NCBI GenBank assembly: GCA_003971905.1
Contig: RSEE01000074.1
Span: 248,001-312,000 of the forward strand
DNA from: Moniliella sp. 'wahieum'
Taxonomy: Eukaryota
DNA length: 64,000 bases
Reading direction: 5' to 3'
Within the stretch, counting starts at the first letter, position 1. Every line of letters starts with the position of its first letter. Shown here in pieces: positions 1 to 64,000 of the stretch. The notes under the pieces were generated by a model. That model was given only the letters and a program-made list of their open reading frames with translations. It was not told the origin of the DNA and ran no database searches. Both the position numbers and the translations under genes were made by a program.

Positions 1-694
1 TGGGGCCAAGGGGGTAGGAGCAGGCAAATCGAGTGCTGGAAGGTGGGTGGCAGACGCGATCGAGGGAGTGATGGAAGAGCGAAGGGAGGGCTGGGGCGAT
101 TGGGTGCTGGAGGGCAGTAGCTTGACGGTTGTAGGTGGCAATTGGCCGGTGCGAACTGGTAGTGTGGTGGGTCGAGTGGGCAGATCATCTTCCTCGGCTC
201 CGCTGGTCTCATCGCTGCGGTGGCGGTGATGATGTTGGGGTTGGGCATGGTGTTTACGGGTGTTGCGCTGGGATGTGAGGGATGGGTCGCGGGTGCTGCT
301 GGGCGAGGCCAAGACAGCAGAGGGAGAAAGGGAGGTGGGGGCGGGGATGGGGCGTCAGCGGGCGGGCGTCAGCGGAGGGCAAAGGGGCACCGGTGTGAGG
401 CAGGGTGAGGCGGATATGGGGCGTTCGGGTGTCGGGGGCAGATGCGCGGTCGACGGAGTACGCTGGGTGGGACGGGGCAGGGGTGACAGAGGAGCGGTTG
501 CGCCTGCCGAAGGCGGACGAGCCGCGGCGGAGCCAGTCAAAGTCGCGCCAGCTGGAGGCAGAGGTGGGAGGGGCGGCAGGGGGGGCGCGGCTGCTGGCGT
601 TGCTGGAGCGGAGGGATGGAGCGGGGGCGGAGTTGTCGGGGGCAGAGGCAAAGAGGCTCTGGCCGCCCGACTTGAATGCCTCCTTGAGCAGCAT
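1..694 (-). CDS. Hypothetical Ser/Pro-rich protein, 5' part only (runs off the window)
   Basis: GCCATG start at 694 (MLLKEAFKSGGQSLFASAPD...WRDFDWLRRGSS) follows a pyrimidine-rich leader. Low-complexity coding-like sequence continues to the window edge with probable frameshifts. No recognisable domain. Confidence 0.5.
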
Positions 695-3600
695 GGCCGA
701 CGGCAGAGAGGGAGGAGGGGGGAGGAGTGGCGGTGGCGGTGGCGGTGGCGGTGGGGTGTGGCGGGAAGGTGCGGGACGGGACGGGACGGGACGGGACGCG
801 ACGGATGGGGCCCGAGGCCTGAGGCCTTTTGCGGAGGGCAGGACCCAGGCGGCTGTGGGAGTGGGGAGAGGGGGTGGGTGCAAGGGGAGAGATCGCGCAA
901 AGCCGAAACGACGCACATGCGTCCCACGCCGCAGCCCACTCGACGCCCGCCCGACACTGGCGCCGCACCAGCGCAGCGCTGGGCGGTAGTGGACTCGTGG
1001 GTAGTCACTTCCTATATCACTCACGCCCGCAGTCACTAGGCAGGCTCAGGCCGCAGGCCCAGCACCTGCACCCACCCCCGTCCGATCCTCACTCGTTCCT
1101 CGGCATCAGCGCGAGGCGCTGCTCAGCGCTCAGGCTCAGCCGCTCCCCGGCCGTCGGTGGCGAAGCTGACCTGTGACCTGGTGATCCACCTAGTGCATGA
1201 CCGCCAACACTGCCGCTGTCCTGCCCATTGTAAGTCGCCTCACTTTGCGCCTTTGTCTGCTCACCGGTGCTCACCGCTGAGTGGCTGGCATATGTGGCAT
1301 GCGCCCGCGAGCCACAGACACTGACTAGCGAAGCTTCCAGTCACTACCCATTAGCCACTAGCCAAGTGGCCCACCCCACGCACCACACCAGTCTTGCACC
1401 ACGCCCCCTTTACCCCACAGCAGGCCACACGCGGTAGCTCCTTTTCCTTTCCAGCGCCCTCTGTCCTCTCCGTGCTACAGAAACGGGAAGGACGGAAGCC
1501 CCCTTGGCTTCAAAAGCATCAAGCTCCAGCTCTGTCTGCATTCATGCAATCCATCATCCATCATCCAACGTGTGTTGGCGCCGGCCATACCAACCTACAT
1601 ACACCCGGCTGCCTCGCTTTACGCGTGGTCTTCTCGGCCCCTTCTGGCAACGCGGCATCCGCGTTACACCCACCCTACCCGCGGAAACAGGCCAACGCAT
1701 GCTGGCAGTTGCCCTGTTCCCACCGGCCGCCTTCACCTGAGGGAGGGAGGAAGCCTCTCTGAGAGATTGGCTGTCTCGGATATAGAGACGAGTATTACTA
1801 CCGAGAGGGAAATGTTGGCCTATAGAAAGCCAGATAAGTCGAAAAGAATGAGAACCTTGTGATAGATTTGAGCCGAAGGCTCTGGGTGCAGAAGCATCTA
1901 TATGTAGGGCGTCGGACTATAGGAACAGGGCAGGTGAGGCACGCACAAGAGAAAATAGAGGGAGGGCAGATGCAGGGTCACAGGGGCTGTGCCATCACAC
2001 AGGCTGTGCATGCTCTGGCACCATCTCCGCCACACCACAAGCCGGTGGAAGCCGAGACGTGAGCTTGAACCTGAAAGAATAGGGCTAGTACTGGCACATG
2101 GGCAAAGCACTTTACAGCGAACAATGGTCAGTGCGATAAATCGGTCACGCCAATGATTAGAATGAAGGCTCTGAACGCGGTTGTCCCTTAATTGACAAGT
2201 ATATAGCTACTAGTACGCTATCAAGCTACTAAGAACGATTGTGCTGCGCAAGGATATGAAAGGAAACAGTCGGAGATAGTAAGCTCCTGACGCCAGTCCG
2301 ACCTTGAGGGCAACGGGAGAAGAGAAAGGGGGAGAGGGAACGAGACGCAAGGGGATAACCAGCCCGTGGTGCGCAAACGGCGGAACGATGAAAACACTTC
2401 CTCCTTTACCAGTGGCTTTTGACCGCAAGAGTCATGGCATTTGGTGTACAACCACATTAACCAAGCTTCAAGCCATATCCTCCAACAGAACCTCGTCTGC
2501 GAGCTGGGTCGGAGGGCCGCAGTTCTATACAGTTAACCGGGAAAATCATTAATCACAACACAGCTGTTGCGAGAAAAGTCAACACATGTGAGCAACCTCT
2601 TCTCACCATAGGTTTCTGCAGCACCTGACCACATCGTACCTCTACTATTATACTCTCAATAGCCTCAGCGCCCTTCGGTGTAGGCACAGCGGGGACATTT
2701 GCTGTTTTTTTGCTAAACTCATCGCAGTCGTTCATGACCTCTTGTTGTTATAAGCACAGCTCTAGAGGAGAGACACACTGACTGTGGCTGCACCTTAGAT
2801 GGAGCAGGAGAGAGAGTATAGAGCTACTGGCCAAAGGCGAAGGTAAAAAACGGGAAATGATGAGATCTGAGCGGCGGATCGACGCCGAAGAGTCTGTTTA
2901 CAGTCTGAGGTTGTGATATCTGATTGAGGACATGGCATAGCAAAAGCGTACACGAGAGAGGGTACTCTGGCGGAGGAGGTCATTTCCATGTCTTGACGAC
3001 ATCTCCGAACACGGCTGCTAAGCCATACACCCCCCCCACCCCGCTCGGAGGTTTAACCAACATCTCTGAACGTTCAATACTCGTCATGCATATGAGAAGC
3101 CCTGCACAGCTGATATCGCCCCCCCCTCCTCCCTCATCTCTTTCTGCATCGCTGTCTCTATAATTATTCTGTTCCCTCTCCTTCAGCTTCGATTAGCAAG
3201 ATAGTACCGTGGAAAAAAAACGTGTTGCGCGAGCTCGCCCGGTATCCCCTGATTTCGTTAGCATTTTTGCGACGGTGAGAGGATGACTGGGCAATGAGCA
3301 AATATATGTCGTCCTTCTTGAACCGGACCTATCGTCACTCTGGTGGTCTTACCTCGGACTATTCACACAAAAAGATATCATGAGATCCTTTCCGGGCTGA
3401 ACATCACCCATCTTAACACACGCTGACGGAAGGCAATGGAGATAGTGTGCGTTTCGTGTAGTCCCACAGGATGTCCCACAGAAGAGTCCTGAGTGTAAAT
3501 GGCATCCACACCTCATACATCTGTTTGTCCTGGTTAGCTCGATGTCAAGAGGGGAGGCCTTTGGACGTGAAGCCTAGGCGGCTACACATGTGACAAGACT

Positions 3601-5229
3601 GCGTATTGGGTGGTAGTAACGTATCTGGAGCATCAAGGCTTAGGGACGGGTAGTGGCAGTGGAGGACAAACGTGCCAGAGCTAGGAAGACTGGACAGGGG
3701 AGGTTGTCGACATGGCTGGAAAGGAAGCCATGACACACGTAAACTGATACGGTAACTCGACGCGTCTGAAGGAAGGTTCGAGCGACTGGGCGGAGGTGAA
3801 GCTGGGAGACAAGGTTGGAATACGAAGAGGAGGAGGGAGCAAAGTGGAGACGAGGTTGCCTGTATGAATCAATTGACTGAAAACGGGCACACTCGGGCCA
3901 CCGTACATGGTTTAACCAACCATCATCAAACTTGGCTGGACTTTGGAGCGCGCTCTACTGGGCATTTGCACGCAGGCAGGCTTTAGCTTGGACCAGACCA
4001 TCTCATTTCCCATGCAGCCCGTAACAGAGCGGTTAATTCTCATCTGGATATCCTCTCCCGTGCTCCCTCGCATTTCTCCGTGCTCCGCCCCTAGTCATAG
4101 ACCCTATGACCAAAACTCCCCTAAGTTCCCTGTGGTAGAGAACAAACTCCCACAGTGAACAGCGCCGTCTAGGCTTTGCTTCCACCCTAGTGCCTATTTT
4201 CACGCGCCAAGGAAACGAGATCAAAAGCAACGGCCACACCATCATACTATCCGCTGTTTACGAGCTCTTTTCTCGAAAATGTTCGTGCCTTCTGCACATT
4301 TTTTCCTCTACTCGCCTGAACGTGACGCACGCGTAATGTGAGCCCATGACCGCAACTCTTTTTCCATATTCGTAATTTCTCTACGTCTACTTATATACCT
4401 CGCACTTGAAAAGAGCAATAAGAGCCATGGTCTTCTCCCGCCACATATGCATCTCATCGACCATCGCTAGCGTTTGATGTAAGTATTATATCTCTGCAGA
4501 GAACGCGTGTTGTGTGGTGTTCCTATATAGTGTTGGGGATATGGGACTCGGAACTAGGTGCCAATGCTACTAGGTTAGAAGGTGTTGTATACTACGCATG
4601 CCAATAAGGGGCCTTTTAACGCACCCTATCTTCCCTCTTTGGCCTCCTAAGTGTACATGTGTACTATACTTGGGCGGTTTCAAAAAATTCCTATATAGTC
4701 TCTTATCTTCTAGGTATTATGGCCTGGTATAGTAGGGATGCGAGAGGGGCTTAGAATATCTCAACCACTATTAACAACGCCATTACATATCACTTCTCCC
4801 TGATAATGCTTGGTTCCTTCGGTCTTAGGCTGCTCAACGAAGTACTGAGCGGGGCATCCACAGCCGTGGCCATGCAACAATCATCGCGTGTATTCAGGCG
4901 AGATCAGCGCTCCCCCAAGCCAACAAGAGCGATTGCAGTGGAGACGTGAATACGATAGAGGCACAGGGCCAGTGTGGTACACGTTTGGGCGAGATTGTGT
5001 TGGATAGGTGCGAGATGTGGGCATGGCGCCACTCTCTCCAGCCCTGCGTCTGCGCTGGATGCGTCCGCGAATAGCCGCTCCCGAGGCGGATGTGGGGCTC
5101 CACAGCCGAGGTCTATCCACGATGGCGCGCACCCAACAATTGATAAACTGATGCAGAGGCCGCGATTTCTTTGTCTACGCTACCAGCACCCCCCCTCCCT
5201 CCTCTGTCCAACGACCATCAACAGTCTTC

Positions 5230-6785
5230 ATGATACCCCGCTACCCCTCCACATCTGCCCTCCTCCAGTATGCGCCCTGGCGCAGTGCAGCCGCGTTCCG
5301 CACACTCTCTACTTGCTCCCTCGTCAGTCGCGCAGTGAGCGTTGAGCCACCCGCGCACGTCCCTGGCTACCCAGATTCTCTTTTTCTCTCCAACCTCAAA
5401 GACTGTTGGATTGACCCCACCACGCCCACAGCACGGGTCGGGGGGGCAATCCCCACTTTCCGCTTGACCGATATGCATGGCCGCCTCATGCCTGACGTCA
5501 CTGAGCAACACTCGAGGTATGCTTTGCCTCTCTCTGCCGTGCCAAATCAAAGTTCCAACTCACTCATATGCACTGCCTATTGTTGTCCAGTTGAGCCAAG
5601 AGGAAGCAGTAAAGATGTACAAAATGATGCTGCTATTGCCGACGTTGGATGATATTCTGTACAATTCGCAGCGGCAAGGTCGCATTTCGTTTATGATGAC
5701 ATCTCACGGAGAAGAGGGCGCGATCGTGGGTGCCGCGGCCGGGTTGGATGAGAGGGACGAGGTATTTACGCAATACCGTGAAAGTGGAATTTTGCTCTGG
5801 CGCGGATTTACCCTGGAGGACTATATGAGTCAAATGTTTGGAGCCCACGACGATCGCTGTGGGGGGCGTCAAATGCCGATTCATTTTGGATCTAAGCAGC
5901 ATCATTTCCATACCGTCTCCTCTCCTCTTGCGACCCAGATCCCCCAGGCGGCCGGAGCCGCGTTTGCATTGAAGCGAACAAAGGGAAGGGAAGGCAATGT
6001 GGCAGCTTGTTTCTTTGGTGAGGGCGCTGCTAGTGAGGGAGACGCCCATGCAGGCTTTAACATTGCCGCAACAACCAAAAGTCCAGTTCTGTACGTTCTG
6101 TACCCTCCGCTCTCGCGCGATATAGTATTTTCTATTGTGGTACCTTGATACTGACTTAGTTCTGTCCATCCGCTCTCTGCAGGTTCATCGTGCGCAACAA
6201 TGGATTCGCCATCTCAACCCCCTCCACGCAACAATATGCAGGCGACGGGATCGCTAGTCGGGGCGCCGGGTACGGCATGCCGGCCTTGCGGGTGGACGGG
6301 AACGATGTGCTGGCAACGCGGGCGGCGGTCAAGGCAGCTCGCGAAGTAGCTCTGTCACGCCATGTGCCGGTTTTGCTGGAACTGATGAGCTACCGAGTTG
6401 GGCACCATTCCACCTCAGACGACTCGAGCGCCTACCGTCCCAAAAAATCAGTCGAGGACTGGAAACGCTTGGACAATCCGCTGGACCGGATGCGTCACTT
6501 CCTAACCGCGCGTGGCTGGTGGTCGGAGGAGGAGCAAAAGAAAACGACCAAGGCGTATCGTACCCAGGTCATCGCAGAGATGACTAAGGCAGAGAAGAAA
6601 CCCCACCCGCCTCTGTCAAGCATCTTTACCGACACATACCATGACGTGCCCCCAACCTGGTGCGGCAACGTGCCGAGTTGGCACGGCTTGTCGATCAGTA
6701 CGCCAACTATCCCCCCTGGGCAGCACAGCTCAAGAAGCACAAAGGACAAGGGGAGGATTTGGTCGAATTCGCGCTTAGGGCTTGA
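5230..6785 (+). CDS. BCKDHA: Branched-chain 2-oxo-acid dehydrogenase E1 alpha subunit (mitochondrial)
   Basis: Motifs [44 protein letters not shown]-binding [11 protein letters not shown]...[15 protein letters not shown] and [16 protein letters not shown]. Arg/Ser-rich presequence. Introns at 5517-5590 and 6091-6182. Indels near 5510 and 6652. Confidence 0.95.
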
Positions 6786-9145
6786 AGGGCTTGAAGCTCT
6801 TGAAGGCTGGGAATGAAACATCCGAAACAAGTGCACAAGGGACCGGGAGTATGAAAAGCGAGCCACACAAAAAGCCCTGACGTGTGGCTTTGATCCCTGT
6901 GCCAAAGCCTCTGTTCCATCTTTACTGAATCTATGCTCGCGTCCAAAAAAGTCAGTAAGAGAGCACCATTGGGGGGGGGCATTGAAAGTTCAGTTGAACC
7001 CGTGCTCGGGGTCCTTCCCTTGATATTACAGGGCGTAGATATGTTGGACTTTGGCGGTTGTCGTCGGCAGCCGAATGCTTGGTGGCGCCTAGTCACTCCG
7101 AAAGGGGCCGGGCAGAGATGTTGTTACAAGGGTGAGCAAAATATGGCTTTTTGATGGAATGCATGTCACATGTCAGCTGTCATGTCATGGATTTGATGAG
7201 CAGATTATCTGAGCGTGTGCGATACCATGCGACTGGGGCGACCCCAGGGACATCGGGCGAAGTCTGCGTGCGACACCTCCTTTCGATCATATCTCTGGGG
7301 CTCCGCAGGGCTCCACTTGAGATTCTCCGAAAGGCGCGAGGCTGGGAAGCTTGAACGTTTGCAATTGGAGCATGAAACTACGTACATCCAGTGAACGTTT
7401 GAACCAGCCGCAATAGGGCATAGCCAGGAAAATTTGAAACCATAGTATTCTCCGATTACCCATTAGTCATCTTGTCTTCCATCAGGCTGATCATTGGTCG
7501 GTCATTAACCGGTAACCGGAGGCCGCCTGCGGCCTCAGCTTGAGCGCCGAAGAAGGCGGAGAGGATGCAGCTTTCCAATGCCAGTACTTGCACTTAGCTG
7601 CAATGTACACTCGCGCCCACCGTTGCGCTTGTCCTCTGCCCGCGCCAGATCCAGGACATCGGGTAGCCCCTGGCCATTCCGCCCTGCGCCCAGCGCTCAG
7701 CGCTCAGCCCTCTTTGCGCTGTGGACGAACGATGGACCCTTTTCTAGACCCTACTGAGGGTACGCCATGGGCTCGCGGTCCCGCGATCCCGTCGGCTCCT
7801 GCGCCCCTTCTGCGCCTGGGGCACCCTTGCGCAAGTGCACCCCTGCGTGCCCGGATTGGAACACGTCACGGCATCACAGATAGATCGGTTACCGCATGTC
7901 ACCGCGTCACACGTTACTCCGCACGATGCAAGTAACTGAGTACACTGCCCAAGTTGAGTGCGATGATGAAAACGTTGAACGCCACACAACTGGGGCTCAA
8001 TAATTGACGTTTGGCGTACTTCAAACTTGAAGCTTCAAGCTTCAAGCTTCAGGCTAGCTTCAGGCCCCAGACCCTACGGAGAGATTTTGGCCCTACTGGA
8101 CCCCATCTTTCGTCATCGATCATCTCGCATTTCCTATTAATCCTCCCGCACCGCTTCGTCCGAGGCTCCTCCGCACCCGCTATCGAACATTGAGCGCGAA
8201 CAGCATATCCTCTATCTTCGAAAGCACCACCGCACACTAAAGCTCTCGCTGTAGTGGTGTCGCACATCCGCCACGACAAAAGCCTCTTTTCCCTATGAAC
8301 TTGTATGAACCACGGCAAAATTACTGCTTACCGGTATAGGTGCGTACAAGAAGGAGAGGCTGAGCCGACGCGTTCCAATAAGCGGCCCCTCCTCGGAATC
8401 GTCCGGATTGTACAATGCACCTCTGGATTCATGAGTTGTGTAGGCTTGCTGTTACATATGTCATCCATTATCTTTTCGATGTTTTATCGATTATCCGCCG
8501 TGATCGGGTGGCCGGGCCCTACGACCTAACACACCCTACCCTACCTACCCTACCCGGAAGCGCACAGGGTAACACCTTATAGGACGACGGTCGATAGACG
8601 GAAGCACCGTTCTGCAATATGTAGCTGCACGTCATAATATGGAGGGTCGTCGATGATCATCATCTTCTGCAGATGAGATCTGATGACACACATCGTCGTC
8701 ACCGATACAACTATCTATTATGGCAAGCGCGTTTTCCAGTGCATGATGGTGTCAAACTGTAGTTGTGAGATGAACGAGAAAGATGGAGAAGTCTACTGCA
8801 CACTATATGTGAGCGGGAGGGGACTGTGGTGGATGGTTGGTTTTAGGGCGACACAGTGCAATTAACTCCTCACCGAACCTTCATAACTGCCATTGCATAT
8901 GTCGTATCGACGCGGTTGGTCATCTCGTATTGCCAACCAGATCAGAACAGTATAAATACTGTGCGCCCTGATGATGCATCCTCTTCCTTCCCCGCCTCCA
9001 TTCCCATCCGCTTTGAGTCATCTGTGTCACTAATTCTTGCCGTCTATTGCAACCTTCGGTGTTCAGTACAGGCCCTTTTCTTTTCTTCCTACTACACACC
9101 TACCGCCTTTTTCTCGTGTTGCCTCATCGTCATCATTGATCGGCC

Positions 9146-10233
9146 ATGCAAAACGACACCTTTGCCCCTCTCATCACATCGCTACTACCTACCTCTTTAT
9201 GTGTGGGTGCCGACGCCAGTTCTATCCCCTTTGTCCAGCAAAACCAGTACAACGTGGCCCAACACCCTCCTTATTCAGCTCCGTCCCAGCAGATGCCCAG
9301 CTCGTTTCTGCCGATGGCAGCTCCGACGGTGCCTCGCCCCAGTCGGACGAAGGCCAAGCAACCGAGCCCCAACAACATAGTACCCCAAGTCCAGCAAGGC
9401 ATCCTCCTGTTAAGCGTTCTCGCGAAGAACGTGCCTCTCGCCGCCGGGAGCAAAACCGGAATGCCCAGCGCGCCCTTCGCCGCCGCAAGGAGACACGCAT
9501 TTCAGAGGTATGTCATTTCTTTCTTCTGTTGAGAATTTGCAGAGGCTGACCTGTACACACTTTTTTTATCTGCCAGTTGGAGGGCATGCTGGTAACCATG
9601 AAATCCAGTGAGAGTGTTCTTGCTGAGCGCAACGAATCCTTGGCCACTATGCTGAGCAACTTACGGCAAGAGAACATGCTCCTGCGGAGAATGGTCCCTT
9701 CTTTGCCCTCGGTTCCTTCGTCCCAAGAGAGTCAAAGTCAAACGCCCTTTCCATCACCACCGAAGACAACCTGTTACGCCCCGATTATGGAACAAGCTCC
9801 AACCAGTTCCGATGGTATGATTGGAATCTCTCCACGCCGTGGAAAGAGTTCGTCGTTCTGCGATCCATCTGGTCCATTGTACGATACAGAAACTGCCGCC
9901 CTTCTGCGCCCCAGCCGCGCTTTGTCGTTCCATAAAGGTGCTATTCTGCCGACTGGACCTCAGCAGGTTGTTTCAATAGACGGCATCCCTTCCGAGGTCA
10001 GTGGACTCCCTGCGGTCAAGAGTGAAGACGGTTCTGAGGCCCAGTCGGAACATGGTGGTGAGGGACTTTCCTTGTTGCCCACACCAACAGTTGACGCTGG
10101 TAAAGCATCGCTACTCCCGTTTTCTTCCGTCCTTCCTACTGGACCACACATTTTCCGTTCGCCGTTCATGGCCGAGGAAGAGCCGGGTGACGTAGCTTTG
10201 CCGTTGAACAAGTGTAACGTATTTTCGCTGTAA
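9146..10233 (+). CDS. bZIP transcription factor (Yap/AP-1-like basic region)
   Basis: Basic region RRREQNRNAQRALRRRKETRISE is spliced (intron 9508-9576, GTATGT..GCTGAC..CAG) to a zipper LEGMLVTM...NESLATMLSNLRQENMLL. One frameshift near 9310. TATAAA at ~8951. Confidence 0.85.
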
Positions 10234-11915
10234 CCGACGCCTTCTTCCACGCAAGTATCAAGTGAGACGTCTCTTCTGCCCCATCTCGCTACCGCCTGCC
10301 ACACATTCAACATGCTGAAAGAGCAAAAAACACGCGTTGTTTGAGTGTGCAACACAACGACCCGAGACCCGCGCTGTACACATTTGACTTTTCTCCATCA
10401 TCAGGTTCGCAGACCACTACCCTTACTCCTTTCCTTCCCACTTATCCGACTGGATATTCTGGGAGCATTGGCCATCCTGTATACATCTCATGTACTCCCA
10501 AGCGCTTTACGGACCTCACACTACTAGTACCTCTTTTGACATCCATCGTCGTTTTTGCTCTGATAAAAAACTTGTGCCACCCATCCTCCTCAACAACCCG
10601 TAGCATTTACGAAGTACTAGTGGGATCAAACAAAACGCGTCGTGTTTTGCTGACGGCAGCGAGGGTTTGTGATGCGCTAATCGCGTGAGCGGCCTCTTCA
10701 CGCACTGTGTGTAGTTCGATAGTTTTACCATAGCTCGCACTACAAGTTGCATGCATTGAAAAGAGATGTGCATACGATTTGAAACGCATTACTGAATTAG
10801 TATTACTGGGCCTGCTTTTGCTGTACTTTTGGTTGTCGTGTTTCTCCCTTCTTTCGATATATGGGGAGAAGCATATACCGCGACCTTTTACGGTTCACAC
10901 CGGCGGCGAGGCGCCATAGCGTAGCGAGACGTCTTGATGCACGCACTATGAAGACAGCAACAGCGGCTGCTGAAGCAAACTGTATGAAAGAATCACGTAA
11001 AGGGGATCTACTGGGTGCGATATGGGCTTTGGATCTACGAAGCAGGTGATGGTAGTTAGACAGAGGAGAGAGATACTACTTGTCCCTAGAAGACGTGGCC
11101 ACGCCCATGCCACATCAGCCTCCAAGAGTCCGCAGAGCCTCGGGGCCTACTGTGTGGAGAGGGATTCAGAGTGGGGCTGCTAACTATGCGGCTTCGTCTC
11201 TCGACCACGCAACGCACCATGACCTTTTCCCAGCCTCCAAGGATTGAGCTGGAGCAAGGGGGCAAATTGATAGATCGTACTGAATTATAGCGAAACGAGC
11301 CGGCGATTCTTTGGAGAGGTTACCGTTGCCAACAGTTATCACCCATCTATATGGATCAGAGAGATACTACACTTTTTACCTGGGTTTGACGATCGGTTGG
11401 TTAAAACGCCAACCTGCATCCCCCTGGGAACATGGGGGGGGGTGCGAATGCTCTCCTCCTAGTGTGGGCGGGACACGATGTTGATTTCGTTGGGTACTTT
11501 CCACCGACTGCAGGTGTCGCGGCAAGAATGGGAAAACGTCATCGCCTTGCGTGCCCGCCGTAAGTGGCCTGCGTTTGGCATTTGTCCAGCCGAGCAAAAT
11601 ATACGTGGTCACCAAAAGCAAATGTATCTCTGGCTGTAGTCACACCAGCTCATATATATAGGATAGTGTACTGCCCGATGAGGCTTGGGCTTGAAGGCAA
11701 CGAGGAAGGCAAATACTACGCCCAATAACTGTGAATAATGTCTGGAGGTTTGCGGAAGACATGCATAAGACGAAACGTGAGGGTAGGCTCTTATAAGGGG
11801 TTAAGCTGGTTCAAGCTGATCAAGGCCAAAAAGTGGATTTTTTTTAAGAGTTTGAAAAATGTTGTCCCAAGCCCCAAGAATCCGCGGAGTGGACGAGGCG
11901 GCGCGCTAAGCCAGT

Positions 11916-13817
11916 TTAGCTTACAAACGCATCGGGGGAATTGTGTTGGCTGCCTGCAGCTGCAAGAAATTGACCTTGGCCGCATCGTAGTCGTTCCACT
12001 CGTTTTGCGAGAGGCACATAAGCGAGAACTCGGCGTTCATCCGTGTCTCGGAGCCAAGGCGGACCACCATGGCCTGTTGTTCGGGTGTCAAGCCAGCGGC
12101 TGGGGATGGGGCAGCCACAGTGGCCGGCCCGGCGGGAGCGGCTTGCTGGGGAGCCCAAGCATCTGTGCGCGTATTGCCGGAGACAGAGCTCGTCACTTAA
12201 GATGGTGCATGGCCAACCAGCTGCGAGAGCCGGTGATCCGGGCGCAGCGGGAGCGACGAGAAAGGTGCGATCAAAGCTCCGGACGCCTCCCGACGTCACC
12301 TCCGTGAACTCGCCGTGAACGTTGATGAAATAGTCCATCGGTTGCTCTGTCATCCCCGGTACAGGCGGGCGAGTGGAAGGGATGGTCCAAGCATCGAAAC
12401 AAACTTGGTCGGGTCCGTGGTCGGGTGGCGAGTTTGAGGGAGGCGTCGCAAGAATTTGACAATGCTGTCAGGCCCCACGTGCACGCCGCGAGAGGGCGAG
12501 GCGGCCCCCAAACGCATGATATCGTGTTGTTGGAGATCACCGAACACATCGTTCCGCAATGACTTTTGGCGTTTCATCGAGTTCAAGAACCCGGCCGCCT
12601 TGGCCCGCGCGGGGGAGGTGAGATGTACATGTAGCTGAACACTGCTTGAGCGTCGTACACAGGCCTCAGAGAGTCCACATTGGTGTCCGTGGTGTTCATG
12701 AACCTAGTGTGGCAGGGTTAGTAGGCGAGGAAACGAGGGTGGAATGTTGGCAAACTCACTTGTCGAGGAAGGTGGACACCGTGGAGTCTGTGTCCAACGG
12801 GGGGAAAACAAATGATGGTTGGGTGCTGAGGGGGATGGGGATAGGGGGTATGCCCGCAAAGTGGGCAGCGGATGTAGCAGCAGTGTTCGTCTTCTTATTG
12901 GCGCTGGGGAGTTGAGACGCGACTTGTTGGGCTGCGGTACGCTCAACCGGCTTGAAGTCAAGGAGGGTGAGTGAGGGGAACTTGACCAACACCTCTTGAC
13001 GATACCCGGCCTCATTTCCGGCGGCCTCCGACGTTTGCTGGACAGGATTGCCGACCAAGACGAGCTCGGAGAGGGAGTGAAGATTCTTCCGGCCAAAGTG
13101 TAGGTCCTTGGTCCACTTGATGTCGTTCCCCTGTAGCGACAGGGCATTGAGTTGGGGGAGGTATTCCGGCAATGGACTGATCGGAATGAGAGTCTTGAAG
13201 TTGTTGAACGCCAGAGACAGGGTCTGGATATTAGGGTACATTCCTTGATCAGCTTGAAGAGCGCTGCCGCCAGGTGGGTAGATGCGCCCGGCGCGCCAGG
13301 AGGTTTGATCCCAGCCTGTTGCAGGATGGGGTCAGCGGCCATGTTCTCCAGATTGAGCGCCTTGCTGGACTCTTGCCAACGGGAACGCAAGTACTGGCGC
13401 AGCGTTTCAATACGTCCAGAGAGCGCTGCAGTTTGCTTCCGCTTGTTGGCGGAGCCACGAAGAGCAACGCCACGAACCCGAGCAGCAAGCGCAGGATTGC
13501 TGCGGTTGCCAGGACGGGAGCTACGGGGCGCAGGTCGCCTGAGGCTGTCTGATGGATGGAGAGATGTGTAAGTAGAAAATGAGGAGCAATTGGGGAGCGA
13601 ATGATACGCACGGAGCGACGCTTGCCAGGGCGCGCCGTTGAAGCATCGCGCATGCCCACATCCTCGTTGATGCGTCGAATGAGGCGGTTGCGGCCGCCAC
13701 CACCGCGGCGCGCACCGCGGGCATTTCCGCGGGAACGAGTGGCCGACCCTCCTCTGGTCCCGGCCACCGCATCCGCAGAAGGGGCGGCGGAGGCGTCTGG
13801 AGGCGCGAGAAAGACAT
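11916..13817 (-). CDS. MEX67: mRNA export factor Mex67/NXF1 (LRR, NTF2-like and TAP-C/UBA domains)
   Basis: RG-rich N-terminus, ALNLENM, LRR (IQTLSLAFNNF, LNALSLQGNDI, ELVLVGNPV), NTF2 (INVHGEFTE..RSFDRTFLVAPA, WPCTILSD) and TAP-C (ETRMNAEFSLMCLSQNEWNDYDAAKVNF..IPPDAF). Two introns and several indels. Confidence 0.93.
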
Positions 13818-14200
13818 CGGGGTTGGAGGGAGGAAGAGCGAAGTGGTGTGGCGGCCGTCGCGAACCAAATCGCGACGTCGGACACTGCATAGGCTGGGCG
13901 CCCAAACGAAAATAAAGTAGGCGCGTTACATAAGCACACGCCCCACTGCTCCAGTGTGTCGGCTGAGGCCAGCATGCGCAGCGACAGGCTGTTGAGACTT
14001 GAAATTGCAAGTATCCTACTGGGTTGCTTCTGTTGCTTCCCGCTCGCATTTCGGCCCTCGGCCTAAACCTCCAAGGCACTCCTACTCCTACGCACCCTCT
14101 GCTCACGCTCACTTCGCTCGGTGTGGATCAGACCGGGGTATAGTATTTTCTGTGCGAACACAACTTCAACCCGAACCTCATTAAGCCTTGGTCTTAGTCC

Positions 14201-15351
14201 TTATTCTTTCTGCAGAAGAAGCACCTCCCGCCCGGGCGCAGCATGGTTCCGCATCTCGGGAGCAGTACGGCTGACGAGGCGGAGACCCCGTTGTTCCAGT
14301 AGAGGAACGATCTGGTCCGGTTTACCTGCAAAGGCGTTGCTGCCAGGGCTTTGCGCACACCTGTCGGCAGCTCCTTCGTGCGCTCGTAGCTGTTGGTGCC
14401 ATGCGGCTCCAACAAAAGCAGCCCGCCGTGGGGGAGCATGCTGGCGCATCGATCAAATAGATCCAACAGGCCTTGATCACCATGAACATGGATCCACTTT
14501 GTCAAGGAAGGCTGGAACAACGTCAGTATCTCTGCTTTTGCCAGAGCGCAAGACATACCAGACAATGAGATCGTGCATCTCTCCATCGTCGCACCACTTT
14601 CTCCTTTGATGTGGCGTGGTATCCATTACGTCTGCAACAACAAAATGACAGTTGGTTGGGAAGGTGGGGTGAGGGTCAGGGCTGTCGGAGGGCAGGTCCG
14701 ATGTGAAGTCGGTGTTTTGTGTCGGGGAACGCCCTCCTCTGAAACTGGGAAGGATAAACTACCCAACAGTGAAGGGAAACACGCTGGGAAGAAACGCATA
14801 TCGGCCAGGGCTTGTGAGTTGCTGGTGTCGTGAAGACCCGGAGGTGCGTTCTGCGCAGGGTGGGAGAGGAGAGGAAGATCTCCCGCGCTCGTTTTCTGGT
14901 CGGCTCTCTCGGTCCAAAAATGGCGGAGGAGGAGGTACCCGCTCATCCCATTCTCGGGTTGGACGACGGCGCGACCAAGCGTAGCGCAACGAGTTCTTAG
15001 CTTGGCGGATCAGCTCAGCGTCGAGGTCAATGCCAACCACCTTGAAGGGTGGGGGAGAGCAAGGAAGCTGAACGTACGTTGGTCAGCTTGTCTGGCTTCG
15101 TGCACAAGAAGAAAACATACCAAGTTGGACAGTCACACGACCTGAGTTGCACCCGATGTCGAGGACGCGTCGGATAGGTGGGGGGTCTGGGCCGGCAAGG
15201 AAGGCAAACAGACTATGCAGGCGGGGGTCCTGCTGCGCGGCATGAGGTCCGAGATTGCGCTTGAGGTAGTAGGCTCGATAGTTGCCGTACACAGGCCTAG
15301 AATCGGGTGTAGAATTGTACGGGTGTGTCCCACTCCGTGCAGGATGGACAT
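14201..15351 (-). CDS. Bin3/MePCE-type RNA methylphosphate capping methyltransferase (Bmc1-like)
   Basis: Family motifs YGNYRAYY, DPRL, VLDIGCNSGRVT, VVGIDLDAELIRQA, FFPACF, SLTKWIH and GGLLLLEP. Introns and frameshifts present; start approximate. Confidence 0.88.
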
Positions 15352-16013
15352 GAGATGGAGAATGGAACTTGAAGTGGAGAAGCTGGCAACTGAAGGTATT
15401 GGAGGTGGTCGCGAGGGCGGGGGCGATTGCAGAACCTACTAGGCGACGCGGCAAAGTGTGATGACATGGACACCCAGGGAGATGACATGTGACACGAAAT
15501 ATTTCAGGCAATGGCCGCTGGCCAGTTGCTGCGTATCGGCCAGCAACAGGACGCGTGCGGGCGCATGTGACATGTGTGACAATTACCCGCGATTGTGACT
15601 AGTGACTTCAGCATCAGGGCTAGTTAGTGCTTGGGACTAGGAGTCCTTGGATGGGATCCACCCTGGTCCCCCGGGAAAAATGCGATCCTCCATTGAGGAT
15701 CGATCGCGCACTGCTGGCTGCCGCCAGTGCGACTTGCAAGCGTTCAGCGCGCGCCAGCCTTCGGCAAAAACATGGCGCCGCTGGGTGTTGATCGTGTTGG
15801 GACAATACGCTGCCTCTGTGCCGATGTAGCTCCAGCAGCGCGCATTCCTGCACAGCGCGAGTCTCAGGAACCTGGGCCATTCACCGCGGGTCTACTATCG
15901 AACCTTGGCAGCATATTGACACGGTCATAAGACGAGGTAAGACTGCTGTTGTTCCCTTGAGCTCCCCCACCACCACCTGCTCGCGTCCACCCTCCGCCTT
16001 GCTTCCAGCTCCT

Positions 16014-18811
16014 ATGGCGCCCGACGCTGACGCTATGCCCCGCGGGGCACACCGTCTCGGGCCCATCCTTGCTCTCCTCCGACTTGCGTCGGCCATCGGC
16101 TACCAGCAACCTCCCAGACAGTAGCCAGGATTGCAGGCCTTCAGCGGGCACCAGTGATGCTGATACGGATCAGCGCCTTGCATCGCTCACGCCCGTAGTC
16201 GGGGCAGAGTGCGCGTGGCAGGCCGCTCAGCTCTGCTACGGGCTCGCCTCGCTTCACGCACCCACCCTTTCCCGCAGCCGCAGTGGCCGCACCAGTCTCC
16301 GCCACCCTCCAAGCCGTTCTGCCTCGCGGGGTGCGAGTGAGGCGCCGGAGCCCTTTGTCCCCCTCTGATTGCAGAGGTCAAGCCCGAACCCGGCGTCCCC
16401 CCATTCCCTGGATCCCGTTTGCTGTGGTCAACTGCATTGTCTTTGGCGAGTTTCTTATCTCTGGAGTGGCGGGTCCTTTTTGTTTAGTATGATTCACGAT
16501 ATCGAACCGGAGATGGACGATGCCTCGGCGGCCACTTGGGCTGGTGTTATCGCTGCGGGATTTTTCTTTTCCCAATTTCTTACCTCCCTCCTCTGGTCTG
16601 CCCTGGCCGATCGATACGGTCGCCGTATTGTCCTATTTACCTCGGCACTAGGCTCGACGATAAGTGTAGTGCTTTATGGTGTTTCCCCCACTTTGGGCTT
16701 CGCCTTGTCCATGAGGCTCATCCAGGGTTTTTTTAATGGGGCTGTTGGTGTAGCCAAGGGGGCTGTTCGGTACGTACCTCACTCTTTTCGCCGTTCTGTT
16801 ATCGCTCTGACAGGTACAATCGTAATCAGTGACTTGACCGTACCGGCGAATGAAGCCCAAGCATTTGCAGTCCTTGGCTTCTGGTGGGGCATGGGGGGGA
16901 TCGTCGGGTAAGTATCTTGAAGCTTGACATCTCGTTAGCACGACCATTTGAGGATGACTGACGAACGTTGTGTCTGACTATATTCACCAGTCCCATCTTG
17001 GGTGGCCTACTCGAGCACCCAGTGCAAAAATATCCCTTTTTGTTTGGCGGGATCCCCCTTCTCAAGGCCTACCCTTATTTTTCCTTGCCTCGCATCTGCT
17101 GTCTGTTCCTTGGCCGGGGCAGCGCTTGCGGTGTTCACTGGCCCCAACGGGGGGGTGCGGGGAGAGGTTTTCCCTCCCGCCATTGTTGCCGGAGAGGAGG
17201 GTGAAGAAGTCGAGCCTACTGGAGACACTGAGGGTGCCTTGTCCCGTCGTGGCAGCTACGCCCCAAGCGAGGGCACGGTTGTCACCATTACCCATCAACC
17301 CTCCCGCCCCAGAGGGCTGTCGAGCACAAGCTATGCCAGTCATGGTTTCTATCCCGGCCACCGGGGCTCGATCATGTCTCGCTCTAATTTGCGTCGTCAG
17401 GCCATCACCTCTGCTTTTGGTGGATCAATGAGTTACCGTCCCGCTTCCCAGGCTGTTGGCGGAGATGAGAAAGGGGCCGAGGAGTGGATCAGCGGCGGTG
17501 GGGCAGATCGCCCGTCCTCCGAGGTTATTTTGTTCAACGCTTTGTTTTGGCCAACGACGATGGCGTCCATACGCTTTCAGATCTCTGGGTGGCATCCGCC
17601 ATTAACGGAGAGGAAGCGATGGATGATGTATTCTTGGATGACGAGGATGAGGAATCTGCACTGGACGAAGGCAGGGGTCGGGTCGTCCCAACTCGTCCAC
17701 CGGGGCCGATTCGGAACACGACAACCCCGCGGGGGAGGAAACTGCGCTTCTCTTGCCCGGGGGGGCAGCTTTGCCCCCCGTAGGCCCAGCAACTTGACAT
17801 CGATGATCGCCCCTTCGGAGGACCCTGGAAGTAGCATGATGGGCGCACAGCCCGGCATGGGAGTATGTTCCGCAACCGCCGACAAAGTACCTTGAGCGCA
17901 GCACGGATCCCAAGCATCTATCGTTTCTCGGGCCTGGATCGACCTTGGTCCCAGTATCGAACACCTTCTTTTGCTGGCCGGTCGGGTATCAGTGTTCCTC
18001 CCGTTGATGACCGGGGCCAAGCACCGGCATTGCGGGGATAGTGGGATTAGTTTCGCCCGAACGGAGACCCGCGGGGGTTGGCCGGGATCCGGAACGCGGA
18101 AGCAAGTATGGTACGATCGGGGAGGGGCGGTCCCCTCTGCGGAAAGCACTGGGAATGCAAGTGGTGGTGTGGGCATGTCCTTGTTTGCGGTGTTGCCGCT
18201 GTATACGATTGTCCACTACGGAGTGGTCGGATTCCATTCGTCCACCTTTGACCAAGTCTTCCTCTCTTTCTTGGTCGCGCCGGTGGAGAATGGAGGCCTG
18301 GGCATGACAGCGGCGCATTACGCTGAACTGATCGCATTTATGGCTTTCTGCCAGCTAGGCTTCCAGTTCTATCTCTATCCTTGGCTGGGGCCGCCCCATG
18401 GACGTCTCACTCACCTTGGTATGCTTCGCCTGGGCCTTGTGCTCTATCTGCCCACCTACACTCTCTTCCCGGTCCTGCGCGCCTTCCTGCACCCCTGGAC
18501 GGAGGATGGGGTGATGGCGGCAATGGTGTTTTTGTCGGGGATGCGCTACTTGGCCAACATTTGCGCGCACGGCAGTGTCGATCTTGATGATGCGCTTACC
18601 CCGCCCCATCTGGTGCCGTTAGCCATGGGCTGGCCCAGACGGTGTCCTCGGCGGCGCGGTTCATTGGACCGCTGGTCGGTGGCATCGTATGGGGCATGTC
18701 GATCGAGGGAGGGCCGGAAGCCCATCCTGGCCGTTCAACTTCCACCTGGGCTTCTGGCTGGTGGGCCTGCTTGGATTCGGTGGGTTTGTGCAATCGTGGT
18801 GGATTCGCTGA
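16014..18811 (+). CDS. Major facilitator superfamily transporter (ZIFL/TCR-like) with a long central loop
   Basis: N-terminal TMs (IPFAVVNCIVFGEF, FFFSQFLTSLLWSALADRYGRRIVL = motif A, RLIQGFFNGAVGVAKGAV, GGIVGPILGGLLEHP). C-terminal TMs (STFDQVF, GGLGMT, SSAARFIGPLVGG). Introns near 16770 and 16908. Many indels. Confidence 0.9.
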
Positions 18812-19680
18812 GCGCGAACAGAGGATGGAAACAGTCGTCCGTCGACCCGGCTCCTGCCCCGTTTCCCCCAGCGAGCTAGCTGTGGGCTACGCCATGACGC
18901 TGCGTCTTGTGCTGTGGCTTGTCCTTAGCAATAAGGGCTGTCCTCGTCTGCTGATTAATGATTGGCAGTCGGCTGTCGGTGTGGAGCAGGAGCGTGTGTG
19001 CGTGCTTCCCTATGCTTGAATGCAATTCCAGTCGGCGATGAGATGGGAGAGCATAGTGGGTTCAGACGTTGAGCGCGCCTGAGGTGCTGAGGTATGGCCT
19101 GAAGATCTGAGGCCGGAGGGTCTGAGTGGGAGGGCCGGGCGGCCAGGATCCGCTAGCCAATACGAGCGTGCGTTGCCGCGTGAGTCGGTGCAACGCCAAG
19201 GTGCTGGCGGTGCTGCTGCGGCCACCAAGCACGCTTCGGCTGCGAGGATTGGATGGTTCGATGATTCGCTGCTTGGCTGATCAGACGATCGCATCAAATA
19301 CGGGCGAGGTGGACCGGTGAGGTGACCGGTGAGGGCTCGGAGGCTAGGGTTGCGGCGCCCCCCTCCTGGCACTGTAGGTGCAGAGGCGACAGGCGCTGCT
19401 GGGGAGAGTGCTCGGGTGCGCGGTGCGGCTGGCGGTGGCCCCTGTCTGCCGGCATGCCGCCTGTGCTGGCCAGGGGCAGCAGGCGCTGGCGGGAGGGTGT
19501 GCTGACGTCAGCGCGGGGTGGCAGCGGGCAGATGGTAGGCGGGGGCGTCGGCTGGCGTCGGCGTGCCTGCGGGCAGCGCTGCGGCACGCCTTGGGCCGTC
19601 GCCTGTCTTTCTTTGCTCGCCGCCGCCGCGCCCCGCCAGCACCCGACCCCCACCACCCTCCCGCCTGCTCTTGCCCCCCC

Positions 19681-21455
19681 ATGGTGCCACGGCTGCCCCC
19701 GTCGCCAGCTTCGGTGCCCTGTCGCTTGGCCCTGGCCCAGCGCCCGCGCCAGGCGTCCGTCGCCCATCCACGTCCGCATCCGCATCAGCCTCCGCCCAAG
19801 CGTCCGCGCCCGCCCGCCGTCCCCACCGCTTCCGCCCTCTGCATCCGCCTCGGCCTCCGCACCCCCTGCCGTGGTGCGTCCACCTCCGCCACACCAGCCT
19901 CAACCGCCACCTTCCCCCCCGTTTCTTCCTCTCTCCGCCCCCGTCGACTCGACGACGAAGAGGACGACGAGGACGACGACCCCCGCCCGCTGCTCCCAGC
20001 ACCAGTCCTCCCTCCCGGCGCCGATCTCCAGCACGAGACGACCGTCAAGGCTGGCTACCTGTACAAAAAGGGAGAGAAGCGCAAGACATGGAAAAAGCGC
20101 TGGTTCGTCCTTCGCTCCTCCCGCTTGGCGTACTACAAGAACGACAAGGAGTACCAGCTCCTCCGCCTGATCGACATGGCCGATGTGCACAGCGTTACCG
20201 CTGTCGATCTCAAGCGCAACCAGAACGGTTTGGCATCGTCACTCCCAAGCGCACCTTCTATATCAAGGCTGCCAGCGAGGCCGACATGCTGGACTGGGTC
20301 ACCAAACTCGACCAAGTCAGGCGCGCCATGGTCGAGCAATCGACTGACGATGGGTTTGACTACGACGTTTACGATGATCTAACCCACGCTACCGCGTCCG
20401 CTGTACCAGCAGCCATACCGAGTGCCCCTCGTCTACCCAGCTCTCCGGGCAATGCCGATGTGCCGCAACCCATGCCTGCCAGGACACAACCCCTGCGGGC
20501 CCCGCCCCCTACCTCGACCAATTTTGCCCTCGCTCGATCTCCTGTCACGTCGGACAGTGAAGCCAGCGGTTGGCTACCTTGGTCACGTCATGCCTCCCCT
20601 GATGTGGGATCAGCAACGCGCTTTGCTCCCATGGGCGATCTTTAGCTCCCAACCCGCCCCTCACCGCTGCTCCTGCCGTCTTGTCATCGTCTGAGGATGA
20701 CTGGAACGAAGACGAAGTGCACCCTACCCATGCTCTGCCCTTCCCCGTGGTGCTCCTCGTGCGGCCGAACCTGGTTCGAGTGAGCTTCCCCCCGCCTCGC
20801 CCCCCCCTGTTGCAGTGCAGAGGCCAACGCGGCGTTTTCTGCGAGACCCAGCGCGGGTGTTACTGCAAGGGTACTTGCTGAAGCAAAGTGCAAGGCGGAA
20901 AGTCTGGCGCAAGCGCTGGTTTGTCCTTACCTCCTCCCAACTTTTGTGGGCTGGCAGCCATATGGACACACGCACCAATCGTCGTTTGACGGTGGGAGAT
21001 ATGGTAGATGCGATTGAGTACGAACCTTCGTCGGGTGCTGGGCCGAGTGGCTCGGGTGGGGGGTCCTTGTCCATTTCTTCCTTGACCCACCCACATCGCC
21101 GGGAAGCAATTGGGTCCCCCAACGCGCTCTCGTCCAGCTTCGGCTCCCCTTCCAGCTTTGCCCCCGATCAGACGGAGGAGTACACTCCGACCACACCCCA
21201 TTCCACCTTGGGCTTCCTGGAACGCAGGTCGTCGATCATGAATGGCATCAGCCAAGGCGCGGCCAGTGCGATTGGGGCGGGAAACAAGAAACGACAAGAA
21301 AATTGTTTCCGGGTCATCACCCCCAAGAGGACTTTGCTTCTGTGTGCGCTCCCTCAGAGGAGGAGGAAATCAAGTGGTTATCAACGCTGCAAACGCTCAT
21401 CTCGCGTGTACGGGATGCCCGCGCTCAGGAGCAGAGGCAAAAACGTGGCGCTTGA
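19681..21455 (+). CDS. Tandem pleckstrin-homology domain protein (Opy1-like)
   Basis: PH1: VKAGYLYKKGEKRKTWKKRWFVLRSSRLAYYK...FGIVTPKRTFYIKAASEADMLDWV. PH2: LLQGYLLKQSARRKVWRKRWFVLTSSQL...CFRVITPKRTLLLCA..EEEIKWL. Frameshifts between them. Confidence 0.9.
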
Positions 21456-22199
21456 AGTCGCACTCTCACCCTCGACCCTCTTGGTTAACCCCCCCCCCTC
21501 CCCCTCCCCCTTTTCTTCTCATCCTTGCGTCATTTGCGCAAAACTCTCTACCTCATTGGGCCTGCCTCTTTTCTGTCTGACTTGTACCCTTTCACCCCCC
21601 CCCCCACCTTTTTTTTCAACCCCATCCCCCGATCCTTGAATCTAAAATCGTCATTGGGTCGCACCTTCTCTGTTGGAACTGCGCATAACCTCTGGTAGGC
21701 TTGCGCATGACAGTATAGCACTTACTCTTCGTTTCCCCTCGTATCCTACTCTCTCAGCCAGATGTCCCTTCAATTTCTAACTGAAATGGGACGCCCCTTT
21801 CCCTTCTTGCTGTCGCTGACTTGCCGACCGCGGGCCTATACTCTCGCTTTTTTGTTGGGTGACGATTAACGTTCGAGTCAGCCATTCGCTTTCTCTCCCT
21901 CGCGCCGGTTGCAACCATGAAGACGGTAAGGGGGGGGTTCGAGATAGTTGACTGGGTCACCACGTGTCATGTCACACGCAAGATCCGTCGCTCGGGCTTA
22001 GGGTTCCAAAGGGGTCCAAAAGGGCGATGCCGTATCATATACCAAGTGGCAAGATCCTAGTCATCCACCGATCAAACACAAAAGCTAAGGTCCAACCTAC
22101 GACGCAAAGGGAAGGGAAAGGAAGGGGGGGCAGGGAACAGTCGAAAAGCAGTGAGTAAAGAAAGAGCACATGCGGGTAGTCGGGGACGATCGTGATATA

Positions 22200-23771
22200 T
22201 CAAGGGGTCCAGATGGCACCGTACTGAGGAACGTTGGCAGTTGTGGTGGGAAGTGATGAGGTGTATGGGGCATCCGAATCTATTGATTCGGGCGGGCTGG
22301 GGAGGCAGCAAAGTGAGCCTGCGCGGACCCGTTTCGGGAAGGACGAGGGGGAGGGGAAGTTTGAGGTCCAGGGAGACTCAGAGACTTGTCGGACAAGAGG
22401 AGGCCAAGCGCGGGGAACGCCCAACCCCACCTGGCCCGTCCAAATAGAGGAGCTAACTGGGGCACTTGTCCCAACGGGACAAGGCCGCCGGCTAGCTATG
22501 CGATTCTTGACGCAGGGGGACGGGGAGAAGGTGGGGGGACAAGGGGCCTGAGCTGGGACGGGGGCATCGCTGCGCTTCAACGATGACGTTAAGGAGGGAT
22601 GGCGACGCCTTTTTGGACAACGCAGTCTTCTCGCCTGCTGCCACATAAGCTTCCGAAATGGAGGAGGCGGAGGAGGCATGTGCATCAGTTTGTGTTGTAG
22701 CTTAGCTTCTTGGGCGGCCCGTTGGGACGCCTCGCGCACAAGCACCTCCCGCGAGCGATACGGCTGCGAGCGCCATACGGCACCTCATTGAACAAGACCG
22801 ACACTGATTCCCCATAGTACGAACGGCGGATGGTCTCGGCCAAGAGGGTGGAAATGTCAATTTCCTCAGCTTGGAACAAGCTAGGAGGTTGCGGGTCTGA
22901 GGCAGCGTATTGGTCACGACCAATTTTCCAAGGACGACTTGTCGATCCGCTCCAGGGCGGGGCAGAGAGGACTCCGTGGGTGACAATTGCCAGCACACGC
23001 TTGGCGCCATTTCCGTCAGCTTGTGAGCGGCCAAATCGAGTGTGCCGCACGTGTCGGCCATGTCGTCGACCAGGACGCAACCTTTCCTCGCACATCGCCA
23101 ACGAGCACCATGCGGGACACCTCATTGGCACGCTTCCGTTCCTTGTGGAACAAGGCAAAGTCCACGTTCAGGTGGTCGGCAATCGACGTTGCTCGTTTCG
23201 CACCGCCCGCATCGGGCGAAACAACCACCACCTCGTCCAGATCTTCCTTCTCCCGAATGTACTGCAGCGTCGCTGGCTCGGCATAGAGGTTGTCAACGGG
23301 CACATTGAAGAACCTTGAATCTGGGACGCGTGCAAGTCCATCGTGATCACATGGTCACAGCCAGCCTTTTCGAGCATGTTGGCCACCAACTTGGCGCTGA
23401 TCGGGGCACGAGACTTGTCCTTCTTGTCCTGGCGGGCATAGTAAAAGTGCGGGATGATCGCAGTCACGCGCTTGGCCGAGGCGATCTTGCACGCATGGAT
23501 CATGATGAGCATCTCCATGAGCGAGGTGTTGGGCGAGGTAAAGTAGTTGCCACTCGTAGTGGGGGCGGCGGTAGGAGTGATGCAGGATGTGTTGAGAATG
23601 TAGACGTCGTGCCCGCGCACACTCTCGCCAATGCGGACCACCGACTCGCCAGCCTCGTTGCGCGCACGATCGCAGTGGCCTGGGGCAACCCCAGACGGCG
23701 GGCAACCAGGGCAGCCAGCTCGGGTGGGAGGAGCCAGCAAAAATCTTGATGCCGCCGGGTGTGTTCTCCAT
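22200..23771 (-). CDS. PRS: Ribose-phosphate pyrophosphokinase (PRPP synthetase), probable C-terminal extension
   Basis: [92 protein letters not shown] and [17 protein letters not shown]. The catalytic core ends at ~22780. The 3' end is uncertain (22685 or ~22200) because of indels. Confidence 0.93.
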
Positions 23772-24545
23772 GTTGACGATGGTGATCTGAAGGGAGGACG
23801 AGGTGGGAGGGGTAGAAGGGCGCAAAGAGGCGAGCGAGACGGTCTTCGCTTCGAGCCAGCGCCTGCTCTTTTAGTCCTATTGCCCAGCGGCTCAGCTGGG
23901 CCTGGACCTGGCCTGATGGCTGCCTTCAACGCGCATCACGCCCTCAGCGCCTCAGGCGCCTTAGCGCCTCAGCGCCTCAGCGCCTCAGCAGCCTCAGCAC
24001 ACCCGCACGCAGCCACAGGGGCGGTGCAGCCAGCACCCTGCTGCCGGCGGCTCCTCTTGCTGCCTGCTCGAGGATGCTCTTGGCATCGCCGGCAAGCCGC
24101 CGCCCCGAGGCCCCCCGCTGTCTTACAAGGTGCAGGCGCTAGTAGGGGTCGGCACAGCGGCCGCCTAGCGGACGCATGCATGGGTCGGTGCAAGACGACG
24201 TCAAGAACAGCACGCACCACACCAGTCTCGCCCCCGGCTTGCCCCGCCCGTTTTGGTCCGATTGCGGTGCGCTTTTGCCACCCGGGAGGCGGCCAACAGC
24301 GGCAGCGGGGTATATTATCCTAGCACAACCGCACCTCTCGCGTCAGCATCAGCCATCAGCATCATGCATCAGCCTCACTCGCACTGCTGATCTCCCCATC
24401 GGGATCGTAGTTTCAATTTCCCCCCATCTATCGCCCAGCGCACAGACAGTCGGCAGCACTGACCCCATCCCACCCCTCTCGTTCGTCTCGCCCTCTCATC
24501 GCCGTCGCGCGGCAGCCCCCTCCGCCACCATTGCACTTCGCAGCC

Positions 24546-26137
24546 ATGGGCCCCTTCCTCCAGCTTCTGCTCGTCGTCGGCGCCATGGGCGTCGGCACGC
24601 TGGCCTTTGGCTCCCTCCGCTCGCCCTCCGCTGGGCCGCGCCAAGCTGCGCTACGTCGAGCTCATCGGCTCTGGTCTCCTGCTCGGCGCCGCATTCACCA
24701 TTGTAATTCCCGAGGGCGTCACCACTGTCATACGTGCTTCCGATTCCCTGCGCCATCTTCCACCAGCCACCCCTCCGAACTCGGACGCACCACCCCGCTC
24801 TGGCGCTTCTTGACCGACGGAGAGACGGTGATTGGCTGTATGCTGCTGCTGGGCTTCTTCCTGATGTTTGTGTAGGTGATGATCCTTGCGCCCCTTTTGC
24901 TGCTAAACCCCATTCTTGTTTTGTCAGTCTTGAACAAATATCCTCCCGTGCCGACTCGGATCATATCCTGCATCATCACCACACTCACCATCCTCACCAT
25001 TCCACCCCTCCATGGATGCGGACGATGAGGAGCCACACCTAGCAGGGTCCCCTCCCGCCCCATACCACAGCACGTCGCTACAGGAGGTACCAGTGACAAT
25101 TGCCCGCTCCTTTCGCAGCACCCTCACCGACACCAGGGCGAAAGTTTTTGCGATACACCCCTTCTCCCTCGGCCAAGACAGGGATGGCCACTTTGGCTCC
25201 CCATCGCACTCTGGTAGGCCGCAACTCCTCCCAAAAGCCTCGTTCGACCCAATCGCAAGCGAGTTTGGGACACTCCTATCAATCTGATGGCTCGCCCCGC
25301 ACTCCACACTTGACCCATGCTCACTACGACCCCTGCCTTCATCACCACCGTGATCTTGTTACGTGTCCAGCAGAGACGAGTGTGATGATTGGTCACTCGC
25401 ACCGCTTGTCGACACTTGTGCCGCCTCTTGAGGCCAGTACCGGTCTCAAGGCAGCTTGGCCTCCATGTCGGGTTGATGATCCATGCGTTGGCAGATGGGA
25501 TTGCGATGGGTGCGTCGGCCTCGTCGTCGATGGCAGCTGCGCTGGATTGTGTTTGGCGCCATTCTCATCCACAAAGCGTCGTTTGGTCTGTGTTCGGTCC
25601 TGATGGCGCGCGGGTGAACAGGGGTGACATTGTCAAGGCGCTGGCCTTGTTTAGCATGTGCACGCCAGTGGGTGCTAGTGGTGTACCTTGCGCTTCAAGC
25701 CTTCTCTCCCTTGATCACGCAGCGGCCGTTCCTCTTGCTACCGACACTACAACTGCCACTGCGACCCTTCTTTCTTGGCCCGCAGCAATTCACCAAGTAG
25801 GCATTGGTGCCACTTTGACCTTCTCCGGGGGGACGTTCCTGTTTGTGGCGATGCACGCGCTGGAGGACGTGACGGACTCGCCAGGGCCAGATGCTGGGGT
25901 GGGAGCTGAGGTGCCTCGTCATCTGTTGGCTGGTTCTAAGGGCAAGTCGTCTGGACTCCTAGACACGGTTCACTCCCTTCGAGACGGAGAATGACGGAGC
26001 TTGGTTTGCTGGCTCTGCCCATCCTGGCCAAGGTGGAGAGGGAAATAGGCAGCAAGATGCCGTTGGTGGGTCTCAAACTGCCGTCTCTGCTTCTGGTCAC
26101 CTCCATTCTCCGACCCTTGGCTCGAGCTCAAGTCTAA
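24546..26137 (+). CDS. ZIP-family metal transporter (ZIP9/Atx2-like)
   Basis: GSGLLLGAAFTIVIPEG, His-rich loop HHHHTHHPHH, GLMIHALADGIAMGAS, a frameshifted IHK motif, FSMCTPVGA and FSGGTFLFVAMH. End approximate. Confidence 0.88.
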
Positions 26138-26349
26138 ATCAATGCGACGCATGTGAGCGAACAGAGGCTCTCATCCAACTTGAGACGTTCGCAGCCCCGC
26201 AGACAACTCGAATCGCGCTCGTCTTGGTGGGCAGCCTGATTCCCAAGATTCTTCAAATGATTACTGGGGGCATGGGCATTAGTCTTGCCCACCTGTCCAC
26301 CTTCTCCACCTTAGTTGGGGACCCGACCAAATGGCTAGCCCCACATTCA

Positions 26350-26429
26350 GGACGGCTGGCGCAATGGTAGCGCGTCTGACTACGATTGGTTGTAATCAGG
26401 AGGTTGCAGGTTCGACCCTGCGTCGTTCG
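26350..26429 (+). tRNA. tRNA-Arg(ACG) with 9-nt intron
   Basis: Acceptor GGACGGC/GTCGTTC, D-arm GCGC-AATGGTA-GCGC, anticodon stem TCTGA/TCAGG with CT-ACG-A[TTGGTTGTA]A, T-arm GCAGG-TTCGAC-CCTGC. T6 Pol III terminator at 26451-26456. Confidence 0.92.
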
Positions 26430-28084
26430 ACCCGACATGGGCGTCTATCCTTTTTTCTCCTTGTTGCAGCATCCGACCGTGTACCAGGGGGCCGGTTGCC
26501 TTTGCATAGGGACCACCTGTCGGGGCGATGATGCGCATGATGGATGGGGCCTTGGGGGAATGGCATCAACAGGCAGTGGCAGAGAGTGGCTGGACAGGCC
26601 CGACCGAAATGCTGGGTGCGATGGAGGTAATCAGTGGCGCGTGTGTGTGATGCATGGCCGGTGATGCGGCGCTCGCATTGGCGCTTGGTGATGCCAGTGA
26701 TGCAGGGGACGTGTGCATGTGAAGCGGACGTGCAGCATATCACATGTGGCGTGGGCACGTGAAGCGCGAGTGTGGGTGAGTGCGCGTGAGGCCTGCGCGG
26801 CTGCAGAGCACCGAGTGATTACTGATCGCGTGCGCGCCTACCTACAGTGTGGACGTGGCGGAACGGCAGCAGTGTGGCGCCCGTGACTGGTGACCGGTGA
26901 CTAGTGACTATTCACTTGTCACGCGTTTCGCCACAGTAGCTGAGCCGCACAGGCACCTCCTGGGCGTGTGCGTGCAGCTATTTAAAGTACGACCAGGCTG
27001 ACTAAGTGCTGCGCTTAAGCACTACGGATGTGCTGATTCATGATGCATGATTAATGATTGTCCTCCGCTGCGCCGAGTGCTGGCTGACCTGCAAGGCACA
27101 AGGGCAGGGGGGGCTGTGGCGCTGTGATAGGGTTTGTGTTCTGCATTGGGGCATGGGGCAGCGCAGTGGAGCAGCCCGGGCAGGGGCACAGTGTGTGGCA
27201 TTGGTTGTGGGCACTGGGCCCGGGTGCGGGTGTCTTGCTCCAGCGCAGCCTGGACCACCACCAGCATCCCGTGTGGCCCCCCTGTGGCTGCAGCTGCAGA
27301 CCTAAGACCGAGGGCGCAGGCCAGGTCAAGCGCACCAGCGCGCTGTGCCTTGCGACGCCCGACAATAATCAAGCTGAGCTTCGCACTCCGTAGCAGGTTG
27401 GGTGCGGCTCAAAGGCTCCACCGCTAAGCTTCAACTTGAAGCTTGAAGCCAAGCTTCTAAGCGCTGCGGCTGAGGCCTGGCCCTGCGGGGCTCAGGGCAA
27501 GGGCTGCGTGCTGCTGCGGCTGGTGCGTCCCTTTGGTTTCTGTTTCCGCGTCTGCTCTGCTTGCTTTGCTCCGCTCTGCCCCTCTAGCTGCTCTTCTTGG
27601 TGGGCTCCACCACCTCAGCCCCTCTCCGTTTCCTTTCTTTTGCCCGGCATGGGCCTTGGCGCCCGTTTTCTGCGCCGCTCCGACGAGCCTTCAAGCGTCT
27701 CCGCCGCCCCCTCTGCTCGTCAGGCGGTCTGGGTCATCGGCGGCCGAAGCCTTAGCCTCCGTCTCTGCCTCCGTTTCTCCGCCCCACAACAAACCACGTC
27801 CCTCCCGTCTTGCCGCTCTCGGCCTCCGCCGCCCCGCCCGCAGGCGCGATAGCGCCGACGACCGTCCTGCTGCCTCTCTCGCCACTCCCGCTCCCGCTCC
27901 CGCTCCCGCATCCTCCGCTCCTCCACTCCTCCCCCACTCAACCTCAGTACCGCCCCTCGTAGTTCTACCATGCCTCCTCCGTTGTTCCCCCCTCGCATCT
28001 ACATGTCTCCCAGCACCACCCCGCCAGCGCTCCCCACCTGCCGCAGCACGCGCGGCTCCCAATCGGTACAAGCGCCTCAGCGCC

Positions 28085-31000
28085 ATGAGCTCCGCCAACG
28101 ACCGTGCCGGCGCGCAGCCAAGCGTCTTTCGCGTCAACTCGATCTTCTCACTGCCCCTCCGCGCCCCATCACCCCTCAGGAGGAGGACGATGGTGCTCAA
28201 GCAGTACGTTTCCCCGCCCTCTCGTCGTCACGTACAACAAACTGACCATGTTTTGCCCCCCACAGGCCGGGGAGACAGATTTGTTCCAGGATTCGGACCT
28301 GCTCCAGGCGGTCCTAGGCCTCAGTTTTGGCGAGTCCGACTTGCCCGATGGCGAGGCCGCTGGCGACCAAGACGATCCCAATTCAAGTCCGCATCCAGCG
28401 CAGCTTAACCTGTTCCCCAATACCAGCACCACCGTTCCTTCTTCCCGTGGTCCGCCGCCTCGCCTCGCTCGATTGGGGCAGCCCATCCAGTCCTCTGGCT
28501 CAACGCAGCATTACAAGTCGCGCGGACCGTCACCCGGATGGAGGGCTCAACTTGTTCGATTCTCTCCCCACCACCTCCACTTCGCTTTGGATCTCCGGCC
28601 TCCGATCCGCACTCTTGGCCCGGGAGGAACTCGATGTCTTCGTCCCGAAGAAGCTGTGAAATGGAGCGCCAAGCACAGAAAGAATCCGAAGAGAAACGGG
28701 CGCTGCATCAGCGGATGAGAAGTTCTACCAATCTCGCTCTCTTTGGTCCTTGGCCGACCAGAACCAGTCGAGTTCGGACTCGGACGTGAGTGAAGACGAT
28801 TATGGTGGCGAGAATGAAGAACAAGCGATGCGAGCTGCATCAATGCCGCCTTCGCCATTGGCGTCTCCCCGCTGGGCGTGCCCTCTCTCCCTGGTCTTGG
28901 AGGGACAGGAGTGGGGCTGGACACAACCCGTTGATGCCTGTCCAGGCCTCCCCGACGCTGACGGGGCTCAGCACACCGTCAAAACGAGCACTGTACAACT
29001 GCACTTTGCTCAAGGTTCACCCGTCCCTTGCCAATGCTGTTCTGTCAACCAACGCTTTTGAGGGGTCCTTCGCTCCAGTTTGGGGGGTGGCAAGCGCTCT
29101 CAGCCGACCACCCCGCTCACTCGGAAGAGTGCCTTGCCTGGAACGTTGTCTCGCACTGCATCGTCCGAAGCTGTATCGGCCATAGGAGCACCGTTGGCCA
29201 AGACAGCTCAAGGGGCTGGGGTGGTCGTTGTGCCGAGCACGGCGGCGCTTGTCTACCCACGCTCGATGAAGCGCCGTGCTTCTCCAAGGCCACGAGTCAA
29301 CCCTTCTTCAACGCGCTGTCTGGGGGTGGCATTGGCGAGGAAAAGAGTGATGCAACGTCTTATACGCCCGCTCTCGCGGGCGCACGATGTTGAATTGGGT
29401 TGGTTCAGACGTACGGATCCGAACTGATACCGTCCCGTTGGTTGCCGAAGCGGTGCAGGGAGAGAGCAACGCCAGAAGCCCACTCGCAGCTCCGGTCGAT
29501 GCCGAAGCGACGGAACGAACAGAGCGCTTCAACGTTGGGCGGCGAGACCTAGCTTTGCCGAGCGCATGTCTGTCTACCTTCCCTATCGCCCTAGTTTGGG
29601 GGGGGGTCCACATCTTGCCCGACGGTTCAGTCCCTGCTGTCGCCCCACAGCCTATCCTCCGGCCACAGTCCCGTTTCGTTCTCTCGTCGTGTGGCTGCCT
29701 GGCTCATGTCCTGTCCCCGAGGTACCCAAAGCGATCACTACCCGGCTCCGCAAAGCCGTACGGCAACGAGAGTGGCGTCCTGGCGCCACCACTTCGCACC
29801 ACCCGCCCCCGCCCAGCCGACCTCACTCCTGCCGAACAAGTGTCGCGCGAATACACCAAGGCTCAGGCGGCCGTGAAGCCGAGCGATTGCAATTGAAGTT
29901 GGCCCAACGTCGCCCAGCACCCTGGAGCAGGAGCGGCCATTCCCACCCACACCCGACGCAAGGGACCCACAATTCCCGTGATACCAGTTGCCTCCTAGTC
30001 AATCTTCGGTCGCTGCATGGTCTAGGGATTAGGCCTGACACTTTGGAAGCCCAGTCTTCCTCTGTTCCTCCTTCCCCGCCTCCCCCCCGTGGGGGGGTAC
30101 GCTGCTGCCTGCCGCTGCTGCCTGGCCGCACGGAGTCAAGCAAAGAAGGCAGCGGCAACCCCCACCACAAGTCCATCGGTGGGCACCATGACGTCTCCTT
30201 CAACCCGGCTTCTTCTGGTCGGCGACGCGGGTGCATCTCCAACGCTGGTTCGGCGGGGGCAGGTTCCAGCAAGCCACCGGCATCCGTCGCCGTTCCTCGC
30301 GACTCGGGGTGCCCTCAACCCGGTAGACTCACCCGAATCGCCAGAGACCCAAACGGGCGCACGGCCACAACAAATTACCCCCATCGTCGTTCAAGCCAGT
30401 TCCTTGGTCCTGGGGAGCTTTCACCGAGCAATGCTCCGCACTCGCGCCCTCCTTCCCGTCCCTCTTCGCGCTCGTCTTCCCGTGCTCCACCGCGCGCGAT
30501 TTCGCGCGAGCGCGCCAACTGCCGTCGAAAGTGGACATAAGCGGCAAGGTTCAGTGCTTCAACGGGCTCAGTGGGCAGTAAGTTGCCCGACCCCTCCACA
30601 CCGGAAGGCGTCGCGTTGGAGCACAAGTTGCAAGCGCTCCAAGCCAACCTACTGCACCAATCTGCCCACCACTTGACCGTCGACCAACCTGCGCCTCAAC
30701 GTAGACAAAGTCTTCGTCCCGCCGGACCCACTTCTACCAACCCCACCAGCCGAAGCTCCTCACCTTCTCCTCTCCTGGCCTCGCGCTCTTCCGACGACCT
30801 GGACGAGTGGAGAACCCCCCGCCAGTCCCTTAGCCGCGCATCCAGCCGCACTCGTCGTGCACCCAGCCCTGGCCCAATTCCCGGTGCCGCCAGCCGGCCG
30901 GCTCGGGAGAACCCAAATGCCCATCGGGCGTCTCTCAGACCAGCCGCCGCGGCGGGCCGAAGCTTTTCAGCAGGCGAAGGGATGCGAATCGCACGTTCGT

Positions 31001-31579
31001 CAGTTTCAATGCCGGCGCCTCGCGCGAGAAGACGTTACCATCTGCCACCTCTCCTCCCACGCGCACCATGAGGATCACCATCTCAAGTCTCCCGCCCACC
31101 AAGGACCGTACTCTACGCTCCCCCGTACCTCGGTCTCTCACACCGACGTGTCGTCGTTGGCGATGCTACCCCAATCCGGTCGGACCTCTGCACCCTCGAC
31201 GCCGGCGCACAGAGGCGGCCACCTACCTTTCTTTTCCCCCGACGAGGTGTCCTCACCATCGCTTCCGCGGAAGGGGAAAAAGGCTCCTCTTCCCCGAGCC
31301 CCCACCCCCGACGCAGCTCGCACCAGCCGGCAGCGCGCGGAGCGCAACCGCATACCACCGTCCCGACTGGATGGTACCCCGCCGCCGTACGGGTACTACA
31401 ACATGGCCCATCCGCTCGTCACGCCCATCCTCGGCGCCGTCCCGCTGCGCCGCCGCCGCCGCAGGGGGGTATGTGCCTCGCCACTAGTCCCTTTTCTCCT
31501 TCGGTTCGCCCACCCGATTTCACTTACCCCATCTATCTTCATTCGCCTGCCCCCATCCTCATGCTCGTATTCCCTTTGA
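28085..31579 (+). CDS. Large Ser/Pro/Arg-rich hypothetical protein (fragmented by indels)
   Basis: GCCATG start (MSSANDRAGAQPSVFRVNSIFSLPL), intron 28204-28265 (GTACGT..ACTGAC..CAG). A chain of overlapping coding-like frames (DLFQDSDLLQAVLGLSF; ALYNCTLLKVHP; ALEHKLQALQANLL). No recognisable domain. End uncertain. Confidence 0.55.
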
Positions 31580-31678
31580 TTGTTTTATCCTCTTGCGAGG
31601 GTCCATAGGTCCCCCCCCACTGCTCCTTTGACGAATTCCTGCTCACGTGCTCGCTCGCTCCCCCCACTGTCCGCTTTT

Positions 31679-31723
31679 GTCTTCCGTCTTCCGTCTTCCG
31701 TCTTCCGTCTTCCGTCTTCCGTC
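31679..31723. repeat. (GTCTTCC)n heptamer tandem repeat, ~6 copies
   Basis: Read directly from the sequence. Confidence 0.95.
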
Positions 31724-32393
31724 CTCCTGCCGCAATGTGCATCTTTTGTGTCCCAGTTGGGTCCCACGTGGTTCGACCCAGCCTGGTTCCGCTGTTTCCC
31801 CTCCCTTCATCTCCCGCACCTGATGGATATCAACATCACTTTTCTTTTGCCCCGTCTCGGGCTTGTCTCCATAATTGTTGTGCGAAGGCGTGGGGCCGAT
31901 GAAGGCAAGGAGTGCTCGGATTTACAAGGGGGGGAAGGAGGGGACACTTGACTTGGATCGGCACAGTACCCTGCGCCTGTCTGTCCCTTGAACTGGCAGA
32001 GAGGAGAGGTGATGCGCTTATTTACCAGTCGCGCTCGTTCGGTCCTTGTCTAGTCCGTGCGGCGGCCACGAATCACAATCAACAATCAACAGTCCACAAT
32101 CCACAATCCACAATCAACTGTGGTCATCCACATCGACAATTGTAGCACCCCTGTTGGTGCCTCGGCTGGCATCCAAGCCGGGGTGAAGATTGAATGGCCG
32201 TCGCAGCCGCACAGAGTGTGCTTGCAAGCCCAGTGATGTGGTAAAGAACGCCCCCTCCAACCTGAGACGTTCGACTGGGGAAGATGCGCCAGTTCAGGTC
32301 GCCACGCTCGTTCCTTCTTCAAGGTGCTTGGGTTCGGTTTGGGGGATGGTGGCCCGGCCAGAGGCTAAACACTCCAGTGCCTTCACCCGTGAT

Positions 32394-32466
32394 GAAGCAT
32401 GGAAGCATGGAAGCATGGAAGCATGGAAGCATGGAAGCATGGAAGCATGGAAGCATGGAAGCATGG
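32394..32466. repeat. (GAAGCATG)n octamer tandem repeat, 9 copies
   Basis: Read directly from the sequence; perfect copies. Confidence 0.97.
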
Positions 32467-32500
32467 TGGTTTTTTGGAAGCCTCCCGTCTGTTTACCCTT

Positions 32501-33146
32501 TTACCGGAGAATGTAGGACATGGCAAACTTTCGGAAGCCCGTGTCATCCATTTTGAGCGGTGTGTCGGCTGACGTGTCGGCTGGCATGTCGGCTGGAAGA
32601 AGGGGGTGCTGCGTCACTGCGTGGGAAACAGGTGGGAAATAGTAGGGGGTGCTAGGGAGGGGTGCCGGGGAGGGTCAGGTGGGAGAGGGCACGGCGCTTC
32701 GTGCGTCGCTCCAGTCTGGCGAGTCGGTTTTCTTCAGTCCGTGCCGCTTCATGAACCGCCGGGCCCACTGGTACCCAACTTTCTTGTTGGATTTGCGCGC
32801 AGCCAGGAGATCGTTGGCCCCTTCAATCACAGTCATCAACAAAGACTCTTGCGTGGGATGGTCCGACGCCCGCACCCACTCCACCAACCCACGCTCGTCC
32901 GTATCAGTGAGCAGCGCACCAGGACCATGCTGGTACAGAGAGGACTGGATGCCCCTCGTGCGACGAAGGAGGGTGGCGTACGTCACGCCCCAACTCCTTG
33001 GCCGCCTTGTGGAACTTGGGTTTGGTAGGATCGAGTTCGTACGCGTACTGCAATGCCAGCTGTACCTTTTTCTCCTTCTGTTCGGCCACGGTGCGTCGCG
33101 CCTCAGCCTGCGGCGGCTGGTCCGGGTTCCGCCGCCCGCGCGGCAT
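32501..33146 (-). mobile_element. pogo/Fot1-type transposase-derived ORF: psq-like HTH plus CENP-B/Tc5 HTH, no intact DDE domain
   Basis: Joining frames across a G-run at ~32988 gives KVQLALQY...FHKAAKELGVTYATLLRRTRG...LLTDTDERGLVEWV...ANDLLAARKSNKKVGYQWARRFMKRH, the typical Fot1/pogo N-terminus. First stop at 32675. A downstream MDDTGF at ~32535-32551 resembles NxDETGF. No TIRs found. Confidence 0.75.
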
Positions 33147-34004
33147 AGCAGAGCGGTCAATTTGACTCGTTCAACGTAGGCGGCAGGCGGAATGAAAGCA
33201 AAAAGAAGATAAGAGGAGACGTGCGGTCTGGCGATCTCTTGTGGGGCGGGGCCAAGCGCGGGCGGATGTGGTGGGGGGTGGGGCGAGTTGGTCCAATCGA
33301 CTGCTAGCCAATAACGCCCCACCCCGTGCTCGGTCCGAACGCGCCGAGGATGCAATAGGCAGCAGAGCTCGGGCAGCAGAATGCAAAGTCCTGTACGCGT
33401 ATGGGGCGAGTGTGCACAGAATTCGCTCGGGCGACGTGGTCGAGGGTCCGACGTCCAATTTGGGCATCCAGACCTGTTTTCTACAACGATTAATGACACG
33501 CCCACATCTAGCTAACTGTACGTGTCAAGGACCCTTCTGACAGGAACTGGCAAGTCAGAGAAGACCGGTGTATATATCTCGCAGGGGGGTAGTATTATAA
33601 GAGGGATCCACTCATTGTATTGCCTGCCCCATCTCCCCCGCACAAAGCAGGGACCAACGATCTCTACAGATCTCAAGCGCAACAAAGTCAAAGTCATCAG
33701 TACTCAGTAAAGCCTAACCTAGTCATCGACATCAATCATCAATGCATCAATCATCGACAGACATCACACATCAGTACATCAGTACTCAGACTGAGTGCGT
33801 CAGCCATCGTTTTGGGGTTGTGGATTCTCATTATATCTCATTCCCAGTGGCAACACCCACCGTTCATAGGGCGTTCCGAAGAGCGATAATCGATAATCGA
33901 GTTGAACGTTGAACGTGTTGAACGTTGAACGTTGAACATTGAACGTACCGAACCTTTAATTCAGACCAAGCCATATTGGTGCAATTGACATGTGACATGT
34001 GACA

Positions 34005-34116
34005 CATGACATGCATGACATTGCGACATGCACGTGCTGTGATACGTACATGTGACGTGATGCATGACATGCATGACATTGCGACATGCACGTGCTGTGA
34101 TACGTACATGTGACGT
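34005..34116. repeat. Tandem duplication, 58-bp period, 2 copies (54 bp identical)
   Basis: CATGACATGCATGACATTGCGACATGCACGTGCTGTGATACGTACATGTGACGT occurs at 34005 and 34063. Confidence 0.95.
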
Positions 34117-37043
34117 ATGTGATACGATACGACGTGTCAAGGTGACCTGTGATGTGGTGCATCAAGTCCCACAGCGCTACACCAAGCACAGTCTGAGTAT
34201 CTGAGAGTCCGAGACCCTCCCGCTGTGCTCTCTCTTCTCTTCAAGCTTCAAGCTTTATTCATCCGTTGATGAGACCTGGAGTCCTGAGCCTGATGGTCCT
34301 CGAGGGCAAAGCAATCGCACTGGTGGTGGTGGTCTAAGCCAACGGAACTTCTAGGCCTAAGGAGGAACTGAAGGGACGGTGGCCAAAAACACACGAGCCA
34401 CCCGATGGCCCTCCATCCTAGACCCAAGTGCACACACAGGAGACCTCAACATCATCAATCATTCAATGCCTCCACAGAGGGCAGGGTCCCACGACCTTTT
34501 GGGACGAACTTGGGGATGGGCGCTGCTCCAGGGCCACAGTCTATGCACTATGACAAAGCATCATATGTGCACCACGGGAACACTCTGTCTGCTCTTCGAA
34601 CATGTCAGTAGGTTCTTACCCCTTATGGGGAGTGCCCCTATAACTCAGACGCTGTTGGATGTGAGCCTCAAGCACTGAAGCTACTGACGCTTGAAGCTTG
34701 AAGGGACGCCAGCAGTTGAAACGGCCTCGGGACTGGCCCAGGGCTCAGGCCTGCTTGAGGCCTGTGAGGCTCAGGTCGGACAGTAGAGAGAGGGTGGCCC
34801 CGGCATCATAGGAAAACTCAAGTTTAACGGCGATTAGCCTGCGTAGGTTCATCGATCATCACTCACATCATACACCCTATTTTTGTTGACAAAGCGGGTG
34901 AAGCTTCTGAAGCCAGAAGCTGCTGGGGACCGCCATGGGTATTTTTGGCCACCTAATTTGTTGACCGTGGTGACCTCAGCCTCACCAGCCTCAGGCCGGC
35001 CTCACCCCTCACCCTGAGGCCTGAGAGGCTCCTCGATCACAATCCTAACGTGCGCGCCTAACGGGAGCGGTGAGTGATGAGAGTGTGAACTGTGCTGCAA
35101 ATTGGTTGATTGATTAATGAAAAACTGAGCCTCGTGTTGGACTTGCGCATCCTAGTTTCGACCTAAGGCCTAAATCCTAAATACTGAGGACTGAGGCTTA
35201 GTCCTCAGGGACTCAAACACTCAGTACTCAGCACTCATTGATCATGATGTACGTGGCGTGCAGATGTAGGTTCTGGGAAGAAGATGAAAACACCGTGTCG
35301 CGACCCGAACAAAAAGCAATGGAATTCAGGCTGAAGCTCTATTGAAGTATCTGAAGACGTTTTTGAACGATGTGCGATGATCGATGGCGTGTACTGAGTT
35401 TTGAGTCTTGAGTTTGAGTTTTGAGTTCTGGGTACGTTGAGTACTGCTGCATCATGAATGAGTACAATGAGTACGAGTACATGTCGAGTACATGAGTACA
35501 AGCAAAAAAAGCTACAAAAAGCTTAAGATTAGTACAGGCCTTAGCCTAAGGTCTAAGATCTAAGCCCAAGGCCGCCTTAGCTTAGGTCCACACTTCGAGA
35601 GGCCTCCCGGCTCACCAGTGCCTCACCAGCCTCACCGGCACCAGCCACCATTCACCGGGCCTCACCGGCATCTGCCCCCACACTACGCAGCTACTGCGCA
35701 CGAAACGACATTGCTGTGATGGCTATACGTCATGCATGATGCATGATGAGTGGATCTCGAGATGCTACAAACTACTAGTTGTATTACCTAGCTGCGTTTG
35801 TTGCTCGTAAACAAGAAGCTAGTTGTTTGTTGCTAGTTATGCATTATGAGTCACACCGGTTACCAGAGCGCGTAGCGCGCGTACAGTTCGTTCCTTACGG
35901 TTATAACCGTCGACGATATCGATCCGATCTCGACCTCTTCAACGGTCGGCTCTCTCACACATCTTCGTTTCACACCAATCCACACCTCTTTGATCATGGA
36001 TCTTTCATCGATCGTACCGCTATGCCGGGAACTGAGAATCTGGGTGGGAAATCTGAGCTAGCCCAGGCTAGCACAAAAGGGTCGATCCCACGTTGCATGA
36101 CCGATATCGATGATCTGAGATCTGAGATTGTGGCTGAGCCTCGGCTTGACGCCTGGCTGGGTCCGACCGGAGCCGACCCGATACTGACCCGTTCCGAGCC
36201 ATGGTCTCAGTCCCCAGCCCTCCCCAGCCGCGGGGTGATTTTCAGGATGAGGATTTAACTCGCACGTGTCACACATGCCAAGCGCAACTACGCGCTACGG
36301 GAGTACTGAACTGGGTAACCAGTAACTAATAGCAACTGTAACTAGGTAAGTCAAATGCCCGTATACACACGTGCTTCCAACGATCTCAGATCTCAGATCT
36401 CAGATCTCAACGTTCACGTTCAACGTACGTTCATATTCTCAACATCCAACTCAAGTACCTCAGTATACTGACGCGTGACGCTTTAGCGACGTTGAGTACT
36501 GAGTAAGGAGTACTGCCTGAGAAATTCAGTAACGGAGTACCGAGTCTCACATGTCAGAACTGAGTATGAGCTGGTTGCACACTACTGACGTACTGATGGC
36601 TTCATCGCCATTTTGCCACCCTCTGTTGTCGATTTGCCATCGTGAGGAGCGGCTGGGCTAGCTACGAGGCCTGGAAGCTTTTGAAGCTTGGATCTGAGAT
36701 ATGAGATCTGCCAAGTTGAACACCACAGAGCTTTCACAAGTCACATTCCATCATATCGCTATCAACCTTCTCACCTTCGCCGTCGCCTCCGTCTTCACAT
36801 TCTTCTCTTCTCTCAACCCCTGCCGCCTGGCCCAGAAGTGCTCCTTACAAGGGTCTACCATTGGGAGTACACTCGATGCAGCTGTAGCTGCCTCACTTGT
36901 CGGTCTCATCTTTCTCTTATTCCATCCGGCAAATACTTGACGCCTCCCCCGCCACAGTCCCCAGTCGTCGAAAGGTCACTTGGATCTCTCGCTACACTCT
37001 CATCGCCCATCACGCACCATATCTGCAAGGGCATACGCCATCG

Positions 37044-38480
37044 ATGTCATCCGCTTCAATTCCCCTTCAGCCCACAACAGATCCACTCAGCCTCCGCGTC
37101 CTCACCCTGCAGGGCTTGGCCGACGAAATCTACCTACTCTCCGCTGCATTGACCAACAACGAGTTCACTTGGCTCGGCAGTTATTCGGATACCCATCTCT
37201 GGGACTGTGCCCTACACTCTCGCCTTGACCCTACTGTTTCCTCACCTACCAGTAGCCCCTCATCGGCCTTGGCCCACGCCCGGTTCAGTGTTTCCCTTGT
37301 CGATCCTGCTGCGGCCCACGTTGTGCTGGTCGTTGTTGTCGAAGTACCTACTGAATCTAGCACTGGCGGCCCTGTCCGTCTCAACCTTTCCATCTCCGCC
37401 CCCGATTTTACCCAACCCCACACCTCGCGCGTCGCCTGGATCGCCGGTTTGCGGTCGGAACTGTGTACCTACGTTGCGGCTCAGACGGAGTCTTACATTA
37501 CTGTTTTGCCAGGTGAAAACTCGGATCCCGTCTGCACGCCTGACCCCGCTCACATCTTTTCCCACCTTGCCACCCGAAGATTGTGGTGGCCAGCTGTTCG
37601 ATCTTTACACCATCCTCCACGATTGGATCAACATCCATCCATTGCCCCTTCCCATATCCAGTTCAAGCCAGCATGAAGTTTGGGATGCAGACTATTCGAG
37701 CCTGGCTGAAGAAATGAAAGGTGTCACACCCATGGCACTACGGGTGCACATGTACCGGCAAATATTTTGGACACATCATCTGCTCTCCAAGGAGGAGCAG
37801 CGCCAACTTGCTTGTTGGGCAGACGAGCTAGGGGTCTGGATCGTGGTCCATCTGGGCCAACCCGGGTTCCTCCTGATTGAAGGCCCCAAAGCCGGGTTTG
37901 CCCAATCCTCCACAACCGATGCCACCTCCCCACCACCCAGTGCAACCGCATCCTCTGCTGGGGCCGGCGCTTTGGAACTCAGTCGACGTATCCGGGCCAT
38001 GCAGTGGGCCAACTTGACCACCAGGCCCCGGACCGAATGGACTTGGTCTGCCATGGCTGATCTGACCTTGCATAAGCTCGGCAACCCAGATATCAGTACT
38101 GCCGAGAACGCTGCACTTCTTGCCTGTCCGCTGGCTCGCTGCCGCACCCATCGAACCAGACCGTGGGTCTCTTCACCATGGCGCCTCCCTTTCTTTCATC
38201 AGAAGACCCGATTCAAGCTTCTTCCGCCTCGGCCTCTTTCTCGGCGGGCAAAGCAAAAAGCGCCAGCGTAGCGTCAGTCCTCTTCCTGCTCTGGAGGGGC
38301 CTGCTCAGTTGCCGAGTATGTTGATACCTGGGATCAATACACGCGCCACCAGGTCAGCCACAAGATTCGGACAAGCATGGTGAAGACGGAAAGTGTCGGC
38401 GATCTTGTTCTTCTTCTTCGCCGTGCTGGTCTGAGCGAACAGGAAATCCTTGACGGCTTGGGCCTATCAGGGGTCCGATC
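37044..38480 (+). CDS. RWD-like plus DUF1115 (RWDD2-like) protein
   Basis: N-terminal LADEIYLLSAAL (RWD-like helix) and LFDLYTILHDWI. RQIFWTHHLLSKEEQRQLACWADELGVWIVVHLGQPGFLLIEG matches the DUF1115 pattern (W..SHHI...A.EL.L.G...G.PG.I..EG). End approximate; frameshifts present. Confidence 0.7.
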
Positions 38481-40653
38481 CACTTAATCCTTACGAACTT
38501 TGTTCAGCTCTTTCCCATTGACCGCTCCTTCCCCACCTTTCCATATACACGTTGGTGATGTGTCGCGCATTTGAGGACCCTCGACTGCGCATCGTTCGTC
38601 TTTTTCTGTTGGCATTCTGCGTCTTGGGGTTTCAATAATGCAGCCCACTGCCACTCCCCCTCCAAGTAGCACTTCCCATCAGTTGATGTTGCCAGCATAT
38701 CGACCATGTTGCAACAGTGCCTATATGACCTCCATCCCTCTTCCCACCCACAGCCTGGCCTATATACCCGTACTCAAGTTAATATAGATGAACTGCTGTT
38801 GGGGCGTAACGCCAAACATCTTTTTCTTTGTCCAAAATAACCACATCCCCTATTCTCCTCCTTCCGCACCTCTCCCCCCCGTTCCACAACGCTCCACCCT
38901 ACCACACGGTTTCAAATTCGGCAACTCTTACCACCGGCATGCCGGCCCAAAACTCACCAACAGCATGTCAGTTGATTTGTCTCGAATTACGTCCTCACCT
39001 TTTGGGCACCATGGCCCGAGCCGTAGAATCAAGGCGATGAAGGAAGTGATAGCACTAGTGGTCAAATACCCGAGAGTGGTTGAGATTAAAACGTGGAAGA
39101 CGAAGCTCATCCCGGTGTAAGCGACACCTTTGACATTGAATCGTTACTTGCACTGTCCTGTTCCGTGGCCACACTTTTCAGGTGCCAATACTCTGGTGCC
39201 CAACGAGGAATTGACACCACACACGCCCTGGGCTGCCGATGTCTAGTTCGGCTTTGACAGCTGCGACACTAGCATCGACAGGGGACGTGTATACCCCGGC
39301 GGATGATGACACCGAGGAGCCGCGGGAGGAGACGGGGAAAGATAGTATGGAGGTGCGGTGCAATGCCTTGATGAACAATGAGGGGAAGGTGGTCTTTTAT
39401 GAAAGACAGCCCCGATGCACCCCGGCATGGCTTTTGAGCCGCATGCGTACTACACCAGCAAGGGGTTGAGTTCGCCTGCTGTCATGTCATTCTGTAAGGC
39501 AAAAGGCGGTGCCGCAGAGAAGAGAGAAAGCAACGAAACGACTGGTCCACTTTTCCCCCACGTCATGGTTAGAGTGGCGAGTTGATCGGTGGGCTATACA
39601 TTCTCAGGGTCGTATACCACAGAAGGTTAAATGTTCATACTGACCGGCTGTGAATGTTATAGGAACAAGAAACATCTCGCTCGCGCCGAGCGAGTTGCAG
39701 CAGTGGGGCCGATCAATGCGGGACGAATCATGCACACGTAGCGCGTGTGCAGGGGCTGAACGATGGTATGTATGGATGTTGGGTTGAGAGGAAGCTGGAC
39801 TCATTTGGTTTGAAAGAGGACAGCTGGAAGGATTGCAGCACCTGCCGAGGTATAACGCAACAAATCCAGTCCTGCTGGAGACCGGGGCCCAACCGTCGCA
39901 TTGTTGCATGCTCCAGAGAGACAGATGTGGTGGCGCCTGTCACCGTAACATGTGACGACGCATGCCATGAGAAGCGATGGTCGATGGTCGATGGTCCTAA
40001 TGGGAGTCAAGTTCTGCCCTGGTCTGAATCTGAGGGACCTGAGGCCTGCGGGATCTGAGGCCATTAGCTGCTGTGAATTGAAGTGTAGCCGGTTACGAGG
40101 CCTGGGCCTGATAGCCACGCGCCGGCCAGATTGTCAGATCTCAGATGCTCGGGATTCGTTCTGGCAGTGGGGGCTATCACCCATCCCACCACAAGCATGC
40201 ATCATGCATCATGCAAGCCCCATGCGGGATGCTGGATGCAGCGGATGGGCGGAGATGGCTACAGACTGGCGCCGTGCACTGGGCACGTGCGTGCCAGGCA
40301 GGACGGCAGCAGGTGCCCTCCCGTGACCGGTGATCTCACCGCACACACGGTGCTTTCCGTGTGACATGTGACGCATGTGACGCGCGCGCGCCCCGTGCGA
40401 TTAATGCTTGCAGATTACAGCCTCCCGCACTGCGCCTGTCTCCATCCACGCGGGGCCACTGGGGGTGGCCTTTTCTCCGCACTGCTGCGCTTTGCCGGTG
40501 CTTGCAAGATGGCGTGGGCTGGAGCGCTGTTAGATCGTAGAGCGCTGCAGGCTGCCCGGTTGTGCTGGTATTTTCTTCTTCGCGGGCCGACGTCCGCTTC
40601 GAGTTGCACACGTCTCCTTCTACTCCCACCACTTCCGCCTGTGCGCATCTGCC

Positions 40654-42522
40654 ATGACATCGACCTCGCCGCCTCCCGGATCGGCCAGCTGGCGCATCAC
40701 CGACAAGCTCGCTGCCGCCAGCGCGAGAACCGCATGCCTGGTCCTTCGAGTACTTCCCGCCCCGCACCCCTCAGGGCTTGCAGAACCTACGATCGTATCC
40801 AGCGCATGGGTCAGCTCGGTCCGAGTTTGTCGACATCACCTTCCGCAAGGGCAGCGACGATCTCACGCTCCAGCTCGTCGACACTGTTCAATCGTACATG
40901 GGGCTCGAGACATGCATGCACCTCACTTGCACCAACATGCCTTTGGCCGATATTGACCGTGCCCTCAACTCGGCCCGCACTGCTGGCTGCCGCAACATTC
41001 TTGCCCTTCGCGGAGATCCGCCCCTAGGCCAGGAGGAAGAGGACTGGGACGGTGAGGCCAACGGTGGTTTCTCGTACGCCAAGGACCTTGTGCGTCATAT
41101 TCGCAAGACCCATGGCGACTACTTCTCCATCGCCGTTGCCGGCTTTCCCGAAGGCTACGGCGACAATGAATCGGAGGAGGTCGAACTTCAACGCCTCAAG
41201 GACAAGGTGGACGCTGGCGCCGACTTTATTTTTACCCAAATGTTCTACGACGTGGCCAACTTTAAGCGCTGGGTCGGCGCTGTGCGCACAGCTGGGGTGG
41301 CTGTTCCCATTGTGCCGGGTATCATGCCGATCCAGAACTATGGTGGGTTTACTCGTGCCGTCGCTCGCTTCCAGGCCAAGGTACCTCAATTCTTCCACGA
41401 CGCTCTTGAGGAAGTCAAAGAAGACGATGCAGCTGTACGCGAGATTGGGACCAAGTTGGTAGGCGCATGTGTCGAGACATTGTCGCCTCTGGTCTGGGCA
41501 TCACATCGTTGCACATGTACACGATGAACCTGGAGCGTGGCCCTCGCATGCTGCTCGATTATCTTTCTCTTGCTCCAGATGTTGCCCAGATTCGTCCCAT
41601 CCCATGGACACCTAGTCTGACCCCCAAGCGGCGCGAGGAAGGCATTCGCCCCATCTTCTGGGCCAACCGGGCAAAGAGCTACGTGAGCCGGACCGAAACA
41701 TGGGACGAATTTCCCAACGGACGTTGGGGCGATGCTCGTTCTCCGGCCTACGGCGATGTTGACGCCTATGGCATTCAACTTCCTCTCCTAGGTGACAAGG
41801 CATTCAAGGCGTGGAATCACCCCAAGTCCTACTCTGACATCCAGCGAGTCTTTATCGACTTTTGCCAGGGTAAGATCCCTGCCTTACCTTGGTCGGAGTC
41901 GGCGATCGCCAAGGAATCGAAGGTCATTTCAGACCAACTCGTGAAGCTCAACCAACTTGGTTTCCTCACGATCAACTCTCAGCCTTCGGTCGATGGGGCG
42001 CGTTCCGATGACCCCACCTTTGGCTGGGGTCCCAAGGGAGGGTACGTGTACCAGAAAGCGTACCTCGAGTTCTTCGTTCGCGCGCCGCTACTTGATGCGC
42101 TTTTGGCGCGGATCGAGGCCGATCCGCAGATTACGTACCACGCCGTCAACCAAGCGGGCGACATGCGGACCAATGTGTACTCCGAGTCGCCCAATGCTGT
42201 TACTTGGGGTGTGTTCCCCCCCCATGCCGAGATTGTGCAGCCAACAATCGTCGAGAGCATCTCCTTCTTGGCGTGGAAGGATGAGGCGTACCAACTGGCC
42301 CGCGCCTGGGCGATGATCTACCCCTCCCACTCAGCCGAGCGTCAGACGGTACAGCAAACGTTTGACGACCTTTTCCTCGTTAACATTGTGTACAACGACT
42401 ACAAGGCCAAAGATGCCATCTTCCAGCCCTTCTTTGATCTCGCCCAAAAGGACAACCCTGCCTTGCTTGAGCTGAGCCCATCTGGTACTGAGCTGCCCTC
42501 TTCGGCTAGTACCCATGCTTGA
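40654..42522 (+). CDS. MET13: Methylenetetrahydrofolate reductase (MET13-like)
   Basis: WSFEYFPPRTPQGLQNLYDRI, ETCMHLTCTNM, RNILALRGDPP, VAGFPEG, KVDAGADFIFTQMFYD, PGIMPIQ, WDEFPNGRWGD, LTINSQP, GYVYQKAYLEFF and NAVTWGVFP..EIVQPTIVE. Frameshifts near 40740, 40810 and 41466. Confidence 0.96.
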
Positions 42523-43033
42523 TCCTATGCACCTCCACCAACTGTCCGTTTGCTTCGACCGGTCCTGCCGAGGACAAGCGTCTCCAACAAGCGCTATATC
42601 CTATCCCATGCTCGAGCCTCCAACACGTGCTCGCCTTCCCCCCCCACCTTGCATCCCCTTTGCCTCCATCCAACATCCTCGCCCGCCCGCCTAGATTCCC
42701 CAAGCATTTGGCACGGACCGCTTCTCTCCCATGCTTCTCCGGCTCCCCCCGGTGGTACAATACGACCATGTAACAACTCAACGTCTTGCATTTTCTGTTC
42801 AACACTATGGACCTTGCTTCCATTCCTCTCCCCGCTCCTTTCTCTTCCCTCATCTGCGCCTCAACGGCCCCAAAAGCGTTCAACACCAACACCAACACTA
42901 ACACCATGTATATTATAGTCTCATCACTATGCTCATCCCTACTCTTTGCACATGACCCGAACTCTTCTCTCGAGTGAGGGGCGGCGGAATGCACCGTGCT
43001 TTGACCAGCAGACAAAAAGAGCAGGTCGGATCA

Positions 43034-45354
<2,321 letters not shown>

Positions 45355-45772
45355 GGGCGATATGGGGGAGAGGTGGGATTGGCGGTGGAGAGCGAGTGGC
45401 GGACCCAGACGCCGACGTTTCGACCTGATAAATGAGGAGATGAGGAGCATTGCAGGCCATGTCCAGGTACTTTGGCGTAGGACCTACAAGCATGAAATGT
45501 GCACTTGTGGGTCCAAGCGTTCAAATTGCAGATTTCAGAGCGGTTCGCTCCGTCACGCGGCGTCACGTGCCTCTCGTGGCCTTTACCGGTCGCAATTGAA
45601 ACAACTCGACTCCCATTCAATGTTCAGGTGGAAATTGCATCGCCCTGCTTCCTGTCGAGGCTCCCGCGCTCACGTGGAACTTGGGCATGCCTGAGGCCAC
45701 TGGGCAATGGGAATGGTCGACCTTCTTTCTTCTGTCGCCCTCCACCTGCCACTGGGCGCCCCCCTGTCTGCC

Positions 45773-46515
45773 ATGGCCGACGCTCCAGAGGCCACTTTCG
45801 TCGACATTTCCAACCTCCCTGAGCTCAAGGATACGTGTGATGGCGCGTGGAGCGCATCCTGTCCCGTGCCCCCCTGCCCTCGGCTCGCCGCAGCCGAGGC
45901 GGCGTCGTTGACCCCCGCGTCCAACCCCAAGCCCACCACAGATGGCCCTGGCGCCGACGACGAGGCCGATTTGGAATCCCCGCAGGTGCAGGCGCCTTGG
46001 TCTGGGTCCCACATTGTGGGCGACACGAAGCTGGTTCTTGGTTACTTTTCTGCGTTCCTCCTGATCGGCGTCAGCGGCTGGTCCTACTTGTCTCCCTTGA
46101 GCATGGCCGAGAAGAAGATGCCCAACTTGGTGGCGGTCGCAGTGTACATTGTGTCGGCGGTTGTACAGCAACTGCTTACCTGGTACCAACGCGATGCGCT
46201 TTTTGTTGCGCGCCGCCGTGCGTCGCAGCACGGGATCATCCTGACCGAGCGCTTGACGGTCAGTGCGGCCCCGCTCCCCAACCCCACTTGCTGCCTCCAT
46301 CCAGCAAGGGTGGCAAGCCGATTTGCGTCCCGCCTGTCTACTCGCTGCGTATGAAGTACGCGCGCACGTCGAATGGCGGCAAAACACTTCTCAAGCAGGC
46401 CGAGCAGCCCTTTGCGCTGGGCCATCTGGGCGAATGGTTTGCTTCCAATGGCGAGTTTTTGGAAGACGTGTTTGAGCAGCGGTTGCGCGGCGCAGTAGCC
46501 AAGATGATCGATTGA
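45773..46515 (+). CDS. SPC2: Signal peptidase complex subunit 2 (SPC25 family)
   Basis: VDISNLPELKDTCD, SHIVGDTKLVLGY plus two TM segments, PPVYSLRMKY and LGEWFASNGEFLEDVFEQRL. Frameshifts present. Confidence 0.82.
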
Positions 46516-46622
46516 TGGGCTTACTACTTGCACGCTACGATACCTCCTGTCTTCCCCCTCGCCTGCTATATTCCACCCATCTTGTTTGTCTCCTCGTCAC
46601 CTTCTCGGGTTTCCATCCCCAT

Positions 46623-47590
46623 TCATAACTCGGTCGTGTCCTCCATAGTGACCTCGGTAGTATCCGCCACCCGTGCCGACACCCTCGTCTCGTCAGCTGT
46701 GGGAGGCTGGGAGCTCGGGGCGGGCACCGGGTCGTTGCCGGCATCGGTGGTCGATGTAGCTTGCTCCTGCTCTTGGGAAGGCAGGCCAAATGGGTTGCCC
46801 TCCTCTTCTTCCTCTTCGGCCTCCGCTTGCTCCACATCCGATTCGTCCTCCTCCGACTCATCCGTATCGCTCCCTACTGCCCGGGGGTCCTGGAGGTGGA
46901 CCATCAACTCAGCCAGACGCGGGTCAGAAACCCGTCGAGACCCGACTCGAGAATCAGACCTTGGAGCACCCCACGAACAATGGACACCTTGTCCCTTGTA
47001 TCGCTCAGCGCCGCGGCCAGGTCGGCGCCCGGGCCGGAACTCGAAGCTTCGGTGGCTGAGGCGCCAAGCCGGGGACCGTACGTGTGGTCCTCCGCGCCGG
47101 CGGCGCTGGCAGATTGGCCACTTGCTCCGCAAGATCAGCACGTAATTGTACATTTTGACGATGCACGTCGGCGCGTTGGCGCTCCAGTTGGTAGCGCTGC
47201 GTGTGGAGACGCAAGACGTACAAGGACAAGTCGTCCCGTTCGTTGACCAGGGTGCGTGGGTCGAGCGGGGTTGCGGTAGGTGGAGGCGCGCCAGGCGTAC
47301 TGGGGCTGCGGTCGTGGGGGACAAAGGGGAGATGGGTGACCGCGTCGGTTACGGCAGCTTGATCCGATGCGTGCTGGATCAGGGCAGTGCGAATCACATC
47401 GCGTTCTCGGGCGGCACGAGACGTTTGCGCGCAAGGTCGAGCCGAGCAAGAGCATCGGGCAGTGCCTTGGCCGCACGTTCCGAAGAGGATGCGTCCTGAA
47501 GGGACTGGCGACGCAGCGCATCAATCTCCTCGAGGGCGGTTGGCCGGGGGCAGCGCGCCAGGCCGCCACGGTCGCTGCTTGTTGACAGCG
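46623..47590 (-). CDS. Centromere protein H (CENP-H/Fta3) homologue
   Basis: Coiled coil LVNERDDLSLYVLRL..LERQRADVHRQNVQL. Frame-corrected C-terminal KVSIVRGVLQGLILESGLD(W)VSDPRLAELMVHL matches the CENP-H signature (LILGS.V.WAEDP.L.E.VL). Acidic tail. No ATG visible (probable indel near 47588). Confidence 0.75.
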
Positions 47591-48751
47591 CGGCGCGGCG
47601 CGGACCGAGCTCGTGGACAAGGGCGGAAAGAAGCGGGGGCTGAGAGGGGGGGGGGAGACTGAGAAGGCGGGGCAGGTGGTGGTGGGGTAGGGGCAGAGGG
47701 GGCAGGCGAGGCGGAGCCCAAAACCCACAGCGACATGGCTGGCTGGCTGGCTGGTTGGTTGGGTGCGGTTGGCGGACGCGTGTGGACGCAGTGGCCGTGC
47801 CCAGGAGCGCGTCGCGACGTGCTGAGATAACCAGCAAGCATTACACGTAAGCACGCGGGTCTTAAAATGACGTGAACAGGGTTACAATGCAAGTTTCAAA
47901 GTGGAAGCGTGGATGTGTACAATGGCGAATTCGATCGCTGGTGCGTCGCACACTTTCAGAGACAAGGCTGTACGTGGCCTGGGTTGGGTGGGTGGCCGGT
48001 GGGCGGGCGCAGCAGCAGGGGAGTGGGCGGCGGCCATACACAGCCAAGTGGCGAGGGAGTGGGGCCAGTCGAGCGCCCAAATCCGACGTCTTCCAATGCC
48101 AACCTGGTCCGACGTGCTCTCCCAAGTGGGCCGCGTGGGCTGGGCGGGACATTTGCAGCGCATGGGAACCACACGGCGGCTGTGCCCGGCGGGGTTTGTT
48201 TGTTGTGCACACCGCACCGAGTGCCTGAGTCTGCGGCGGATTGCCAGGGCAGGCAGGCGCAGCAAGGGTCTGTGCACTGCTGTAGTCTGGACAGTGGGCT
48301 GGCATGGCCTGGAGGGCGCCGTGGGCACCCATTGGGTACGTTGGGTGGAACGTGGAACGTCCAAGGAAACTCAGCGGGAAGCTTCCACTGCGTGTGGTTG
48401 TACGTGCGTGCTGTGTTCGTGCGTTGGGCTGGGGCGAGTATTGCGACTGTGGACGCAGGCCCCACTCCGGACTCAGTAGGACTCGGTCCACGCTGCTTTA
48501 GACGTTTGCACCATTCAGCGCATCATCGATCATCCATGCAGGCCCTATCAGCGCATCATGCATCGTACGGCGCGTGGGGTTGCATCATCGATCGACATCA
48601 TCCATCCCCCATCAGCCATCCCGCCGCTCAGGCCCAGCACCGCTTTGGCTCCCTTGCATCGACATCATGCATCACACATCAGCCTCCTAGTCTGCACGTT
48701 CCCCCTCCCCTCCTCCCTCTCCCTCCCTCGCTCCTTCCTCTCTCCACCCCC

Positions 48752-51700
48752 ATGTCCACCCCCCCCGTCCCCGTCGTCCCCGCGGCGTTCCAGGCGCTTG
48801 CCCCCCGCACGCCTGGCTCCCGCCGCCCCTCGCTCGCCGCCCCGCCGCCCAGCCCCCGCAGCAGCAGCTCCCACGACCCCCTCTCCGCCCCCACCGTCGC
48901 CAACCGCATCCACTCCGTCCTCGCCTCCATCCCCAAGATCAGCAATGTCTCCTTCATCCCTGCCGCGCCCCTCTCCGGCACACGCCACGCCGCCAGCGTC
49001 CGTCCACGCGCCGCCCAGCTCCGCATGACCCTCCGTTCCCGCGAGCTCACCCCGCCCCCAGGCGCCCTGCCTGGCACTGGTCTCGACTACATTGCCCGCG
49101 TTGTTGTGCCTCTTGCCTACGAGCTGTTCGAAGACGGCACTCCCGTTGTCACTGCCGTCGACCGCGAGGCTCTGCACACTGTCACCCCCGTCCCAGCCCT
49201 CTCCGACACGGTCGCGGCCGAACGGCGGTGCATTGCGACCGGTCGCAAGGTCGTCCTCCGCTCCGCCTCCAACCGCCGTGTAGTCGAGGTCTGGGCCGGC
49301 GCGGCGCTGGTCGCGTCAGAGGACGTGACCGATCTCCATGGCGAATTTATCACGGATGGTACGTTGCTTGTTCTGGTCCGCTCGTCTTCCTTGTTCTGGC
49401 AAGCCATAGCTATACCCCCCCCCCCCCCCTTCTTCCTTCCCAACTAACAGTTTGTCTGTTCCGTCAACAGAAACCTATGGCACCCTCGACATTGATGGCA
49501 CTACCTCCACTTTGATTTACAGTGCCGAGGCCAATGCTCCCGATGGCCACAAGTATGACTACCTGCCTTCCTTGGGCGAAAAGGCAGGCGGTCACAAACG
49601 GCCGACAATCTATCGCTTCAAGTGGTCCGAAACCCCGCGCCCAACGACATCACCAGTGTTGTCGTCGCTGCGCCTCCCAAGGGCCGGGTGAAGCCCGTTG
49701 TGCCAGACTCGGCACCGGAAGAGCTGCGGGGCATTATCTTTGCCCAAGCGTCTCTCTTGGCCGCGATCGAGGGGGAGGAGAACGCGCACCAAGGCGTTGT
49801 GGCGACCGGATACCAGCCCCTGGGCAATGGAAACCGACTGGGCGTGATCTACTGCAGCAACCGTCCGTCAGACATTTACCTTTTGACCTATGCCTCGGAG
49901 CCCAAAGCGACCACCAAGTTCCAGTGGCGCAATCTGACTGCCAGCCAGGCCAAGGTCAGCACGACGGGCAAGACGGTGGAGGGCAAGGAGTACGCGTGGC
50001 GTCGTCCGTGCATCCGGACTGGGTACCGGGTCGATGCCGAGGGCTTGGTGATGGGTCAGCAACAGATTTACGCCGTTGGCACAGCCCGCGAGGGACCTCA
50101 TCGCTCGGCGGACTTTTTGCGCTGCCTGGTGCGAAGTGTTCCGCTCGGTACGGCGGACCACTCGCCGGACCCGCCCCAGGCTACCGAAAAGGTCGACCCG
50201 CTCGTCTTCCAGCAAGATGTCTTGGTTGCCTTCCCGACGCCCTTGCCTCCGCTTGTGCCGGTTCGCAGGGCCTGGGCACACGTGCCCTCGGCTGGTGGGA
50301 GCGGAGCGGCTTCGCCTGCACCGCCGGCTGCCTCGTTGACACCCGAAGTGGACCTGGAGACGCTCCCCGCCGGAGGTGCCCAGCAATTCTTTGTCGAGGG
50401 GGCGATCGAGCGGCCCTTTTTGTCGTACGGCCGGGAACGTTCGGGCGGGCGGCGCGCGATTACCGACGATTTGTTGTTGGTGAATGGCTTTGTCGGGTCC
50501 GAGACTGGGTTTTACGCGATCCGGATTGGGCAAGATGCGCAAGGCCAGATGCAGTTTGAGGGAGAATTTTTGCCTTCGGCGACATTGTTGGCGACGAATG
50601 GGCAAGGCCTGGCGGCATTTGCTACCACCTCGCCTACCATCCCTCCGCTGCTCGGGATCTTTACCATTGCGCCGGGCCGGGATGCGTTTGCGGCGTTCCG
50701 GCGGCATGAGGTGTCGACAGTGTGGGACTCATTGAAGGACTCCAAGGCGAGTGTGCTGGATAAGATGCTGCTTCGGCTCGCGGCTCATACCCACGGGCCT
50801 CGGTGTTGACAACAATTGCGATGCGATTGTTTTGGCTCCGTTTCATGCTCAGGTGGGCGTCTCCCGCAACCGCTCTTCTCCTCCCCTCGCTCGTTCGCCG
50901 CGGCATCACCGCCCCCGCCGGTTCTTCGCCCGCTGGTGCGCCTCCCAGTGCCCCGCCTACCATCCTCTTCCCCCATGGCGGCCCGCACTCGAGCACGGCC
51001 TACGCGTTTGACGCGGACCGGGCGACGTTGGCTGCTGGGGTACAAGTGATTATGCCCAACTATACCGGCAGCGTGGGCAAGACCGATGCGTTTGTCCGCC
51101 GCCTGATGGGCCGGGTGGGGGACTTGGACGTGAAAGATTGCGTGATGGTGATGGACCAGTTGGTGGCGAAGCGGATGGTGCAGATTGATCCCAAGCTGGT
51201 CTTTGTTTCGGGCGGCTCGCACGGTGGGTTCATTGGCGCGCACTTGTTGGGCCAGTACCCGGGCAAGTTCCGTGCTGCCGCGTTGCGCAACCCGGTAATC
51301 GACATTGCGGCCATGGTGCACACGACCGACATACCCGATTGGTGCTATGCCGTGCTCGATGTACCGTACAAGTTTGATGCGCCGCCGTTGCCCGTTTCGT
51401 TGGAGGCTTTGCAGGCGATGCGCGCTGCCTCGCCCATCAGGTATGCCGACAAGATTCAAGATGCCTTGCTGCTCTTGTTGGGCGAGGCGGATCAGCGGGT
51501 CCCGCCGGCACAGAGCAGGTTGCTATACCATGCTTTGCGCCAGCGCGGCGCGGACGTCTCGTTGCTCTCCTTCCCCGGCGCCGACCATGCACTGGAAACG
51601 CACGCGGCACAAGAAGCTGCTTTCGATGCGACCTTTGCCTGTTTGAGCGCATGGGGGCCAACAGGCACGCCAGCCTTGGGCCCAACTCTGATCTGGGACG

Positions 51701-51768
51701 ACCGGAATCCCTCAGGCCTCACTCCTGTCCCGGCGCCCACCCCGGAGCCGCGGGTAGGAACAAATTAG
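48752..51768 (+). CDS. S9-family serine peptidase (acylamino-acid-releasing enzyme-like)
   Basis: LIYSAEA, RLGVIYCSNRPS, ILFPHGGPHS, PNYTGSVG, DVKDC, nucleophile GGSHGGF, LRNPVIDI, SPIRY, LLLGEADQRVP and FPGADHAL. Intron 49358-49469. Frameshifts present. Confidence 0.92.
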
Positions 51769-51946
51769 TAATGCTCAGCGCTCACATTCCAACTGATCTC
51801 CATGAGGGTAGAACGTGCCGAGTAGATAGGGGAAGGGACAGCCGTTTGCGAAGAGGAGTAGGTGGGGTGTGGGCGGGTGCTTTTAGCAAGCGGATGGTGC
51901 GCAGATCTGTAACGAAATGAGCAGGTTTAAGTGGGCAAGACAAAAA

Positions 51947-52042
51947 CGACAACGACAGGACTCGAACCTGTGCAGGCAAAGCCTAATTGATATCTCACAC
52001 AAGAGTTCGAATCAATCCCCTTAACCACTCGGGCACGTTGCC
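51947..52042 (-). tRNA. tRNA-Ser(CGA) with 14-nt intron
   Basis: Reverse complement: acceptor GGCAACG/CGTTGTC, D-loop AGTGGTTAAGG, ATTGA-TT-CGA-A[CTCTTGTGTGAGAT]A-TCAAT, long variable arm AGGC-TTT-GCCT, T-arm ACAGG-TTCGAGT-CCTGT, followed by T5. Confidence 0.95.
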
Positions 52043-52744
52043 TTATGAAGTAACGCCCTAATGTATACTTGATCATTTTTTCGTTTCTTCCTTGACCATG
52101 CCGTGAGGATGACTGTCGTTAGCAGTAGGTAAAGCCTATCAATTTTCCGCGCATCTCTCAAGTGGAGTTACCGGGTTCGGGATTGGGTTGGCTCCTGCCC
52201 TGATCTATACATAAGCCATGTACACTACGTCTGGGAGGATGGCTGATCGGGGGATGAGACCGACAATAGCGTGCAATGTTCTTTCTGTTCCCACCTCGAC
52301 CACATAGGATTGTCGAAAGAGATGAATGAGGATGGGGGGGGTACCGAAGGCAGAGGTGGGGGATATGGTGGGAAAGAGGCACGAATTGGCGCACCTGATA
52401 CGCGGAGGCTACTGTGGCGACGGGCATGAGGCCGTCCCAACTGGAGTAACGCAGAGAGAGCACAGTGATGGGTGCAAAATGATAAGAGCCCAAAGGAACG
52501 TGCCTAGACTGTGGTATGTAACTTGTCGGGCAAGCAGATGCTCTACGTCGGGCTCGACAAAGCTGAGACAAGAGCAAAAAAGCAAAGGGATGTGGTGTGG
52601 CAGGGCGAGAAGCAACGAATGGCGAGGGCGAAAGAACGGTACTGGACCAGTTATGAGCGGAGAGGAGGCGGGAAGCCAAGGGTAGTGATGTAGTAGATGA
52701 TCAGCGGGTTCTTCACAAGCGGGATGCCTGGCCAGTGCACCAGG

Positions 52745-54475
52745 TTAGACACGGGACACGACCTGAGCCCAGCCAGGTTCAAACTCATCATCACTCGCAT
52801 CCAGGTCGGCGAGGGAAATGAATGTGCCGGGCGGCGGGAGGCGGAGGCGATGCGGTGAGGCAACAGAAGGGTGGGGGGGCGAGGGGCTGGAATGAAGTGG
52901 AGTGCTGGTCGGGCGTTGCGGCAGGAAGCAGGGGCGGAGAGGGTTGGATTGGCTCGGTTGGTTGGGGGGAAGGAGGAGAGCCGAGGCTGAACGAGGGCGA
53001 GACGGGCCGTGCTCGTGGCGGTCGGGACGGTGGGAGCGGAAGAACCGGAGGCGAAGCAGAGGTGAATAATGAAGCTGCAATTCACCTGTTGATTCGGGCT
53101 CAGCCACCAAAGCAATTGGAGAAGGGGGAACAGAGAGACTGTCCTGTTGCCCGTCACAACCACGATGGGAGAAAGGGACCGCAGCATGGGCGGTGTGGAG
53201 GGCGAGACAAGAGGGGAGCGCGCGCCATCAGAAGTAAGGGAACGGGAACTGTGTGCACTGCAACTGCGCTGGGCAGCTTGCTTCTCAGCCAGGTTTCGCT
53301 GCTCTCGTTGGTCTCTGCGACGTCGGACACGTTCCAACGCGACCAGATGGTCAGGCACTTGGTCTTGCGTAATGCTCAACACCCGCCCCGTTGTTCCCTT
53401 GCGCCGGGCCGGGAGAACAACCCCCTCTGCCCCACCACCCCCACGACCTGTCCTCCACACGCACACCCGTCCGCTCCTGTAGTTCCCGCAGCATCCCATG
53501 CCCCGTCGCCGGCTGATCCCGTCCCTCGCCGACGCGCCAGAGCAATCTCTGCCTCGGCTGCGGCCACACGGGGGCTTTTGGGCTCGGTAGTGGATTAGGG
53601 GTGGGACCGGATGGTGTGGAAGGGGAAGGAGGGAGCGAAGGGGATCTTTTTCCGTCAGAGGCAAGGTCCAGCTTGGGGCAGGGGGCGAAGGAGGTACGCC
53701 TTCTTCCCCCTCGTACGAGATGACCACTGACGGCGTCGATTCGTTCCCCAGCGCGGAAGAAAAGGAACCATTGCCGGCGGCAGAAGAGAACGAGGCAGAT
53801 GGGGTACGGTCACGGTCCAGTTCCTGAAACGCATCCGGTCCCCCACCACGCAGCATGGGCCCTATATCAAGCAAACCATCAGTATCCCGCTTGGCACACA
53901 AGAGCACGGGGGCGGGGGGACGTACCAGCGGGGAAGTTGGTGGAGCATGTGTCAGGCCACCCCAGAGAGGCAATTTGATGCGGAGGTAATGCCAGTGCGG
54001 CTTGCTCGCAGCGGACTGGCCCAAGCGGCCGACTGGGGCAAGGCGACTCCACCTGTAGTGTGCGGGACCAGAGGGCGGGCCGAGGGGTCAATGTCAAAGC
54101 GCCGGGCGCGCGGCGGAGGGCGGTAGGCATCGGTGCGAGAAGACCATGCGAGTCGAGACACGGGCTCGGTCGCAACGATGCCTGGAAGCGAGCAATGCGG
54201 TCTTGCAGGGAGCCAGGCGAGGAGGGGGAGGTGGAAGCGGTGGGCCCCGTACGCGGCGGTGCAGGCTGCGTCTCAAACGCCCGGCAGCCGAGTGCGGGCG
54301 CGGGAGCAGCGGGCGAGGGGGCGCATCGGCGGCGGGGGGCGCAAGGGCGAGGGAGAAGGCAGGGGGCGGGTGCGGGGCAGGCGCAGGACGGCGGGCGGGG
54401 GGGGCGCGCATTGTTCTGGGTGGCGCGCTGGAGCGATGCAATGCGCTCGGACAAGGACGAGGCGGTGGCGGGCAT
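52745..54475 (-). CDS. Proline-rich hypothetical protein
   Basis: ATG at 54475 (MPATASSLSERIASLQRA..SLQDRIARFQ), coiled ERVRRRRDQREQR and C-terminal DDEFEPGWAQVVSRV*. Assembled across several frameshifts. No recognisable domain. Confidence 0.55.
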
Positions 54476-54961
54476 GTCGCGCAGGGTGTATGCGCTGTGG
54501 CGGCGCGTGGGCGCATGCGGCGACGTGTGGGGGCGGCGGCGGGCATGGGCATGGGCGTGGTGGCCAGGCGGGCAGCGGGCAGCGGGCTGGAGGCAGACAG
54601 GCCCAGGCAGCCAGATGGGGGCGGGGGGCTGAAGCTGGGCGTGGCTCTGCCAAGGCAAGCCGGCTGAGCACTGGGCGGTGGAGCTGGTGGTAAATATAAC
54701 GCTACTTGATGGCTGGCTGCTAATGAGCCGGCACCGCCCCCGTGCGTCTCGCGCGCACCGCGTCTCAGATGGCCGGTGAGCATCACACGTCAGGTGCATG
54801 GGGCTGCGCTGCTGCCGCTGCCTGCGTGTCTGGCTCAGCGCGCGCTCACGTCACGCGTCAGCGTCAGGCCCAGTGGCTCAGTACTCGTCAGGGTAATAAC
54901 GTTCAGCATCAGGTAACTAGAACTAGTCACAGTCACGTCACTGTGACTACCGGCTAGCCCA

Positions 54962-57737
54962 CTACCAGTACTCGAGCGCTCGGGCCGTCGGAGGCTCAGC
55001 CACGCTGGGCTGTCGGCGCATCTGCATCTCGTGCTCTTTCATCAAGCGTTGACGTTCAGCTCCCCCCGTCGCCCCCATCGCCGTCGGTCCGGCCGTCCCA
55101 TACGTTTCCAAGCCCAATGCCAGGTGCGATCGAGGCGTAGAGGCTGGTGCCTCTGATGCCCCCCTCTCCCTGTCTGAGCGAGCGCAAGGAAGAATGGAGG
55201 GAACCTGGCCGTGGCAGCTGTGCATTGCATTAACGTGTAATCATTGAAACAGCCATGGCCATCGACATCCTCAAAAACGCAAGGGAGAAAAAGCAGTCCA
55301 AAAGGGGGCGAGAGCAGCGGAAAAGGGACAGAGTGGGTACAGATCCTCTCAACGAACACACGAGGCACATGGAAGGAAAGGACGCAGGTAGGTGGGGGCA
55401 GATACCAGGAAAAGAGTGCGCATGCATCAGGCCCGCCCGATGCTGTCAGACGAGAGGGAGGAGAGAAGAGGATCAAGGGAGTCGCGTACCACCCGATTGC
55501 CGGAGCGCGTTCGCCAGTTGGGCCAGGCAAACCAGGACTAGCGAGAGAAGGAGGCAGGGTCCGTACGTCGGATAAAGTTGAGGGACTGAGGAGCCCAGAA
55601 CCTTGGCGACTTTGGCCAACTGTTGGGCCATTCGTTCGGATCCGTCCCCATGCGGATTCGTCGCGAACATTGTCAAGGTCGGATCGGATTGGCGTCGAGA
55701 CGAAGAGACAGAGAAGGGGGGCAGGGTAGGAGAGGGAAGCAAGTGCGGCCCGCACCCTTTCCATTCCCGAACCATATCCACCCCCCAGATTCGGCACACT
55801 CGCCCGCCCCGTTGGGGCATGCTCGTCGGTCTGCGAAGGTACCAATGCGAGTAACGAGCGAGAAAGCTTGGCGAGCGGGTGTGTGCGCGCGAAGGAGGGG
55901 AAGGGGTAGGAGCATGCAAGGTAAAGTTCGTGGATGAGCGTGGGGAAGGAGATGCCTTGTTCATGATGCGCCACGACTTGTCGTGCTTGCTACGTTCGGT
56001 GGAAGGAGGAACCAGATGAGCGGGCACGTCCCCAACCACAGCACTCGTCTCCCCATCAGCGTGCGGCGATCCAAACGAATTGGATAGCGTGTTGGTATGG
56101 TAAACGTAGGAGTAGAGGGCGAAGACCGAGACCGGTGGGGGTACCACCGGGGCCAGAGTGAAGGGCGTCCAGTTTCAGAAGGCTGGGAGGAATACCCCGT
56201 TCCATTCCCCTGGAAACAGCCATCTCGTTCCCCACGAGGTGAGGAGGATGTCAGCCGGTCAGGCTGATGATACCCAACAAGGCGGCCGCGCTTTGGTTGA
56301 ACCATTACGGTCGACGAACGAAGGAATTGGAGGAGCTAGTTGGGGTGTGCAGGTCGATCCCCAATAAGGCGGCCGCCTTCGGTTTGACACCTTGCTCCAC
56401 ATCTCCTTCAGCGACCGGGTTGAGAAGCCGACGAGAGGTACTGGGCAACACAGAGGAGAAATAGCACCACTACCAGTGCTGGCCCGATTGCATTGTCTTT
56501 GGCTCCGAAGTCCCAGGGTGGAGGGCCCCGTCAATCCGGCTGAGCCATAGACCGGGAAGGCGAATGACCGGGGCTCCAAGTCTGGGTTGAAGAGCAGGTT
56601 GAATCGAGCGACGTGAGCCGCCCATGGCCCTTTCTTCAGGAGACGACGAGGTGGCCCCAAGGTCAAAACTCTGGCACTTTTTCCGATCATGTCGCCCCAC
56701 TTGGGACGTCATCACATCCGGCATGCACTCGGACCCAAAACACGAGCAACTTATCCGTCCTCTCTGCTTCGACATGCTAAGTTGTCCCTGGTGATTCGCT
56801 CGGGGGACCGAGTGGTCACTGGCGGACCTCAAAGGCCCAGAGGCTATCTGCGAATTTGGTTTGAGGGGTTGGAGGGAGAGGGCTGAAGGTGAGAGGAGTT
56901 ATGACTATGGTAGTGTCCGGAAGAGGGTGTCGAGTGATCCTTGGTGCGACAGGGACAGTGGCCACGAAGCAGACGAGACGAGGCTGTCCTTGCTGTCGCT
57001 TTTGTTCAGACTAAACTCGCACTTGGAAGGATGCATAGCGGAGGTCAAACCACTCGCACTGGCAGTCGACGTTTTGACGAGAAAGAGGAACGCAGTTCCA
57101 TCATGGCCTCGCCAGGGCCCAAAGCAGAGAGCAACTGCATCGGACAGTCCAACCAGCCCAGACCTGGTAGGCCCGAGAAGACCGGGGCGTCTTGATGCAA
57201 GTCGGCGGGTGGTTCAACACTCAGGCGTTTCTCTGGGGGCGACCTGCATCGAGGCGAAGAATAGGATGCGCAGAGGGAGTACGATGAATGGAGCGAAAAC
57301 CTCATATGTGCCTTGTCCCCTTGGGTGTTGGTACTTGCACGCTTGTGCTTGGAGTACGACGGAGGCATGGATAAGGAAGTGGAGCGATGAATGTCCCCGG
57401 TAGAACTGGCAACTGGGGATGTGGGTGGAGACAGGTCCGGCTCCGCAAGGGATGGGGTGTGCATTTGCCTCCCTTGTTGCACACTACCCTCCGAGGGGAA
57501 TTCCAAGCCAGGGGGTGATTGCTGAGGGGCCAGGGAGATACTCATGGCTGCTGCCTGGTGTGCAAGGGCCGCACGATGGCGGGACAAGCCAGAGGAACGA
57601 GATGTGCTGCCAGTAGTGGCGGCTGGGCGAAAGTCGGAGGGGGAAAACAAGGTTGCTTGGCTCGACAGCCTGGGCGATTCCGAAAGATCAGGAGATTGGG
57701 GTGCTGGGCTAGGCTGGGGGCGCTGTATGCTGAACAT
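54962..57737 (-). CDS. Hypothetical protein (fragmented by indels)
   Basis: ATG at 57737 follows a pyrimidine-rich leader. A chain of coding-like minus-strand frames includes globular-looking stretches (KKGPWAAHVARFNLLFNP; ISFPTLIHELYLACSYP; MERVRAALASLSYP). Family not recognised. Confidence 0.5.
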
Positions 57738-58884
57738 GGGTGTGGAAGGAGGCGTGGGGTTGGGAGTGGTGTCGAGGGCGACACTGGGTATTGAGCGCGA
57801 GGGAGGATGCGCTCTGGGGATGGGTTGTGGGGGGGGGAGTCAAATACGCATAGGCCCTGCTGGCGGGACAGTGTGGTGGCCAGCTCGGCTGCAAATGGTG
57901 GAGGAGACGAAGAAACAGCCAACTGCGGAATGCATCTGATCAGCACAAAGAACCAAGACCATTGAATAAAACACCCGAAGAGTGCCAGCGCAACAATTAG
58001 CAACACCTGAGAGGCCTGAGCGCCAGAGTGCCAGAGTGCCAGTGCCAGAGCGCCAAAGCGCCTGGGAATTTGAAGCTTGAAGCTTGAGACAGGTGTGGGC
58101 CAAGGGACAGGCATGTCGGGGATGCGGCCCACCCGGGCAGATCATCGATCAGCAGCCCTGCCCCGCACGTGGATCGACCCGCAGACAAGTTAAACATTGA
58201 GAACAATGGCCGGTGGATCGAGGATTGATCCGGTCCATGCTTGAGGCCCTCGAAGCTTGCGGAGCTTAGCGCTAAGGCTAAGCGCTTACTAGCTTTTGCT
58301 CTTGAAGCTTGAAGCTTGAGGCTTAGGCTTAGGCAGAGAAGCCTTGTGGCCTCGAGGATCGATGATTCGTGAACGGTGACCGGTGAACACGTTGAACGGT
58401 TATCGATATCGATTATCGGTTATCGCCGTGCTCACGTCAGCATCGGCGCGCCGGTGGCCAATTGCCGTGACATGGACACGTAACACCGCTACCAGTGATC
58501 ATCGATCATCGATCATGTGAGCGCGCATGTGGCATGCGAGTGTAAGCGCTCCTATAATCCACCCACCATCTCTCCTGTTACTATCACTTGTAGCAGCAGC
58601 AGCCAGCGACACCCACAATTAACACCTCTGCCTAAATCTAATCACGCCCGCCCCCTCTGTTTCCTCTTTTCCCCTCAGTCCGCAGTCCACACTCAGTATC
58701 CTCGCCAGTCCCCGGCAGCTCTTTTGCTACGACGGATCGCGTATGACCGTGACCGACGACTACTCATCACGCATTCAAGATGCAACGGTTCCGCCGCTCA
58801 GAGGCCTGAGCGCCTGAGCATTCCCAGCGATGGCAGGTTATAGTGACTAGCTGCACGCCTCGATTTGAACGCTAGGAGCGCCCC

Positions 58885-60196
58885 TCATGTCCTCCGCTTA
58901 GTTCGCCTCGGCGGCTGCCGCCGCCGCGCTTGCTCCACTACCAGTGTATGTGGTTCGTCCGCCTCAGGCGCGCGCACATGGCGGAGGCGAGGCGAAGTGC
59001 GGCATGGGCGGGGCACTTCGCTCATCTTGACCTCCTCACCTGTGTTCCGCCCTGGCCCCCCCATCCGGTTCATCGTCCATGCCGGGGAACATGCCAGGCA
59101 GGGTGCGCCGTTTCGACTGCTCGTCCACTTCGGTCCTGTCCGGCCCCAAGGGAGGAACGGGTGCGGGGGCAGACGTCGCCTTGCGCGTTTTTGCGGCTTT
59201 GGCAAAACGCCGTGCCGGCACCGTCGTCTTCTTTCCACCCACTTCATCCATCGCGTCACCTGGTGAGGAAGATGCACCCACCCGTTTCGGAGTACGGGAA
59301 CGACGGGTGCGTGATGCAGGGGGTAATTTGGATATGGGTTCCGAGCGTCTGGGCGGCTGAATTTCTGCATCGCGGGGAGCAGGTCCTTCGTCGATGGTAA
59401 GCGAGATGAGGCGCTGCGGGACACGAGGCGGGGTGGGTTCCATGGCTGGAGGTTCGGAAAAGGCTGTGGAGGAAGGGGGAAAGGGGTGACGGGAAGACCT
59501 TGACCCCACGCCAACGTCTTGGAGCTTCGCTGCTGCTCTAGTCCAGGATCCAAGTTATGCTCGGCAGCCAGCGCCGAAGTAGATCGGTCACCCGCTTGCG
59601 ACCGGGACCGGGCAGAAGTGATACTCAAGTTGGCAGGGTCGGAAAATGCTTCGGGGACGCTGGGCCGAGCCTTGGTGGTCACACTCCGCGAATAACTTCC
59701 TTCCGGGCGCATAAATCCAACCGCATGATCGAACAGACCTTGGTCCAACAGTGTGTACGCAGGGATGGCACGTCGCAAGGCGCAGGCAGTCCAACAAGTT
59801 GTGCAAAATTGTAGGTCGGGTGAGAGGTACGTTGGGATCTCAGTGCATCGATGGCGCTCTTGCCCTGGCCAATCCGAAAAGGCAGGGTAGGGGAAGCGAA
59901 GAGGGCCAAGAGGAGGTAGAAGATGATGGCATCACCTTGCGCCTTGGAAAAGGCTGTGGCACCGTCAATTACGTCAATCAGTGCATGTAGTCCGGCAGAC
60001 GAAGTGGGAGGATACAATTCTGTTAGCTGATCAGGGTCGACAACAAACCCCAGCACGCGATCGAGGAAGAGAGGGCCGCCGAGGTGGGAGCGCTGAGAGC
60101 GCACATCCTGGATCCATTCAGGCTGGGTGTAGGCTGCGGAGCGGTCGGGCGGAGCAAAGAGCGCGTATAGGGACTCGCGTGACACGTCATGGCCAT
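58885..60196 (-). CDS. ELYS-like nucleoporin (Ely5-type), possibly internally truncated
   Basis: GGPLFLDRVL..LYPPTSSAGLHALIDVI..AIIFYLLL..FAQLVGLP..IPAYTLLDQGLFDHAVGF matches the N-terminal ELYS domain pattern. Basic low-complexity C-terminus including TLPGMFPG. Ends approximate. Confidence 0.72.
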
Positions 60197-60476
60197 CCTC
60201 GTGGTAACGAGGGTAAATGGTACACCGTGGAGCGCGGCAGTGGACTCGCTAATGGGAACGGCCTTGGCCGTGTTCAGTGATCGACCAGAGATGGGAGAAA
60301 TGCTGTCTGAGATGGGGTGGTATATGTCCAACACAGGAATTTCCGCGGGGGGCGGAATGAAGTGTAATTTGTGCTTCACCTGGCTACTGGGCCAATTCTT
60401 GCTTGGCTAGCGCCTGAATAGCTCTGCCTCTGCCCCCCCTCCGCCTCCACCCCTACCGCCTCATTTGCTTGCTGGA

Positions 60477-63400
60477 ATGGGGCCGCGCAAGAAGGGTGCG
60501 AACATCAAAAGCACCGGAGCCACTTCGTCCAAGGCCGCACCCCTTCCCGACTGGGTCAAGAACAAAAATGCGCCCAAACCAGCTCCTGCCCCCGCGCCTG
60601 TCCGCACTCGCCCCCCCGCCCGTCATCCAACGGCGCTGCCAACGGCGCTGCCAACACCCCCGCCACGGGCCCTCTCCAGCACCTCTTCCCCATTGGATCG
60701 AAGCCACCGCTAAACCTTCTCACAGAAAAGATTGCTGCCCACACCCGCAAGGCCTCCGGCAAGGAGTCGGCCTGGCTCAAGCCTATCATTGATGTCCGCC
60801 GCATCCCAGCCGCCCAGGTCGCCGCCTGGGCCGAGGCACAGACAAAAATGCTCCAAGCTGAGCGGACTCGCCGTACCGAGGCCCAGGAAAAGCAGCCTAA
60901 GAAAAAACCCAAAAGGGCGCCGAGCCCGAACCCCCGCCCGAGGCGTACAGTTCAGACGACCTGGCGACCGCTCTGATCGACGCTGAGGCCAATCCTGACG
61001 CTATCCCTCCCGGGTTTGATACGTCGGACCACACTGCCGCATTTGGAGTCGATGTTGGTGGTGTTCTGGATGCCTATCTGGCGGCCCAACAGGCCGATCA
61101 AAACTCCGACTCGGACGGGGAAGATGAGGATGAGGATGAGGATGAGGATGCTGCTGCCAACGACAATACTGGAGTTAACAAGAAGACTGTCGCTTGGACG
61201 GCCACAGTGACGCTGAAGCGCGAAGGAAAGGGGCATGGCGCGGCAGCCGACACAGTTCGGATGGCACCTGATGATCGTTTGCATCCCGAGTTGTGCATCT
61301 ACGCCATCAGTGCCCAGCATGCTCGTCAATGGGCGGCTACCTATGCTCTGTTCCGCCTCTTCACACAGATGCCCATGTATCGCATGCTTCCTCCGGTCCG
61401 CGCGAGTATTGGAAAGTTTGTGAGGCGTTTCATGCCAAGTGGTCCGCCAAGGAACGTGCGTTTGCCCGGGACAAGGCTCCGCCCAAGGACGCGGCCGGAC
61501 GCACAGATCGGCGCAGAGCTCAGCTGCTGGCATATATTGGGATCCTGATCCATTTGCCGCTTCTGCTCGTCGCCAAGCGGCAGCTGCCGCGGCAGAGCAG
61601 AGTCGAACCACTGCCTCCGCTCTCCAAGCCGCTGTTCAGCGCGGGGATCACGAAACTGCCGAAAAGCTGGCGGCCCAACAGCAGCGTGAGCAGCGCCAGC
61701 GCCAGCAGGACATCGCGACAGGCAAGCTGGGTCCATCGACAGCCACAGCCGACGCGGTGGCTGCCCAGGAAGCGCAAAAAGCTAAGAGGCCCCGTCGGAC
61801 CATGTGGGACGAAGCGCCTGCGCTCAACGTCCCTTGGCCACCCGGCAGCTTCTTCAAGATACGATCCAAGACGGGTTTGCCCACTTCCCCTCTGCCATCG
61901 ACAATACTGTTGAAGAAAGTGGGAAGGTCCAAACCCAGAAAGGGCATGCAAGCGCGCTCACGGACCCCGCCAAACTGGCATCTCAACTGGAGAAACTTGG
62001 CTTCCGTCCAGGCTATGCCCGTTCTGCCGCCCAATGGGTCGCGGCTGCCCGCCAGCGCTTGGCCCAGGGGCAGGCGAGGGATACTCTGGACCGGGCCGCC
62101 CTGGCCACGCTCGCTTCTCAAACGGACGAGCAAGCTGGGCTCGAGTACTTGCTCATGTATACCCCGCCCGAGGACCTTCCGCCCAAGTTTGCTTACAAGC
62201 ATACCCAGCGTGGCAAAGCTCCTGAAGAGTTTGTGTCAGGTGGTGCGGCAGGGCAAGGGGTGAGTTGGACATTGGGATGCGCTGGCTCGTCGAGCGGGTC
62301 TCTGCTGCCATGGGGTGTCCCACTGGAGGCAGTCGAGCGCGCTGCTCATCGTCTCTTGGCCTTCGAGGTAGACCATCCTGACGGTTGGGATCGCGAAGGT
62401 CGCCAAGGTGTCTTGGTCGACATGCTCCTCGCTTCGCTGGTTCGGGGACACGCAGACAAAGAAGGCGGCGAAGAAGAAGCACACGCCCAAGCGTTGAAGT
62501 CGGCGACGTCGGTGCCCAAGGAAGAAAACACTGCCCAGTCGGAACAGCTCTTCCAGGAAAAGGAAATTCTTGATTCTCTTCTGGGCGAGGACCGGATCAG
62601 CCTGGTAAGCACCAAAGACTGGCCCTTCGTCAGCGACGGGCCTGAGACGGCGGGCTTTCAGGCGATCGATATTCGTTTCCCACGCACGGGGGAAGATGTG
62701 CGCTTGCGCTTCGCCCCCCATCCCGCCAACGGATACGGCATTCAGTCGGTGCCCCACCCAGTGCTTCGCCCAACTGCGTTGTCGTGTCCAGTACACTGCC
62801 TTCCTACATCCGACTTGCTTTGACACGCTTTGTCCACACGCCCAGCACAGAGGGGGAAGATGAGTTGACTGCGTCAGTCGAGGGTGGCAGGGCTCCACCA
62901 TGCTGTTGGAGAGAGGCTGGAGGCTGAATTGGACAAGATGATTGATCACCCCCGCCTCTCAACGAGGTGCTGCGGCCCTTTGTCGATGGCCCTTCGCCCC
63001 GTCAATCTACTACGCCTGTGGCCGTTTCGTCCCCGACTCCACGCAAAGCAGGGAAGCGCGATGCACCACTGGAGCTTTCCCTGCCGCTGCGGAAGAACTC
63101 ACCAAGCGTGCTCGTGCCGATCGGGCAGCGTGGGAGTCAGACAAGGCCTACACATCCAATTATGGCCGTGTTCGGCATTCGCTTCCGGCCTGGGCGAGTC
63201 GGCAATCATTCTTGGACTTGCTTCGACAGGCCCCCGGGCGCATCATTCTGACAGCAGGTGAAACGGGGTGCGGAAAGACGACTCAGTGCCCTCAGTTTAT
63301 CCTCGACGAGGCGATCGCCAACGGCACTCTCGCTGAGACCAACATTGTTGTGACTCAGCCTCGTCGAGTGGCTGCTGTGGCCGTCGCACAGCGTGTTGCG

Positions 63401-64000
63401 GCCGAGCGGGGCGAGTCGCTCGGGCGGGACGGGGACAAGAGCCAGTACGCCCTGACAGGATATGCGATTCGGGGTGAACGCAAGGCGGGTCCCAATTGCC
63501 GGCTGCTCTTTTGTACAACGGGTGTTTTGTTGCGGCGGCTGACGGGTTCGGCCTGCGAGGTATCTCGCATGTTGTGGTGGATGAGGTGCATGAACGGTCA
63601 GTCGATTCAGATGCTGCTGCTACACCTTCGCGCGGCGCTCAAGAGCAACCCTCAGCTAAAAGTGGTGCTCATGAGCGCTACAGTTGAGCAAGAAACATTG
63701 TGCGATACTTCAACGGGTGTCCTACTTTGACAATCCCAGTCGTACATTCCCTGTGAACGATTTGTACCTTGAGGACATTGCCGTCTCACCAACTACGACC
63801 CATCGGGATCAGCCCCACTGCGAGGTAGCCCAAGGTGCTGAACGAGGCCCAAAAGTCGGAGATTGCTGGCTTCACAGCGAAGCATGCCGAGCCATTGAGC
63901 GAGACCCAGATGCGCTCACTTATTGCGCTCATTCAGCGCACCCAGGACACGACGGTATGATTTACTGGCCCGCACCGTCTTGCTGGCCCTCGAGCGCTCG
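60477..64000 (+). CDS. DEAH-box RNA helicase, DHX57/DHX29/Ucp12 (YLR419W)-like; 3' part beyond the window
   Basis: MGPRKK start, UBA-like QLEKLGFRPGY..LEYLLMYTPPEDLPPKF and an RWD-like segment. Helicase motifs GETGCGKTTQCPQFILD, TQPRRVAAVAVAQRVAAERGE, GYAIRGE, FCTTGVLLRRL, DEVHER and LMSAT. Multiple indels. Confidence 0.93.

Follow-up and report, generated by a model that had tools for sequence, protein, structure and literature searches.

Palindromic heptamer insertions between the genes of a smut-related fungus as probable transposon excision footprints

Why should short palindromes framed by TCA or TGA triplets concentrate in the intergenic DNA of this smut-related fungus? In the window, by which we mean the whole 64-kb stretch analysed, TSA-N4-TSA occurs 129 times, with a palindromic N4 in 65 cases against 8.1 expected. 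This confirms the pattern described in an initial annotation, whose quoted hexamers are found where it placed them. The palindrome lies between identical triplets 61 times; Markov controls of order 1, 2, 4 and 5 give means of 1.2–4.3 with a maximum of 9 (20 runs each), and 2-kb-block controls give a mean of 1.85 and a maximum of 5. A further 346 same-triplet TSA units lie in 400 kb elsewhere in the genome. A comparison of the kind that the annotation proposed, of palindromic with other cores and of different spacers, supports specificity for the 4-bp palindrome: at TSA, spacer 2 (13 versus 10.0 expected) and spacer 6 (2 versus 1.5) stay at chance. Six other odd-palindrome triplets in the same layout are not enriched in the window, and TWA is enriched more weakly than TSA (8 versus 1.4 expected).

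The grammar first proposed, of tandem hexamers with interchangeable cores joined by a free C or G, stands only in part. TSA is indeed the enriched joint. The middle bases of the two triplets in the 65 palindromic-core units are GG in 33, CC in 28, GC in 3 and CG in 1; the triplets are identical in 61 of 65, so a direct repeat flanks the palindrome and S is not free. All 16 palindromic cores are represented, and cores and flank dinucleotides occur at background frequency. The cores are not interchangeable, each being a copy of two flanking bases plus their reverse complement; this holds for 52 of the 61 TSA units in the window and, counting left or right flank, for 58 of the 67 units when TWA is included. 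Arrays with a 7-bp period exist, as 15 runs of at least two hexamers, but most units are not tandem arrays, and in 27 of the 61 the period-7 run extends over 5–6 bases. Three of the quoted stretches (7340–7400, 34745–34765 and 58266–58285) lack a strict same-triplet 10-mer and hold mixed forms or the decayed forms that are also present among the units.

Comparison of alleles shows how a unit arises. Near-identical copies of a locus differ by exact 7-bp filled/empty pairs, in which an empty ba-TNA-xy has become, in a single step, either ba-TNA-xy-y'x'-TNA-xy (right type) or ba-TNA-a'b'-ba-TNA-xy (left type). Among 28 single units found in one copy only, 20 are of pure left or right type, with an empty allele that contains no palindrome. 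In an LTR with 30 copies, five copies each carry a private unit at a site where the other 29 are empty, and in two of these five cases the carrier is the only copy with TCA at the site. The exact pairs and the private LTR units together establish the units as one-step insertions; the scar is derived relative to the empty site. In rarer 8- and 9-bp forms the second copy retains one or both outer bases, revealing a 7-bp duplication, NN-TNA-NN, plus two palindromic nucleotides. The sites in the window, with the window's separately assembled close copy on contig C78 as reference, are as follows.

1123..58515, unstranded: 67 same-triplet TNA-xy-y'x'-TNA units (61 TSA, 6 TWA), dispersed, non-coding, 0–19 per 4 kb, each interpreted as the scar of a single 7-bp insertion
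6790..6805, + strand: 9-bp form CTTGAAG-CT-CTTGAAG, the whole 7-bp target twice with two palindromic bases between
8028..8051, unstranded: AGCT-core array, an expanded left-type scar of a CT-TCA site
26889..26909, unstranded: mixed-core array GG-TGA-CCGG-TGA-CTAG-TGA-CT, left core matching the left flank and right core the right flank; its sequence can be read as one left-type and one right-type event at a single original site, GG-TGA-CT
27039..27059, unstranded: mixed-core array, original site CA-TGA-TT
33887..33898, unstranded: TAA-type unit, missing from the C78 copy by an exact 7-bp gap
33903..33942, unstranded: ACGT-core array including a 9-bp form at 33908–33923 (full 7-bp duplication plus two palindromic bases)
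33986..34002, unstranded: CATG-core units, of which the C78 copy shares the second and has an exact 7-bp gap in place of the first
34239..34255, unstranded: AGCT-core array, with two additional units in the C78 copy, a case of array growth
35737..35748, unstranded: TGCA-core unit, replaced in the C78 copy by an exact 7-bp gap
35837..35848, unstranded: single scar TTA-TG-CA-TTA-TG, the C78 copy being empty TTA-TG without palindrome
36386..36416, unstranded: GATC-core array with an ACGT-core unit at its end, the first two units common with C78
15566, 34005, 34063, 35457 and 40367: other 9-bp forms
58071..58515, unstranded: cluster of AGCT-, TCGA- and CCGG-core units and short arrays (at 58071, 58078, 58142, 58303, 58310, 58377, 58499 and 58506)

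Such insertions are frequent. Across 144 kb of aligned close copies, 44 indels are 7 bp long, whereas lengths of 5, 6 and 8 bp account for 28, 29 and 19, and 28 of the 44 bear the scar signature. The scar process is one of the main sources of short indels here; units arise at about one per 150–200 substitutions. The same 144 kb contains 1341 1-bp and 366 2-bp indels, as might be expected of an assembly or long-read artefact. We consider that explanation next to impossible. Of 27 units at 31.4–38.4 kb of the window, 12 are identical in the C78 copy, and a further pair of contigs shares 49 identical units; because they recur in separately assembled copies, the units are not read errors. Depletion in coding blocks, decayed forms and triplet specificity also speak against an artefact.

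The initial annotation offered two origins, selected cooperative sites for a factor reading TSA-N4-TSA or a mutational process, and it is the second that survives. Factor sites would fit the non-coding location and the clustering near some genes. However, a reader of triplets has no reason to require a palindromic core copied from the flank, the cores and flank dinucleotides are at background, and units arrive as single 7-bp insertions that also land inside LTRs. Whole insertions turn over between copies about 3.3% apart, 15 of the 27 units differing from C78. Selected factor sites are thus highly improbable and, as the origin of the units, refuted. That arrays are not apparent inside coding sequences does hold: blocks conserved with a diverged copy contain 2 units in 23.9 kb (627 TSA), against 56 in the remaining 30.9 kb (962 TSA). 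The open chromatin invoked for this bias is unneeded because a 7-bp insertion is a frameshift, and selection against frameshifts would keep scars out of exons.

The size spectrum constrains the mechanism. With two palindromic bases, 0, 1, 2 and 3 bases are kept left of the triplet in 725, 62, 74 and 3 cases, against 8.6, 3.9, 3.3 and 0.6 expected. The target duplication is therefore fixed at 7 bp and bounded at two bases either side of TNA. Left and right types are equally common (175/193 at 7 bp, 31/25 at 8 bp and 33/24 at 9 bp), and 10–11-bp forms, with palindromic bases from both sides, are almost absent. The palindrome centre is even, y being followed directly by y', and odd-type forms are near control level. 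A 3-bp duplication with one hairpin is ruled out, spacer-2 forms being at chance. Plain 7-bp tandem duplications show no excess at TSA (44 of 855 pairs) over control triplets (212 of 3413), so precise duplication does not stand out as a product. Among 162 isolated units, the upstream base preference expected of a topoisomerase-I-like enzyme is not seen.

We propose, with a probability of roughly 70%, that the units are footprints left by the excision of a cut-and-paste DNA transposon, one that duplicates a 7-bp target and whose excision forms flush hairpins on the flanks. The scars combine a fixed-length target duplication with flank-copied palindromic (P) nucleotides at the junction. Each unit would record one cycle of insertion and excision. 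Integration would make a 7-base staggered cut centred on TNA, duplicating ba-TNA-xy and favouring TSA about three times over TWA; at excision both flanks would be sealed as flush hairpins, which a host nuclease would open about 2 bases off the tip, and end joining that retained one 4-base overhang (xy-y'x') and trimmed the other would yield the 7-bp form. Flank hairpins, their opening by the host and P nucleotides are described, in passages of PMC5499845 and PMC5873905, for hAT, Transib, RAG and MULE. Repeat hits on one site may account for the mixed-core arrays, whose left core equals the left flank in 21 of 23 cases, the right core the right flank in 17 of 23, and both in 16 of 23. Same-core arrays would be lengthened by slippage: arrays change by 7- and 14-bp units between copies.

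That slippage was half of the mutational process first suggested, and it is borne out on arrays; the other half, hairpin-primed template switching, fares worse. A polymerase turning back two bases past TNA, copying 2–3 bases of the opposite strand and re-annealing at T would formally yield the 7-bp form, with T-N-A as a one-base landing, and could accommodate a minor class in which the triplets are complementary (37 cases in 464 kb). Yet the same one-base landing is available at CNG, GNC and ANT, which show no enrichment; the model predicts neither the 8- and 9-bp forms nor their exact stop at two flank bases; and TSA-palindrome-TSA is not enriched in 771 kb from other eukaryotes. Ordinary template switching is therefore very unlikely, the fixed TNA-centred duplication of 7 bp favouring a staggered cut with hairpin repair.

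If the units are excision footprints, elements should have left traces, and in 1.02 Mb of the 69.5-Mb assembly, with several hundred scars, we found no element combining terminal inverted repeats with a 7-bp TNA-centred duplication. Nor was there one among the large insertions examined between close copies. Inverted ends with 5–10-bp duplications at the examined loci were only scar arrays and chance pairs, and a candidate terminus motif with 107 occurrences gave only orthologous or LTR-internal matches. The footprint model thus demands a very high ratio of scars to elements. A domesticated or orphan transposase-like nuclease that nicked both strands 7 bases apart around TNA, with no transposon ever resident, would give the same products within the same 7-base bound. 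Fill-in would displace a flap, the polymerase would turn onto it for 2–3 bases and the end would be ligated to the trimmed flap; alternatively, filled ends would be hairpinned directly. Such cutting would account for the one-sided palindromes, the narrow spectrum and the 1.02 Mb without resident elements. A fixed-length duplication, however, is what transposon strand transfer normally produces, and we know of no eukaryotic enzyme that performs element-free cutting; we regard it as possible but unlikely.

The likeliest enzyme for transposon excision, and the weakest step of the proposal, may be an EnSpm/CACTA-like transposase of the CMCT clade (Plavaka, ESTA, Transib). PF02992 (Tnp2) transposase genes are present at two loci of this genome (C17, E = 1e-12; C34, E = 7e-4), one of them also resembling Plavaka/DUF4218 clusters. 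No CA..TG inverted termini were recovered at either locus, and neither yielded an element with a 7-bp duplication. The C34 gene has long open frames and lies between two ordinary genes; it showed no inverted ends, and none of the 40 candidates scored out of 611 was a second copy, which favours element-free cutting. DNA searches with the two loci returned only the partner copy or were swamped by embedded repeats, and a homologue search among longer proteins gave none at E = 1e-10. Profiles PF13359, PF10551, PF05699 (the hAT dimerization domain, its control silent), PF18758 and PF03184 had no matches in searches that look insensitive on this assembly (three controls silent). At 32678–33145 lies a Tc5-type helix-turn-helix remnant, for which only the partner copy was found and which is not linked to scars.

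Known systems match the scar in part. PIF/Harbinger and Tc4/Tc5-type elements prefer TNA or TWA targets and so share the central T-N-A, but are unfit because a 3-bp duplication cannot copy both flank dinucleotides; the 9-bp forms duplicate both flanks, and PF13359 and PF03184 are among the profiles without matches in those insensitive searches. Transib duplicates 5 bp. RAG coding joints and Transib- or MULE-type excision likewise leave short, even-centred, flank-copied palindromic additions with the second end trimmed, according to passages of PMC5499845, which also give MULE duplications as 8–10 bp and Muta1 excision as mostly precise. Here, by contrast, the duplication is 7 bp, centred on TNA, and the scar is stereotyped at roughly one per kb. 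MULEs are rejected on the 7-bp length, with PF10551 also unmatched in an insensitive search. The Ac/Ds (hAT) footprints in passages of PMC5873905 share P nucleotides and a fungal host, and hAT7 families of rust fungi bring 7-bp duplications into Basidiomycota (PMC12730594, in part). The hAT palindrome, however, is odd-centred on the complement of the element-adjacent base, so the even centre here (y directly followed by y') speaks against Ac/Ds-type elements, hAT7 included. Ds footprints in Candida are of 28 kinds in 128 (passages of PMC5873905), a broader spectrum than ours, in which only scars keeping both triplets are visible.

For the CMCT clade, passages of PMC12730594 report catalytic motifs shared with RAG1 and duplications of 2–5 bp in described elements, whereas the geometry of the scar calls for 7 bp; another smut is reported to carry EnSpm repeats (PMC4824034). 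Heptanucleotide microsatellites also change by whole 7-bp units, but here the first unit holds an inverted stretch that the empty allele lacks. A slippage microsatellite fits the array changes and fails on single units, 20 of 28 not being direct copies of their neighbour. Ustilago maydis has 10-bp repeats for which an origin as transposon footprints has been suggested (PMC4081816, citing Laurie et al. 2012). They are likewise intergenic and numerous, have the length of TNA-N4-TNA and come from the same subphylum with the same proposed origin; this likeness is one of description rather than sequence, and the passages of PMC4081816 concerned give no mechanism. In the literature searched, with most subscription papers outside its coverage, we found no description of this scar.

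What looked like a regulatory code would thus become a dated record of how double-strand breaks were repaired. With hundreds of natural hairpin joints in each Mb and their empty sites known, the scars would expose the stagger, hairpin geometry and end-joining rule of an undescribed enzyme, show how tandem repeats can originate in unique sequence and offer a testable explanation for the U. maydis repeats, long suspected footprints. The RAG-founding clade would prove more diverse than is now known if it included a flush-hairpin transposase with a 7-bp TNA-centred target. More speculatively, and doubtful at present, a RAG-like (CMCT) enzyme belonging to the smut lineage studied here, with very few short-lived elements or none, may cut NN-TNA-NN germ-line-wide and leave P-nucleotide joints as an insertion mutator. 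If so, it would be a sequence-specific mutator, programmed in appearance, acting about once per 150–200 point mutations, with some 60,000 scars in the assembly, and would seed heptamer repeats and inflate intergenic DNA; observed scar density is roughly one per kb.

The palindromic strings quoted in the initial annotation are present at their positions in the window, where 65 of 129 TSA-N4-TSA spacings (TSA, TGA or TCA) enclose a palindrome, against 8.1 expected, and other spacer lengths are at chance. The recurrence of TSA that it described is real, but S is not free: both triplets are the same in 61/65, and same-triplet TSA units (TNA-xy-y′x′-TNA, with a 4-bp palindromic core) number 61, compared with 1.2–4.3 in Markov controls. 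As had also been remarked, units are rare inside coding sequences, with 2 in conserved (mostly coding) blocks versus 56 in the rest. Units flanked by TWA (TTA or TAA) are enriched in the window, less than those with TSA, and six other odd-palindrome triplets there are at chance; a survey of all 64 triplets gave 19.8-fold enrichment for TGA/TCA, 11-fold for TTA/TAA and 2.2-fold for the next triplet. Per 1000 sites, the hit rate is 16–17 for S and 5–6 for W, about a threefold difference.

Forty scattered 10-kb stretches hold 346 same-triplet units (0–26 per stretch; about 13 expected from the non-palindromic class), among which all 16 cores occur; extrapolation from these stretches gives some 60,000 units in the whole assembly. 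A genome-wide search with one double-unit pattern gave 2,457 matches, and its reversed control gave 0. The unit-forming trait is not general, because the enrichment ratio is only 1.25 in 80 metagenomic MTHFR loci of other eukaryotes (771 kb, mostly distant), three of which, at 59–67% identity, are almost without such spacings. Among named species, the closest relatives of the window MTHFR are in Tilletiaria anomala (71%), then Malassezia, Tilletia and Ustilago (61–66%), a ranking that assigns the window to Ustilaginomycotina.

The core is copied from a flank in 52/61 window units. Period-7 runs commonly end exactly two bases beyond one side (extension matrix peaks of 49 at (0,2) and 47 at (2,0), n = 407), so the minimal unit is TSA-xy-y′x′-TSA-xy or its mirror; in 162 isolated units, the composition of xy follows the background after TSA. 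Cores were initially taken to be interchangeable, a view that 23 mixed-core arrays contradict by obeying the flank-copy rule: the left core equals the left flank in 21/23, the right core equals the right flank in 17/23 and both hold in 16/23, some of these matches being continuing arrays. The mixed-core arrays represent one left-type event (ba-TNA-a′b′-ba-TNA-xy) and one right-type event (ba-TNA-xy-y′x′-TNA-xy) on a single site. Units whose two triplets are complementary (TGA..TCA or TCA..TGA) form a minor class that is above chance in a 464-kb sample, with 37 cases, 11 of them bearing a right-flank copy; it possibly reflects longer palindromic overhangs joined through T-N-A.

Where two palindromic bases follow xy, the number of bases retained to the left of the triplet in the second copy is 0 in 725 cases, 1 in 62, 2 in 74 and 3 in 3 (both strands of 750 kb; 8.6, 3.9, 3.3 and 0.6 expected). 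When only informative flanks are counted, the 7-bp forms comprise 193 of right type and 175 of left type, the 8-bp forms 25 and 31 and the 9-bp forms 24 and 33, against permutation baselines of about 32 at 7 bp and 1–2 at greater lengths, control triplets being far lower per site; 10–11-bp forms number at most 3. Six-base forms show only a slight excess, and plain 7-bp duplications show none. From the retained-base and left/right counts, the duplicated piece is ba-TNA-xy, symmetric about N and with a sharp edge. Triplet specificity and the 8- and 9-bp forms argue strongly against replication U-turns.

The assembly (69.5 Mb in 223 contigs) holds four copies of the window locus, paired as C74 (the window contig) with C78 (3.3% substitutions) and C1 with C76 (2.8%). 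The C1 copy lies at 1.37–1.57 Mb, and in conserved blocks the window shares about 70–86% identity with the C1/C76 pair. Two close pairs, about 80% alike in coding blocks, point to a hybrid, polyploid or co-assembled sample, which would explain the assembly size. Numerous window genes look frameshift-split.

Features of the window
5.4–6.8 kb: E1 dehydrogenase gene, ordinary housekeeping
11.9–14 kb: Mex67/NXF gene, ordinary housekeeping
Other housekeeping genes: MFS, PH-domain, PRPP synthetase, MTHFR, helicase, SPC25, S9 peptidase, ELYS, DHX29-like
32394–32466: 8-bp repeat, nine copies, adjoining the PF03221 remnant
32678–33145 (−): truncated Tc5/pogo-type transposase DNA-binding domain (PF03221)
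34266–34409: solo LTR, internally deleted, from a family of dozens of copies

No further copies of the PF03221 remnant were found besides its C78 partner. Elsewhere, copies of the LTR family end in TG..CA, are flanked by 5-bp duplications and vary in the presence of a 7-bp scar.

Comparisons within this assembly, among the four locus copies and among copies of an LTR, indicate that each unit arises in a single step, as an insertion. First, 144,089 aligned bases of C1/C76 contain 44 indels of 7 bp versus 28, 29 and 19 of 5, 6 and 8 bp, and 28/44 carry the signature; the same 144 kb also contains 1,341 indels of one base and 366 of two bases, which suggest residual long-read error. Across C1 and C76, 125 single-unit calls face a copy that is filled (89), empty (28) or ambiguous (8); the 28 with an empty counterpart comprise 20 of pure left or right type, 7 that could be slippage and 1 that is neither. 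The rate is one event per 144–200 substitutions (4,032 substitutions, C1/C76). Second, 12 of 27 window units at 31.4–38.4 kb are common to C78 and 15 differ, four of them (33887, 33986, 35737 and 35837) facing exact 7-bp gaps in the C78 copy. Such turnover, with cores copied from flanks, makes very unlikely the binding sites for a factor reading TSA-N4-TSA that the initial annotation had entertained. Third, direction was examined in an 860-bp LTR: among the best 30 of 40 listed copies, five have one private unit apiece (doubled in one copy), always at a site empty in the other 29, and another copy shows a 6-bp near-form. Together they account for 6/10 rare insertions of at least 4 bp. In two cases only the carrier has TCA at that place; together with the private units, this implies that TNA is needed and that the filled state is derived. 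Unit formation is a real, lineage-restricted and still recent insertion process.

A fixed symmetric duplication with palindromic joint bases is what integration, then excision via flank hairpins, leaves. The units are most likely transposon excision footprints of a 7-bp, TNA-centred, flush-hairpin type not previously described; our literature search found no published description of a TNA-palindrome-TNA scar. With products, direction, rate and bounds observed directly, the stagger, hairpin, opening and joining would run as follows. A staggered cut at integration would duplicate the 7-bp target ba-TNA-xy, and at excision the flanks would be sealed as flush hairpins; opening two bases from the tip would give a 4-base overhang, xy-y′x′. 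One overhang would be kept and the other trimmed by 4, 3 or 2 bases, yielding the 7-, 8- and 9-bp forms. Artemis prefers opening hairpins two bases from the tip.

The unit joints work like RAG/Transib-type joints, and opening of flank hairpins by host enzymes, then end joining, is described for hAT, Transib, RAG and MULE (PMC5499845). Ds is described as leaving P-nucleotide footprints in a fungus (PMC5873905). The units are not Ac-type footprints, in which, according to the same paper, the palindrome has the complement of the neighbouring base at its centre. Rust hAT7 families are reported to make 7-bp duplications; CMCT members are reported to make 2–5-bp duplications, so the 7-bp scars are not placed in that clade (PMC12730594). 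In Ustilago maydis, numerous 10-bp repeats have reportedly been proposed as footprints (PMC4081816) and, going by their description, may be scars of this same kind; EnSpm repeats are reported in another smut (PMC4824034).

The main evidence against footprints is a missing element: 1.02 Mb of this genome, with several hundred scars, yielded no inverted-end element with a 7-bp TNA-centred duplication. Element-free cutting by a PF02992/CMCT-like enzyme, improbable as we judge it, keeps its weight for that reason. Candidate transposase genes for the excision footprints are PF02992 (EnSpm/CACTA Tnp2) profile matches at two loci, neither of which yielded terminal inverted ends.

Tnp2-like genes in extracted loci
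L125:2762–6372 (−) (G000:C34): long open frames, between HAD hydrolase and TPT transporter genes
L124:3000–6700 (G000:C17): second Tnp2-like gene

The C34 gene resembles Plavaka and DUF4218 clusters too, which offers a lead; it is possibly domesticated, because it is without recognisable inverted ends and lies between ordinary genes. Upstream of the C17 gene is an inserted LTR, absent from the C62 partner. A highly repeated 85–145-bp piece was also seen at L125:2380–2468 and, in two other extracted loci, at L017:3709–3852 and L026:6517–6659, with 611 first-look candidates, 93–99% identical.
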